The position numbers and the translations under genes were made by a program. From positions 1 through 50,527 of the forward strand of contig JAGQZA010000001.1 of the NCBI GenBank assembly GCA_020435805.1: DNA of 50,527 bases, in the 5' to 3' direction. Source of the DNA: Flavobacteriaceae bacterium (GTDB taxonomy: Bacteria > Bacteroidota > Bacteroidia > Flavobacteriales > Flavobacteriaceae). The notes below the pieces were generated by a model that was not told the origin of the DNA, made no database searches, and saw only the letters and a program-made list of their open reading frames with translations. Shown piece after piece: positions 1 through 50,527 of this stretch (positions are counted from its first letter, which is position 1; every line of letters starts with the position of its first letter).

Positions 1-147
1 TGGCAGGTGGTCAAAGGTCATGGGCCTTGCAATAAAGAACGAATAAAAGCACGTATAGATGCTTGGGAAGAAGGTGCATGGGTACGTGATGCCGCCATGA
101 CCTATGCTGAAAAACAAGAAAATAAGAAACTTAAAAAAGTAGGATAA
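1..147 (+). CDS. paaA: Phenylacetyl-CoA epoxidase subunit A, 3' end (partial, truncated by window)
   Basis: Frame 1 translates to WQVVKGHGPCNKERIKARIDAWEEGAWVRDAAMTYAEKQ...* (TAA 145-147), matching the PaaA C-terminus; directly upstream of paaB. Not in the ORF track. Confidence 0.9.
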   Translation, partial: WQVVKGHGPCNKERIKARIDAWEEGAWVRDAAMTYAEKQENKKLKKVG

Positions 148-148
148 A

Positions 149-201
149 TTCCCCCTTTGAAGAGCTTGTCCCGAATTTATTTCGGGAGGGTTAGGGGGAT
201 G
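149..201 (+). repeat. Family B palindromic repeat carrying a nested 24-bp hairpin insertion (164-187)
   Basis: TTCCCCCTTTGAAGA[GCTTGTCCCGAATTTATTTCGGGA]GGGTTAGGGGGATG. Removing the bracket gives a same-length near copy of 4291-4319. Confidence 0.85.
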
Positions 202-226
202 TCTCTCACCTTTTAAAAATAGAAAT

Positions 227-511
227 ATGAAAAAAAACTGGCCCCTTTGGGAAGTATTTGTACGAAGTAAAAACGGATTGGAACACCGCCATTTTGGAAG
301 CCTTCACGCTGCGGATGCAGAAATGGCTCTTGAAAATGCTCGCGATGTCTATACCCGCCGTAATGAAGGCGTGAGTATTTGGGTAGTAGAGAGTAAATAT
401 ATTACGGCTTCCAACCCGGCAGAGAATGGCGAACTTTTTGAACCTGCAAAAGACAAAGTGTATCGCCATCCTACTTTTTATAACCTTCCCGACGAAGTAA
501 AACATATGTGA
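227..511 (+). CDS. paaB: Phenylacetyl-CoA epoxidase subunit B
   Basis: WPLWEVFVR..GLEHRHFGSLHAADAEMALENARDVYTRRNEGVSIWVV and DKVYRHPTFY motifs. Confidence 0.96.
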   Translation: MKKNWPLWEVFVRSKNGLEHRHFGSLHAADAEMALENARDVYTRRNEGVSIWVVESKYITASNPAENGELFEPAKDKVYRHPTFYNLPDEVKHM

Positions 512-520
512 TAATTATTT

Positions 521-544
521 GTCTCCTTGAGCGCAGTCGAAAGG
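521..544 (+). repeat. Family A REP-like palindrome, intergenic
   Basis: GTCT-CCTT-GAGCGCAGTCGA-AAGG. Confidence 0.9.
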
Positions 545-569
545 TTTTAGATAAATAAAAAAATTGATA

Positions 570-1325
570 ATGAGCAACGAACAGTTATATAATTACATTT
601 TAGGAATTGCAGACAATAATTTAATTCTTGGTCAGCGGCTGGGAGAACTTTGTGGTCACGGCCCTAATTTGGAAACCGATATTGCGTTAACCAATATAGC
701 CTTGGATTTATTTGGGCAAACAAGAAGTTATTATCAGTACGCTGCAACACTTTCTGAAAATCACAAAACCGAAGACGATGTAGCCTTTTTAAGAACCGAA
801 CGAGAATACAAAAATGCGCTTTTAGTAGAGCAACCCAATACGCATTTTGGGTATGTGATTGCCCGACAGTTTTTGTTCGATGTGTTTCATTATTTGTTTG
901 TGGAACAGCTTCAACAAAGTAAGGATGAAACACTTTCGGCTATTGCCAAAAAAGCAATAAAGGAAGTTAGCTATCATAAACGATTTTCGGGAGATTGGGT
1001 GAAACGCCTTGGCGATGGTACTTCCGAAAGTCACAAAAAAATTCAAGAAGCGGTACATGATTTATGGCCTTATACTCAGGAACTTTTTGAAATAACCAAA
1101 ACAGATACATTGGCCATAGATGAAGGTGTTGGTGTAAATCTTTCAGAATTAAAATCGAAATATCAAGAGGAAGTTGCTGAGGTTTTTAAAGAAGCAACGC
1201 TAACAATTCCGGAAAATCCCTTCTTTCAAAAAGGAGGAAAACAGGGAATTCACTCAGAACATATGGGGTATCTTCTGGCAGACCTGCAATATATGCAACG
1301 CACATATCCTAATATGAATTGGTAA
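570..1325 (+). CDS. paaC: Phenylacetyl-CoA epoxidase subunit C
   Basis: ADNNLILGQRLGELCGHGPNLETDIAL, LVEQPN, KEVSYH, GKQGIHSEHMGYLLADLQYMQRTYP; ATG at 570 preferred over TTG at 564. Confidence 0.95.
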   Translation: MSNEQLYNYILGIADNNLILGQRLGELCGHGPNLETDIALTNIALDLFGQTRSYYQYAATLSENHKTEDDVAFLRTEREYKNALLVEQPNTHFGYVIARQFLFDVFHYLFVEQLQQSKDETLSAIAKKAIKEVSYHKRFSGDWVKRLGDGTSESHKKIQEAVHDLWPYTQELFEITKTDTLAIDEGVGVNLSELKSKYQEEVAEVFKEATLTIPENPFFQKGGKQGIHSEHMGYLLADLQYMQRTYPNMNW

Positions 1326-1337
1326 ACAAATAAGAAT

Positions 1338-1364
1338 GTCACCTCGAGCGCAGTCGAGAGGTCT
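1338..1364 (+). repeat. Family A REP-like palindrome, intergenic
   Basis: GTCA-CCTC-GAGCGCAGTCGA-GAGG-TCT. Confidence 0.9.
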
Positions 1365-1370
1365 CACAAA

Positions 1371-1871
1371 ATGGTTTTAGAAAAAACACATATCGAAAAG
1401 CACTTAATCCCTATTCTGGAGGCAGTTTCCGATCCCGAAATTCCGGTGCTTTCCGTATTGGATTTGGGTGTTATTCGGGAAGCGGTTGAGGAAGAGGGGG
1501 TCGTAAAAATAAAACTAACACCAACTTATTCGGGTTGCCCTGCTATGGATGTGATTAGCGATGATTTACGGAAAGCCTTTTCAGAAATAGGGAAAAATGC
1601 GGTTGTAGAATTAATCCTTTCTCCAGCTTGGAGTACCGATTGGATAAGTGAAGCAGGACTCAAAAAAATGGAAGCGTACGGAATTGCTCGACCACTATCG
1701 GGAACTCATGATAAAGCAGTTTTACTGGGAAATGAAAAGTTAGTGAAGTGCCCTCAATGTGGAAGCAGAAATACCCATTTGGTAAGTCAGTTTGGATCTA
1801 CCGCCTGTAAAGCATTATTTCAATGTGAGGATTGCCATGAACCTTTCGACTATTTTAAATGTTTAAAATAA
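1371..1871 (+). CDS. paaD: Phenylacetyl-CoA epoxidase subunit D (Fe-S maturation)
   Basis: DPEIPVLSVLDLG, TPTYSGCPAM, CPQCGS...SQFGSTACKALFQC..C.EPFDYFKC. Confidence 0.95.
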   Translation: MVLEKTHIEKHLIPILEAVSDPEIPVLSVLDLGVIREAVEEEGVVKIKLTPTYSGCPAMDVISDDLRKAFSEIGKNAVVELILSPAWSTDWISEAGLKKMEAYGIARPLSGTHDKAVLLGNEKLVKCPQCGSRNTHLVSQFGSTACKALFQCEDCHEPFDYFKCLK

Positions 1872-1875
1872 AAAG

Positions 1876-2655
1876 ATGAAAAGTATAGAAGCCTCTATTG
1901 AGAATAATGTAGCAACACTTAAATTAAACAGACCCGAAGTCTTTAATAGCTTTAACCGTGAAATGGCGTTGCTCCTTCAAAAAGAGTTGGATGCAGCTGA
2001 ATCCAATTCCCAGGTTAGGGCGATTGTCATTACAGGTAACGGAAAAGCTTTTTGCGCAGGGCAAGATTTGAAAGAGGTAACCACACCGGAATTAAATCCC
2101 GGATTCAAAAAAATTTTGGATGAACATTATAATCCCATAATCGCTCGAATCCGCTCCATTGAAAAACCTATTATTGCTGCGGTAAATGGTGTAGCTGCTG
2201 GTGCCGGTGCTAATATTGCCTTGGCTTGCGATGTGGTCATTGCTTCAGAATATGCTAGTTTTATTCAGGCATTCAGTAAAATAGGGTTGATTCCAGATAG
2301 CGGCGGAACCTTCTTTTTACCACGACTGATTGGTTTTCAGAAAGCTTCGGCACTCATGATGTTGGGAGATAAGGTTTCGGCTAGTGATGCTGAAAAGCTG
2401 GGGATGGTATATAAAGTAATTTCTTCGGAAGAATTTGAAAATGAATTTCAAAAAATTGCCGCTACACTTTCCAAAATGCCAACCAAAGCCTTGGGAATGA
2501 CAAAACGTTTGCTTAACCAATCAATGGTAAGCAACTTAGATGAGCAATTGGATTTGGAAGGAAAGTTACAAATAGAAGCAGCACAAAGTGATGATTATGC
2601 CGAAGGGGTTACTGCCTTTGTTGAAAAAAGAACCCCTAATTTTAAAGGAAAATAA
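1876..2655 (+). CDS. paaG: 1,2-epoxyphenylacetyl-CoA isomerase (crotonase family)
   Basis: AFCAGQDL, AVNGVAAGAGANIALACD, GLIPDSGGT; operon context. Confidence 0.9.
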   Translation: MKSIEASIENNVATLKLNRPEVFNSFNREMALLLQKELDAAESNSQVRAIVITGNGKAFCAGQDLKEVTTPELNPGFKKILDEHYNPIIARIRSIEKPIIAAVNGVAAGAGANIALACDVVIASEYASFIQAFSKIGLIPDSGGTFFLPRLIGFQKASALMMLGDKVSASDAEKLGMVYKVISSEEFENEFQKIAATLSKMPTKALGMTKRLLNQSMVSNLDEQLDLEGKLQIEAAQSDDYAEGVTAFVEKRTPNFKGK

Positions 2656-2658
2656 AAT

Positions 2659-2685
2659 GTCTCCCCGAGCGTAGTCGAGGGGTCT
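2659..2685 (+). repeat. Family A REP-like palindrome, intergenic
   Basis: GTCT-CCCC-GAGCGTAGTCGA-GGGG-TCT. Confidence 0.9.
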
Positions 2686-2689
2686 GTAT

Positions 2690-3874
2690 ATGGAAAAAAT
2701 ATCAAAAATAGGAATTATAGGAGCAGGAACCATGGGAAGCGGCATTGCGCAAGTGGCTGCCACAGGCGATTGTAAGGTAAAATTATTCGATACCAATGAA
2801 TCGGCTTTGGAAAAAGCCAAAAATGCTTTAGCCAACATATTAAATAGACTCATTGAAAAAGGCAAGATTGATACTGCTGAAAAAAGCAGAATCGAAGGAA
2901 ATATATCCTATGTAAATTCTTTAAAGGAATTAGCAGATTCGCAATTGGTTATCGAGGCGATTATTGAAAATCTGGAAATAAAACAAAAGGTTTTTCAAGA
3001 ATTGGAAAGCTATGTTTCTGAAGACTGTATTATTGCAACAAACACTTCTTCATTATCGGTAGCATCCATTGCTTCATCACTTCAGAAACCGGAACGATGT
3101 ATAGGGATTCATTTTTTTAATCCGGCGCCTTTGATGCAATTGGTGGAGGTAGTACCTGCCATTCAAACTTCAGGAGCAGTATTGGAAACAGCTTCAAAAA
3201 CCATTAAAAATTGGGGAAAAACAGTTGCGATTGCCAAAGACACCCCAGGTTTTATCGTGAATAGAGTGGCACGCCCATTTTATGGGGAAGCCCTTCGAAT
3301 TTATGAAGAAGGAATCGCTTCTTTTTCTGAAATTGATACTGCTATGAAAGATATGGGAGGATTTCGTATGGGGCCTTTCGAACTCATGGATTTTATTGGG
3401 AACGATGTAAACTATACCGTTACCGAAACAGTTTTTGAAGCTTTTTATTACGATCCGCGCTACAAGCCCTCATTTACCCAAAAGCGCTACAGCGAAGCTG
3501 GTTGGTTAGGAAGAAAATCTGGGAAAGGGTATTACAATTATGATCAAAACGGAAATAGAGAAGAAATTGAGACTGTCTCGTCGAGCGCAGTCGAGACGTC
3601 TCTTTCTAAAGTTATCTTCAACCGAATTTTAGTAATGCTCATCAATGAAGCAGCCGATGCCCTGTTTTGGAACATCGCCTCCGCAGAAGATATTGATAAT
3701 GCCATGACCAAAGGAGTTAATTACCCTAAAGGCTTATTGGCCTGGGCCGATGAAAAGGGAATCGATTGGTGTGTGCAACAAATGGATAATTTGTATGAAA
3801 CCTATCGTGAGGACCGTTATCGATGTTCCCCTTTGCTTAGGAAAATGAGTGTAGAAAGTAAAACCTTCTTTTAG
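2690..3874 (+). CDS. paaH: 3-hydroxyacyl-CoA (3-hydroxyadipyl-CoA) dehydrogenase
   Basis: GAGTMGSGIA Rossmann motif, NTSSLS, GIHFFNPA, PGFIVNRVARP, MGPFELMDFIG. Confidence 0.92.
   Translation: MEKISKIGIIGAGTMGSGIAQVAATGDCKVKLFDTNESALEKAKNALANILNRLIEKGKIDTAEKSRIEGNISYVNSLKELADSQLVIEAIIENLEIKQKVFQELESYVSEDCIIATNTSSLSVASIASSLQKPERCIGIHFFNPAPLMQLVEVVPAIQTSGAVLETASKTIKNWGKTVAIAKDTPGFIVNRVARPFYGEALRIYEEGIASFSEIDTAMKDMGGFRMGPFELMDFIGNDVNYTVTETVFEAFYYDPRYKPSFTQKRYSEAGWLGRKSGKGYYNYDQNGNREEIETVSSSAVETSLSKVIFNRILVMLINEAADALFWNIASAEDIDNAMTKGVNYPKGLLAWADEKGIDWCVQQMDNLYETYREDRYRCSPLLRKMSVESKTFF
3575..3601 (+). repeat. Family A palindrome in-frame within paaH
   Basis: GTCT-CGTC-GAGCGCAGTCGA-GACG-TCT, translated as VSSSAVETS. 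Confidence 0.9.
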
Positions 3875-4282
3875 ATGAAAGGAGAACAAATTCCACATAA
3901 AATGTTATCACAAGATGCCTTTAGCCAATGGCTGGGCATTGAAATTTTAGAATGTGAAGTTGGACGATGCAAAGTGGCAATGACGGTTCGCAAAGATATG
4001 CTGAATAGTATGTATAAAGCACACGGCGGAATTAGTTATTCTCTGGCAGATACAGCTTTCGGATTTGCGGCTAATACCCACGGAAGGTACGCTGTGTCAA
4101 TCGAAACGTCCATTAATCATATTGAAGCGTTGGAAGAAGGTGATATTTTGGTAGCCGAAAGTGTGATTGAAAAAGTAAATAATAAACTGGGTTTTAACGT
4201 AATTGAAGTAAAAAGAGGCGACGAGTTAGTGGCACTTTTTAAGGGTGTTGTATATCGAACTCAAAAAGAATGGACAGAATAG
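3875..4282 (+). CDS. paaI: PaaI-family hotdog thioesterase
   Basis: DAFSQWLGI, HGGISYSLADTAFGFAAN. Confidence 0.9.
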   Translation: MKGEQIPHKMLSQDAFSQWLGIEILECEVGRCKVAMTVRKDMLNSMYKAHGGISYSLADTAFGFAANTHGRYAVSIETSINHIEALEEGDILVAESVIEKVNNKLGFNVIEVKRGDELVALFKGVVYRTQKEWTE

Positions 4283-4290
4283 AAAAATAA

Positions 4291-4320
4291 TTCCCCCTTT
4301 GAAGGGGGTTAGGGGGATGT
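4291..4320 (+). repeat. Family B palindromic repeat, intergenic
   Basis: TTCCCCCTTTGAAGGGGGTTAGGGGGATGT. Confidence 0.88.
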
Positions 4321-4345
4321 TTTCCCTATTTGAAATAGTATATAA

Positions 4346-5557
4346 ATGAAAGAATCTTTTATCATAGACGGAATTAGAACACCCATAGGAAGTTATCAAG
4401 GTACTTTGGGCACCGTCCGCACCGATGATTTAGCGGCAATTGTCATTGCAGAAATCGTTAAACGCAATCCAAACATCCCCAAAGAAGCCTTTGATGATGT
4501 TATTTTAGGATGCGCCAATCAGGCGGGTGAAGATAATAGAAATGTGGCCCGTATGGCGCTGCTGCTGGCAGGACTGCCTTTCACCGTACCCGGTGAAACA
4601 GTCAATAGACTGTGCAGCAGCGGACTTTCAGCCATCATTCACGCCAATCGTGCCATTAAAGCGGGAGATGGTGACCTCTTTATTGCAGGAGGAGTGGAGA
4701 ATATGACCCGTGGGCCGTATGTGATTGCCAAACCCTCTTCTGCCTTTGGAACCGATGCCAAAATGTACGATTCCAGTTTTGGATGGCGCTTTGTGAACCA
4801 GAAAATGCACGAGTTGTATGGAACTGATGGCATGGGCAATACCGCAGAAAATTTGGTAGAAAAATATTCCATTTCCCGTGAAGATCAGGACGCTTTTGCT
4901 TTTAACAGTCAAATGAAAGCTTCTAAAGCGAAAGAGAAGGGACGTTTGGCTAAAGAAATTATTTCGGTGGAAATTCCGCAACGAAAAGGGGATTCTATAT
5001 TATTTTCCGAAGATGAATTCATTAAACCTACTACTACCATTGAAATATTAGCAAAATTACGTCCTGCGTTCAAAAAAGAAGGTAGCGTTACCGCCGGGAA
5101 CAGTTCCGGATTGAATGACGGAGCCGCGGCTACCATTATTGCTTCCGAAGAAGCCGTAAAAAAATATAACTTAAACCCTATTGCTAAAATTGTGAGTTCA
5201 GCGGTGGTAGGTGTAGAACCCAGAATTATGGGTATTGGTCCCGTGGAAGCCAGTAATAAAGCACTTGCCAAAGCAGGTTTAACGATGGCAGATATGGATG
5301 TGATAGAGCTTAATGAAGCCTTTGCATCTCAAGCCTTAGCTTGTATACGTGAATGGGGATTAAAAGATGATGATCCGCGTATTAACCCCAACGGAGGGTC
5401 TATTGCTATAGGGCATCCATTGGGAGTTACGGGAACTAGAATTGCATATTCTGCTGCATTAGAATTGCAACAAACAAATAAAAAATATGCCTTAATTACC
5501 ATGTGTGTGGGGGTTGGACAAGGATATGCCATGATTATTGAGAATGTAAAACTATAA
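4346..5557 (+). CDS. paaJ: 3-oxoadipyl-CoA thiolase (PaaJ/PcaF)
   Basis: GCANQAGEDNRNVARM, TVNRLCSSG, NEAFA, GHPLG, MCVGVGQG thiolase motifs. Confidence 0.92.
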   Translation: MKESFIIDGIRTPIGSYQGTLGTVRTDDLAAIVIAEIVKRNPNIPKEAFDDVILGCANQAGEDNRNVARMALLLAGLPFTVPGETVNRLCSSGLSAIIHANRAIKAGDGDLFIAGGVENMTRGPYVIAKPSSAFGTDAKMYDSSFGWRFVNQKMHELYGTDGMGNTAENLVEKYSISREDQDAFAFNSQMKASKAKEKGRLAKEIISVEIPQRKGDSILFSEDEFIKPTTTIEILAKLRPAFKKEGSVTAGNSSGLNDGAAATIIASEEAVKKYNLNPIAKIVSSAVVGVEPRIMGIGPVEASNKALAKAGLTMADMDVIELNEAFASQALACIREWGLKDDDPRINPNGGSIAIGHPLGVTGTRIAYSAALELQQTNKKYALITMCVGVGQGYAMIIENVKL

Positions 5558-5561
5558 TCAA

Positions 5562-5587
5562 GTCACCTTGAGCGCAGTCGAGAGGTC
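5562..5587 (+). repeat. Family A REP-like palindrome, intergenic
   Basis: GTCA-CCTT-GAGCGCAGTCGA-GAGG-TC. Confidence 0.9.
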
Positions 5588-5594
5588 GTAATAG

Positions 5595-8096
5595 ATGAAT
5601 ATGACAAAAACACAACATTATATCTTAGGAAATTGGAGGGATGGAGACGGCGAAGGAACACCAATTTTAGATTCAGTTACAGGAGAGCATTTTACCAACG
5701 TAACTACACAAGGGCTCGATATTCCTTCTGCTTTGCAATACGGTAGGGGTAAAGGCGAAGCACTCCGTAAAATGACCTTCCAAGAGCGTGGATTAATGCT
5801 GAAAAAATTAGCATTGTACCTCACTAAACGAAAAGAGGCCTTTTATGAATTGAGTTACCGCACTGGTGCCACCAAAATTGACAGTTGGATTGATATTGAA
5901 GGAGGATTTGGAAATTTATTTGCTAATGCTTCCCTTCGGAAATTGTTTCCCAATCAACCCTACCATGTAGAAGGGGACCCCATCGATTTATCACGGGGCG
6001 GTCGTTTTATGGCCCATCATATTATGGTACCCAGAAGAGGGGTGGCGGTTCACATTAATGCTTATAATTTCCCGGTGTGGGGCATGCTGGAAAAGTGTGC
6101 CGTAAACTGGATGGCAGGAATGCCTGCCGTTGTGTTGCCTGCGCCACAAACCGCCTATCTTACCGAAGCCGTTGTAAAGGAAATTGTGGCCTCCGGAATT
6201 TTACCCGAAGGATCCATACAATTGATTAGCGGAACGGCTAAAACAATTTTGGATACGGTGCAATCCCAGGATGTGGTGACCTTTACAGGTTCTGCAAGTA
6301 CCGGAAAAATTTTAAAAAATCATCCGCAACTAATTGAAGAATCGGTGCCCTTTACCATGGAAGCCGACAGCTTGAATGCCTCCATTTTAGGAGAAGATGC
6401 TGTGCCGGGGACTCCTGAATTTGATCTATTTATCAAAGAAGTCCGAAAAGAAATGACCGTGAAAGCGGGGCAGAAATGTACCGCCATCCGAAGGATTTTA
6501 GTCCCCGAAAAATTGGTGGAAGATGTTCAAATTGCCTTGGGAAAAGAACTAGACAAAGTCACTATTGGCGACCCTCGCCTTCAGGAAGTGCGCATGGGTG
6601 CATTAGTAGATAAAAAACAATGCGAATCTGTAAAAGAACAGATTCAGAAAATTGCTAAAACGGCCAATATTGTTTATGGAAATTTAGATGAAGTGGAGAC
6701 TTTGGGTGCCGATGCTTCCAAAGGAGCTTTCCTCAAGCCTATATTACTTCGGGAAGACCAGCCATTAAAACATGAAGCAGCACATATCACTGAAGCCTTT
6801 GGCCCCGTAAGTACCTTAATGCCGTATAAAAATCTGGAGGAAGCCATTCATCTTTCACAAATGGGGAAAGGATCTTTGGTTTCTTCCATAGTAACGTATA
6901 ATGATGCCATTGCGAAAGAATACACCATCAATGCTGCGTCTCATCACGGTAGAATCCTTATTCTAAACCGAGAAAATGCGAAACAAAGTACGGGTCATGG
7001 ATCACCGTTACCTACACTTATTCATGGAGGTCCGGGACGTGCCGGAGGCGGGGAAGAAATGGGTGGATTGCGCGGTATTAAACATTATCTGCAACGTTGT
7101 GCGGTGCAAGGAACGCCTACTACCTTAACAGAGGTAACCGGTATTTATCAACCCAAAGGAGCATATAAAGAAACCCCAAAACATCCTTTTCAATATCATT
7201 GGGAAGATATTGAACCGGGTATGTCCTTGCAAACGCATAAACGCACCATTACGGATAGCGATATTATCAATTTTGCCAATCTTACGTGGGATCACTTTTA
7301 TGCCCATACCGATATTACCTCGCTCGACGGAAGTATTTTTGAAAAGCGAACGGCACACGGCTATTTCATTTTAGCTGCCGCCGCCGGATTATTTGTCTAT
7401 CCCAATAAAGGCCCTGTTGCTGCAAATTATGGATTGGAAGATTGCAGATTCTTGCGCCCTATTTATCATAATGATACCATTTACGTTCGACTTACTTGTA
7501 AACAAAAAATAGATCGTGAACAACGTGGCGCCGAATTACCCAGCGGTATCGTAAAATGGTATGGGGAAGTTTTTGACGCCGATGATGAATTGGTAGCAAT
7601 TGTTACCGTGTTAACGATGGTTCAGAAAAAGCAAACGGTTTTTACGGAAATGACTACTTCAAAAATTGAGGAATGTCTTTCAAAACTTTCGGAGAATTCT
7701 AAGCCACAATGGGGCAATTTAACACCGCAACATATGGTAGAACATCTGGAATATACCTACAGAATTGCTTCCGGGGAAATTCAAGATTTTGAGATTGCTA
7801 CTCCTGAAAAAATTCTCGAAAAAGTACACGCTACCTTGTACAACTACGATAAAATGCCTCGGGAATATGATTTTCCGCTTCGGGAAAAATCTAAAATGGA
7901 GGAATTAAAACATCCCGATTTGCCTTCAGCAAAGCAAAAGTTGATGGAAGCCAGAGAGGCCTATCTTCAGTTTTTTAAGGAACATCCGGAGGCTAAAACC
8001 AAAAATGTGGTGTTTGGAGAGCTCAATAAATTTGAATGGTATTTAATGGAACGTAAACATTTAAATCATCATTTTGAACAATTTAATTTACTGTAA
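5595..8096 (+). CDS. paaZ: Bifunctional oxepin-CoA hydrolase / aldehyde dehydrogenase, with an extra C-terminal DinB/DUF1569-like domain
   Basis: ALDH domain (HINAYNFPVWGMLEK, EADSLN, GQKCTAIRR, GHGSPLP), MaoC hydratase domain (DHFYAH, AHGYF), then about 150 additional residues. Confidence 0.94.
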   Translation: MNMTKTQHYILGNWRDGDGEGTPILDSVTGEHFTNVTTQGLDIPSALQYGRGKGEALRKMTFQERGLMLKKLALYLTKRKEAFYELSYRTGATKIDSWIDIEGGFGNLFANASLRKLFPNQPYHVEGDPIDLSRGGRFMAHHIMVPRRGVAVHINAYNFPVWGMLEKCAVNWMAGMPAVVLPAPQTAYLTEAVVKEIVASGILPEGSIQLISGTAKTILDTVQSQDVVTFTGSASTGKILKNHPQLIEESVPFTMEADSLNASILGEDAVPGTPEFDLFIKEVRKEMTVKAGQKCTAIRRILVPEKLVEDVQIALGKELDKVTIGDPRLQEVRMGALVDKKQCESVKEQIQKIAKTANIVYGNLDEVETLGADASKGAFLKPILLREDQPLKHEAAHITEAFGPVSTLMPYKNLEEAIHLSQMGKGSLVSSIVTYNDAIAKEYTINAASHHGRILILNRENAKQSTGHGSPLPTLIHGGPGRAGGGEEMGGLRGIKHYLQRCAVQGTPTTLTEVTGIYQPKGAYKETPKHPFQYHWEDIEPGMSLQTHKRTITDSDIINFANLTWDHFYAHTDITSLDGSIFEKRTAHGYFILAAAAGLFVYPNKGPVAANYGLEDCRFLRPIYHNDTIYVRLTCKQKIDREQRGAELPSGIVKWYGEVFDADDELVAIVTVLTMVQKKQTVFTEMTTSKIEECLSKLSENSKPQWGNLTPQHMVEHLEYTYRIASGEIQDFEIATPEKILEKVHATLYNYDKMPREYDFPLREKSKMEELKHPDLPSAKQKLMEAREAYLQFFKEHPEAKTKNVVFGELNKFEWYLMERKHLNHHFEQFNLL

Positions 8097-8099
8097 CTC

Positions 8100-8852
8100 A
8101 TGGAAACGCCTTATGTAAAACAATATACTCACAATGGTATTTCCACTATAGAATTTTACCATCCGGAGCATAACAGTTTGCCTGGAGATTTACTAGCTTC
8201 TTTGGTGGAAAATATCGATCATGCCAGTGAAAATGAGGAAGTAAAAGTCGTTATTTTGAAAAGTGGTGGCGATCGTACCTTTTGCGCCGGAGCGAGTTTT
8301 CAGGAATTAATAAGTATTACTAACCCTGAAACCGGGAAAGTGTTTTTTAGTGGTTTTGCCAATGTCATCAATGCCATGCGCAAGTGTCCTAAGTTTATCA
8401 TTGGGCGCATACAAGGAAAGACCGTGGGGGGTGGAGTAGGTTTGGCTTCGGCGACCGATTTTTGTATGGCGACCAAATTTGCCTCCATTAAATTAAGTGA
8501 ATTAAACGTAGGTATTGGCCCCTTTGTAGTGGGGCCCGCAGTACAGCGAAAGTTGGGGGTAAGTGGTATGAGCCAAATTGCCATCGATGCGAATACTTTT
8601 TATTCGGCGGATTGGGCATTGCAAAAAGGACTGTATAATCAGGTGTTTGATACGTTGGAAGAGTTGGATGAAGCCGTTCAGAAATTTGCAAAAAACCTTT
8701 GTAATTACAATCCCGAAGCTATGGCCGAAATGAAGAAAATATTTTGGAAAGGTACCGAGGATTGGGATATGCTACTCGCTGAAAGAGCTGCTATTTCTGG
8801 AAGATTAGTGCTTTCAGAATTTACAAAAAACACATTAAAAAAGTATAAATAA
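8100..8852 (+). CDS. Enoyl-CoA hydratase/isomerase family protein (possibly PaaF role)
   Basis: FCAGASF, GKTVGGGVGLASATD, LSELNVGIGP crotonase motifs. Confidence 0.85.
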   Translation: METPYVKQYTHNGISTIEFYHPEHNSLPGDLLASLVENIDHASENEEVKVVILKSGGDRTFCAGASFQELISITNPETGKVFFSGFANVINAMRKCPKFIIGRIQGKTVGGGVGLASATDFCMATKFASIKLSELNVGIGPFVVGPAVQRKLGVSGMSQIAIDANTFYSADWALQKGLYNQVFDTLEELDEAVQKFAKNLCNYNPEAMAEMKKIFWKGTEDWDMLLAERAAISGRLVLSEFTKNTLKKYK

Positions 8853-8859
8853 GAACCAA

Positions 8860-8890
8860 TTCCCCCTTTGAAGGGGGGTAGGGGGATGTT
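8860..8890 (+). repeat. Family B palindromic repeat, intergenic
   Basis: TTCCCCCTTTGAAGGGGGGTAGGGGGATGTT. Confidence 0.88.
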
Positions 8891-8894
8891 AATA

Positions 8895-9491
8895 ATGATC
8901 TATTCTTTCAAAGGACATATTCCTGTAATTCACGAATCCAGTTTTGTGCATCCGCTAGCTGCTGTTACGGGTAATGTAATTATTGGGAAAAACTGTTATA
9001 TAGGTCCTGGTGCCGCGATCCGAGGGGATTGGGGAGAGATTATTTTGGAAGACGGGGTCAATGTCCAGGAAAGTTGTACCATACATATGTTTCCGGGGAA
9101 AAGCATTGTCTTAAAAGAAAGTGCTCATGTGGGGCACGGTGCTGTTATTCACGGTGCTAATTTGGGCCGAAATTGTTTAATTGGGATGAACAGTGTTATT
9201 ATGGATGATGCCGTCATAGGCGATGAATGTATTGTGGGTGCTATGAGTTTTGTAAAAGCCGAAACTGTATTTGAAGCCAGGCAATTGATTGTGGGAAATC
9301 CTGCAAAAGCCATTAAAGAGGTTACTGAAGAAATGATCGCTTGGAAAACGGCAGGAACAAAATTATACCAGCAATTGCCCAAAGACTGCTTTGAAACCTT
9401 AAAGGAAGTGGAGCCCTTACGTGAAATTCCGAAGGAAAGGCCCAAACAAGAGGATTTTTATAAAACATTGCAAGAAATTAAAAGAAACTAA
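8895..9491 (+). CDS. paaY: PaaY-like hexapeptide-repeat (gamma-carbonic anhydrase family) protein
   Basis: IYSFKG..PV..SSFVHPLA, IRGDWG, HVGHGAVIHG, WKTAGTKLYQQL. Start moved to ATG 8895; the ORF-track extension lies in the repeat. Confidence 0.88.
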   Translation: MIYSFKGHIPVIHESSFVHPLAAVTGNVIIGKNCYIGPGAAIRGDWGEIILEDGVNVQESCTIHMFPGKSIVLKESAHVGHGAVIHGANLGRNCLIGMNSVIMDDAVIGDECIVGAMSFVKAETVFEARQLIVGNPAKAIKEVTEEMIAWKTAGTKLYQQLPKDCFETLKEVEPLREIPKERPKQEDFYKTLQEIKRN

Positions 9492-10762
9492 TGCCGAAAG
9501 TAGAATTCAAAATGCCGCGCTTAGGCGAAAGTATCACCGAAGCTGCCATTATTAAATGGTGGAAAAGTGAAGGTGACACCATTGAAATAGATGAAATTTT
9601 GCTGGAAGTAGCGACCGATAAAGTAGATAGTGAAGTGCCTAGTAACATTTCCGGTACAGTCGTGGAACTTTTGTACCAAGCCAATGATGTTATACAAATT
9701 GGGGCGCCCATTGCCATTATTGATAGTAATGGTAAACCTTTAGAAAAGAAAAAAGCTGTCCCGTCGAGCGCAGTCGAGACGTCTCAAAAAGCTTTAAAAA
9801 CAACTAAAACCTCTCCCCTCCCTCTGGGAGGGGCTGGGGGTGGGATATTTATTTCACCCTTAGTGGAAAGTATTGCGAAGCAACATCATATAAGCTATGA
9901 AGAACTAGCCCGAATCCCGGCATCCGGAAATGACGGAAGACTTCGGAAGAGCGATGTAATGCAGTATATTGCAGAAGGACGACCCTTCAAATTTGCACAA
10001 CCTATTCCTGATAACAGCGGATTTAAAGTTCCCAATTTACAATTTGATAAAGGCAAAGGGAAATTGGTGGAAATGGACCGTATGCGCCAAATGATTGCAG
10101 ATCATATGGTGTTCAGTAAACATACCTCGCCTCATGTAACTGCTTATGTGGAAGCTGACCTTACAGAAATGGTTAGCTGGAGAAATAAGGTAAAGTCTAA
10201 TTTTCAGAAAAAATACAACGAAAAATTGACATTTACCCCACTGTTTATTGAATGCATTGCTAAAGCAATAAAAGAATATCCTATGATTAATTCTTCGTTA
10301 GATGGTAAAAACATCATTGTAAAAGATGATATCAACATAGGGATGGCAACAGCATTGCCTTCGGGAAACTTAATTGTTCCTGTGGTTCGGAATGCCGATA
10401 AAAAAACGCTGCAGGAATTAGCCGCCATTACCAATGAACTTGCTACTAAGGCCCGAGAAGGGAAATTAACCGCCGATGAAACCAAAGGCTCTACTTTTAC
10501 CATAAGTAATGTGGGGACTTTTGGTAGCTTGATGGGAACCCCCATAATTAATCAGCCGGAAGCGGCCATTTTAGCTACGGGAATTATAAAAAAGCGTGCA
10601 GAAGTGATGGAGAGAGAAAGTGGAGATTCCATTGAAATTAGAAGTATGATGTACCTATCCCTTTCCTTCGATCACCGAATTGTAGATGGGTATTTAGCCG
10701 GTTCTTTTTTACGAAGAATAGCCGATGAAATGGAACAGTTTGATGTGAATAGAGAACTATGA
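9491..10762 (+). CDS. 2-oxoacid dehydrogenase E2 (dihydrolipoamide acyltransferase)
   Basis: Lipoyl motif EVATDKVDSEVPS, peripheral subunit-binding domain (SPLV..IA...GSG.DGRL), catalytic DHRIVDG. Confidence 0.93.
   Translation: MPKVEFKMPRLGESITEAAIIKWWKSEGDTIEIDEILLEVATDKVDSEVPSNISGTVVELLYQANDVIQIGAPIAIIDSNGKPLEKKKAVPSSAVETSQKALKTTKTSPLPLGGAGGGIFISPLVESIAKQHHISYEELARIPASGNDGRLRKSDVMQYIAEGRPFKFAQPIPDNSGFKVPNLQFDKGKGKLVEMDRMRQMIADHMVFSKHTSPHVTAYVEADLTEMVSWRNKVKSNFQKKYNEKLTFTPLFIECIAKAIKEYPMINSSLDGKNIIVKDDINIGMATALPSGNLIVPVVRNADKKTLQELAAITNELATKAREGKLTADETKGSTFTISNVGTFGSLMGTPIINQPEAAILATGIIKKRAEVMERESGDSIEIRSMMYLSLSFDHRIVDGYLAGSFLRRIADEMEQFDVNREL
9758..9784 (+). repeat. Family A palindrome in-frame in the E2 linker
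   Basis: GTCC-CGTC-GAGCGCAGTCGA-GACG-TCT, translated as VPSSAVETS. Confidence 0.9.
9813..9844 (+). repeat. Family B-like palindrome in-frame in the E2 linker
   Basis: CTCCCCTCCC-TCT-GGGAGGGG-CT-GGGGGTGGG, translated as SPLPLGGAGGG; same pyrimidine-stem/purine-stem/G-run layout as family B. Confidence 0.75.
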
Positions 10763-12867
10763 TAAAGGAGAATAAATCAAGTTTGAAAGCTACAAGATTA
10801 GATAGAGAGATATTGGTAAAAGCCTTCGCCAATCTATGCACTGCTAAGGCGATGACCTTTTTATACGAAGAGAATTTTAAAGTGGTTTCCAAATATGTGC
10901 ATGCCACTTCCAGGGGTCATGAGGTTATTCAAACCGCAGTGGGACTGCAATTGAAGCCTCAGGATTATGCTTTTCCTTATTATCGTGACGATTCCATGCT
11001 TTTGGCTATTGGGATGCAACCGTATGATTTGATGCTTCAAGTGTTGGCCAAGCGAGACGATCCTTTTTCGGGTGGGAGAACCTATTATTCGCACCCCAGT
11101 TTAAAAGATGAAGACAAGCCTAAAATTCCGCATCAAAGCTCGGCCACCGGAATGCAAGCTATCCCTGCTACCGGAGTCGCTATGGGGTTTTGGTACAAAG
11201 AAGCAGAAGGTATTGATGATGTCACCCTGAGCGCAGTCGAAGGGTCATTAGAAAGGCCAATAGTAGTTTGTAGTTTAGGGGACGCTTCCGTTACCGAAGG
11301 CGAAATAGCCGAAGCCTTTCAAATGGCTGCTTTAAAACAGCTTCCTGTTTTATATCTGGTGCAAGATAACGGTTGGGATATTTCAGCGAATGCTGAAGAA
11401 ACCCGCGCCCAAAATGCTTTTGAATACGCCAAAGGATTCCATGGGTTGGAAGCCGTTACTATCGATGGAACCAATTTTGAAGAAAGTTATCAAACTATTC
11501 AGAATATCATTGAAATTATTCGAAAAGAGCGCCGTCCTTTTTTGGTACATGCGAAAGTTCCTTTGTTAAACCACCATACCTCAGGAGTGCGCATGGAATG
11601 GTATCGAGATGATTTGGAAGAAGCTCGTATGCGAGATCCGTACCCAAAAATGCAAAAATTGTTGGAAGACTACGGATTTACCAAAAAGGAAATTCAGCAA
11701 ATAGAAAACGATTGTATTGACAAGGTGCGAGCCGATTTAGAAAAAGCCTTACAAGCCGAAGATCCCAAACCGGAGGATTTGTTTACTCATGATTTTGCGC
11801 CCACACCTGTTTTAGAAGAAGTAGGGGAGCGTTCCCCAAAAGATGCCGAGAGGGTTGTGATGGTCGATTGTGCCCTTTTTGCCATAGAGGAACTTATGGC
11901 AAAACACAAAGAATGTTTGCTGTACGGACAGGATGTAGGAGGAAGGCTGGGAGGTGTTTTTCGGGAGGCTGCTACATTGGCGCAGAAATTTGGCGATAAT
12001 CGAGTGTTTAATACTCCCATTCAGGAAGCCTTTATTGTGGGTTCTACCGTGGGGATGAGTGCCGTGGGGTTAAAACCCATTGTTGAGGTGCAATTTGCCG
12101 ATTATATTTGGCCGGGTCTTAATCAATTATTTACCGAAGTTTCCCGAAGCTGTTACCTTTCAAACGGAAAATGGCCTGTTTCTATGATTTTACGAGTACC
12201 AATTGGGGCGTATGGGAGTGGAGGGCCCTATCATTCTTCTTCCGTAGAAAGTATTGTCACCAATATCCGTGGTTTAAAAATTGCCTATCCCAGTAATGGA
12301 GCCGATTTAAAAGGATTGCTAAAAGCTGCCTATTATGATCCCAATCCTGTAGTAATATTTGAACATAAAGGGCTATACTGGAGTAAAGTGCCAGGGACCA
12401 AAGGAGCTACCAGTTTAGAACCTGCCGAGGATTATATACTTCCTTTTGGGAAAGCTTGGGTGCTACAGGAAATTTGGAAGCAGGAAGAGGAAGAGACCCT
12501 CTCTATTATTACCTACGGAATGGGTGTGCATTGGGCGATGAATGCTTCTGAAGAACTTGAAATGCAAGATCGTATTGAAATTGTAGATTTACGAACCTTA
12601 CATCCCATAGATTGGGAAACGATTTATACCAGTGCAAAAAAATGTGGGAAGTGTTTAATTGTTACCGAAGAACCTTCCGATAATGGTTTTGCCAGAAGTA
12701 TTCAAGCAAAAATACAAGAAGCGTGTTTTGAGCAGTTAGATGCCCCGGTAATGCTTATTGGTTCCGAAAATATGCCAGCCATTCCGTTAAATAGTGTTTT
12801 AGAGCAAACCATGATTCCTTCCGTGGAAAAAGTAAAAGTAAAAATTCTTGAGATATTGAATTATTAA
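10759..12867 (+). CDS. 2-oxoacid dehydrogenase E1, fused alpha/beta subunits (branched-chain type)
   Basis: ThDP motif GDASVTEG...QDN, HHTSG, GQDVGG..GGVFR, NTPIQE, EVQFADYI, GGPYHS. Confidence 0.93.
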   Translation: MIKENKSSLKATRLDREILVKAFANLCTAKAMTFLYEENFKVVSKYVHATSRGHEVIQTAVGLQLKPQDYAFPYYRDDSMLLAIGMQPYDLMLQVLAKRDDPFSGGRTYYSHPSLKDEDKPKIPHQSSATGMQAIPATGVAMGFWYKEAEGIDDVTLSAVEGSLERPIVVCSLGDASVTEGEIAEAFQMAALKQLPVLYLVQDNGWDISANAEETRAQNAFEYAKGFHGLEAVTIDGTNFEESYQTIQNIIEIIRKERRPFLVHAKVPLLNHHTSGVRMEWYRDDLEEARMRDPYPKMQKLLEDYGFTKKEIQQIENDCIDKVRADLEKALQAEDPKPEDLFTHDFAPTPVLEEVGERSPKDAERVVMVDCALFAIEELMAKHKECLLYGQDVGGRLGGVFREAATLAQKFGDNRVFNTPIQEAFIVGSTVGMSAVGLKPIVEVQFADYIWPGLNQLFTEVSRSCYLSNGKWPVSMILRVPIGAYGSGGPYHSSSVESIVTNIRGLKIAYPSNGADLKGLLKAAYYDPNPVVIFEHKGLYWSKVPGTKGATSLEPAEDYILPFGKAWVLQEIWKQEEEETLSIITYGMGVHWAMNASEELEMQDRIEIVDLRTLHPIDWETIYTSAKKCGKCLIVTEEPSDNGFARSIQAKIQEACFEQLDAPVMLIGSENMPAIPLNSVLEQTMIPSVEKVKVKILEILNY
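11221..11246 (+). repeat. Family A palindrome in-frame within E1
   Basis: GTCA-CCCT-GAGCGCAGTCGA-AGGG-TC, translated as VTLSAVEGS. Confidence 0.9.
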
Positions 12868-12903
12868 GTACATTTCAAGTCTTAACATAAATTTGTTTTT
12901 ACT

Positions 12904-14517
12904 ATGAAAGCTCTTTTTACTAGTTTCCTCTTTTTCTTTGCCTTTTTTGTGAACGCTCAATGGACAACCGATACGGATTTAAATACTTTAGTAGCCGATA
13001 GTGAAGGTGGCGACATGAAAGCTTTGGGAGGCTCTAATGGCAATACGTATGTGGTTTTTTGGAAATCGGTGGCAGCACCTACCAATTATGAATTGCGATT
13101 GCAAATACTGGATGCTAACGGCAACCAATTGCTGGGAAATGATGGTTCTTTGGTAAGTAACCTTATTCCCATGAGTACTTTCACGGTTATATGGAATGTA
13201 GTATTAGACGCCAATAATAATCTTTATATTGGAGCAACAGGTACCGGCGGGGGAGATCCTGCCTATGTGTTTAAGTTGGATGCCAACGGAAACAATTTAT
13301 GGGGTCCTTCGGGGGAAAATATAGGTAGCGGTAATTTAGTAACAGTACTTCCTCTTTTGGACGGTAGCATTATAGCAAGTTGGTACTCGGGTTCGGGCGG
13401 TTTGATGCAAAAAATAGATAGTAATGGCAACAGTCTTTGGCCATCAAATCAACCCATAGAAATAGGTGCTACAGATACTGCGCCAGCCAATTTGTTTGAA
13501 CTATCCGGAAATGAGTTTGCCTTAGTATATCATAAATTAATTGGTGGGATTAATTCTCATCTATATACGCAAAAGTACGATACCAATGGGGATCCGGTTT
13601 GGGGAGCTGCCGTACAAATTTGTAATCAGGCAACGGCTTTTAATAGAAGTTATACAGGACTACAGGACGGAGATGTAATGTATATGGGTTATTTTGGATC
13701 TTCCGGAGTACGGTTCGACTCCTTTTTACAACGCATTAATCCGGACGGAACATTGCCATGGGGAGTTAACGGTTCCGATTTTGATACCAACCAAACCAAT
13801 TACGAAACCTACACCGAAATTGCTTTTGAAGCCGGTTCTCAAAATATCTGGGCCGTTTGTAACTATACAAATACTTCGCAAAGCGATCATGGTGAATATG
13901 TCCAAAAATTTGATAAAGATACCGGAGCAAGACTTTTGGGAAACAATGCCAAAGAAGTATATTCCATTGGAAGCGATAATGTTCATGCAGGAGCGTTGCA
14001 ATTGAAAAATGATAGTCCGTTGTTTCTCTTAAAAAAAGGATTTGATAATGGTGCTACGCCCACAACGTTAGATGTGGTGCATTTAGATGAAAACGGCGAT
14101 TTTGCTTGGCCCGAAGAATCCCGACCTGTTGCAACTTTTAGTGCTAGTAAAAGTAGAATTCATTACACAAAACCGGTAAATCATCAAAGTGTTGCAGTTT
14201 TTATTGAAAATAAAGGAGGTGGTGAAAGAATGTATGCGCAAAATTTTTTGGATGAAGAGTTAAGCGTTGGCGATAAGCCAACTTCCATAATGATACGGTA
14301 TCACAACCCAGTTGAAAACCTCCTTTTCTTGGAAGCAGAGATTCCAATAAAGAAGATGGTAGTTTATTCTACTAAAGGAGAGAAGTTAATCGATAAAAGT
14401 AAAATTCATAAAAATGAAATTACCATAAATTGTGCATCGTGGACTTCGGGTATTTATTTTGTAAAAATAGTTGCTGAAAATGATGTAACTAAGACTCTTC
14501 GTATTATTAAAAAATAA
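12904..14517 (+). CDS. T9SS type A sorting-domain protein, probable beta-propeller
   Basis: Signal peptide (VNA-Q), recurring K/R-x-D-x-N-G-x-x-x-W repeats, CTD (HNPV...SGIYFVKI...RIIKK). Confidence 0.8.
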   Translation: MKALFTSFLFFFAFFVNAQWTTDTDLNTLVADSEGGDMKALGGSNGNTYVVFWKSVAAPTNYELRLQILDANGNQLLGNDGSLVSNLIPMSTFTVIWNVVLDANNNLYIGATGTGGGDPAYVFKLDANGNNLWGPSGENIGSGNLVTVLPLLDGSIIASWYSGSGGLMQKIDSNGNSLWPSNQPIEIGATDTAPANLFELSGNEFALVYHKLIGGINSHLYTQKYDTNGDPVWGAAVQICNQATAFNRSYTGLQDGDVMYMGYFGSSGVRFDSFLQRINPDGTLPWGVNGSDFDTNQTNYETYTEIAFEAGSQNIWAVCNYTNTSQSDHGEYVQKFDKDTGARLLGNNAKEVYSIGSDNVHAGALQLKNDSPLFLLKKGFDNGATPTTLDVVHLDENGDFAWPEESRPVATFSASKSRIHYTKPVNHQSVAVFIENKGGGERMYAQNFLDEELSVGDKPTSIMIRYHNPVENLLFLEAEIPIKKMVVYSTKGEKLIDKSKIHKNEITINCASWTSGIYFVKIVAENDVTKTLRIIKK

Positions 14518-14624
14518 TTTTGTTTTGAAATATTAATTTTTAAAAAGGGATACGGTTTTAAATTTAGGGCAAAACCCCCTTTCACAGGAGTTTACTGTAT
14601 CTTAATTTTAGAAAAACTAAAATT

Positions 14625-14951
14625 ATGTACCAATACAAAGCAAAAATTATTGATGTGTATGATGGGGATACCGTTACCGCTGTAGTGGACTTGGGGTTTC
14701 TTCATTTTCAAGAAATGAAATTACGACTTTACGGAATTAATACTCCGGAATTAAAAGGAGAAGATAGGGATCGCGGTCTTGTGGTAAGAGATATTTTACG
14801 AAATCTTATTTTAGACAAGGAAGTAATGATTCATTCCTATAAAGATAAACAAGGTAAATACGGGCGTTACTTAGCCACTATTTTCCTCGATGGACTTAAT
14901 ATTAACAACTGGTTAGTAGATGAAGGCCATGCGGTTGTTTATATGCCATAA
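14625..14951 (+). CDS. Thermonuclease (SNase-like) protein without signal peptide
   Basis: VYDGDT, RLYGINTPE, GKYGRYLA, INNWLVDEGHA motifs. Confidence 0.85.
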   Translation: MYQYKAKIIDVYDGDTVTAVVDLGFLHFQEMKLRLYGINTPELKGEDRDRGLVVRDILRNLILDKEVMIHSYKDKQGKYGRYLATIFLDGLNINNWLVDEGHAVVYMP

Positions 14952-14975
14952 AAAAGGCGCCTGATGGCGCCTTTT
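14952..14975. terminator. Bidirectional intrinsic terminator
   Basis: AAAAGGCGCC-TGAT-GGCGCCTTTT between convergent genes. Confidence 0.85.
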
Positions 14976-14994
14976 CAAGAAAATTAATTGCTTA

Positions 14995-16080
14995 TTAAAC
15001 TTTAATTAATTTTATGGTTTTTGAGGCATTGCCCGAGCTAACTTTTGCCATGTAAGTTCCCGAATTTAAAGAAGAGATATCAACTGTCATGGTATTCGAA
15101 TTCCCTTCAACTACTTTCACTGTTTGTCCTAAAATGTTGAAGATTTCTATTTGAGTAATCTGATTTTCAGTAGTAATGGTTATAAAATTTTCAGCAGGAT
15201 TTGGAAACGCAGCTACCTGCTGTAGCGTAGTTTCTTGAGTTCCTAAACCGTCATCATAAATAATAAGATCATATTCTGAATTTACAGGAAATGCAGTGCC
15301 ATCTTCGGTATAGATAGACCAGTTGGATCCAGTGTACCACGCTCCTAATATTTCATTTACAATAACATTGGAGGGTTGTCCACTCTCTCCCCAATTATGC
15401 GTAAATACAAATTTAGCGTCAGGTTTTCCGTTTAAAGCAGGATGATCGATGATGGTATAATTACCAAAAACAGTCCCTGCAGTAGCTGCGTGGCGGTAGG
15501 GTACAGCTACACCTCCATTAATGGCTACCATAAAAGCATCGCCAAATTGAATAGTAGAAGCATCCTCGGTATAAAGATTCCAGAAAGAACCATCATACCA
15601 AGTACCATAAGTAAAATCGTTTCTTGAGCTGTTAGGGTTATAGTAGGTTGTAATAACTACTTGAGCTTCCGGATTACCATTAATATCGGGATGATTTAAA
15701 ACCGTGTAGGAAGGGTCGCTACCTTGGTTTCCGGCATCGGCAATATGAACAAACATGTTAGAGCCTTCCTCGATGTAAATAAAATAAGAAGAGTCCTCAA
15801 CAATATTAGCACTATCTTCATTATAAACTCCCCATTTTGCTTGTACAGAGTCATAGTAGAGTCCGGTTCTATGTGGGTTGTAAATACCAGGAGATCCGGG
15901 TGGATTCCATGCATGAGATACTACTAATTGAGCAGAGGGATTCCCATTTAAATCGGGATGGTCTATATAACTTAAATCCGCAGAAATAGTTCCTGCAGTA
16001 GCGGTATGCACAAACATAACATCCTGTGCAAAAAGAGCAGAAAAAGAAATGGTTAATAAAAAAGTAAAGATTGTTTTCAT
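14995..16080 (-). CDS. T9SS type A protein with three tandem ~85-aa repeats
   Basis: Start MKTIFTF (ATG 16080), signal peptide, three repeats with H.A..G....Y..IDHP.LNG.P.A...WY.G..W..Y.ED, CTD (FPNPA...SGTYMAKV...KLIKV). Confidence 0.82.
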   Translation of the reverse strand: MKTIFTFLLTISFSALFAQDVMFVHTATAGTISADLSYIDHPDLNGNPSAQLVVSHAWNPPGSPGIYNPHRTGLYYDSVQAKWGVYNEDSANIVEDSSYFIYIEEGSNMFVHIADAGNQGSDPSYTVLNHPDINGNPEAQVVITTYYNPNSSRNDFTYGTWYDGSFWNLYTEDASTIQFGDAFMVAINGGVAVPYRHAATAGTVFGNYTIIDHPALNGKPDAKFVFTHNWGESGQPSNVIVNEILGAWYTGSNWSIYTEDGTAFPVNSEYDLIIYDDGLGTQETTLQQVAAFPNPAENFITITTENQITQIEIFNILGQTVKVVEGNSNTMTVDISSLNSGTYMAKVSSGNASKTIKLIKV

Positions 16081-16107
16081 AGTTATTGGTTTAGAATTTG
16101 TTATACA

Positions 16108-16115
16108 CAAAAGTA
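16108..16115 (-). promoter_or_regulatory. Bacteroidota -7 promoter box
   Basis: TACTTTTG (TAnnTTTG) on the minus strand, 27 nt upstream of the ATG. Confidence 0.6.
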
Positions 16116-16226
16116 ACTCATTTTGAATTAGTTGTAATAGGTTAACGCCCTTTTTTTGCATGGGGGAATTACCCTATATATTTTTATTTAAGTAAAATTG
16201 GGTGTCAAATCCAAAGAAATTAGCTA

Positions 16227-16259
16227 ATATGTAACAAAGAATAGAATATATGTAACAAA
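16227..16259. promoter_or_regulatory. 12-bp direct repeat with 21-bp period (putative regulator site)
   Basis: ATATGTAACAAA at 16227 and 16248. Confidence 0.5.
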
Positions 16260-16315
16260 AGTGAATGGGTATATAAAATTGAATGAAAAGACGATTTTTA
16301 AAAGAGGTAAGAAAT

Positions 16316-16349
16316 AAAAAACCTCCATAACAAAAGTCGTGGAGGTTTT
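16316..16349 (-). terminator. Intrinsic terminator after the DUF4136 gene
   Basis: AAAACCTCCAT...GTGGAGGTTTT stem; A-run gives a U-tract on the minus strand. Confidence 0.7.
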
Positions 16350-16367
16350 GAAAAAGTATTTTTGTAA

Positions 16368-16901
16368 TTACTTTTCGGGTGGATACTTTGCTAATATTTC
16401 TCTTACAATTTCTCTTATTCGTTCTTCTTTCTTCTCAATATTACCCAATGTTATAAGGCGGGCACTGCCCACGCCTTGCCAAACCAGCTCGTTGGTTTTG
16501 GCATCTATTAAATCAATATATAATTGTCCTTCGGTAGTCCTTGAAACCGTATTGCCCCAGTAACCGCCATACCACCAAGGATTCCATCCCCATCCCCATC
16601 CAAAATTGTTGTTGTACACATCGACACGTTCTTGTTCTTTGGTAAAAATACTGACCAGCATGGTCGGGCTTTCAGATTTTTGAATTCCTTTGGCAGAAAG
16701 TTCTGCGTCAATCGCTCTCAAGATTCTTTTTTTGTCCAAATCACTAATCTTTGCTTTGTCAATACCTGGTTTGTAAAAGGCAAAAGAAGTGTAATTGCCA
16801 AAATTGGCATTCTTGTCATAATCTGTCGCTACTCTTACGGTAGTACAGGAGGATGCTACTAAAACAAGTAGCAACAAGGGTAAAAATTTCATTTTTTTCA
16901 T
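16368..16901 (-). CDS. DUF4136-family lipoprotein
   Basis: Lipobox VASSC, DYDKNANF..Y..FAF, EGQLYIDLIDAKTNELVWQG. Confidence 0.85.
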   Translation of the reverse strand: MKKMKFLPLLLLVLVASSCTTVRVATDYDKNANFGNYTSFAFYKPGIDKAKISDLDKKRILRAIDAELSAKGIQKSESPTMLVSIFTKEQERVDVYNNNFGWGWGWNPWWYGGYWGNTVSRTTEGQLYIDLIDAKTNELVWQGVGSARLITLGNIEKKEERIREIVREILAKYPPEK

Positions 16902-16911
16902 AGCAGAATAT

Positions 16912-18921
16912 TTATTGAAACAATTTTTCATCAACCAAATTAGGAAGCGTCACTTTTAGTAATGGCTCTTGTTGCATTGCTCTTTTAATGGCAAAGATAG
17001 CTTCATCATTTCGAGCCCAACTTCGCCGTGCGATTCCGTTGTTTACATCCCAAAAAAGCATCGATTCCAGACGGGATTGCGCTTCTTTACTACCATCAAG
17101 AACCATACCGAATCCGCCATTCATCACTTCTCCCCAGCCAACACCACCGCCATTATGGATACTCACCCAGGTTGCCCCACGAAAACTGTCTCCTATTACA
17201 TTATGAATCGCCATGTCTGCTGTAAAACGGCTACCATCGTAAATATTTGAAGTTTCCCTGTAAGGAGAATCTGTTCCAGAAACATCGTGGTGATCTCTTC
17301 CTAAAATAACCAAACCTATTTTACCTTCAGAAATAGCTTTATTGAATGCTGAAGCTATTTCTACTCTCCCGTTACTGTCTGCATATAAAATACGAGCTTG
17401 TGACCCCACGACCAATTTATTTTCCTGTGCCCCTTTTATCCACTGAATATTATCCTGCATTTGTTGCTGAATTTCAGTAGGGGATTCCTTCATTAACCGT
17501 TCTAAAACTTGTGTTGCTATTTCATCGGTTTTTGCTAAATCTTCTGGTTTTCCTGAAGCGCATACCCATCGGAAAGGGCCAAACCCATAATCGAAACACA
17601 TGGGGCCCATAATGTCTTGTACATAGCTTGGGTATTTAAATTCTCGTTGAGGTTTCGACTGCGCTCGACCAGACAAGTCTTTTTCAGCTAAAATATCAGC
17701 ACCCGCCCGAGACGCTTCCAGTAAAAATGCATTTCCATAATCGAAAAAATAGGTGCCTTTTGCCGTATGTTTATTGATAGCAGTAGCATGGCGGCGTAAG
17801 CTTTCCTGGACTTTTTCCTTAAAGAGGGTAGGATTATTGGCCATTAGTTTGTTGGCTTCTTCATAACTCATTCCTGCAGGATAATAGCCCCCTGCCCAAG
17901 GGTTGTGAAGTGAAGTTTGGTCGCTCCCTAAATCTATTTGGATGTTTTCTTTGTCGAAATACTCCCAAACTTCAACTACATTGCCATCATATGCAATAGA
18001 AACAGTTTCTTTATTTGCAACAGCTTTTTTTACACGGGATGCTAATTCAGGTAATTCTGAAATTACCTCATCTACCCATCCTTGACTGTGGCGTGTGTGA
18101 GTTGCTTTTTGGTTTACTTCGGCACAAACAGTAACACAACCGGCAATATTTCCGGCTTTGGGTTGTGCCCCACTCATCCCGCCTAAACCGGACGTAACAA
18201 ATAATCCGCCTTTAGGCTTCTTTTTTATTTTTCTGAAACCATTTAAAACGGTAATAGTAGTGCCATGAACAATGCCTTGAGGGCCAATGTACATATAACT
18301 ACCGGCGGTCATTTGGCCGTACTGAGTAACTCCTAAAGCGTTAAATTTCTCCCAATCGTCGGGTTGTGAATAGTTAGGAATCATCATTCCATTGGTAACA
18401 ACTACGCGCGGGGCATTTTTATGTGAAGGAAATAGCCCAAGGGGGTGGCCAGAATACATAACGAGTGTTTGCTCGTCGGTCATTTCAGAAAGGTATTTCA
18501 TGACCAAACGGTATTGAGCCCAATTCTGAAATACGGCACCATTGCCACCATAGGTGATTAGTTCGTGCGGGTGTTGTGCCACGGCATGGTCCAAATTATT
18601 TTGAATCATTAGCATAATAGCCTTGGCTTGTTCAGATTTTCCAGGGTATTCCGAAATAGAACGCGCAAAAATTTTATGATCCGGCATGAAACGGTACATG
18701 TAAATCCTTCCGTAGGTTTCCAACTCTTCTTTAAATTCGGGTAGAAGCGTGGCGTGGTGTTTGGGTTCAAAGTATCGTAATGCATTTTGAAGGGCTAATT
18801 TTTTTTCCGCATCGTTTAAAATTTCTTTCCTTTTGGGTGCGTGATTTATGGATGGATCGTATGCTTTAGCAGTGGGTAAGGTATCTGGAATTCCTTGTAG
18901 TATTTCTTCTTGGAAGGTCAT
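16912..18921 (-). CDS. hutU: Urocanate hydratase (long form)
   Basis: NNLD..VAQHPHELITYGGNG, GQMTAGSYMYIGPQGIVHGT, GLGGMSGAQP, GRDHHD, HNGGGVGWG. Confidence 0.97.
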   Translation of the reverse strand: MTFQEEILQGIPDTLPTAKAYDPSINHAPKRKEILNDAEKKLALQNALRYFEPKHHATLLPEFKEELETYGRIYMYRFMPDHKIFARSISEYPGKSEQAKAIMLMIQNNLDHAVAQHPHELITYGGNGAVFQNWAQYRLVMKYLSEMTDEQTLVMYSGHPLGLFPSHKNAPRVVVTNGMMIPNYSQPDDWEKFNALGVTQYGQMTAGSYMYIGPQGIVHGTTITVLNGFRKIKKKPKGGLFVTSGLGGMSGAQPKAGNIAGCVTVCAEVNQKATHTRHSQGWVDEVISELPELASRVKKAVANKETVSIAYDGNVVEVWEYFDKENIQIDLGSDQTSLHNPWAGGYYPAGMSYEEANKLMANNPTLFKEKVQESLRRHATAINKHTAKGTYFFDYGNAFLLEASRAGADILAEKDLSGRAQSKPQREFKYPSYVQDIMGPMCFDYGFGPFRWVCASGKPEDLAKTDEIATQVLERLMKESPTEIQQQMQDNIQWIKGAQENKLVVGSQARILYADSNGRVEIASAFNKAISEGKIGLVILGRDHHDVSGTDSPYRETSNIYDGSRFTADMAIHNVIGDSFRGATWVSIHNGGGVGWGEVMNGGFGMVLDGSKEAQSRLESMLFWDVNNGIARRSWARNDEAIFAIKRAMQQEPLLKVTLPNLVDEKLFQ
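17651..17674 (-). repeat. Family A palindrome in-frame within hutU
   Basis: Minus strand GTCT-GGTC-GAGCGCAGTCGA-AACC, translated as LSGRAQSKP (a different frame from the other coding copies). Confidence 0.88.
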
Positions 18922-18923
18922 CG

Positions 18924-19097
18924 TTATTTTTCTTGTGAGTTTGTTTTTTTATTGAATCCAAAGGGGCAATGTTTGCAGTTGCTTTCACAACAATAGCCGC
19001 GTTTTAAATGGTACTGTTCGGTAAAGCATTTGTATCCTTCAGGGGTAAGGTAGTAATCTCCTTCTTCGAGCTCTATTTTTTTCTTTGGGAACAGCAT
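18924..19097 (-). CDS. Small Cys-rich protein (DUF5522-like), 57 aa
   Basis: Manual translation MLFPKKKIELEEGDYYLTPEGYKCFTEQYHLKRGYCCESNCKHCPFGFNKKTNSQEK*; stop 2 nt before the hutU ATG. Below the ORF-track cutoff. Confidence 0.85.
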   Translation of the reverse strand: MLFPKKKIELEEGDYYLTPEGYKCFTEQYHLKRGYCCESNCKHCPFGFNKKTNSQEK

Positions 19098-19130
19098 TTC
19101 ACAAAAATACCAAATTCTTACCTTGCAGGG

Positions 19131-19457
19131 ATGATAGTTTGGGTGAATCGTTTTTTACTTCGGAAGAAATTTTTAGGAATCGCATTATGGCCTTTTATTA
19201 TTATTCGGAAAAAGGAACTGCTTAATGATGCTGAATTTCTAAATCACGAAAAGATTCATTTACGACAACAAGCAGAAATGCTTGTGGTGTTTTTTTATGT
19301 GTGGTATGTATTAGAATTTTTAGTGCGTTGGTTGCAATATAAAAATCGTTATGAAGCTTATAAAAATATATCGTTTGAAAGAGAGGCATATACCCATGAA
19401 AAAGACCTCAACTATTTAAAGAAGAGGTCCTTTTTTGGGTTTACTAATTTTTTATAA
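19131..19457 (+). CDS. Conserved hypothetical membrane-associated protein with HExxH motif
   Basis: GIALWPFI, NHEKIHLRQQ, ISFEREAY. ATG 19131 avoids overlap with the DUF5522-like gene. Confidence 0.75.
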   Translation: MIVWVNRFLLRKKFLGIALWPFIIIRKKELLNDAEFLNHEKIHLRQQAEMLVVFFYVWYVLEFLVRWLQYKNRYEAYKNISFEREAYTHEKDLNYLKKRSFFGFTNFL

Positions 19458-22400
19458 TTATTCTTTAATAATCTTTTTTGTGACAGTGCCTTTTTCAGTA
19501 TCAATCTTAATAAAATAAACTCCTGTTTTTAAATTTGAAAGATCTAATGAGAACGTATTGCTTTCATCTTCTATTCTCTGAGAAATTTTTCTTCCCATTA
19601 AATCATATACTTCTAAGTTTACAAGATAGGTGTCTGGTGAAAAGATATTGATATGATTTTTAGCTGGATTTGGGAAAAGTGCAATACTATCTAAAGAAGT
19701 TTCTTCAGGACCTAAAATTCTTTCAGACTTAAATAGTAGTGTAAATCGGTCATTGAAAAATCCTTTGCCGCTTTTAAATGTATAGGACTTGTTTTCCAAG
19801 CTAATAATTTTATTGTCTTGTCTATCGTACAAGTACACTTTTGTATTTTCAAGATTGACTCCTTCTAAACTAGTAAGTGAAATTTCATATTCTAATAATT
19901 CGTCAATTTGAGTAGCAAATCCAAGCGGGATTTTTTCGTCATTAGTGAAACTTCCTAGGGTCTGAATTCCAAATTCACCTGTTCCGTCATTTAGTTCTGA
20001 AAATATTGAAACTACGGTAGCTAATCTGTTAGTGTCATATCCATCGTCATAACCGGAAGTGGCATTTTCGTTAAAGGCAATTCCTGTAAAACTACCAAAT
20101 CCGTAAGCTTTTTCTCGAATTTCAATAATTAATTTTTCAGTTTGTGCAACATCTGAAGAAGGTGTAGCTGTTCTTAATGTATTGTTTCCCGAGGTAAGTC
20201 TCATGGTATTATTGAAGGTAATGGTTCCTGAAGTTCCGGCAGTACCTGAGGTTCTGATTCCGAATCCTTGAGCAGTAGCAATAATTCCGTTGGGTGCTGT
20301 TCCTTGTGCATTGCCGGGATCGTTTGCGGCAGGGATACCCATAACACCATTGTAAATGGAGAGGTCATCCATATCGAAACGTAAATTACTTCCCGATAGA
20401 GGGGCTCCGGGAGGAGTTAAGTGTTCCCAAAAATAGAGCGCTCCAATACCGTTTGTTGCCATAAATATATCTCCATCAATGGCAGAAGCGTAAGGGTTGG
20501 CAACCATATTAGGAGTGCCATTTGGGTTTGCAGCAGGGCCATTATTGTAATTAGTATAAGTAATGTCTCCATTATTAAGTGTCCCTAATTCGTAGGTAAA
20601 TAAAAATGGTCTCCCTGTTGGCGGAACAGTAGGGTCGTTGTAGCCACTTTGCGGTCTTACCACATACCCTTCACCGGGATTAATCGCACCGCTGTAAATG
20701 CTGTAAAAATCGCCATTATCATCGGCAAAATTGGTTCCTCCGGCAGGAACATCGGGATGAGGAAGGAAATTTTGAGAATTAAAATTTAGAACCAAAAATG
20801 CGGTATTCCACACCCCAATACGACTTTCAGTAGTCATAGGGCTTCCCATGAGCATGAAATCTCTTTTTTTCAAGTCTGGAGAAGTAACATTTACATTGAT
20901 TGTTCCGTTTTTAATTACGCTGGCCGCGGGGTCTGTTTGTACTACATTTCCTTGGTGTTCAACCACTAAGGTTCCGTTTACTGTAATATCTTGTTCAGTT
21001 TTAAGGTAATCATCAGCATTAATGGTAAGAGTTCTCGTAGCATCAACTTCACAAGTACAAGCATCTATACTCCCAAAGCTTGAAGTGTTATAATCTGAAC
21101 TAATCTTAGCGTTTGAACCTACATCTGGTGCCCCGTTGCTCCAAGTGCCCCCTCCAAGATGAGTAGTAGTCTCTGCAGCAACAGTTACGGTAGCTACGCA
21201 TGAAGCAGTGTTTCCATAATCATCTTTTATGGTTAATGTAACATTAAAGGTGTTGCCAACATCGGCACAGGTAAAAGTGGTTTGTCCAGAGATTGTTCTT
21301 TCGGTTATGCCAATATTGTCTGTAGAACCGCCGTCAACATCTAGGGCGTCAATAGTTACTGTTCCTGTAATTTTATTAAGTGTTGCCGTAATATTTTGGC
21401 AAACAACAACAGGGTCTATATTATCATAATTAGGATCCCTTAAAACAAACAGTCCTCCATCACCAAGAATATTTTCATTTCCAAAACCAGTGGCAATTAG
21501 ATTTCCGCTCTCGAAAAAGGGATATACATTCCAAGTGGCATTAAAGCTAGCACTATTTGATGCTGGGTAAGTATCGAAGAAATTTACTTCGGTCATACTG
21601 GGTATAGCGTCATATAATCCATCGATTTTTAAAATTCTCATTCCTGCGGCATAATTTGCCAAATAGAAACGATTTCCTCTTACATATCCATTGTGATCGA
21701 TAGCTGAAGTAGGCCCAAAATATGTATAATGTAGTACTGGGTTATCCAAATCTTGTAAATCAAAAACAAGGGTTCTTGTATTAAATCCTACATTTTCTTC
21801 ATCAACTTCATCTCCTACAATGAAGAAACGCTTGTCTTCAGTAAACCAACCTTGATGGGTGTAATATTTATTTGAATAATCAATAGAACTAATTTGCGAA
21901 ATACTAGTCTTATTGGTTACATCGAGTATTCTTAGAAAATCTGAACCACTAAAACTACCAATAAGTATTTCTCTTCCTTGATAATCTGGATCTGGACCAT
22001 CATAAATTACCACTTGGGCATCATGGCAATACCCTCCAGTAGAATATGTGGCAACAATTGATGGGTTTTCAGGGTCGATATTAAGGTTAAAAATAACCAA
22101 ACCTCCACTAATGTATGGTGAAACACCAGACACATATGCATATCCGGTATCTTCATTAATGATTATATTATGAGCCCTTCCTCGATTGGACCCTGAAGTA
22201 CCCCATGTCTCCCAGCCATCTTCAGTAAATGTTGTGGGTGGACTTGCAACACTTCTTAGTCTTGTAAGGTCAAAAATCTGCATTCCATGGTTACCATTAC
22301 TATCACTAACAATATATGCATAATTATTAAAAACCTTTACATCTCTCCACAAACTTGTGCCAGTGTGTGAATTTAATCTTCCTAAATAAATTGGAGAAAC

Positions 22401-22649
22401 AGGGTTTGTTATATTCACAAAAGCAGTACCGTTATCCAAACCTACAATGGCATACTCTTTTCCGTCCAATGGGTCGGTCCAGCCCCAGGAATCTTGACCT
22501 TCACCACCTCCCATAGTAGAAGCAGAGATGTATGATTGTAAAGTTATGCCGTTACATGGATAACTTCCTGCCATGCCTCCAGAACAAGGAGTTTGAGCAA
22601 TTGAAATTTGAGATAATAAAATTAATGCAAAAAGGAGGTTTTTGTTCAT
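19458..22649 (-). CDS. Choice-of-anchor B family secreted protein with T9SS CTD
   Basis: N-terminal PC..G.AG.YPC, DSWGWTDP, WRDVKV, AHNI, CHDAQVV, YTHQGW, IDHNGY; HYR/Ig-like segment; CTD (FPNPA...GVYFIKI...KKIIKE). Confidence 0.85.
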   Translation of the reverse strand: MNKNLLFALILLSQISIAQTPCSGGMAGSYPCNGITLQSYISASTMGGGEGQDSWGWTDPLDGKEYAIVGLDNGTAFVNITNPVSPIYLGRLNSHTGTSLWRDVKVFNNYAYIVSDSNGNHGMQIFDLTRLRSVASPPTTFTEDGWETWGTSGSNRGRAHNIIINEDTGYAYVSGVSPYISGGLVIFNLNIDPENPSIVATYSTGGYCHDAQVVIYDGPDPDYQGREILIGSFSGSDFLRILDVTNKTSISQISSIDYSNKYYTHQGWFTEDKRFFIVGDEVDEENVGFNTRTLVFDLQDLDNPVLHYTYFGPTSAIDHNGYVRGNRFYLANYAAGMRILKIDGLYDAIPSMTEVNFFDTYPASNSASFNATWNVYPFFESGNLIATGFGNENILGDGGLFVLRDPNYDNIDPVVVCQNITATLNKITGTVTIDALDVDGGSTDNIGITERTISGQTTFTCADVGNTFNVTLTIKDDYGNTASCVATVTVAAETTTHLGGGTWSNGAPDVGSNAKISSDYNTSSFGSIDACTCEVDATRTLTINADDYLKTEQDITVNGTLVVEHQGNVVQTDPAASVIKNGTINVNVTSPDLKKRDFMLMGSPMTTESRIGVWNTAFLVLNFNSQNFLPHPDVPAGGTNFADDNGDFYSIYSGAINPGEGYVVRPQSGYNDPTVPPTGRPFLFTYELGTLNNGDITYTNYNNGPAANPNGTPNMVANPYASAIDGDIFMATNGIGALYFWEHLTPPGAPLSGSNLRFDMDDLSIYNGVMGIPAANDPGNAQGTAPNGIIATAQGFGIRTSGTAGTSGTITFNNTMRLTSGNNTLRTATPSSDVAQTEKLIIEIREKAYGFGSFTGIAFNENATSGYDDGYDTNRLATVVSIFSELNDGTGEFGIQTLGSFTNDEKIPLGFATQIDELLEYEISLTSLEGVNLENTKVYLYDRQDNKIISLENKSYTFKSGKGFFNDRFTLLFKSERILGPEETSLDSIALFPNPAKNHINIFSPDTYLVNLEVYDLMGRKISQRIEDESNTFSLDLSNLKTGVYFIKIDTEKGTVTKKIIKE

Positions 22650-22677
22650 GTTATGAGTTTTTATTTTGATAGTTTAT

Positions 22678-23583
22678 TTAATCGCCTACGTAAGTAAATT
22701 CTATAGAACAAGGAATATAATGACCTATATGTCCTTGCCCATCCCCAGAATCTCCATTGTTAATAAAGTAATTATGTCCTGTAGTTATGCAATTGCTTAG
22801 CGTAAAAGTATAGGTGCTTCCAGACAAAAGGTAGAGTCTATAAACTAATGTTGCATAATGACCTACATTATAACTTTCTACAGCAGGACTTTCATTATCA
22901 TTTTCTGCAGAATAGGAGTGGGTATACGACCAACCTTCGGTATAGTCATAGCTTGAGCTAGTTGGGTCTATATCAACCCCAGAGCCAGACATAGTGAAGA
23001 AAAAGGCGCCTTCAGAAGTAGCCAAAGAGATTTCACTTTCTGTTCCTGAGGTAAAATCCTGAATTCTTCCAGCTCCAAAATTGGTGCGAACTTCTATTTT
23101 GTAATAGCCAGAGTAGGTAGGTGTAAAGGTTTGATTGGTAAGCCCTGCAATATTATCGGCATCTGTAGGCTCTGGGGAAGAATTGTATTCCTTTATGGTA
23201 GTTCTTTGACACCCTCCTGTTTGTTCATATTTTGCATATTCTTTTTTGAAGAATTGAGGTTCCCATGAGCTTCCGGTCCAACTATATATTCCAGGGGAAA
23301 CATCATTTGCCCCATTCGTAGAATTATTTGTATTATATACCGTAGTACCCGGCTCTAGACCACCACCATTTGGGTTAATAACAGGACTTGAAACAATGGT
23401 AGAAGTTAGGCTTACTTTAGGTAAAATTATTCCGTAAGGGCTTTCCATAATGGTGCCTGTTGCATCATAAATTTCAACATCCAGTGTCCCTTCCGGAGTA
23501 GATGTTCCTATTCCTATTTGAGCGAATGATGATACACTAGCAAATAGCAATAAAACTAAATATGTATAGTATCTATTTTTCAT
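22678..23583 (-). CDS. Secreted 'QIGIGT' protein with C1q/BclA-like C-terminal domain (paralogue 3)
   Basis: Signal peptide, QIGIGTSTPEGTLDV, GTTVYNT, PGIYSWTGSSW.PQ, FTPTYSGYYKI. Confidence 0.7.
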   Translation of the reverse strand: MKNRYYTYLVLLLFASVSSFAQIGIGTSTPEGTLDVEIYDATGTIMESPYGIILPKVSLTSTIVSSPVINPNGGGLEPGTTVYNTNNSTNGANDVSPGIYSWTGSSWEPQFFKKEYAKYEQTGGCQRTTIKEYNSSPEPTDADNIAGLTNQTFTPTYSGYYKIEVRTNFGAGRIQDFTSGTESEISLATSEGAFFFTMSGSGVDIDPTSSSYDYTEGWSYTHSYSAENDNESPAVESYNVGHYATLVYRLYLLSGSTYTFTLSNCITTGHNYFINNGDSGDGQGHIGHYIPCSIEFTYVGD

Positions 23584-23595
23584 GCCTTTATAAGT

Positions 23596-24450
23596 TTAAT
23601 TGCCTAAATATTTAAATTCTACTGTAGATTTTACCAATCCGTTTGAAATTATATAGCCTCTACCATCTCCAGAAGGTACAACACTTATATCTCCATCGCC
23701 TTCAAAACCATCAGAGGTTGTTTGGTTAAAACTAAGTGTAAAAGAGTATAAAGTATTCCGAACAAGAGTTATCGGGATTGTATAAGTAGTTTGATTATAT
23801 CGATTTGTATGGTTGTTTGCGCTTCCTCCATCAAATAGTTTGTCATCATTGTAACCAGAGTATGACTTTAAGGTAAAGGTATGAGAAGTTGAATTAAAAG
23901 TAAAATCAAATTCACCTTCTTGAGCATTATAATTAACCCACTGGTCAGCTGGATTAGTGTTATCTGGAACGTCTAATTTTCCTGCTCCAAAATGAACAGT
24001 TACAGTCACCAAATAACTTCCATTAAATTTAGGGGTAAAAGTATTGCTGTTAAATGAAATAAACTGGTCTCCCAAAATAGGATTTAAGATGTCACTTGAA
24101 CCAGTTCTCAAATCTGAAGTTTGATAACATAATTTATAATCATCTTTGTGGTATTGAGGAATCCATAAGGAACCATCCCATACATATAGACCCGGATAAA
24201 CGGTATTATTGCCAGTTCCAGCAATAACGGTGTTGTAAACTGTGGTTCCTGTAACTAGCCCTCCCCCATTTGGATTTGAAATGGTTTCTGTTAGAGTATT
24301 TGTTAAAGCTACTTGAGGATATACAATTCCCATGGTTGTGGAAGTTACATCAAGCGCCCCTTTTGGACTCGTCGTACCAATTCCAACTTGAGCACATATA
24401 GGTAAGCTCAAGAGGAAAATAGCTATAGAAAACAGATAATTTTTTTTCAT
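23596..24450 (-). CDS. Secreted 'QVGIGT' protein with C1q/BclA-like C-terminal domain (paralogue 2)
   Basis: Start MKKNY (24450), QVGIGTTSPKGALDV, PGLYVWDGSLWIPQ, FTPKFNGSYLV. Confidence 0.7.
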   Translation of the reverse strand: MKKNYLFSIAIFLLSLPICAQVGIGTTSPKGALDVTSTTMGIVYPQVALTNTLTETISNPNGGGLVTGTTVYNTVIAGTGNNTVYPGLYVWDGSLWIPQYHKDDYKLCYQTSDLRTGSSDILNPILGDQFISFNSNTFTPKFNGSYLVTVTVHFGAGKLDVPDNTNPADQWVNYNAQEGEFDFTFNSTSHTFTLKSYSGYNDDKLFDGGSANNHTNRYNQTTYTIPITLVRNTLYSFTLSFNQTTSDGFEGDGDISVVPSGDGRGYIISNGLVKSTVEFKYLGN

Positions 24451-24461
24451 AATAATAGATT

Positions 24462-25304
24462 TTATTCTCCTAAGAAAGAAATTTCTACATAACAAGGAAT
24501 ATCATAAGCTACATAACCTCTTCTGCCAGATGATGAGGTTGAAAATTCTTCAGCGGTATCTTGAACAAATGTTAATGTAAAAGAAACATTTTGATTCGCT
24601 GTTAAACTCACATATTCTGTGGCGGTAAATTCTTGCCAGATGGCAAAATAATTAGTCGCTCCAATTGAAGCTTGATAAGCTGTTGAATAAGAATTTACAG
24701 GAATAGTATAATTAGTCGCTCCAAAATTTAACGTGTAGGTACCGGTTGCATTGGCAATATTCAAATCACCATCAGACCTAGTACTTGAAGTACCTTCATT
24801 GGGGACTCTTGCGTCACCTCCTCCAAAATCAACACGTATTTTTACTTTGTATTGGCCTGTGTACTTTGCGGTAAAAGTGTTTGAGTTATTTCCATTTAAT
24901 TGTATAGTGTATGTAGTGCCGGGAGTGGTTCTTATACTTCCGGTTGTACTTTCATAAAGGCCGTATTGCCTTTTAGGAAATTGTGGGCGCCACTGTGTGC
25001 CGTCCCAAGAATACATGCCTGGAACTACATCATTAGTCCCGGTCGTGGTTGTACTAGTATTAAATACAACTGTCCCAATAGGAATGTTTCCACCTTGCGG
25101 GTTTGTAGCAGGAGCCATAACTATAGTAGAAGTAAGAGCCAACCTTGGAAGTACAACACCCATATTAGTGGAATTGATGTCCAAAATACCATTGGGAGTA
25201 GTGGTATTAATGCCTACTTGGGCATTTAATTGATTTGAAATGCTCAAGATTGTGCATATGAGGGCAACAAAAACTAGAGAATTCCTAGTAGATTGAAATT
25301 TCAT
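24462..25304 (-). CDS. Secreted 'QVGINT' protein with C1q/BclA-like C-terminal domain (paralogue 1)
   Basis: QVGINTTTPNGILDI, PGMYSWDGTQWRPQ, FTAKYTGQYKV. Confidence 0.7.
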   Translation of the reverse strand: MKFQSTRNSLVFVALICTILSISNQLNAQVGINTTTPNGILDINSTNMGVVLPRLALTSTIVMAPATNPQGGNIPIGTVVFNTSTTTTGTNDVVPGMYSWDGTQWRPQFPKRQYGLYESTTGSIRTTPGTTYTIQLNGNNSNTFTAKYTGQYKVKIRVDFGGGDARVPNEGTSSTRSDGDLNIANATGTYTLNFGATNYTIPVNSYSTAYQASIGATNYFAIWQEFTATEYVSLTANQNVSFTLTFVQDTAEEFSTSSSGRRGYVAYDIPCYVEISFLGE

Positions 25305-25330
25305 AAGTGGTAAGCATTAAGATTTGGTGA

Positions 25331-25383
25331 TACAAGATTAATTTATTTTTTCTATAAAAACCAAAAATATTCGATAAAAAACA
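25331..25383 (-). promoter_or_regulatory. Promoter with -7-like box and 20-bp-period direct repeats
   Basis: Plus strand TACAAGATTA at 25331, TCTATAAAAACCA at 25351, TCGATAAAAAACA at 25371; same geometry as 28121-28173. Confidence 0.6.
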
Positions 25384-25486
25384 CTTAAAAATTTTATTTA
25401 AAGATTTTTCTTACAATTATTTACATAAATATTTCAATGTGTATTTAAAAATGAGTTTCATTAATTATCTGTTTTTTTAATTCAAT

Positions 25487-25508
25487 AAAAAAGTCCCAGA
25501 TGGGACTT
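25487..25508 (-). terminator. Intrinsic terminator after the T9SS gene remnant
   Basis: AAGTCCC-AGAT-GGGACTT with an adjacent A-run. Confidence 0.7.
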
Positions 25509-25528
25509 CCTTATAGATGGTATTTGTT

Positions 25529-25930
25529 TTACTTTTTAACAATCCTCCGTGTTACCAATCCGTGTTGGGTTTTAATTTGGATAAAATATACCGAAGGCTT
25601 GTATTGGGAAAGATTAAGCGTAAGACTGTTATAATTTGGATTACTCTTCTCAATGATTCTTCCTTGTACATCGAAGATGATTATTTCTTCAATTTGCTAT
25701 AATGCTTCCATCGAAAGTAATCCAGTTGTCGTAATTGTCATCGGCGAAGTTTTCAGAACCAGGGAATACATTTGCTGCGTCAATCTTGGATAAAAAAGCA
25801 ATTTGCTATGATTTAAGACTAAGAAGGCTGAATTCCAAACCTCTGTTCACGTATCATTAGACATCTGGCGTTCCAGAATATCATAAAATCTCTGGGAGAT
25901 AGATTGGCCGTAGTATATTTTACAGTAACA
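25529..25930 (-). pseudogene. Decayed remnant of a large T9SS cargo gene paralogous to 19458-22649
   Basis: Minus-strand fragments VTVKYTTANLSPRDFMI / MSNDT*TEVWNSAFLVLNH / FPGSENFADDNYDNW / QIEEIIIFDVQGRII...SVYFIQIKTQHGLVTRRIVKK*, with frameshifts, an internal stop and a large deletion. Confidence 0.8.
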
Positions 25931-28093
25931 TTATTTCATAGGCTTGCCTTCGTTGAATAATTTGTCTTTTCCTTCATCAATAATAGTCGCCTTGCTATCA
26001 CTACCAAAGATGGCATTGGGTGCATCCGGAAAGCGTAAGTTTGCATATTCTGAATTTTCAGAAGGAGTTCTTCCTGTTTCATCTTTTCTATTGGCTACAA
26101 TATGCCAAGAAAAGGAAACATTTGAATTTCCGTTTTGTAATTCTTTTACTAAAAATCCTTCCGAAGTTTTTTGTGTTACGTAAACACCGTTACAATCTCC
26201 CTCTAATTGAATAAATACTTTTAAAGGGTGTTTTTCATCTACAATAATATTGTTTGAAAAATTGGGATCAATTTTTATGAATGTACTTCCTTGAGATAAC
26301 GTTCCTATTCCATAATCTTCAAAAAGTACTTCGGGGGCTTCTGGCGCAAACATGATTTTCTTATTGCCGTCCACGCCCTCTACAGTGGTGGATACGGTAC
26401 CGTTTCCAATAATTTTGTAGTTGGTATTTCCATATCTAGCTCCTGCATAGGCGTAAGAATTATTAAATGAGCTTCCCCCGCTATAAAAATATCCTCCATA
26501 GTACATAGTATTTCCTCCCACAGGGCTAGCATTCGTAAATCCTGCTAATTGTGCTCGTGGGTCTCTCGCATCTGAATCTATAGCACTCCCGGTATAATTG
26601 GTTTGAAAACGAGCCGCTTCCATAATTCCAAGGCTTGTAATGGGACCTTCTGATAATGCGTAAAGGGCTAAATCTGTAGCATTTGTATTAACCCCCACAT
26701 TCATTATTTGTGTAGAAGAAATAGAAGTAGTACTTCCGGAGACAGCTCTTATACCCATATTAGAGTCGGTTCCTGCTTGTTGGTCTGATACGGCAAGGAC
26801 TCCATTAGCTCTAGAATTTCCGGTCCCCCAGCCAATGATTCCGCCAATCAAAAAAGCGCCTCCAGTATAAGCAGTTGTGCCGTAAATACCATGATTGTTA
26901 CTAGAAATACCTAATACTCCTAATCCTGTACCGGTATCACTACCATAAACTGCTACTCCGTTTGAAGAAGTCTGTGAAATAATTCCGTAAGGTACCGATG
27001 AATTGTTTACTCGCAATGCAGTGTCTAAATAGGGAGTATTGCCTATTCCAATTGTTCCTGCGGCATCTATTTGCATCCTTTCTGCATCATTTGTCCTAAA
27101 TGCCAACGAGTTATTGTCTGTGGTACCCAAAAAGTTATTTGCTATAGTAGTACCTGCATTCCCTTCTAAAGACCAGTCTTTACCACCTGTACCTCCCATG
27201 GCAATCCATCGAGTACCGTCCCAATAATAAAAACCTGGTAAAACTTCGGTAGCGCCACTGCTTGAGTTAGCAGTATTATAGACTAATAAGCCAGTTGCAG
27301 GTGCTGTAACAGGAGAATTAGATGTTGTTGAAGATAAGGCAACTCTATTAATTAATATTCCCCTATTGTTATCTGTTAATTCTAGCTGTGAACTAGTATC
27401 TGGATTATTTGTTCCTAGTCCAACATTGTCATTAGTACCATCAACAAAAAACGCATTGGTTTTATTATTTGTAGCAATACGAGTATTGAGTGCTAACTCA
27501 TTATTATTTACGATGAATTCGTCGGTTCCTCCTTCAGAAAGTGCTAGAAATTCAATTCCTCCTGCGGTTAAATTCAATTCATCATCCACACCTCTAAAAA
27601 TACCCGTATCACTATCGACATCCCACGATAAAAGGGGTTGAGTAGCAGTTCCTGGATTAAATGCTCTAAGTAAGCCTGAATTGGTAATCTCAAGGCGCTC
27701 CGTATTATTGGTTCTAAATCGAAGCGGAATGTTATCTGTAGTTCCAATAAAATCTGTAACAGGATTTGTTCCGGAATTCCCTGAAAGTTTCCAGTCTTTA
27801 CTTTCTATGGGAATCCAAACACTGCCATTCCAGTAATGAAACCCTTTTCCGGTAGTAGTATTGGTATTGTATACTAAAAGACTCTCGGTTGCTCCTCCGG
27901 TAATTGGAGCAATGTTAGTAAGATTAGTAATATCGACTCTGGGTATTAGAATCCCTTTGTCTGAACTTGTAACATCCAACATACTCCCGGCTTGAGGTGT
28001 AATGGTGTTAATTCCTACTTGGGCGATTAGAACACTTTGAAAAAAGACACATAGTATTAGTGTAAGTTTTAAATTGTGTAAAGTTGTTTCCAT
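25931..28093 (-). CDS. Secreted fibre/adhesin-like protein with tail-fibre-type C-terminal domain
   Basis: Signal peptide, two VG(I/L)GT modules, W.L.GN.GT...F.GTTDN..L.FRTN..ER repeats, Gly-rich AVYG/GVLG beta repeats, C-terminal APEAPEVLFEDYG...GDCNGVYV...FSWHIVANRKD. Confidence 0.7.
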   Translation of the reverse strand: METTLHNLKLTLILCVFFQSVLIAQVGINTITPQAGSMLDVTSSDKGILIPRVDITNLTNIAPITGGATESLLVYNTNTTTGKGFHYWNGSVWIPIESKDWKLSGNSGTNPVTDFIGTTDNIPLRFRTNNTERLEITNSGLLRAFNPGTATQPLLSWDVDSDTGIFRGVDDELNLTAGGIEFLALSEGGTDEFIVNNNELALNTRIATNNKTNAFFVDGTNDNVGLGTNNPDTSSQLELTDNNRGILINRVALSSTTSNSPVTAPATGLLVYNTANSSSGATEVLPGFYYWDGTRWIAMGGTGGKDWSLEGNAGTTIANNFLGTTDNNSLAFRTNDAERMQIDAAGTIGIGNTPYLDTALRVNNSSVPYGIISQTSSNGVAVYGSDTGTGLGVLGISSNNHGIYGTTAYTGGAFLIGGIIGWGTGNSRANGVLAVSDQQAGTDSNMGIRAVSGSTTSISSTQIMNVGVNTNATDLALYALSEGPITSLGIMEAARFQTNYTGSAIDSDARDPRAQLAGFTNASPVGGNTMYYGGYFYSGGSSFNNSYAYAGARYGNTNYKIIGNGTVSTTVEGVDGNKKIMFAPEAPEVLFEDYGIGTLSQGSTFIKIDPNFSNNIIVDEKHPLKVFIQLEGDCNGVYVTQKTSEGFLVKELQNGNSNVSFSWHIVANRKDETGRTPSENSEYANLRFPDAPNAIFGSDSKATIIDEGKDKLFNEGKPMK

Positions 28094-28120
28094 ATAATAT
28101 CATTTTAGTAAGATTACTCT

Positions 28121-28173
28121 TACAATATTATAATAAAATATCGATAAAATACATATTAAATCGATTAAAGACA
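28121..28173 (-). promoter_or_regulatory. Promoter with -7-like box and 20-bp-period direct repeats
   Basis: Plus strand TACAATATTA at 28121, TCGATAAAATACA at 28141, TCGATTAAAGACA at 28161. Confidence 0.6.
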
Positions 28174-28364
28174 CAATAATTTAACATTTAAGCAAATTTT
28201 ATGTTAAATATTTCTTTAGTAGCATTATTAAAAAATTTGAGGATATTTTAATTTCGAAGTGTTATCCAGAAAAAAATTGAATTATTTTTTGAGTTTTAAC
28301 ATATAAACCTTCAATTTTACAATAATGAAAAAGATTTACTTTTTATAATTTTCTGAAAATCAAA

Positions 28365-29285
28365 ATGTTCAATTTTCCAGATTTTAAAGTCCCAATTCAA
28401 AAAATAGAAGGTTTTCCTACCCTTTTTGGGATGCATGAATTATATATCTTAAGAGAAGATCAAATGCATCTTGAAGTTTCCGGGAATAAATACCGAAAGT
28501 TGAAATATAATTTTTTAGAGGCTCAATCTCTAAATAGTAAAGGCTTATTAAGTTTTGGAGGGGCTTATTCAAATCATATTGCAGCGTTGGCGGCTTTAGG
28601 AAAACAAAACGAAATACCTACCGTTGGAATTATTCGTGGCGAAGAATTATTTTCAAAAATAAAAGAAAACCCAACCTTGTCTTTTGCAGTAGCTTGCGGA
28701 ATGCAACTCGATTTTATCTCTCGCCAAGCTTATAAAAAAAAGGAGGAAACGTCTTTTATAAATACTATTAAAGAAAAATTCGAAAATTACTATATCATTC
28801 CCGAAGGGGGCACCAATAACTTGGCAGTTAAAGGCTGCGAAGAAATTCTTTCAGATCATACACATAATTTTGATTATCTCTGCGTGCCAGTTGGAACAGG
28901 AGGTACCATGTCTGGCATAGTAAAAGCTTCTTTACCACACCAAACCGTTCTTGGATTTTCAGCATTGAAAGGAACTTTTCAGGAAGAAATTATTAAAAAA
29001 TATACACACAAAACAAATTTTGAACTATTGGACGATTATTGTTTTGGTGGGTATGGCAAAATAGATGAAACATTAATTCGTTTTATTAACGAGTTTAAAA
29101 TTAAAACTACCATAGCATTAGATCCTATCTATACCGGGAAGATGATGTATGGCATTTTTGAATTGGTTAGACAACAAAAACTGAAAAAAAATAGTCGTAT
29201 TTTAGCCATTCATACGGGAGGACTTCAGGGCATTACCGGAATGAATCAAAAACTAAAAAAGAAACAATTACCTCAAATTGAATAA
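28365..29285 (+). CDS. ACC deaminase / D-cysteine desulfhydrase family PLP enzyme
   Basis: RED...SGNKYRKLKYN, SFGGAYSNH, IPEGG, VGTGGT, LDPIYTGK, IHTGG. Confidence 0.9.
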   Translation: MFNFPDFKVPIQKIEGFPTLFGMHELYILREDQMHLEVSGNKYRKLKYNFLEAQSLNSKGLLSFGGAYSNHIAALAALGKQNEIPTVGIIRGEELFSKIKENPTLSFAVACGMQLDFISRQAYKKKEETSFINTIKEKFENYYIIPEGGTNNLAVKGCEEILSDHTHNFDYLCVPVGTGGTMSGIVKASLPHQTVLGFSALKGTFQEEIIKKYTHKTNFELLDDYCFGGYGKIDETLIRFINEFKIKTTIALDPIYTGKMMYGIFELVRQQKLKKNSRILAIHTGGLQGITGMNQKLKKKQLPQIE

Positions 29286-30129
29286 TTACATGGGAGCAAG
29301 AATTTTTACTTTTTTAATCATCGGATTATTGCTGGTTGGGTGTAAATCTAAAAAAGCAGCAGTATCTAAAAAATCCAGAACAAAGACCGAGAAGGTAGTT
29401 GTTATTTCCCCAAAAGATCCTATTGAAGTAATTCTCCCAAATAAAACGGATGAGTCAAAAATTGATGAGCTTCCCAAGAATGCTTCCTATGAAGAAATTT
29501 TAAATGCTTACGTTGATACTTACAGTGAGATTGCCAAAGAAGAAATGCTTCAGTACGGTATTCCTGCCAGTATTACCTTAGCTCAGGGAATTTTAGAGAG
29601 TGGAGCAGGACGAGGGGAACTTACACAAAAGGCTAATAATCACTTCGGAATTAAATGTCACACTAATTGGACGGGAGAAAAAGTATACCATGACGATGAT
29701 GAAAAAGGAGAATGTTTCCGAAAGTATAAAGACGCCAAGTATTCTTTTAGAGATCACTCTTTATTTCTTACCCAGAGAAGCCGTTATCAAGAGTTGTTTA
29801 AACTGAAAAAAGACGATTATAAAGCTTGGGCAAAAGGACTAAAAAAAGCAGGATATGCTACCGACCCAAAATACCCGGATAAGCTCATTGGCATTATTGA
29901 AAAAAATAAATTATATCGGTATGATGATGAGGTTTTGGGTGGAAAAGCAAGAATTATAAATAACGATGATTCAAAAATTAATACCTATACAGTAGAAAAA
30001 GGAGATACTTTATATAGTATTGCTCGTCGTTTTAGTATGACTGTTGAAACGTTAATGGAGTATAATGGATTACTTTCAAGCGATATTGCCGTAGGCCAAG
30101 TCTTATATTTGCATTCGGTAAAAGATTAA
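29278..30129 (+). CDS. GH73 glucosaminidase with LysM domain, lipoprotein
   Basis: Lipobox LVGC, IPASITLAQGILES, NNHFGIKC, GYATDPKY, C-terminal YTVEKGDTLYSIA. Start may be 29290. Confidence 0.9.
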   Translation: MNNYMGARIFTFLIIGLLLVGCKSKKAAVSKKSRTKTEKVVVISPKDPIEVILPNKTDESKIDELPKNASYEEILNAYVDTYSEIAKEEMLQYGIPASITLAQGILESGAGRGELTQKANNHFGIKCHTNWTGEKVYHDDDEKGECFRKYKDAKYSFRDHSLFLTQRSRYQELFKLKKDDYKAWAKGLKKAGYATDPKYPDKLIGIIEKNKLYRYDDEVLGGKARIINNDDSKINTYTVEKGDTLYSIARRFSMTVETLMEYNGLLSSDIAVGQVLYLHSVKD

Positions 30130-30162
30130 GAAAGCATTCGATTTTTTGGCATAACACTAATA

Positions 30163-30190
30163 AAAAAAGCTCCCGAGAGGGAGCTTTTTT
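30163..30190. terminator. Bidirectional intrinsic terminator
   Basis: AAAAAAGCTCCC-GAGA-GGGAGCTTTTTT between convergent genes. Confidence 0.9.
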
Positions 30191-30204
30191 AAAGAAATTT
30201 ATTG

Positions 30205-30552
30205 TTAATTTTCAAGTGTTTTCCACTTTTTATACTGTTCTTCCGTAAGGGCTTTTTTCATAGAAGTATCAAAAACTTCATCGTGTTTTTTCTTGTTAGT
30301 CATAACATCTGCACTCTTTGTGTCTTTTCCATTAACATCTTTTGCATAATTGTTTTCTTTTACAACCAACGCACGAAAAACCGCTCTTTGCTGGTCTCCA
30401 TTTAAACCAAGAGTTGTACTCAGTTTTTCAGTTTGTTTTTTGGCAACAACTTCGGGAGTGTTTTGATCCTGCTTTAACGATTGAGCATTCATAGTACCCA
30501 TTCCTAAGAGCAATACAAAAGAAAAAGCAACAATTTTAATTAAATTCTTCAT
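30205..30552 (-). CDS. Small periplasmic helical protein (Spy/CpxP LTxxQ-like)
   Basis: Signal peptide, LGLNGDQ, LTEEQYKKW. Confidence 0.7.
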   Translation of the reverse strand: MKNLIKIVAFSFVLLLGMGTMNAQSLKQDQNTPEVVAKKQTEKLSTTLGLNGDQQRAVFRALVVKENNYAKDVNGKDTKSADVMTNKKKHDEVFDTSMKKALTEEQYKKWKTLEN

Positions 30553-30625
30553 GGTTTTTAAGTTTTAAAGTTACTAATGTAACTATTTTCAACATAACTA
30601 ACCAAAAACTAAGCCAAAAAAGAAA

Positions 30626-31063
30626 TTACTCTTCCTTCTGTTTCCCGGGATGTTTTTTCATTCGACCTTTATGGTGTTGCGCTTTTTCAAATTTTGCATA
30701 TTGTTCTTCATTTAAAATATTTTTCATTTCCTTTTTGAACGCAATTTGCTCATCCAGCATTTTTGATTTTAAAGCAAACTTTTCTTCTTTTGTAAGTTCT
30801 TCCCCTTCTTTTCTTTTTTCACGAAGGGCCTCTCTTTTTTCTTCTTGCTGTAATAAAAGTATTTCCACTTGCTTTTGTTGTTTTTCATTTAGATCAAGAT
30901 GCAAGGTCATTTCCTTCGCCTTCAATGTAGCGCGTTCTTGAGGGGTAAGGTTGTCCATTTTTTCTTTCATCTCTTTTCGGTATTTCATTTTTGCATCAGG
31001 ACCCGGCTGTGCTTGAAGTGCTAAGCCCATAAATACGAAACAGATAAACAATAATTTTTTCAT
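30626..31063 (-). CDS. Periplasmic Spy/CpxP-like protein
   Basis: Signal peptide, LTPQER, LDLNEKQQ, ILNEEQYAKF; charged helical composition. Confidence 0.72.
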   Translation of the reverse strand: MKKLLFICFVFMGLALQAQPGPDAKMKYRKEMKEKMDNLTPQERATLKAKEMTLHLDLNEKQQKQVEILLLQQEEKREALREKRKEGEELTKEEKFALKSKMLDEQIAFKKEMKNILNEEQYAKFEKAQHHKGRMKKHPGKQKEE

Positions 31064-31093
31064 ACTATAAAATTTTAAGATTAATGTGGTTAT

Positions 31094-31120
31094 GACTTCA
31101 AAATGGATGCTTAGTTTAAC
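31094..31120 (-). promoter_or_regulatory. Putative ECF sigma-type promoter
   Basis: Minus strand GTTAAAC-N17-GTC upstream of the Spy-like genes. Confidence 0.4.
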
Positions 31121-31246
31121 AAAGCCTGTATTAAAATTTTGTTAAACGGTTATTTTCCCTCATTCAAGATCGGTATTCACTCATTTGGGGTTTTACAATA
31201 CATTTTTGAAAACTACTTTCGGAAAGAATTTTTAAAACACGTAAAG

Positions 31247-32548
31247 ATGAAAACTAAATTAATTTTTTTAGCACTTCCCATTTTTGTAATGGGTTTTTGG
31301 CTTTCTGTAAACAACTCAAATTCTAAGTACGCTGAAACAAAAAGAATGTTAAAGCATACCGATGGCTGTGTATTTATGACTGTTATGGGAGAACAATCTT
31401 CCAAAGACTTTGATGTATTTATGACGAATGAAAACCTTTCATTAAGTGTTCGGGATGGCTTGGCTTGGCTAAGTGATGCGCAACTGTCTTCAGGAGGCTA
31501 TGGAGCGGGGAGTCATAGTGCACAAAACATTATGGATCCCCATGCAGTAAAAGCAGACCCGGCCACTACAGCCATGGTAGCACAAGCTTTTTTGCGAAGC
31601 GGGGTAACCCTGCAAGGGGATAAATATTCTCAAAACTTAAAAAAAGCGATTAATTTTTTACTAGAAACGGTTGAAAATACCCCAAAAACAGCCGAATACA
31701 TTACAGAGGTACGAGGAACTCAAATTCAGACCAAATTAGGGCAGAATATTGACGCTGTTCTTACAGCGCAATTACTGTCTAATCTTTTAGATAGAGATTT
31801 ACAAGGAATTGACAAAAAGCGAGTAGCACGATGTTTGGATATTTGTGTTGCCAAAATTGAAGCGGGTACCGATGCCTCCGGAAGACAAACCGGTGCCGGT
31901 TGGGCGGGTGTCTTACAGAGTGGTTTGGCCTATAGTGCCTTGGAATCTGCAGAGGCTGTTGGTGCAACCGTAGATAAAAAAGTATTGGAGCGTTCCAAAA
32001 ACTACCAAAAGGGGAATTATGATTCGGAGAGTGGGAACATTAAAACCGAAGATGGTGCAGGTGTCATGCTGTATGCTGTAAGTAATAGTGTGCGTGCCAG
32101 CGCTAAAGAAGCCAGAGAAGTTGAGGAGGCTGTCAACAAAGCTAAAAAAGAAGGGAAATTAGAAAAAAATGCGTCAGTTTCTGTAGAAAACTTACGTAAA
32201 ATTGGCTATGCCGAAAATGAAGCAATGGAGTATACCACCTCATACAATGTGTATCAATCCGGAAAGGATGCCGCTCAACGTGATGATGTTTTAAATGGTT
32301 TTGGTAATAATGGCGGAGAGGAGTTTTTGAGCTTTTTACAAACCGGAGAATCGTTGGCGGTAAACCAAGATAAGGATTGGAAAAAGTGGTATAACGACAT
32401 GAGCGGGCGCATTTTAAAAATACAAAATGAAGATGGTAGTTGGAATGGCCATCATTGTATTACCAGCCCTGTGTTTTGTACTGCGACTAGTTTGTTGTTG
32501 TTAACGGTAGAAAATGATATTGCCTTTTTAAGTAAAGTGGGCAAGTAA
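31247..32548 (+). CDS. Prenyltransferase/squalene-cyclase-repeat (alpha/alpha barrel) protein with N-terminal signal/anchor
   Basis: QW-like repeats GLAWLSDAQLSSGGYG, KAINFLL, ILKIQNEDGSW. ATG 31247 gives a signal-like N-terminus. Confidence 0.7.
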   Translation: MKTKLIFLALPIFVMGFWLSVNNSNSKYAETKRMLKHTDGCVFMTVMGEQSSKDFDVFMTNENLSLSVRDGLAWLSDAQLSSGGYGAGSHSAQNIMDPHAVKADPATTAMVAQAFLRSGVTLQGDKYSQNLKKAINFLLETVENTPKTAEYITEVRGTQIQTKLGQNIDAVLTAQLLSNLLDRDLQGIDKKRVARCLDICVAKIEAGTDASGRQTGAGWAGVLQSGLAYSALESAEAVGATVDKKVLERSKNYQKGNYDSESGNIKTEDGAGVMLYAVSNSVRASAKEAREVEEAVNKAKKEGKLEKNASVSVENLRKIGYAENEAMEYTTSYNVYQSGKDAAQRDDVLNGFGNNGGEEFLSFLQTGESLAVNQDKDWKKWYNDMSGRILKIQNEDGSWNGHHCITSPVFCTATSLLLLTVENDIAFLSKVGK

Positions 32549-32579
32549 CCCCGTTTTTATAAACTGCGATACACATCGT

Positions 32580-32610
32580 TTTGCAGGGTGGTACCTTCCC
32601 TGTATCTTTA
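32580..32610 (+). promoter_or_regulatory. Bacteroidota housekeeping-type promoter with no downstream ORF
   Basis: TTTG (32580-83) - 19 nt - TATCTTTA (32603-10); consensus is TTTG-N19-21-TAnnTTTG. Confidence 0.5.
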
Positions 32611-32613
32611 AGG

Positions 32614-32711
32614 TGCAAATAGTTTAGGTTGGTTTAAGCACCACCCAGAATGCTGGTAGGGATACCGGCCCCCCATTGCCAATACGGGAGGATTTCTGGG
32701 TGGTGTTTTTT
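32614..32711 (+). ncRNA. Candidate ~100-nt structured small RNA / branched terminator
   Basis: 15-bp stem 32636-50/32694-708 enclosing two hairpins, followed by a T-run and preceded by a promoter-like sequence. Confidence 0.45.
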
Positions 32712-32713
32712 AT

Positions 32714-33721
32714 TTACAATAAATTATACCTTGGGACTTTTCGAGTTAGGGTTAAATTTATTAGTTTTTTTCTCATTAGTACGTTATCATCAAAAATTCT
32801 GGAGATGTTATAAATATTATTAAAATAGTTTTGTTCTCCACCGTGATATCTATATTCAATCTTTTTGATATTTGGGTGTTGAAAAATAGTTTTTAATAAA
32901 GTCTTATCTGTAAGTCCACAAGAGTGTCCTATAATTTCAATATTTATGTTTTTTTCAACTTCAAGAAGTGATAAAAGTCTATGATAATTACTTGTTTGTA
33001 AGTATTGAAAGGTTTTAAAATTCTTCAAAAGGTAATCTTTTTCTAAATTTTGAATTTTATTGTATTCTTCGGAATTATCATCACCATAGCCAAATATTAT
33101 GGGATTTAAGCTATTATTCAAATCGCCGTGAATATTAATAAGTTGAAAATTTTCATGGTAAAAATTAGATTTATATTTTGCGAATTGTAAATGATAAGCA
33201 ACAGTTTTTTTTGTATAGTTAAAATTTATGATACCTAAAATTTTTTCATCAATTTCAGTATTTTCGAAAATACAATCTCTAAAATCTCTATTAAAATCGG
33301 GTAGCGGGTTCTCTACTTTTTCTTTTAAGTACTTTTGAAGTAAATTCTTTAAATGATCAAACTCTCTATTTAAAATATCTATATTTTCGGGCAGACTTAG
33401 ATTTTTTCTTAATAATCTATAATATAAAGACTCAAGGTCAATCCATTTTTCATATTTATTGTAATGATTAAAAAGTTCTTTAAAAAATATTGAGGAATGT
33501 TTAGGACAACTGGTAAACTCATATTCAGTATTTCCTAATTGTCTTGGCTTTTGCTTAAAAGCAATAAAATTTGAATTTGGATAATGCTTAACTCCGCAGT
33601 TCCCTTCTTTAATTCCAATAGGATTAGCATCTTCTATTATAAATTCCATCAAATCTTTATATGATGTTTTTAGCCCGTGGGCAAGGTCAAAACCATTGCC
33701 AATTATTATAATTTTATTCAT
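32714..33721 (-). CDS. AbiH-family (SIR2-like fold) putative anti-phage protein
   Basis: IIIGNGFDLAHGLKTSY, INFNYT, NIHG, IFGYGD, IGHSCG..D; visibly AT-richer than flanking genes. Confidence 0.85.
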   Translation of the reverse strand: MNKIIIIGNGFDLAHGLKTSYKDLMEFIIEDANPIGIKEGNCGVKHYPNSNFIAFKQKPRQLGNTEYEFTSCPKHSSIFFKELFNHYNKYEKWIDLESLYYRLLRKNLSLPENIDILNREFDHLKNLLQKYLKEKVENPLPDFNRDFRDCIFENTEIDEKILGIINFNYTKKTVAYHLQFAKYKSNFYHENFQLINIHGDLNNSLNPIIFGYGDDNSEEYNKIQNLEKDYLLKNFKTFQYLQTSNYHRLLSLLEVEKNINIEIIGHSCGLTDKTLLKTIFQHPNIKKIEYRYHGGEQNYFNNIYNISRIFDDNVLMRKKLINLTLTRKVPRYNLL

Positions 33722-33765
33722 TGATTTTTTAAAATTTATGAGGAGAAAATGTCTTTTAAAGATAT

Positions 33766-33789
33766 AAAAAAAGACCCAAAAGGGTCTTT
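33766..33789 (-). terminator. lysS intrinsic terminator
   Basis: AAAGACCC-AAAA-GGGTCTTT with an A-run (U-tract on the minus strand). Confidence 0.8.
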
Positions 33790-33799
33790 ATAATATTAT

Positions 33800-33826
33800 G
33801 AGATTTCTCACTTTGTTCGAAATGAC
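33800..33826 (-). repeat. Family A variant palindrome just after the lysS stop
   Basis: Minus strand GTCA-TTTC-GAACAAAGTGA-GAAA-TCTC: same GTCA head, 4-bp stem, GA/GA and TCT tail, with an 11-nt core. Confidence 0.7.
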
Positions 33827-33827
33827 T

Positions 33828-35522
33828 TTAAACAATCTCCACAAACAAGCCTTCCTCCGTTTTTTCTACTTTGGCCAATTTATTTGCCGTAAGGTGCTTA
33901 ATGGTTTTGTCCCACTTTTTATTGCTTAAGCCACTTTGGGCTTTTAACTCTTCCAGTGGTAATTTTTCTGCTTTTTGAAGCAATTTCAGCACCGCTTTTT
34001 CCTCTTCATTCAATTCTACTTGTATTGCTTTTCGCTCCGGCTTCATTTGCGGGAAAAACAATACTTCTTGTATAGAGGCATTGTTGGTCAAAAACATAAT
34101 TAAACGGTCCATACCAATACCCATTCCGGAGGTGGGTGGCATTCCGTACTCCAGTGCGCGTATAAAATCGTTGTCGATAAACATGGCCTCGTCATCTCCT
34201 TTTTCAGCAAGTTTTAATTGTGCTTCAAAACGCTCCCGTTGGTCAATGGGGTCGTTTAACTCGCTATAGGCATTGGCGATTTCCTTTCCGCAGACCATCA
34301 ATTCAAAACGTTCGGTCAGTTCCGGATTGTCGCGATGCTCTTTACACAGCGGGCTCATTTCCTTCGGATAATCGGTAATAAAGGTGGGCTGAATAAAATT
34401 TCCTTCACACTTTTCACCAAAAATCTCATCAATCAGTTTTCCTTTGCCCATCGTCTCATCTATCGGAACACCCATATTTTGGGCAGCTTTTCTAATTTCA
34501 GCTTCCGTTTTTCCAATAATATCGAAGCCGGTAAATTTCTTTATGGCCTCTGCCATGGTTACTCTTGGATAGGGCGCTTTAAAGTCTATGCTGTGTTCGC
34601 CAAAGGTTGCTTGAGTTGTACCGTTAACTTGTATAGCACAATATTCTAACAATTCTTCGCAAAAATCCATCATCCAATGGTAGTCCTTGTAGGCCACATA
34701 GATTTCCATAGCGGTAAACTCCGGATTGTGGGTACGATCCATTCCTTCATTACGGAAGTTTTTTGAAAATTCATATACGCCATCAAATCCCCCAACGATT
34801 AATCTTTTTAGATATAATTCGTTGGCAATTCGCATATACAACGGAATGTCCAAACTATTGTGATGGGTAATGAAAGGGCGCGCAGCTGCTCCTCCCGGAA
34901 TGGGTTGAAGAATAGGTGTTTCCACTTCAAAATAGCCGCGTTCGTTAAAAAAGTTACGCATGGCATTAAAAAGCCGGGTACGCTTTACAAACACTTCTTT
35001 TACATGCGGGTTCACAACCAAATCGGCATACCGTTGGCGATAACGTTGTTCGGGATCGGTAAAAGCATCGTGGATAACACCGTCGGCATCTTCTCTGGGT
35101 TGAGGTAGCGGTTTTAGGGCTTTTGAAAGAAGCGTAAAATTTTTAACCATCACGGTTTTCTCTCCCACTTTAGTAGTAAAAAGTTCGCCTTCAATCCCAA
35201 CAAAATCACCAATGTCAAGTAATTTTTTATATACTTCGTTGTAATGCGTTTTATCTTCATCGGGACAAATTTCGTCACGGTTAAAATACACTTGAATTCT
35301 TCCTTCAGCATCCTGAAGTTCGGCAAAAGAAGCAGAGCCCTGAATACGACGAGACATTAATCTTCCGGCAAGGGTTACCTTTTTTCCTTCTTCAAAATGT
35401 TGCTTTAATTGCTTGGAAGTATGGGTTACGGGGTATAAAGCCGCTGGATAGGGGTTAATGCCCAGTTCACGTAATTGATTCAGTTTTTCTCTTCGAACGA
35501 GTTCTACTTCGGAAAGTTGCAT
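33828..35522 (-). CDS. lysS: Lysine--tRNA ligase (class II)
   Basis: RYRQRYADL, GGAAARPF.THHN, FRNEG...HNPEFT, ALEYGMPP.SGMGIGMDRL; winged-helix-like C-terminal tail. Confidence 0.98.
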   Translation of the reverse strand: MQLSEVELVRREKLNQLRELGINPYPAALYPVTHTSKQLKQHFEEGKKVTLAGRLMSRRIQGSASFAELQDAEGRIQVYFNRDEICPDEDKTHYNEVYKKLLDIGDFVGIEGELFTTKVGEKTVMVKNFTLLSKALKPLPQPREDADGVIHDAFTDPEQRYRQRYADLVVNPHVKEVFVKRTRLFNAMRNFFNERGYFEVETPILQPIPGGAAARPFITHHNSLDIPLYMRIANELYLKRLIVGGFDGVYEFSKNFRNEGMDRTHNPEFTAMEIYVAYKDYHWMMDFCEELLEYCAIQVNGTTQATFGEHSIDFKAPYPRVTMAEAIKKFTGFDIIGKTEAEIRKAAQNMGVPIDETMGKGKLIDEIFGEKCEGNFIQPTFITDYPKEMSPLCKEHRDNPELTERFELMVCGKEIANAYSELNDPIDQRERFEAQLKLAEKGDDEAMFIDNDFIRALEYGMPPTSGMGIGMDRLIMFLTNNASIQEVLFFPQMKPERKAIQVELNEEEKAVLKLLQKAEKLPLEELKAQSGLSNKKWDKTIKHLTANKLAKVEKTEEGLFVEIV

Positions 35523-35581
35523 GCCTATTGATTTTAAGCTGCAAAATTACCTTATTTTGAATAGGTAGGAAGGAAAATACA

Positions 35582-36475
35582 CTAATTTTTTGATTTCAGT
35601 TCATCACTAAATAGTTTTATAAGTGATTTTAAATCTTCATTATTAGGGTTAATTTCGAGTGCCTTTTTATAATTTTTGATGGCATCTTCCTTTTTGTTAA
35701 TAAGCCCTTGAATATTTGCCAGTGTTTCGTAAACACTTGTTTCCTTTGGGTACAAATAGGTGTTTATAGTTGCCACGGCCTCGGCGTCTTCTTTTTTATT
35801 CTGTGCCAATAAAACTTTGCAGAAGGTGTTTAAATCGTATTTAGAATGAATGTAAGGGGCTATTTCTTTGCTTATTTTTTTTGACGAGGCAATAAGTTTC
35901 TGGGGTTTATATTTTTCTAAATAGAAATTCGCAAGGCTTACTCCATAGTAGTAATTTTGATAGCTTCCTGTTAAAATTTGAAGCAAATCCTCTTCAAGGC
36001 TTACCACAGGATGTTCTACAATTCTATTAATTTCTTTTCCGTCTTTGTAAATAATAAATGTAGGGACTCTATGTATATGTAATCCTTCATGTTCGCCGCC
36101 GGGACTTTGTTTATAAGCATTGTTCTTACGTCCAAGGGCTATGGAAGTTATACGATCCATAGGATAGTTTGCTGTTTCCATAATTTTGAAAAGTCTAGGT
36201 GTTTCGCGTTTGCTGTCGCCACACCAAGTTCCCATAAAAAGAGTAATGGTATATTGTGGAAGGAGCGTTTTTAATTGATTTATGACACTTTCTTTAGGTT
36301 GGTATTCGTTAAAATTTTTCTGAAACCAAGCTTCATATGGCTCTTTCAGTAAAGCCTCCTTATTAAATTTCCCAATAAGATTTGGGATGCTATCCTCAAT
36401 CTGTTCTTTATTAAAAGATTGTGAATAGGAGATTGAAATAGATAAAAAAAGTAAAATAAATAGTTGATTTTTCAT
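35582..36475 (-). CDS. Exported thioredoxin-like protein with C-terminal TPR
   Basis: Signal peptide (start MKNQ), GTWCGDSKRETP (CxxS), RVPTFI, AIKNYKKALEINP. Confidence 0.8.
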   Translation of the reverse strand: MKNQLFILLFLSISISYSQSFNKEQIEDSIPNLIGKFNKEALLKEPYEAWFQKNFNEYQPKESVINQLKTLLPQYTITLFMGTWCGDSKRETPRLFKIMETANYPMDRITSIALGRKNNAYKQSPGGEHEGLHIHRVPTFIIYKDGKEINRIVEHPVVSLEEDLLQILTGSYQNYYYGVSLANFYLEKYKPQKLIASSKKISKEIAPYIHSKYDLNTFCKVLLAQNKKEDAEAVATINTYLYPKETSVYETLANIQGLINKKEDAIKNYKKALEINPNNEDLKSLIKLFSDELKSKN

Positions 36476-36581
36476 AATGTGTTCGTTTAATGATTGAAGC
36501 ACGAAAATGAAAAAGGAAATTTTAAAAAGGGTAAAATGTACGGTTGAAAAAAGGACTAGACCCGTGTTTAATTTTTTGCAA

Positions 36582-37625
36582 TTAACTAATATACAAGTTT
36601 TTAAGTTCTTCTCTTGAAGAAATATTTAGCTTCTTGTAAATGTTATTAATGTGTGTTTTTACGGTACTAACACTTATAAAAAGTGCATCGGCAATTTCTT
36701 TGTTGCTTTTATCTTCCAAGATTAATTCCATGACTTTTTGCTCTTGTTTGGATAAGGTTTCCACATTTTTTGAAGTTTTCTGCAACTGTTTCCACTTTCC
36801 GATAAAATAGAAATTACCCAGTACCGAAAAGAGGGCAAAACCTCCTAAAAAATAAATCCACCAAGGGATTCCTTTGTTTCGGTTCACCAAAAACTCATCG
36901 GCTTCCAGTTCTGCCTCGTATTGTTTTGTATAGGAAGATTCGGGATATTTTTCTTGTAACCGAACTCGCAGATTTTCGTAATACGGATTTACTTTTACAT
37001 CTTCCAGATAGTATTCGTGCAGGTCGTTGGTACGATCGCTCAAAAAAGAATATATATACAACTCTGCCAGAGGCTCCTGGAGCGTTTTACCATATTCCTG
37101 AAGGATGGTAAACCACTTTTTGGTATTCAAAGACCGGTTGGCTTCACTTCGGTAAGTGCCAAAAGCAAAACGCATTTCATGTTTTAGCGAATCAATTTTC
37201 AGAAAGAGTTCTGCCTTGTCATTATTTGAGAGAATTCGGCAAAACATTTCATTGTCAAACGAAAAAGGAAAAGATAGCGTGTCTGTATTATTTGCAATGA
37301 AAACTACTTCTTTACTGTTAGCACAATGCCCTGTAAAATGATTAATGGATTGTTCTTCATCGCTGCAAGTGTCCAGATGGATTCGATACATTTTATTTTC
37401 TTGCGGGAGGTTATCTCCGGTAAAGCTGAAGTTCCCTAAACTATCGGGAAGCGTCATATTCAAAATCTGTTCACTGTAAACGCCCGATATTTTTCGGTAA
37501 TCTTCAATAGTAGAAAGATATACTTTTCCTTCTTTTAATTGGGCATTTACCTTTCCGGAAAATTGGTATTGCCCAAAAGAATAACTAGCAATAGATATGA
37601 ATACAAATAAGAGAAGTGTTTTCAT
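36582..37625 (-). CDS. Membrane-spanning LuxR-family regulator (periplasmic sensor, TM helix, HTH)
   Basis: Signal peptide, TM WWIYFLGGFALFSVLGNFYFI, LSKQEQKV...SNKEIADALFISVSTVKTHINNIYKKL. Confidence 0.87.
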   Translation of the reverse strand: MKTLLLFVFISIASYSFGQYQFSGKVNAQLKEGKVYLSTIEDYRKISGVYSEQILNMTLPDSLGNFSFTGDNLPQENKMYRIHLDTCSDEEQSINHFTGHCANSKEVVFIANNTDTLSFPFSFDNEMFCRILSNNDKAELFLKIDSLKHEMRFAFGTYRSEANRSLNTKKWFTILQEYGKTLQEPLAELYIYSFLSDRTNDLHEYYLEDVKVNPYYENLRVRLQEKYPESSYTKQYEAELEADEFLVNRNKGIPWWIYFLGGFALFSVLGNFYFIGKWKQLQKTSKNVETLSKQEQKVMELILEDKSNKEIADALFISVSTVKTHINNIYKKLNISSREELKNLYIS

Positions 37626-37711
37626 GAAAAACGAAGATAGCCAAATAGGCCCTTGTAACAAAATCTATTGTAAACGACCCATAGCTTGATTATAAATCTT
37701 AATTTTGCACT

Positions 37712-37870
37712 ATGAGTATTTGGAGAGTATTGCTTTCTATAGTATTTCCCCCATTAGCTGTTATTGATAAAGGTTGTGGGTCTATTTTAATTGTTTTAAT
37801 TTTAACTGTTTGCGGCTGGATACCCGGTGTTATTGCTGCCTTAATTATTTTAAATAATCCAAAAAGATGA
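37712..37870 (+). CDS. YqaE/Pmp3 family small membrane protein, 52 aa
   Basis: Manual translation MSIWRVLLSIVFPPLAVIDKGCGSILIVLILTVCGWIPGVIAALIILNNPKR*; ATGA overlap with the next gene; -7 box TAATTTTG just upstream. Confidence 0.9.
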   Translation: MSIWRVLLSIVFPPLAVIDKGCGSILIVLILTVCGWIPGVIAALIILNNPKR

Positions 37871-38607
37871 AAGTATTAAAAAAATATATCGCTTTAATGG
37901 CTATAGGAATTAGCATGGTAAGTTGCCAATTTACCGAAACCATGGTGTTAGAGGAAGACGGTAGCGGTAGCATGAATCTTAGTGTCGATTTAAGTGAAAT
38001 GATGGCTTTTGGTGGAGAAATGGCGAAGGATTCTTCTTTTGTAAAAATGGATACTATTTATTCTTTTAAAGATTTAATGGCAGCCAAAAAAGACAGTATC
38101 GCAACACTTCCTGCGGAAGAACAAAAGCGATTGAAAGCGATGGAAAATTATCAAATTCGCATGAACACCGATCCGGAAACCAATACCATGGTGGTAGATG
38201 TTTTTACCAACTTTAAAAATGTTGCCGAAGCCAATGAATTAATGAAAGGGTTTGAACAATCTCAAGGCATTATGCCGGGAAGTACTTCTTCAGATTCCAA
38301 AAAGGAATCGGAACCGGAGGTAATAGGTGTTTCCTATTCTTATTCTAAAGGAAAATTTAAACGGGATGCCTTTATTAAAGACAAAGCCGAACATCAAAAA
38401 CAAATAGATAGCCTTAAAAATGCCGAAGCCTTTATGTCCGGAATATCGTATAAAATAAAATATACGTTCCCGAAGAAAATTAAGAAAACCTCGGTGGAAG
38501 ATGCTACGTTCTCTCTCGATGGAAAAACGCTGGAATTGGAAAGAGGCTTTGTGGAATATTTAAAAAATCCCGATGTGCTGGACATTGAGGTAGAATTGGA
38601 GAAATAG
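37867..38607 (+). CDS. Conserved hypothetical lipoprotein
   Basis: Lipobox MVSC, E.M.LEEDGSG, YTFPKKIK. Confidence 0.7.
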   Translation: MKVLKKYIALMAIGISMVSCQFTETMVLEEDGSGSMNLSVDLSEMMAFGGEMAKDSSFVKMDTIYSFKDLMAAKKDSIATLPAEEQKRLKAMENYQIRMNTDPETNTMVVDVFTNFKNVAEANELMKGFEQSQGIMPGSTSSDSKKESEPEVIGVSYSYSKGKFKRDAFIKDKAEHQKQIDSLKNAEAFMSGISYKIKYTFPKKIKKTSVEDATFSLDGKTLELERGFVEYLKNPDVLDIEVELEK

Positions 38608-38612
38608 TTTTT

Positions 38613-39329
38613 TTGAATACAACTATTGAAATACAAGACTTAGGTTATAAAGACTACAAAGAAACCTGGGATTATCAAGAACAATTATTTCAACAAATTC
38701 TTGATATAAAAATTAAAAACAGGAGAGAACAACAATCTCTTAAAACCCCCAATTACTTTTTATTTGTAGAGCACCCGCATGTATATACCTTAGGAAAAAG
38801 CGGCGATTTTACGAACCTTCTTATTGATGAAAAAAAGCTGAAGGAGATAGATGCTACTTTCTACAAAATAAATCGTGGGGGCGACATCACCTATCACGGC
38901 CCCGGACAAATAGTAGGCTATCCTATTTTGGATTTGGAAAATTTTTTTCCGGACATTCACAAATACTTGCGATTTTTGGAAGAAATGGTCATTCTCACTT
39001 TAGCCGAATATGGACTAAAGGCTGAACGTAGTAAAGGAGAAACAGGGGTTTGGCTGGATGTGGGAACCCCTTTTGCCCGAAAAATATGTGCCATGGGGGT
39101 GCGTGCCAGCCGTTGGGTGACCATGCACGGATTTGCCTTGAATGTAAATGCCAATTTGGGCTATTTTGACCATATGATTCCTTGTGGAATTCGTGGAAAA
39201 GCGGTTACTTCTCTCAACGTGGAAATGGGGCAAGCCGAAATTTCGATGGAGGAAGTAAAGGCAAAACTTTTGAAACACTTTGCGCAATTATTTGAAGCAA
39301 ATTTGCTTCAAAAGAGTACCATTTATTAA
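38613..39329 (+). CDS. lipB: Lipoyl(octanoyl) transferase
   Basis: EHPHVYTLG, RGGDITYHGPGQ, RKICAMG, HGFALN, IPCG. Confidence 0.96.
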   Translation: MNTTIEIQDLGYKDYKETWDYQEQLFQQILDIKIKNRREQQSLKTPNYFLFVEHPHVYTLGKSGDFTNLLIDEKKLKEIDATFYKINRGGDITYHGPGQIVGYPILDLENFFPDIHKYLRFLEEMVILTLAEYGLKAERSKGETGVWLDVGTPFARKICAMGVRASRWVTMHGFALNVNANLGYFDHMIPCGIRGKAVTSLNVEMGQAEISMEEVKAKLLKHFAQLFEANLLQKSTIY

Positions 39330-40030
39330 GATTTTTGGCGCTCTTCTGCCTCTATTAATTGGCAACAATTAAGAAGCAATGCCAATGCAAATACATACAA
39401 AACTCTGCTTCCGTAAATAAACAAATTTATTCTGGTTTCACTATAATAGGAAGCAGCTCGAACTATTTCAGAAAGTATAAATACAAAAGCAAAACCCAAA
39501 AATACCATGGCAATTTTAGTGGGGTTTTGATGTACCAGCAATAATGCACTAGCCAGCATAAATATTAGCGCTAGGTTTGCAATATTAAAAAGAATAAACT
39601 GGAGAAAGCCGGTATATTGGTCTTTACTTATTTGCACCAATTCAAACAAGAAATACCCCAAAACCAATAATGTAATGATGAAATAAATCCCTAAAAACCA
39701 ATTTGCTTTAATTTTGCTGAGTTGTTTTATAGCTGAAAATCCGACTACCAAATACGCTGTACCTGAAAAAACTAGCGTTAAAACCCCAAAAATAAATTGT
39801 TCAAACTTTAATGCAAGAGAAGACGATACCAATAGTAACCACAAAAACAATAAAGGAAACCTGTGAATTTTTGGAGTAAATAAAAAATAAATAATACCAA
39901 TAGCAGCTGCATTAGGAAGAATCCATAAAATCCTATTTGCCAAAGTCCCCAAATCCAAAAAAATAATCACCGAAGCGAATATTAAAAAAAGGAGCGTAAT
40001 TGAAAGTGGGGATACCTTTTTAAACAGCAC
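39326..40030 (-). CDS. Hypothetical multi-pass membrane protein
   Basis: About 7-8 hydrophobic segments; GTG start. Confidence 0.65.
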   Translation of the reverse strand: MLFKKVSPLSITLLFLIFASVIIFLDLGTLANRILWILPNAAAIGIIYFLFTPKIHRFPLLFLWLLLVSSSLALKFEQFIFGVLTLVFSGTAYLVVGFSAIKQLSKIKANWFLGIYFIITLLVLGYFLFELVQISKDQYTGFLQFILFNIANLALIFMLASALLLVHQNPTKIAMVFLGFAFVFILSEIVRAASYYSETRINLFIYGSRVLYVFALALLLNCCQLIEAEERQKS

Positions 40031-40076
40031 TTGTTATTATTTTTTACAATAATACCAAAAAAATAGTATACAAAGT

Positions 40077-40109
40077 AAAACCCCTTGATAATGAATATGC
40101 AAGGGGTTT
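40077..40109 (-). terminator. Intrinsic terminator
   Basis: AAACCCCTTG...CAAGGGGTTT stem downstream of the 230-aa gene. Confidence 0.7.
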
Positions 40110-40129
40110 CAAATAAAAAAGATTAGAGT

Positions 40130-40822
40130 TTATTTGCTAAATGAAGTTAGTATTCCAGAACCATCTAATTTCCCCTTTTTGTCATAATCCTCTGTTTTAA
40201 CTACCCCTACACCTTCAGCAAACCATTGCTTGGAGCTTCTTTTCATAGAACCTGCCATACCTTCTGAAACCGTATTTTGGAAAATTACATAACACTCAAA
40301 AGTACCAGCAGGCGTAGTTATAGTCTCTTTCGCTACTACTTCGCGGTCTGTAATAAAGGTGTTCATATTAAAATTCATCCCAGACATAGACATCTTCATT
40401 TTCATCTCTGCATCTTTTAACTTTTGCCCTACGCTTAAATTATTTGGAACATCTATATCTACTCCAGTTATTTCAGATTTTATATCTCCCCCTCCAAAAG
40501 CCCTAGTCATTTCGGGGCGTAACATAGAATTAAAATCGATAGAAACGGTTCCATTTTTGCAGTAGGCGTCATAATTTGTAGTGGTAATTTCTTTTCCTTT
40601 TTCGTCTTTAAAACTAGAGGTAACACTGGCTTTTTCACCATCAGTTGTACTGGAAACGCTTAATACTTGATAGGTAATAGTCCCTTGTGTTTTTCCTTTT
40701 TCATTATATAAAGTAAGGGTAGAAGTGGCTCCTTTTGAAAATGGATAAAATTTGCTGCACTGAGCCAAGGAAAAAGTTGTAAAAAGAACCAGGGTGCAAA
40801 GAGATAAGAGGATATTTTTCAT
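40130..40822 (-). CDS. Exported beta-rich protein (DUF3108/TapB-like)
   Basis: Signal peptide, FYPFSKG, ETITTPAGTFECY, WFAEGVGVVK. Confidence 0.65.
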   Translation of the reverse strand: MKNILLSLCTLVLFTTFSLAQCSKFYPFSKGATSTLTLYNEKGKTQGTITYQVLSVSSTTDGEKASVTSSFKDEKGKEITTTNYDAYCKNGTVSIDFNSMLRPEMTRAFGGGDIKSEITGVDIDVPNNLSVGQKLKDAEMKMKMSMSGMNFNMNTFITDREVVAKETITTPAGTFECYVIFQNTVSEGMAGSMKRSSKQWFAEGVGVVKTEDYDKKGKLDGSGILTSFSK

Positions 40823-40844
40823 AGTTTTTAAATTTAACGGTTAT

Positions 40845-42467
40845 TTATTTTGAAGGGACTACCAATATTTCTACGCGTCTATTTTTTTGTTTATTTTTGG
40901 GTGTATCATTAGGTGCTATAGGCTGATTTTCACCAAAGCCTTTTACTTCAAAGTTGTAGGAATTTGAAAGTTGACTCTTCAAAAAGTTGGAAACCTCTTT
41001 CGCTCTATTTTCTGATAGCGTTTTATTGCTTAAAGGATTTCCCACATTATCTGTATGACCTTCAATAATGATGTGTCCTTTGGGAAACTCTTCTATGGCG
41101 GCCACTAATTTTTTTAATTCGTTGGATGCACTTTCTTTTAGTTGAAACTTACCGGTATCAAACAGCACCGAACTATCCAAATTTAAGCGTATCGCTCCAC
41201 CTATGGCAGCAACAGCATCTACATCGGCTCCCGGTAATTGGCTTGGCGTATCTAGATCGGTTAGTCTTACATAGGTGAAAGTTTCTCCTTTTTTGGTGAA
41301 TTCGGCAATGTCCACCATCGCCGTTCCACCTTTAATTTGGCCCACATTAATCCATACTTTACCGTCTTTGGATATTTCCAGATTAGTAGGTTCTATGGCT
41401 CCCATTTCAAAAATGTAAAGGTCTGGACCATTTACATCGGCAATAGCATTGTTGGTAAACTCCAAAGTTACTTGCCCGTTAATACCAATGTTACAAATTT
41501 TAGGGTCACCATCGGGAAAGTCTTTTTCATCCATATCCGGAATACCTAAAGCGCCATTAGAATTTGACCCCGCAGGATCACCTAAATCATGTTTCACCAA
41601 CCTGTCTGCAAAAGATAAATCGCCAAGGGGCAAATAAATAAATTTATCTCTGGAATCACGGTAGGTATTTCCTGTGGCAGCACCCTCACCAAACCATCCC
41701 GGATTTTTTTTGTAAAAATCTTTTCTGGCAGCTTCCGAAGCTTTAATGACATCTCCCGAAAAAATAAGCATATCGTTTCTACGACTGGTCATCATTGCCT
41801 TAAATTTTGAAGAAGCTTGACCGCTTTTCAAATAATTTTCAATGGGTTGAGGCAGTAATTGTTTTGTAATAGTTCTCGCTTCAGTTTCGGTTTTTATTTT
41901 TTGTTTTGCCGGAAGTGGTCTAAGGAGGTCGAGTTCTTTTTGTGATATTTCGAAGTAATTAGCGATGATGGTATTGGCTTCCTCTTTCGTGGCATCGTAT
42001 ATCTGTTGTAAAGTTTCTTTCTTTTCTCTATTTCCCCAAATGGAATAGCGAGTGATGTTTTCTTCAATAAAGGAATTATCGGTAGTGCCTAATAATTTTC
42101 TTAGTTTGGCCGTTTTTTCTTCAGCTTCAAGCTGTGCTTCACTCTTTTGGGAGTTTTTTTCTTGTATTTTTTGGGTGTATTTATTTAGCTGATTTTTTCT
42201 GAAATCACTATCTGATTCTCCCGAACCATTTTTCATTTTTTGAATGTTCTCCATATACCTCTCAAACTGCTCTGCATCAATAGCCCCGGTTTTGAGTAAT
42301 TCTTCATAGGTTTTTTGAAGGTCTTCTACATCATCAGTAGCTTCCATATTTTCAGGAATTTCAATGGTGTCTGGAACAAGTGGATTTTTATTTTTTTCGT
42401 TTTTACAAGAAAGTAATACAAAAAAGAAACCAAAAAATGCTAATACTGAAAAGGACTTTGTATTCAT
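40845..42467 (-). CDS. OmpA-family peptidoglycan-binding lipoprotein
   Basis: Lipobox LLSC; VLFDTGK..L, IEGHTD, LSENRA, NRRVEI; middle jelly-roll-like GPDLYIFE domain. Confidence 0.85.
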   Translation of the reverse strand: MNTKSFSVLAFFGFFFVLLSCKNEKNKNPLVPDTIEIPENMEATDDVEDLQKTYEELLKTGAIDAEQFERYMENIQKMKNGSGESDSDFRKNQLNKYTQKIQEKNSQKSEAQLEAEEKTAKLRKLLGTTDNSFIEENITRYSIWGNREKKETLQQIYDATKEEANTIIANYFEISQKELDLLRPLPAKQKIKTETEARTITKQLLPQPIENYLKSGQASSKFKAMMTSRRNDMLIFSGDVIKASEAARKDFYKKNPGWFGEGAATGNTYRDSRDKFIYLPLGDLSFADRLVKHDLGDPAGSNSNGALGIPDMDEKDFPDGDPKICNIGINGQVTLEFTNNAIADVNGPDLYIFEMGAIEPTNLEISKDGKVWINVGQIKGGTAMVDIAEFTKKGETFTYVRLTDLDTPSQLPGADVDAVAAIGGAIRLNLDSSVLFDTGKFQLKESASNELKKLVAAIEEFPKGHIIIEGHTDNVGNPLSNKTLSENRAKEVSNFLKSQLSNSYNFEVKGFGENQPIAPNDTPKNKQKNRRVEILVVPSK

Positions 42468-42546
42468 AATAAACCACCCAATACATTAAAAGTGAGTGGT
42501 ATAAATGTAGGATTAAAATGAAAGCAAAATGAAGTTTTAAAAAAAA

Positions 42547-44967
42547 TTAATTGGCTTGATACAAAATAATTTCTTTCCCTTGGCCTTTTACTAAAAGGTT
42601 TACTTTGTTGTTTTTATTAGCATCTGCTAGATCTACTTCCGAAGTTCCATACACCGGAAAACTAGGCATGGGTTTTCCCGAAGAATCATAAAGATAAACT
42701 TGATTTTCTTTAAGCTCGGTTACCGAGATGTAGATTTTTTTATTGACGGTAAATATTTTAGGAGTACCATATTTTCCTAAGGGTAACTCTACTAACTGTC
42801 CATTAATACGTAGTAAATGATCGTCTAAGGTTACTTTTACGGTTCCTGAAATAGTAAAGTGATAATTGCTGGAAACCTGCAAAGATTGTGTATTTATTTT
42901 TCCGTCTTGTGTAATGGTTTCCTTCTTATTGTCTTTGGTAATCACGACAAAGTCACTTCCTTCCTTTTCAATTGGAATATTTGAAAATGCAAAGGTTTTA
43001 TTCAATGTAATTCGCTCTTTACCTACTCTACTCAATATGTTGAGTTTCCCATTTTCTTCGGCAAAAAACAAGTAGTCATTATTTCCAATTCGTATATGTT
43101 GTGGTGGCAGAATAATTTTTGAAGCCGCTTTCTTAAAGGTAAATCCGGAGACCTCTTTCCCTTGAGGGTCATACATTAACACCTGCTTATCTTGACAAAT
43201 GACAAAGCGGTATTTTCGATTGTTGTCGTAATCAAAAACAGCAAGGGGTTGAGTGATGTTGTCTTTAAATTTCTTAGGAAAAGGAGCTACGGCATTTCCA
43301 TTTCTATCTAAAATATAGAAGGTTTTTGACGTTGTAAAAGCCAATTGTTTTTTTCCGTTTCGCAAGATGTCAACTTCGTTTACAGCTCCTAAAATAGCTC
43401 CGTCCAATTGTTTTTTCCAAAGAATCTTTCCGTTAGTAGAAATAAAATACAATACGTTAGAGACATCCTGTACCACAATGTCTTTTCCAAGGGTATTATG
43501 ATTAGTAAAAAATTTAGGCACTCCCAACACCTCCCTGTCCAGTGCAATGGTAGTTACTTCAGAAACCATGTGGGTAGATTGTGTTTGCTTTGTGGTTTCT
43601 TTGCAGATAAAGTTTAGGTGTGCAAAATCGCGATCGTGAATAAGTTGAACTATCGCTAAGGGGAAGTCTTTAGTAGTGGAAGGCTTAGCACTCAAAAGAG
43701 CTGAAAAAAGCCCACTCCTTTTTCCTTGTAACGAGTACTGTGTTAATGAAGAAGCTTGTGCCAATTGCAATTGGGCACTTTCAAAGTGGGGGGTGTTGTG
43801 GAGTACCAAATTACTTTGATAGGCCGAAATAAGTGTCTGGGCAGTAGCCTCACTTTGGGTAAACACGATAAAATCTTCCCACTGAAAAACAGTAGTAAAG
43901 GAACCCTTTTTTAATAATGGGTAAAACGGTGTAAACAATAAGTTTTCATCTGTAAAACTAAAAAGGGGTACTTCGCGAAACGATTCTTTTTCTGAAATGT
44001 ACTTTGCCAAATCCTCCCAGGTAATTTCAGCGTCGAGACTTTTTAATGCAACGACATTTTCGGAAGCTATTTGTATTTCGGTGATTTCATTAATAGATTG
44101 AAAAAGCGGATTAATTTTTAGCGAATCTACAGTAAATTTTTGGAGGTTTTTCTGAAACAAATCAAGATTGTTAAAAGTAAAAGTTTGTGCCCTATTGGAA
44201 GTTATTGGAATAATGGCTGGGGCATCGTTTTGTTGCGGAATTTGCCCTTTAAATACCGAAAGTAATTGTGGAATGGTATCTTCCAAAACCACTCCGTTGC
44301 CCACAATCCCATCGGGCAGTAACTGTAAATTGAAGGAAGCCACAGGAGCCAAGGTAAGGCTTGTAGAATCATTCTGTACAATAGCGCCTAGCTGTTGGAT
44401 GTAGGCTAATTCTTCATCATTTTTAAGTTTGAAGGCTTTTGAAAACAGTGTTGAATTTTTAGCTTTTCCTTCCAGAGTATTTTTTAAAAGAGCTTCGGAA
44501 GTACACATGATAAATATGCTGTCTATAATAACACTATACACTTCGGAAGCGTCTTTACTTATTTTTTTTATGGTGTTTCCCTCAAAAGGAATATTGGTGT
44601 GTATTGCATTAGCAATAGAGTCGGGGAGAAAAAGGGTAGGTGAAATTTTGGTAATTAAAGTGAAATTACTGGAAGAATCTTTCAAGGTTTCTTTGCATAA
44701 TAATACATTCCCGATAGGCTTTACAAATTGAAAAATAGAATTTTTATCGGTAAAGAAATTTGAAAAAGGTTCATCCTTCAATTGCTTCATTAAAGGGTTA
44801 TTTTTATAATCGCGTTTGGTTGTTTCCCAGTTTTTAATCTTTAAAACCGTTTGGGTATTTTGGGGTATATAACCGGAAAGATCATGAGTGTCTCGAGAGG
44901 TAGTTTCGCATCCTATAAAGGACAAAAATACCATAGCGATAAAGGTGAGATTCCAAAATTTCTGCAT
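42547..44967 (-). CDS. Large conserved Flavobacterial lipoprotein with C-terminal beta-propeller
   Basis: Lipobox FIGC, GKILWKK, VDILRNGKKQLAF, VFDYDNNRKYRF; -7 box TACTTTTG just upstream of the ATG. Confidence 0.7.
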   Translation of the reverse strand: MQKFWNLTFIAMVFLSFIGCETTSRDTHDLSGYIPQNTQTVLKIKNWETTKRDYKNNPLMKQLKDEPFSNFFTDKNSIFQFVKPIGNVLLCKETLKDSSSNFTLITKISPTLFLPDSIANAIHTNIPFEGNTIKKISKDASEVYSVIIDSIFIMCTSEALLKNTLEGKAKNSTLFSKAFKLKNDEELAYIQQLGAIVQNDSTSLTLAPVASFNLQLLPDGIVGNGVVLEDTIPQLLSVFKGQIPQQNDAPAIIPITSNRAQTFTFNNLDLFQKNLQKFTVDSLKINPLFQSINEITEIQIASENVVALKSLDAEITWEDLAKYISEKESFREVPLFSFTDENLLFTPFYPLLKKGSFTTVFQWEDFIVFTQSEATAQTLISAYQSNLVLHNTPHFESAQLQLAQASSLTQYSLQGKRSGLFSALLSAKPSTTKDFPLAIVQLIHDRDFAHLNFICKETTKQTQSTHMVSEVTTIALDREVLGVPKFFTNHNTLGKDIVVQDVSNVLYFISTNGKILWKKQLDGAILGAVNEVDILRNGKKQLAFTTSKTFYILDRNGNAVAPFPKKFKDNITQPLAVFDYDNNRKYRFVICQDKQVLMYDPQGKEVSGFTFKKAASKIILPPQHIRIGNNDYLFFAEENGKLNILSRVGKERITLNKTFAFSNIPIEKEGSDFVVITKDNKKETITQDGKINTQSLQVSSNYHFTISGTVKVTLDDHLLRINGQLVELPLGKYGTPKIFTVNKKIYISVTELKENQVYLYDSSGKPMPSFPVYGTSEVDLADANKNNKVNLLVKGQGKEIILYQAN

Positions 44968-45079
44968 ACACAAAAGTAGTAAGGTTTCAAGGAAAAAAGA
45001 GAGCCTCTCCCAAGAGTTTATCGACGGGTTTTTAACAACTTTTGGTTTTTGGTACTTCTCTTCTAAAAAGAGAAAAAGG

Positions 45080-45829
45080 CTAAAAATCCAACCAAATTTT
45101 AAAATCTTTGGTTTTTGCCCTGCTCACAATTTCTTTTTGGTGGTTGAGCAAGGTAATGTCTATACGATTTTGTGAAAGTACCTCCATTTTTTTGATACTC
45201 TCCATATGTATAATTGTTTTTCTGTTGATTCTGAAGAATTTTTTTGGATCCAATTGCTTTTCAAGATTTTCCAGACTATAATTTATTACATAAGATTTGC
45301 CTTCCTTACTTCGAAGTACAGTTGCTTGGTCTTCAAACTGAAAGAAGAGAATATCGTCGGCAGCAATTGAGTACACAGTATGGTTTAATTTAACAAAAAA
45401 TCTCGATTTATAGTTTGGAAAAAAACTCTTTTTTAATGCTTCTATTACTTCTTTTTCAATGCTGAAATTTTTAACGGGATATATTTTTCGATACTTATCG
45501 AGAGCCTTTTCAATATCAGCTTGTAAATAGGGTTTCAAAATATAATCAATACTGTTTAATTTGAATGCTTCAATGGCATAATGGTTAAAAGCAGTCACAA
45601 AAATGATAGGAGAAAGTAGTGTAGTTTTTTCAAAAATTTCAAAAGAAATGCCGTCAGATAGTTGGATGTCCAAGAAGAGTAAATCTGGGGGGTCATTTGC
45701 CTCTAGCCAAGAAAGAGTTTCCTTTACCGATGTGCAAACATCAAGGATACAAACATTTTCTACTTTTTTAAGCATGCCTAATAGCCGTTTAGCAGCATGT
45801 AACTCGTCTTCAACGATAAGTATGTTCAT
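45080..45829 (-). CDS. LytTR-family response regulator
   Basis: IVEDE, FLDIQL.DG, FVTAF..YAIEAF..DYILKP, FFRINR, VSR. Confidence 0.93.
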   Translation of the reverse strand: MNILIVEDELHAAKRLLGMLKKVENVCILDVCTSVKETLSWLEANDPPDLLFLDIQLSDGISFEIFEKTTLLSPIIFVTAFNHYAIEAFKLNSIDYILKPYLQADIEKALDKYRKIYPVKNFSIEKEVIEALKKSFFPNYKSRFFVKLNHTVYSIAADDILFFQFEDQATVLRSKEGKSYVINYSLENLEKQLDPKKFFRINRKTIIHMESIKKMEVLSQNRIDITLLNHQKEIVSRAKTKDFKIWLDF

Positions 45830-46832
45830 AGTCTATAATGGGTATTTTTACAACAAACTCTTTATCGGTTTCTTCAATGATTACCTCTTTTTGTGAAAGT
45901 ATTTTGTAACGGTTTATAATATTGTCTAACCCAATTCCGGAAGAGTAGATATAGTTTGCCTTTTGTAGCACATTGTTTTTTACAATTAAATAAGGATGTT
46001 CTACAAAAATTGAAATAAACAACTTGTTTTCTGGTGAGATAATATTGTGTTTTACTGCATTTTCAATTAACAATTGAAGTGTAAAAGTGGCAATTTTAAA
46101 ATTTTTAAAATCTTCGGTCTTATAGATAAACTCAACAGCATCTCCATGCTTAATTTTCAGAAGATACATAAACGAATGAATCATTTTAAACTCTTTTTCA
46201 ATAGCTACCAAATCGGCTTTTTTTTCCTCCAATAGGTAACGATAAATGGTGGAAAATTGAATGATATACGCTTCTGCTTCTTGGCTTTTTTCACTCACTA
46301 AGTGCGAAAGGGTGTTTAAATTATTAAATAAAAAATGTGGATTGATTTGGTTTTTTAGTGCCAGTAATTCTTGTTTAATACGCTGTTTGCTAATTTCTTG
46401 GTTTTTAATAAGCGATTTTTCCCATGAAGAAAAGAAGTAAGTACTATTTATATACAACAAAACGATAATAATTGTAAAAAGGTTATTGAGGTTTAAAAAA
46501 TAAATTTGTGCTTCGCTGTATTGTTCTGGATAGAGACCAAAAATAATTTCAATAGCGATATAATTAAGTGGGATAAAAACCAAAACAATAAAAACGGCAT
46601 TTGCCCAAAGTATTTTGTAAAGTTGAGTAATCCAATTGTATTTTTTGTAGAAATATTTTGCAGACATTTCGGCCAGTTCATAGACTACAAAAAAAGTAAG
46701 GATGTAGTAAAGGAGTACCCGGGCATTTTCTTCTTGGGGATCTGAAAAACAATAGGGGCAAAAAATAAAAGAGCTAAACCCTCCTATGAGTATAGCCCTT
46801 ATTATCTTTTTAAACCATTTATTTTTAAGCAT
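45810..46832 (-). CDS. LytS-type sensor histidine kinase
   Basis: Four TM segments, LKNQINPHFLFNNLN, LQLLIENAVKHN, GIGLDNI..RY. Confidence 0.93.
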   Translation of the reverse strand: MLKNKWFKKIIRAILIGGFSSFIFCPYCFSDPQEENARVLLYYILTFFVVYELAEMSAKYFYKKYNWITQLYKILWANAVFIVLVFIPLNYIAIEIIFGLYPEQYSEAQIYFLNLNNLFTIIIVLLYINSTYFFSSWEKSLIKNQEISKQRIKQELLALKNQINPHFLFNNLNTLSHLVSEKSQEAEAYIIQFSTIYRYLLEEKKADLVAIEKEFKMIHSFMYLLKIKHGDAVEFIYKTEDFKNFKIATFTLQLLIENAVKHNIISPENKLFISIFVEHPYLIVKNNVLQKANYIYSSGIGLDNIINRYKILSQKEVIIEETDKEFVVKIPIIDYEHTYR

Positions 46833-46864
46833 AAATTAAAAGTAAATGATTTGGTGTAAAAATG

Positions 46865-48244
46865 CTATTTCTTAAATAATTTTATGGTTTTTGACTTTTT
46901 AAAACCTTCAGAAATTACGAGCAAGCAGTGAGTTTTGATGGTTATAGGAATGTTGTTTTTCCCGATAAGAATAGGGTATTCTTTTTCAGGCAAAATTTGC
47001 TTACCGTCATACCCATATATCGTTACATAGAGTTTCGTGTCTCGGTTTGAGATAAGTTGTATGCCTTCATTATTATAGGGATTGGTGTAGCGAAACGTTA
47101 TTCCATTTAGGTCATTTTCTTTTGGGGCAGCTAAAATTTCTACAGTTCCCATTCCACCATAAACTCCCATATCGTTTCGGGTGGTTCCTCTGGAAGGGAA
47201 CAATGCATTTCCAGGTAAAAGAGGGTCTTCTATATCATTATACAGTGGATCTGGATTTCCGGCATCAACACAAGGAGAAGAAGTACTTAGTAAGAAACTT
47301 CCCATATCTTCAAAAAGAGGGTTTTCGTCAATCATCCCTTCTTCATTCCCTGCACCGTCAAACCCTCCTTCTATATTAGTATAGGTTAGGTTTGCATTCC
47401 CTGAGAAACGCTTATAAATTTGTGGGAAAGAATTTGTGGCAGTATTTCCATAGATGATACAGTTGGTAATGATGGTAGTGGTTCCTGTAGTAATAAGGGC
47501 ACCTCCCTTATCTCCAGAGTGATTATTTACAATAGTGTTATTTTCTAAAGTTACAGGTTCCCAATCTACATATATACCTCCCCCACCATTGAAAGATCCC
47601 GTGGCAAGATTATAAGAAATTAAATTATTGGAAATAGTAGCCCCTCCACAATAGGCAATCATGATTCCACCTGCATATCCTCCAGAGTTACCGGTAATAA
47701 TATTATTTGTAATAATAGGTTGTCCAAAACCCATTCGTATTCCGCCACCACCAGCTCCGGCAACACCTGCTTCGGCAATACAATGATTGTTTTTGATGAT
47801 ATTATTTTTTATGGTTGGTGATGTTTGATTAATTAAAATTCCGCCTCCAGTTCTAAAATAGGCATCATCTGCGGGATTGTAGGTTTTTGTTCCAGAACCT
47901 CCCATAATTGTGAATCCTTGTAAAACAGAATCATTTCCTTCTCCATTTTTAAAACTTACACAGCTCCCAATATCGGGATTGGTGGGTTGACTTCCATCAA
48001 TGATGGTATTGATAATATCATTTACATCTCCACTAAAAATAAAGTTGCTGGTTATTGTAATGGCCTTTCCCAAAAAGTCTATATTTTCAATATAAAGACC
48101 ATTTTCCACGATAATCACATCTCCAGGGTTTGCCACAATAATGGCCTCCTGAATAGTAGAATAGTCTGTGGGAACATGAATATCAGCTGCTATTATCGTA
48201 CCGGTGGTAATAGCTAATAAAAGAAAAAATAATTTTGTTTTCAT
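46865..48244 (-). CDS. Secreted right-handed beta-helix protein with probable T9SS CTD
   Basis: IHVPTDYSTIQEAI, GGGI/I.NN.I repeats, SPCVDAGNP, RNDMGVYGG, C-terminal KTIKLFKK. Confidence 0.75.
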   Translation of the reverse strand: MKTKLFFLLLAITTGTIIAADIHVPTDYSTIQEAIIVANPGDVIIVENGLYIENIDFLGKAITITSNFIFSGDVNDIINTIIDGSQPTNPDIGSCVSFKNGEGNDSVLQGFTIMGGSGTKTYNPADDAYFRTGGGILINQTSPTIKNNIIKNNHCIAEAGVAGAGGGGIRMGFGQPIITNNIITGNSGGYAGGIMIAYCGGATISNNLISYNLATGSFNGGGGIYVDWEPVTLENNTIVNNHSGDKGGALITTGTTTIITNCIIYGNTATNSFPQIYKRFSGNANLTYTNIEGGFDGAGNEEGMIDENPLFEDMGSFLLSTSSPCVDAGNPDPLYNDIEDPLLPGNALFPSRGTTRNDMGVYGGMGTVEILAAPKENDLNGITFRYTNPYNNEGIQLISNRDTKLYVTIYGYDGKQILPEKEYPILIGKNNIPITIKTHCLLVISEGFKKSKTIKLFKK

Positions 48245-48306
48245 GGTATTTTTTTATGGTTTCGATCTAAATGTAGCCCAAACCATCTTGAAGATAAAAA
48301 CCTATA

Positions 48307-48359
48307 TGTTGAATGGTAATTATTGGTTTTGAACGGAATGAAAAGACATTTGAATGGTT
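48307..48359 (-). promoter_or_regulatory. Three LytTR-type direct repeats
   Basis: TTGAAYGG at 48309, 48329 and 48350 (CCRTTCAA on the minus strand), spacing 20 and 21 bp, upstream of the beta-helix/lytS/lytTR genes. Confidence 0.75.
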
Positions 48360-48367
48360 TTTCTATT

Positions 48368-48964
48368 TTAAAAAAAGGAAAGTTGTTCGGGAAGTAATTT
48401 GAAGCTTTTTCGGTGATAGAGCGTTGGACCATATTTTTTTATGGCTAACCTATGCTCAACGGTAGGGTATCCTTTGTTTTTGTTCCAGTGATAGTGTGGA
48501 AATTCTTCATGTAATTTTTCCATAAAATCATCTCGATAGGTTTTTGCTAAAATGGAAGCTGCCGCTATGTGCAAATATTTTCCATCACCTTTAACCACAC
48601 ACTCATAGGGCGTTTTTCCGAAGGGCTTAAATTTATTACCATCAATAGCAATAAACTCCGGTTGCTGCTCCAATTGTTCAATAGCGCGATGCATGGCTAA
48701 AATGGAAGCATTTAAGATGTTGATTTGGTCAATGTCATCCATCATGACGTGAGAAACGGCAAAACAAATGGCTTCGGCTTCAATAATGGGGCGAAGTTCC
48801 TCTCTTTTTTTTTCTGAAAGTTGTTTTGAATCATTTAACCATGGATGCGAAAAATCATTCGGTAAAATAACGGCGGCAGCAGTTACAGGGCCTGCCAAAC
48901 AACCACGCCCCGCTTCGTCGGTGCCGCATTCTACTAAATGAGGATGAATTTTGAGGGATAGCAT
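48368..48964 (-). CDS. rnhB: Ribonuclease HII
   Basis: [26 protein letters not shown]...[23 protein letters not shown]; start ATG 48964. Confidence 0.96.
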
Positions 48965-49026
48965 AGCAATTAAAAATACGCATTTCCGTTTAAAAAATTT
49001 ACCTTTGCTTTTTAAGTTTTCAACGA

Positions 49027-50527
49027 ATGAAAAAAACACTGTTGCTCCTTTTTCTACTAAGCTGCTTCGCACCGGTGTTTTCTCAAAGTTATCCCAGCGG
49101 GGGAACCCTTCCTAATGGCAAAAAAGAAAAACCCCCTATCGATTTGTATAAAATTATTTCGTTTGAAAGGGATACAACGTATTTGGATACTACGCTTTCC
49201 ATTCAAAAAAATTACAAGTTCAATTATTTACGGCGAGACAATTTTGAATTGCTCCCTTTTTCCAACGTAGGGCATACCTATAATTCGCTGGCATATACGT
49301 TTAACAAAGAAAACCTCATGCCGTTGTTTGTAGCCCAATCGCACCATTTTAATTACGCCGAAGCAGAGGATATAAACTATTACAGCGTCCCCACACCATT
49401 AACCGAATTGTATTTTAAAACAGCCTTTTCGCAAGGGCAACAAATGGATGGTTTTTTTACGGTAAATACCAGTGAACGCTTTAATTTTTCCATTGCCTAC
49501 AAGGGAGTTCGATCCTTAGGGCAGTATCAAAATAGTTTAACGAGTACCGGAAATTTCAGGTTTACCACAAATTATCATACTAAAAACAACCGCTACCATA
49601 TACGGGCACATTTGGTGGCGCAGGATATGTTTAATGAAGAAAACGGAGGGCTAACAGCGGGTTCAAAAGTTTTGTTTGAAACTAACGACCCCGAATTTCA
49701 GGATCGTGGAAGACTGGATGTGAATTTTGAAAATGCCGATAATAAACTGGAAGGGCTTCGTTTTTTTGGAATTCAGGAATATAATCTCATTGCAAAAAAA
49801 GACAGTACAAGCTATTCTGTAGTGACATTGGGAGCTATTACAAGCTATGAAACCAAAGATTTTAAATTTGGACAAAAAGCCCCTTTTGAAGGATTTGGAG
49901 CTTCCTACGAAAGGGAAAAACTGTTTACTAAAACCGTATTCGATAAATTCGAAGCCAAGGGGACTGTTACCTTTCAAAATTCAATAGTAGGAAACCTTTC
50001 CGCATATATTGGCTATACCGATTATGATTATGGCTACGATTCAGCATTAGTGTTGGATGAAGGAACTATTACTAATAGATTCCAAGGAAATTTAATTAGC
50101 GCAGGTGCGTCGTATCAAAAAGAATATAAGGGTTTTCAGCTCTTCGGAAAAGGGGGTATTAACATTTCGGGTGATTTTGATGCTAATTACTTGTTAGGCG
50201 GTGCCTCTTATCAATTTGATGAAGATAATGCTGTAAAAGGACAGATAAAAATTCATAGTGTAGCCCCAAACTTCAATTTTTTACTGTACCAAAGTGATTA
50301 TGTAAATTACAATTGGCAAACTAATTTCAATAATGTAAAAACCCAGGAATTGTATTTTGAAGTGGATTCCAAAAAATGGTTAAAAGCTTCGGTAAGTTAT
50401 ACGGGTATTGAAGATTATGCCTATTTTGCTATTACTGAAGGAGAAACTACTCCCACTCCTCATCAATTTAAGGAAAGGGTAGATTACTTGAAAGTTAAAG
50501 GAGAAAGAGAATTTAAATATGGCAAAT
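49027..50527 (+). CDS. Putative porin (outer-membrane beta-barrel), 5' partial
   Basis: Manual translation [20 protein letters not shown]...[48 protein letters not shown]..., apparently open to the window end; -7 box TACCTTTG upstream. Confidence 0.8.

What the first reader, a model, noticed from the sequence alone, without database searches (positions are those of the whole stretch)
521..33826. Covarying 24-bp REP-like hairpin family, always in sense orientation, with a DNA-type GNA triloop
Seen: eight copies of GTCH-NNNN-GAGCG(C/T)AGTCGA-N'N'N'N' at 521, 1338, 2659, 3575, 5562, 9758, 11221 and 17674(-), plus a variant at 33826(-). The 4-nt arms differ between copies yet stay complementary (CCTT/AAGG, CCTC/GAGG, CCCC/GGGG, CGTC/GACG twice, CCCT/AGGG, TTTC/GAAA); one copy has a G.T pair and one a mismatch. 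The core is nearly invariant, and its single change (GCA to GTA) keeps a C-GNA-G loop. All copies are co-oriented with the host gene, and seven are in the paa operon. Known: C-GNA-G triloops and tandem GA pairs are stable ssDNA motifs, and REPs with a tetranucleotide head are substrates of HUH (RAYT/TnpA-REP) enzymes. Inference: this is a structure-selected non-autonomous element spread by an enzyme encoded elsewhere.
Basis: partly seen in the sequence, partly recalled or inferred. Interest (0 to 1): 0.8.

Follow-up and report, generated by a model that had tools for sequence, protein, structure and literature searches.

The report
Flavobacterial hairpin repeats with nuclease partner
A 24-base DNA hairpin repeat is scattered through this bacterium, even inside working genes, and also brackets a tiny nuclease gene that likely cuts beside it in single-stranded DNA and may help it spread, much like the Ssn nuclease-repeat pairs described in 2025 but with a different repeat.

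Summary
The eight copies are real (chance 0.02). The genome holds 65; 61 have four complementary arm pairs (shuffled mean 10.8). 'Always sense' fails: 32 of 65 are head-out inverted pairs. Solitary copies do favour the sense strand (24 of 27 here; 20 of 26 in a closed relative). Four window copies lie in frame inside genes. The partner is not a RAYT: no Y1 transposase was found in this 79%-complete genome. Instead two copies bracket a 116-aa GIY-YIG gene on contig C80. In 80 relatives, 70 have a copy upstream and 65 on both sides, in at least 15 neighbourhoods. Orthologous sites in relatives are empty, filled, or hold other hairpin types, and 24-nt repeats nest in the loop. This is a TGTC-headed REP of the CGTC kind (2013), paired with an Ssn-like nuclease (2025). 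It misses the published SRM pattern (0 of 65), and the protein falls on a separate, UPF0213-like branch (not statistically settled). Cleavage and enzyme-driven spread are inferred, not shown. This scan reported the same kind on other genomes. Verdict: new variant of a known kind; interest 0.38.

The parts
521..544 (+). repeat copy between paaB and paaC (arms CCTT/AAGG)
   Evidence: present in 2 of 10 aligned relatives, 5 same-genus genomes have no spacer at all
1338..1361 (+). repeat copy between paaC and paaD (CCTC/GAGG)
   Evidence: three same-genus genomes hold a different (CCCC...GGGG) palindrome here
2659..2682 (+). repeat copy between paaG and paaH (CCCC/GGGG, GTA loop)
   Evidence: spanned without change by a contig of run X2
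3575..3598 (+). repeat copy in frame in the inter-domain linker of PaaH (2690-3874), read as VSSSAVET
   Evidence: of 14 relatives 3 hold this family, 7 other GTC-type hairpins (some decayed), 4 none
5562..5585 (+). repeat copy between the thiolase gene and paaZ (CCTT/GAGG, one G.T)
   Evidence: the G002 orthologue carries a nested 24-nt repeat in its loop
9758..9781 (+). repeat copy in frame in the linker of the 2-oxoacid dehydrogenase E2 gene (9491-10762), read as VPSSAVET
   Evidence: nested 24-nt insert in G002
11221..11244 (+). repeat copy in frame in the E1 gene (10759-12867), read as VTLSAVEG; net +24 nt
   Evidence: absent from 11 of 11 aligned relatives; +24 nt against five same-genus genomes
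17651..17674 (-). repeat copy in frame in hutU (16912-18921); one arm mismatch; net +21 nt
   Evidence: absent from 6 of 6 same-genus genomes
33801..33826 (-). sister-type GTCA-headed hairpin just after the lysS stop codon; not a member of the GAGCGNAGTCGA family
   Evidence: similar type at orthologous sites of other genomes

Best explanation
The repeat is a TGTC-headed REP hairpin that brackets a small single-domain GIY-YIG nuclease gene elsewhere in this genome and is likely that enzyme's recognition site in single-stranded DNA, with cut-and-repair at such sites predicted to help copy the repeat around the genome. Shown: the repeat-gene-repeat unit (G000:C80:160-540, protein P0001), gene-less head-out pairs with 9-29-bp spacers, solitary copies, gain/loss at orthologous sites, intact active-site residues. 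Inferred by analogy with SsnA: the enzyme reads the TGTC head plus the base of the stem (4-bp arm, then GAG...CGA, probably tandem sheared G.A pairs), tolerates different loops, and nicks the strand a few bases 5' of the head. Inferred and weakest: GIY-YIG enzymes hydrolyse and do not join DNA (textbook knowledge), so new copies would arise when host repair resolves nicks in exposed single strands (non-template strand during transcription, hairpin loops, fork DNA). This would give imprecise, duplication-free insertions and swaps of one hairpin type for another; copies survive in intergenic spacers and flexible protein linkers.
For: Two copies face inward around a Pfam GIY-YIG gene in the same genome. 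Of the best 80 of 357 related loci, 70 have a head-out copy within 150 bp upstream, 75 downstream, 65 both. 69 full-length loci fall in 17 upstream and 15 downstream neighbourhood clusters. In 300 family genomes the pattern occurs in 166 (reversed-pattern control 0): 59 of 61 genomes with a close nuclease relative (E<=1e-30) versus 108 of 239 others by my transcription (the tool's tally implies 107). Y7, Y17, R27, H31 and E65 are kept in 79-80 of 80 proteins; SsnA needs Y6, Y17, E64 (PMC11893778; matching by position is my inference). Other small GIY-YIG branches are flanked by their own hairpin types. Empty, filled and swapped sites. Seven 24-nt nested inserts in 5 genomes. Sense bias of solitary copies: 24 of 27 (16 of 19 outside the window, p=0.004) and 20 of 26 in closed genome G189 (p=0.009). 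15 of 15 short pairs join two different arm types, 7 of them GGTC/CCTC, a pairing common around the gene.
Against: No binding, cleavage or movement was measured. 39 of 239 genomes without a close relative of the nuclease still have 10 or more copies; in 10 such genomes none of the 30 GIY-YIG loci fetched is bracketed by the repeat. No presence/absence difference in contigs of 7 public runs holding this organism. Some copies are shared across the genus or beyond (C99:5369, C20:7086, window 9758), so many are old. The tail of P0001 is itself encoded by the downstream repeat, which biases the ranking of the 80 loci; only the upstream count is free of this. Kin genomes are not independent. In 80 of 134 viral-contig loci only 37 of 71 matches had four arm pairs and there was no sense bias (23 sense, 29 antisense; crude ORF calls). 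Sense bias and leading-strand bias are not fully separated (8 of 12 sense on lagging-strand genes, p=0.39). The nested inserts were found with a pattern that fixes their position.
Confidence: 0.68

Rival explanations
1. The nuclease recognises the repeat, but only restricts or trims incoming or exposed ssDNA, as SsnA does in Neisseria; the repeats and the gene unit are moved by something else (IS transposases, recombination, slippage).
For: This is the only in vivo role shown for an Ssn enzyme (PMC11893778, results and discussion read). Repeat-rich genomes exist without a close nuclease relative. Tandem slippage-like arrays flank some genes. GIY-YIG enzymes have no known joining activity (recalled).
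Against: No transposase is consistently beside the repeats in the loci examined for Y1; each nuclease branch keeps its own repeat at both ends in many neighbourhoods, which looks like a selfish unit.
Confidence: 0.2
2. The repeat works as an RNA element (mRNA stabiliser or processing site) selected in sense orientation; the link to the nuclease gene is secondary.
For: Sense bias of solitary copies, including intergenic ones (13 of 15 and 14 of 16); occasional G.T pairs; four copies in consecutive spacers of one operon; an RNA-library contig spans the 11221 copy (does not prove transcription).
Against: Half the copies are inverted pairs; sites are empty or hold unrelated hairpins in relatives; in-frame copies in linkers; SsnA does not bind RNA (PMC11893778); G.T pairs are rare (2 of 260 arm cells).
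Confidence: 0.07
3. The repeat is the substrate of an HUH (RAYT/TnpA-REP) enzyme acting in trans.
For: Tagged head plus hairpin and head-out dimers resemble GTAG REPs; the genome is only 79% complete.
Against: No Y1_Tnp in G000 or in 6 of 12 repeat-rich genomes, including closed G189 with 126 copies; 0 of 30 Y1 loci bracketed; PMC3733652 found CGTC repeats not associated with tyrosine transposases.
Confidence: 0.05

Closest known systems
Ssn nucleases (SsnA, CDD cd10448) with NTS/SRM hairpins; Chenal et al. 2025, PMC11893778 (read: abstract, introduction, results, discussion, part of methods, Supplementary Data 5, a word search of 13 of 14 supplements)
   Same: Small single-domain GIY-YIG gene bracketed by GTC-headed hairpin repeats that are also dispersed; same catalytic Tyr, Tyr, Glu positions; the authors already suggest a domesticated mobile element.
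   Different: 0 of 65 copies match the published SRM pattern. The repeat has a 4-bp arm plus a GAG...CGA internal loop instead of a perfect stem. The protein groups apart from NTS-flanked proteins (SH-aLRT 88 vs 89; AU test does not reject grouping, p=0.28), and its best solved relatives are UPF0213 proteins. About a fifth of copies are intragenic (14 of 65 by my ORF calls) versus 2% for NTS.
CGTC-tagged REPs; Di Nocera et al. 2013, PMC3733652 (read: passages, genome-distribution, transposase and discussion parts, parts 1 and 3 of supplement S3; Figure 2 with the consensus sequences not held)
   Same: TGTC head variant, head-out (HH) dimers that are mostly heterodimers, solitary and in-frame intragenic units, no transposase link; the flavobacterium G. 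forsetii is among their CGTC-positive species.
   Different: Their four families have 8-9-bp stems opening with A-T and 4-5-nt loops; here the first position pairs A-T in only 17 of 65 and the canonical stem is 4 bp. They name no partner enzyme. I could not see whether their G. forsetii consensus is this repeat.
RAYT/REP (REPtron) systems and REPIN-like doublets (as described in PMC3733652; REPIN term recalled)
   Same: Enzyme gene bracketed by tagged hairpins, with gene-less inverted doublets spread in the genome.
   Different: The enzyme is a GIY-YIG hydrolase, not an HUH tyrosine transposase; the head is TGTC, not GTAG.
UPF0213 / YhbQ / YazA small GIY-YIG proteins (PDB 1zg2, 1ywl; E. coli YhbQ)
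   Same: Best sequence and fold matches in PDB (E 9e-10; rank 1).
   Different: E. coli YhbQ has no such repeat beside it and scores no better than NTS-flanked proteins (45 vs 37-50 bits).
Rickettsia palindromic elements RPE-4/RPE-6 (as cited in PMC3733652)
   Same: CGTC-type repeats translated in frame inside housekeeping genes.
   Different: Different sequence and host; here the same linker holds different hairpin types in different genomes.

Membership tests
Ssn / SRM system | Single-domain GIY-YIG protein of about 100 aa with catalytic Tyr, Tyr, Glu | tested here: met
   116 aa, PF01541 only; Y7, Y17, R27, H31, E65 conserved in 79-80 of 80
Ssn / SRM system | Gene flanked on both sides by GTC-headed hairpin repeats that are also dispersed | tested here: met
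   (65 of 80)
Ssn / SRM system | Repeat matches the published SRM search pattern | tested here: not met
   0 of 65 copies; one SRM match in the whole genome, elsewhere
Ssn / SRM system | Protein lies in the cd10448 clade | tested here: inconclusive
   Separate branch from five NTS-flanked proteins in two quick trees; AU test p=0.28 does not reject a joint clade; SsnA itself and CDD profiles were not available
Ssn / SRM system | Site-specific binding and cleavage of ssDNA, not dsDNA or RNA | not testable with these tools
   needs purified protein
CGTC REPs | Unpaired CGTC/TGTC head | tested here: met
   T at the first place in 57 of 65, GTC in 63 of 65 (GTC was part of the pattern)
CGTC REPs | HH dimers predominant among pairs, often heterodimers; intragenic units | tested here: met
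   16 of 16 pairs head-out, 15 of 15 short pairs heterodimers; 29 head-out vs 4 head-in in G189
CGTC REPs | 8-9-bp stem opening with A-T, 4-5-nt loop (families 1-4) | tested here: not met
   4-bp canonical arm; first pair A-T in 17 of 65
CGTC REPs | Identity with the G. forsetii consensus of Figure 2 | not testable with these tools
   figure not held
RAYT/REP (REPtron) | HUH/Y1 transposase gene bracketed by the repeat | tested here: not met
GCGNAGC DNA mini-hairpin | Two G-C pairs closing a GNA loop | tested here: not met
   apex is GCGNAGTC; N free (264 C, 68 G, 27 A, 27 T), but a T interrupts the second pair; requirement from PMC13037366 passages

The most novel reading that the evidence does not exclude
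Repeat-specific small GIY-YIG nucleases are the missing mobilisers of CGTC/TGTC REPs: without any transposase they nick transcription-exposed or looped single strands, and host repair writes a 24-nt hairpin into the gap, repeatedly inserting, nesting and swapping 7-8-codon peptides in the same protein linkers. The branch here would be a second family beside Ssn that reads a G.A-mismatch stem.
Probability: 0.3. Interest if true: 0.75.

Novelty: new variant of a known kind. Interest (0 to 1): 0.38.

Why it matters
The 2013 survey left open how CGTC repeats arise, and the 2025 Ssn paper characterised four enzymes from Neisseria and Wolbachia. This window gives a different repeat-nuclease pair, found in over half of 300 sampled genomes of its family, with defined empty and filled sites, so both cleavage and spread can be tested directly. 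If it cuts as predicted it adds a new ssDNA specificity to the Ssn toolbox. If it also spreads the repeat, it is a transposase-free route of repeat mobility that edits protein linkers. Interest is limited because the pairing principle is published and this scan has reported the same kind on other genomes.

Tried and rejected
RAYT partner: rejected. Rfam: no family over its cut-off at the four small GIY-YIG loci except tRNAs. NCBIfam names no family for P0001. Nearest-neighbour DNA folding gives no significant stability; such models handle sheared G.A pairs poorly (recalled). Target-site duplication: none above shuffles at 3-5 nt in 33 solitary copies; 2 of 33 at 6 nt (p=0.035, not pursued). 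A precise 24-nt unit inserted at T^T fits the E1 site only; hutU is +21 and other sites have rewritten flanks, so boundaries are unresolved. Replichore bias: 23 of 37 on the leading strand in G189, p=0.19; GC skew on the fragmented own genome was too weak to use. The all-plus run was a listing cut, corrected. Strain-level gain or loss: none in 7 runs, contigs only. The careful tree did not finish; quick trees were used (25 of the core proteins sampled, then a 42-row subset). The single-sequence model is mediocre (pLDDT 66). C265:20639 orthologues did not align (N run). Literature searches listed no paper on this repeat or on UPF0213-like proteins with repeats; I saw listings only, subscription journals are not covered, and Figure 2 and supplements S1, S2, S5, S6 of PMC3733652 were not seen.
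Full report
Observation. The pattern finds exactly eight copies in the window at the stated places; chance gives 0.02. Their four arm pairs covary. The window is contig C111 of a 2.38-Mb, 79%-complete genome. It is probably Flavobacteriaceae, since the named relatives of its genes are, and runs that hold it are wastewater and activated-sludge metagenomes. Five copies lie among paaB-paaZ, two in the E2 and E1 genes that follow, one in hutU. Four are inside reading frames. The 33826 'variant' has another core and is a sister hairpin type.

Genome census. With one mismatch allowed there are 65 copies. 61 have four Watson-Crick arm pairs against 10.8 in shuffles; ten arm sequences are used. A T precedes 57 and follows 63. 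32 copies form 16 head-out pairs: 15 with 9-29-bp spacers, all joining two different arm types, and one around a gene. So the family is not always sense. After removing three copies with decayed partners, 24 of 27 orientable solitary copies are sense (16 of 19 outside the window, p=0.004; my own ORF calls). In closed genome G189 (126 exact matches; 53 without a partner within 500 bp; 16 of these had a decayed partner) 20 of 26 orientable ones are sense (p=0.009), and 23 of 37 lie on the leading strand (p=0.19). Against this, a mixed set of viral-contig matches showed no bias (23 sense, 29 antisense; only 37 of 71 had full arms).

Structure. The short apex is CGNAGT in 386 of 420 distinct copies from all loci then held, with all four N. 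This fits a GNA loop, but the canonical GCGNAGC mini-hairpin needs two G-C pairs (PMC13037366, passages) and here a T intervenes; folding programs see nothing special. Sister repeats keep the GTC head, the 4-bp arm and GAG...CGA while the top grows to 20-60 nt. The conserved part is therefore the head and stem base. That agrees with SsnA, for which the loop is dispensable and bases next to the stem matter (PMC11893778).

Partner. The genome has no Y1_Tnp match but six GIY-YIG matches. One, P0001 (116 aa, C80:197-544), lies between copies at C80:160 (+) and 540 (-); the downstream copy encodes its last residues. Of the best 80 of 357 related loci, 70 have a head-out copy upstream, 75 downstream and 65 both; only the upstream count is free of query bias. 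69 full-length loci fall into 17 and 15 neighbourhood clusters. In 300 family genomes the repeat occurs in 166: in 59 of 61 with a close relative of P0001 and about 108 of 239 without (kin are not independent). 39 of the 239 have ten or more copies, and in ten of them none of 30 GIY-YIG loci was bracketed, so repeats outlast or do not need the gene. Six of 12 repeat-rich genomes lack Y1 transposases and 0 of 30 Y1 loci are bracketed. Y7, Y17, R27, H31 and E65 are kept in 79-80 of 80 proteins.

Placement. No copy matches the SRM pattern. In quick trees the proteins flanked by GAG...CGA hairpins form one branch (support 88) apart from five NTS-flanked proteins and their flavobacterial kin (89); an AU test does not reject joining P0001's group to them (p=0.28). 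PDB sequence and fold searches rank UPF0213 proteins first. Other small GIY-YIG branches have their own flanking hairpins. So it works like Ssn/NTS, but membership in Ssn as defined is not met for the repeat and open for the protein.

Mobility. Among 14 relatives fetched for the paa region (each site aligned for those whose flanks passed): the 521 site is filled in 2 of 10 and has no spacer in five; the E1 copy is missing in 11 of 11 (+24 nt); the PaaH linker holds this family in 3 of 14, other GTC-type hairpins in 7, none in 4; the 1338 site holds an unrelated palindrome in three. hutU lacks it in 6 of 6 (+21 nt); at C242:8329 three relatives hold another hairpin type on the opposite strand. 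A 24-nt short-armed repeat sits inside the loop of a host copy in seven cases from five genomes, two of them orthologues of window copies 5562 and 9758; the search pattern fixed that position. Against recent activity: several copies are shared across the genus, no gain or loss shows in contigs of seven runs, and no target duplication was found.

Mechanism. Shown: anatomy, association, site turnover, intact active site. Likely (about 0.8): P0001 binds and nicks repeat-bearing ssDNA, as four Ssn enzymes do. Less sure (about 0.45): this drives spread through host repair at exposed single strands, which would account for sense bias, loop nesting, swaps and ragged boundaries. The main rival is an SsnA-like restriction role with movement by other means.

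Known versus new. TGTC heads, head-out heterodimers and in-frame units are in the 2013 CGTC survey, which lists the flavobacterium G. forsetii; its consensus figure was not available, so this repeat may already be there. The nuclease-hairpin pairing is in the 2025 paper. My searches (listings only) showed no description of this repeat or branch. Earlier notes of this scan report the same kind on other genomes; my reading was recorded before I saw them and they are not counted as support. Verdict: real, a new variant of a known kind, interest 0.38.

Noticed in passing
window 149-175, 4291-4320, 8860-8890 and about 9805-9840 (in frame in the E2 gene, SPLPLGGAGGG): A second palindrome family (CCCCTTTGAAGGGG...GGGGATG) in the same operon. 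Related copies flank both DUF559 nuclease-family genes of this genome (C189 on both sides, C202 upstream), and relatives hold it at sites where this genome has the GAGCG repeat. C189 looks GC-richer than the genome.
   Followed up: partly
L001 (G000:C235:8078-8395) and relatives L447, L461, L480, L486: A second small GIY-YIG branch with long-topped versions of the same hairpin (GTC-arm-GAGTG...TATCGA-arm), sometimes in large arrays.
   Followed up: partly
L003 (G000:C73:4595-4795), L005 (G000:C252:8071-8271), L470, L496: A third kind of small GIY-YIG gene sits directly upstream of tRNA genes, with tRNA-like fragments before it; tandem arrays of such genes in G233, G217 and G003.
   Followed up: no
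L058, L059, L060 (paa regions of G012, G010, G023): Whole hairpin-GIY-YIG-hairpin units of the Ssn-like branch are inserted in the paa operon of relatives; the one in L058 is followed by a repeat of the start of the paaY-like gene. The operon seems a hot spot for such elements.
   Followed up: no
window 32714-33721 (-): AbiH-family abortive-infection gene (PF14253, E 5e-24) directly downstream of lysS and the sister hairpin at 33826.
   Followed up: no
G000:C222:18770(-), C306:1519, C243:41505 and 40083, C53:4303-5722; L601: Composite hairpins: CCTG-headed copies of the same core, and copies nested inside long-topped hairpins.
   Followed up: partly
window 14625-14951 (+): Small SNase-like (thermonuclease family) gene between two secreted-protein genes.
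   Followed up: no

What the first reader, a model, noticed from the sequence alone, without database searches (positions are those of the whole stretch)
3575..17674. The palindromic element sits in-frame inside four enzyme genes, adding peptide inserts
Seen: family A copies lie within paaH (VSSSAVETS), E2 (VPSSAVETS), E1 (VTLSAVEGS) and hutU (LSGRAQSKP) with the ORFs intact. Three use the same frame (V-x-x-S-A-V-E-x-S) and hutU uses another. The core is 24 nt, a multiple of three. The sites look like linkers or loops: the interdomain linker of PaaH, the post-lipoyl linker of E2, the loop before the E1 ThDP motif, and the segment between AGADI and FKYPSYVQ of HutU. Known: Rickettsia palindromic elements (about 150 bp) insert into ORFs in this way. 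Inference: this is a miniature protein-colonising repeat that adds new peptide sequence and may also put a hairpin into the mRNA. I consider it the best candidate for an under-described system here.
Basis: partly seen in the sequence, partly recalled or inferred. Interest (0 to 1): 0.88.

Follow-up and report, generated by a model that had tools for sequence, protein, structure and literature searches.

The report
Hairpin repeats reuse same enzyme loops
A short DNA repeat that mostly lies between genes sits in frame in flexible loops of four intact enzyme genes, related bacteria carry different repeats in several of the same loops, and a tiny nuclease gene bracketed by this repeat likely spreads it; repeats inside genes are a known phenomenon, but this repeat-nuclease pair and the reuse of loops appear undescribed.

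Summary
Confirmed. Four in-frame copies of a 26-28 nt GTC-tagged hairpin repeat lie in paaH, E2, E1 and hutU; relatives have shorter alleles (E1 +8 aa, hutU +7 aa versus congeners). It is not a dedicated protein coloniser: 56 of 70 genomic copies are outside gene interiors. It is a CGTC-type REP, and in-frame REPs are already tabulated (PMC3733652), including in PDH E1/E2. Three things go further. (1) A 116-aa GIY-YIG gene elsewhere in this genome is bracketed by inverted copies, as are 68 of its 80 closest homologues, in at least 21 contexts; the layout is Ssn-like, but the protein branch and repeat differ. (2) The same loops are reused: 33 of 52 lengthened paaH linkers (106 genera) hold one of three REP families, and two congeners carry a whole DUF559 domain at the leuS site. 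(3) The paa region looks enriched in repeats and GIY-YIG genes. Best model: nuclease-driven spread (inferred) plus selection that spares in-frame copies in the few tolerant loops. The scan has noted in-frame REPs and Ssn-like cassettes on other DNA before.

The parts
2690..3874 (+). paaH-like 3-hydroxyacyl-CoA dehydrogenase, intact ORF of 394 aa
   Evidence: dN/dS 0.09-0.11 against three congeners
3574..3601 (+). repeat A in frame in the paaH linker (VSSSAVETS, from aa 296)
   Evidence: decayed copies in G001 and G002; modal family linker 6 aa shorter
9491..10762 (+). 2-oxoacid dehydrogenase E2, intact ORF of 423 aa
9757..9784 (+). repeat A in frame in the post-lipoyl linker of E2 (VPSSAVETS, from aa 90)
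   Evidence: shared with G001; G002 has a second 24-nt repeat nested in its loop; absent in G003-G006
9811..9840 (+). second, unrelated repeat (family B, C-run/G-run hairpin) in frame in the same E2 linker (SPLPLGGAGGG); replaces linker, G000 only
10759..12867 (+). fused E1 alpha/beta of a 2-oxoacid dehydrogenase, intact ORF of 702 aa
11220..11247 (+). repeat A in frame in the E1 loop before the ThDP-binding GD motif (VTLSAVEGS, from aa 155); +8 aa against five of six congeners
   Evidence: loop between helix and strand in the model, pLDDT under 50; gap against PDB 1um9
16912..18921 (-). hutU urocanate hydratase, intact ORF of 669 aa
17648..17675 (-). repeat A in frame in a hutU loop (LSGRAQSKP); +7 aa against all six congeners; no copy in the other 29 loci read
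   Evidence: gap region against PDB 6uek
520..547 (+). intergenic repeat A upstream of paaC
1337..1364 (+). intergenic repeat A between paaC and paaD, ending about 7 nt before the start codon
2658..2685 (+). intergenic repeat A between paaG and paaH, ending about 5 nt before the start codon
5561..5588 (+). intergenic repeat A between the thiolase gene and paaZ, ending about 7 nt before the start codon
4293..4316 (+). intergenic family B repeat
8862..8885 (+). family B repeat just before the paaY coding region

Best explanation
The four peptides are translated copies of a GTC-tagged REP-type hairpin repeat that is likely spread by a small GIY-YIG nuclease whose gene it brackets, and that likely persists inside genes only where it lands in frame in one of the few loops that tolerate extra residues. 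Shown: the repeat, its covarying stem, the empty alleles, the depletion inside genes, the loop positions, the repeat-nuclease-repeat cassette in many contexts, and different repeat families at the same loops in relatives. Inferred: that the nuclease nicks single-stranded DNA beside the hairpin (by analogy with SsnA), that repair copies a repeat into the nick with variable loss of flanks, and that the inserts are near neutral for the enzymes. A site that already holds a repeat is probably hit again (nesting, doubling, replacement).
For: Stem: 4 pairs hold in 50/50, 50/50, 50/50 and 49/50 exact copies (G-T allowed) with 2-3 pair types each; 17 inverted dimers. Depletion: 14 of 70 copies mid-gene against 77% of sequence. 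Frame filter: of those 14, 9 read V-x-x-S-A-V-E, 2 V-S-T-A-L, 2 R-A-Q-S, 1 E-C-S-R, although all six frames are open in 48-70 of 70 copies. Loops: across 17-27 orthologues of 12 genes only 11 internal indel sites exist, and the four copies sit in the four widest. Host genes dN/dS 0.03-0.11. Partner: G000:C80:197-547, PF01541, is bracketed by inverted copies; 68 of the best 80 homologue loci have copies on both sides (71 upstream, 77 downstream; 2 of 73 in a distal control stretch), in 21 upstream and 24 downstream neighbour clusters; nuclease subclades carry their own repeat types. No Y1 transposase found in G000. Reuse: paaH linker 33 of 52 long alleles (19 A, 9 C, 5 D), 0 of 17 short, codon-shuffled mean 0.5; E1 loop 12 of 29 long, 0 of 17 short; other families at the leuS, icmF, metG, GSCFA and mvd sites in congeners.
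Against: No activity was measured; flanking shows association, not mobilisation, and SsnA has been shown to cut and to modulate transformation, not to move its repeat (PMC11893778). Several genomes with many copies showed no close C80 homologue (G030 24 copies, G031 22, best E about 1e-7; G001 17 copies, best E 4e-11; G020 9 copies, no match), though some may have lost it. G000 is 79% complete, so a transposase could be missing. No target-site duplication or exact ends could be defined because congeners are at dS near or above 1. The indel-site test is partly circular (repeats make indels). The paaH tree is weak (11 of 72 branches starred, bootstrap unsettled), and many filled alleles share a DENGK flank, so some 'independent' gains may be one old gain that was later overwritten. 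No listed RNA contig bridges an insert.
Confidence: 0.6

Rival explanations
1. Slot reuse is the main process: an occupied loop is actively re-targeted, so existing repeats are nested into, doubled or overwritten by other repeat families or whole nuclease cassettes, homing-style.
For: A 24-nt repeat is nested in the loop of the E2 copy of G002; nested inserts at the same loop position are visible in some cassette flanks (L360, L383, L353); double and triple copies in paaH of G263 and G161; family B plus a DUF559-like domain in frame at the leuS site of G002 and G004; the E2 copies of G000 and G001 differ at 1 of 26 nt although dS is 1.0.
Against: The genes tested have very few tolerant loops, so filtering of random insertions also predicts recurrence; the paaH copies in G001 and G002 are decaying. 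The two models are not exclusive.
Confidence: 0.3
2. The repeat is spread by something else (a transposase in trans, or recombination between copies); the GIY-YIG cassette merely shares it as a target or regulatory end.
For: PMC3733652 found no dedicated transposase for CGTC REPs and suggested broad-spectrum mobilisation; copy number and close homologue presence do not match in all genomes.
Against: 68 of 80 cassettes have inverted copies and each nuclease subclade has its own repeat type; no PF01797 match in G000 (incomplete genome).
Confidence: 0.25
3. The intragenic copies are kept for a function at RNA or DNA level (mRNA processing, pausing, or marking the operon for the nuclease to limit incoming DNA).
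For: Single copies are mostly on the coding strand (11 of 12 mid-gene, 12 of 16 in same-direction spacers) and several end 3-7 nt before a start codon; all 33 paaH-linker repeats are in sense; 8 copies lie in 17 kb here.
Against: Weak fold; presence is patchy among congeners and half of the genera have the short paaH linker; peptide-level selection can explain part of the strand bias.
Confidence: 0.12
4. V-x-x-S-A-V-E is an ordinary linker motif and the DNA resemblance is incidental.
For: The residues are typical of linkers.
Against: The same letters occur 56 times outside gene interiors and in four reading frames inside; orthologues with S-A-V-E use the repeat's own codons.
Confidence: 0.01

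Closest known systems
CGTC-tagged REPs, including intragenic copies (Di Nocera et al. 2013, PMC3733652)
   Same: Unpaired TGTC/CGTC tag at one end, covarying stem, head-to-head type inverted dimers, mostly intergenic, occurrence in Flavobacteriaceae (Gramella forsetii listed), single copies coding 8-9 aa inside enzymes including PDH E1/E2 and tRNA synthetases, proposed to sit in linkers or loops.
   Different: Stem here is 4 firm pairs plus a bulged inner part, not 8-9 pairs with a 4-5 nt loop; first stem position is variable; the paper's supplement 3 lists no Bacteroidetes intragenic case and no peptide like these; it found no mobilising enzyme and only one case of the same site used twice (recB). 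Figure 2 consensus sequences could not be seen.
Ssn nucleases with NTS/SRM repeats (Chenal et al. 2025, PMC11893778)
   Same: Single-domain GIY-YIG of about 100 aa, gene bracketed by inverted GTC-tagged hairpins that are also dispersed in the genome; repeat type follows protein subclade.
   Different: The published SRM pattern does not match repeat A (1 unrelated hit in G000); the protein resembles UPF0213 structures (1zg2, E 1e-9) while paa-region GIY-YIGs flanked by NTS-like repeats do not (E 0.07) and fall on the other side of a long branch; NTS is rarely intragenic (2%), repeat A 20%.
Rickettsia palindromic elements (as reviewed in PMC10969869; RPE-4 and RPE-6 are CGTC REPs per PMC3733652)
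   Same: In-frame translated palindromic inserts in unrelated housekeeping proteins.
   Different: RPE-1 type is about 150 bp and nearly half of RPEs are in ORFs; here 26-28 nt, 20% in ORFs, free-living host.
REPtron: GTAG REPs with RAYT (Y1 HUH transposase)
   Same: Repeat-enzyme-repeat layout thought to generate dispersed repeats.
   Different: Different tag and enzyme; no PF01797 match in G000.

Membership tests
CGTC-tagged REP | 20-40 bp multicopy repeat with unpaired CGTC/TGTC tag at one end | tested here: met
   70 copies, TGTC-led
CGTC-tagged REP | stem kept by compensatory changes | tested here: met
   4 pairs, 49-50 of 50 copies paired, several pair types
CGTC-tagged REP | mostly intergenic, often inverted dimers | tested here: met
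   56 of 70 outside gene interiors; 17 dimers
CGTC-1 to CGTC-4 families | 8-9 bp stem with 4-5 nt loop and the family consensus | tested here: inconclusive
   stem is shorter and bulged; Figure 2 not readable; core letters not found in the four supplements held
Ssn/SRM system | single-domain small GIY-YIG bracketed by its repeat | tested here: met
Ssn/SRM system | repeat matches the SRM pattern | tested here: not met
Ssn/SRM system | protein in the cd10448 clade | tested here: inconclusive
   no CDD and no SsnA sequence at hand; UPF0213-like by PDB and a separate branch in a 30-protein quick tree suggest not
Ssn/SRM system | sequence-specific cleavage of single-stranded DNA beside the repeat | not testable with these tools
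   needs an assay
Rickettsia RPE-1 type | about 150 bp element coding a conserved peptide, about half in ORFs | tested here: not met
   26-28 nt; 14 of 70 mid-gene; four frames used
REPtron (GTAG REP + RAYT) | GTAG tag and Y1 transposase | tested here: not met
   TGTC tag; PF01797 not found in a 79% complete genome
MITE | terminal inverted repeats and target-site duplication | tested here: inconclusive
   no duplication visible at the E1 and hutU sites, but empty alleles are too diverged

The most novel reading that the evidence does not exclude
A non-Ssn branch of tiny GIY-YIG nucleases is the missing mobiliser of flavobacterial CGTC repeats, and loops once colonised become permanent slots that are re-targeted and overwritten by other repeat families or whole nuclease domains, so that fixed loops of core enzymes keep receiving new peptide sequence across a whole bacterial family, with the paa operon as a preferred landing zone.
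Probability: 0.3. Interest if true: 0.72.

Novelty: new variant of a known kind. Interest (0 to 1): 0.5.

Why it matters
How CGTC repeats arise has been open since 2013 (PMC3733652). This gives a concrete, assayable enzyme-repeat pair outside the published SRM pattern, and a natural series of filled, empty, decayed, nested and replaced alleles at the same protein loops. If the pair cuts as predicted it adds a new single-strand DNA specificity; the loop series also marks insertion-tolerant sites in E1, E2, PaaH, HutU, LeuS and MetG. The in-frame insertion itself is not new.

Tried and rejected
Rfam: no match in window 1-20000 at gathering score. SRM pattern: no match to repeat A. RAYT: none found. 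NCBIfam gave no family for the C80 protein. Single-sequence fold of E1 alpha was useless (pLDDT 44); the 35-sequence model was usable (pLDDT 76). The loose repeat pattern gave many false hits in conserved coding sequence; only its indel-site list is used. Reads: eight runs showed no 21-24 nt deletion allele at any insert, but cover is patchy and contigs drop rare variants; the two RNA runs had small shares and no listed piece bridging an insert, so expression is untested. Target-site duplication could not be defined. Terminator role for single copies was set aside (weak fold). Literature searches; none listed a paper on this repeat, its nuclease branch or repeated loop use in Flavobacteriaceae (26 papers hold the letters, the 10 listed are unrelated). 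Subscription papers, figures, and 2 of 14 Ssn supplements were not seen.
Full report
Setting. The window is contig C111 of a 2.38 Mb, 79% complete assembly. The best relatives of a gene from it are Flavobacteriaceae. It holds a paa operon followed by E2 and fused E1 genes, and hutU on the other strand.

Observation. The four copies and peptides are as described. The repeat reads TGTC, four to five variable bases, YGAGCGCAGTCGA, then the complement of the variable bases. There are 69 strict copies against 0.33 in shuffled genomes; a slightly relaxed rule adds the hutU copy, giving 70. In 50 exact-pattern copies chosen without regard to pairing, four stem pairs hold in 49-50 of 50 with several pair types; the single broken pair is in the hutU copy. 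The fold is weak. Contigs of another study bridge the E1 and paaH copies.

Empty alleles. Against six congeners: E1 is +8 aa versus five and +6 versus the sixth, and hutU is +7 versus all six; both copies are confined to G000. None of the other 29 hutU loci read has a copy. The paaH copy is shared, decayed, with G001 and G002. The E2 copy is shared with G001, and G002 has another 24-nt repeat nested in its loop. G000 E2 also carries an unrelated family B repeat that replaces linker and is 10 aa shorter than G001 there. Host genes are intact with dN/dS 0.03-0.11 (pairwise values do not isolate the time after insertion). The E1 insert lies in the low-confidence loop between a helix and the strand before the GD motif, and falls in alignment gaps against 1um9; the hutU insert lies in a gapped stretch against 6uek.

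Not a protein specialist. With my own ORF caller, 14 of 70 copies are mid-gene while such sequence is 77% of the assembly. Nine use the V-x-x-S-A-V-E frame, two V-S-T-A-L, two R-A-Q-S and one E-C-S-R, although most frames are open. Across 17-27 orthologues of 12 genes there are 11 internal indel sites, and the four copies occupy the four widest (partly circular, but the hutU loop also varies without repeats). This fits filtering by selection (inference).

Known kind. PMC3733652 (seen: part 2 of 8 of the text, passages, supplements 3 and 6 whole; figures not) defines CGTC/TGTC-tagged REPs, lists Gramella forsetii, tabulates intragenic single copies of 8-9 aa including PDH E1 and E2 of S. alaskensis and an E2 of O. 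terrae, suggests linkers or loops, and finds no dedicated transposase. PMC10969869 (passages) gives the RPE comparison.

Likely partner. G000:C80:197-547 codes a 116-aa GIY-YIG protein between inverted copies of the repeat. Of 357 relatives found, the best 80 were kept: 71 have a sense copy upstream, 77 an antisense copy downstream, 68 both; a distal control stretch had 2 of 73; neighbours fall into 21 and 24 clusters, so the cassette has moved. More distant homologues carry other GTC-led repeats, sorted by subclade. This is the layout of Ssn/SRM (PMC11893778; seen: abstract, passages, sections 8, 10, 12, search of 12 of 14 supplements), where SsnA nicks one strand a few bases before the tag. 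But the SRM pattern misses repeat A, and the supplement rows for two species whose records carry this cassette show only 7 and 4 hits (my reading of columns whose heads were not shown). The protein is UPF0213-like and on its own long branch (SH-aLRT 94, quick tree). Against a strict link: some repeat-rich genomes gave no close homologue.

Reuse of loops. Among 300 family genomes, about one per genus, 106 have this paaH; by my count of the table 53 have the modal short linker and 53 a longer one. All 53 longer ones were read (52; G006) and 17 of the 53 short. With up to 3 mismatches, 33 of 52 long linkers hold a repeat (19 A, 9 C, 5 D, all sense), 0 of 17 short, codon-shuffled mean 0.5 (patterns were drawn from these loci). 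On a tree of the flanks the labels are scattered (A needs 18 changes, shuffled 19.4; starred branches force at least 4, 4 and 3 changes for A, C, D), but the tree is weak. At the E1 loop I read 49 of 98 loci, the second batch picked for length; 46 parsed; 12 of 29 long hold a repeat in several frames and both orientations, 0 of 17 short. At eight other mid-gene sites of G000 compared with up to five congeners: the glycosyltransferase copy is a clean +8 aa; leuS is empty in G001 and holds a family B start plus about 125 extra residues in G002 and G004 (DUF559-like by eye, not scanned); icmF and metG hold family C in other congeners; GSCFA and mvd hold other repeats in G003; metH and the second E2 are shared or variable.

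paa region. Eight of 70 copies lie in 17 kb here (Poisson 7e-8, region chosen after the fact). In 20 other genomes, 20-kb paa regions had 33 repeat hits against 9 in one control stretch each (Wilcoxon p 0.006; 4 in shuffles) and 6 GIY-YIG genes in 5 regions against 0. Patterns and the profile came partly from paa-region loci, so this is suggestive. The same spacers also take four-helix-bundle-like and other small genes (names by eye). The cause is unexplained.

Mechanism and verdict. Most likely: the cassette nuclease nicks single-stranded DNA beside the hairpin, repair copies repeats to new places with variable flank loss, most coding hits are purged, and in-frame copies in rare tolerant loops persist and are often hit again. 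Sequence facts are shown; nicking, copying and neutrality are inferred. In-frame REPs are known; the pair and the family-wide reuse were not found in my seven searches. Earlier scan notes report similar in-frame repeats and Ssn-like cassettes on other DNA. New variant of a known kind; interest 0.5.

Noticed in passing
G000:C189:123-593 (L266): 156-aa DUF559 gene (PF04480) bracketed by family B C-run/G-run repeats: a second repeat-nuclease cassette; about 27 family B sites in the genome.
   Followed up: partly
L269, L270 (G004:C46, G002:C6), leuS editing domain: About 125 extra residues in frame, starting with a family B repeat and looking DUF559-like, at the site where G000 and G003 have repeat A and G001 is empty.
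   Followed up: partly
G000:C235:8081-8395 (L066): Second small GIY-YIG, 47% identical to C80, flanked by a longer GTC-led repeat (family F).
   Followed up: partly
window 1337, 2658, 5561 and other spacers: Single copies often end 3-7 nt before a start codon, placing a GAGAGG/GAGGGG stretch where a Shine-Dalgarno would be; Bacteroidetes are said to rarely use one (recalled).
   Followed up: no
L059-L064, L217-L236: paa operon spacers carry many variable small genes (four-helix-bundle-like, GIY-YIG, toxin-antitoxin-like pair, aminotransferase between E2 and E1 in many genera but not in this genus), named by eye.
   Followed up: partly
G000:C228:65-535: A second E1-like fragment 71% identical to the window's E1.
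   Followed up: no
L360, L383, L353, L364: Other short elements are nested at the centre of repeat A's loop in cassette flanks.
   Followed up: partly
window 22678-28093: Run of four secreted-looking proteins that start with a similar 'QVGIGT/QVGINT' segment.
   Followed up: no
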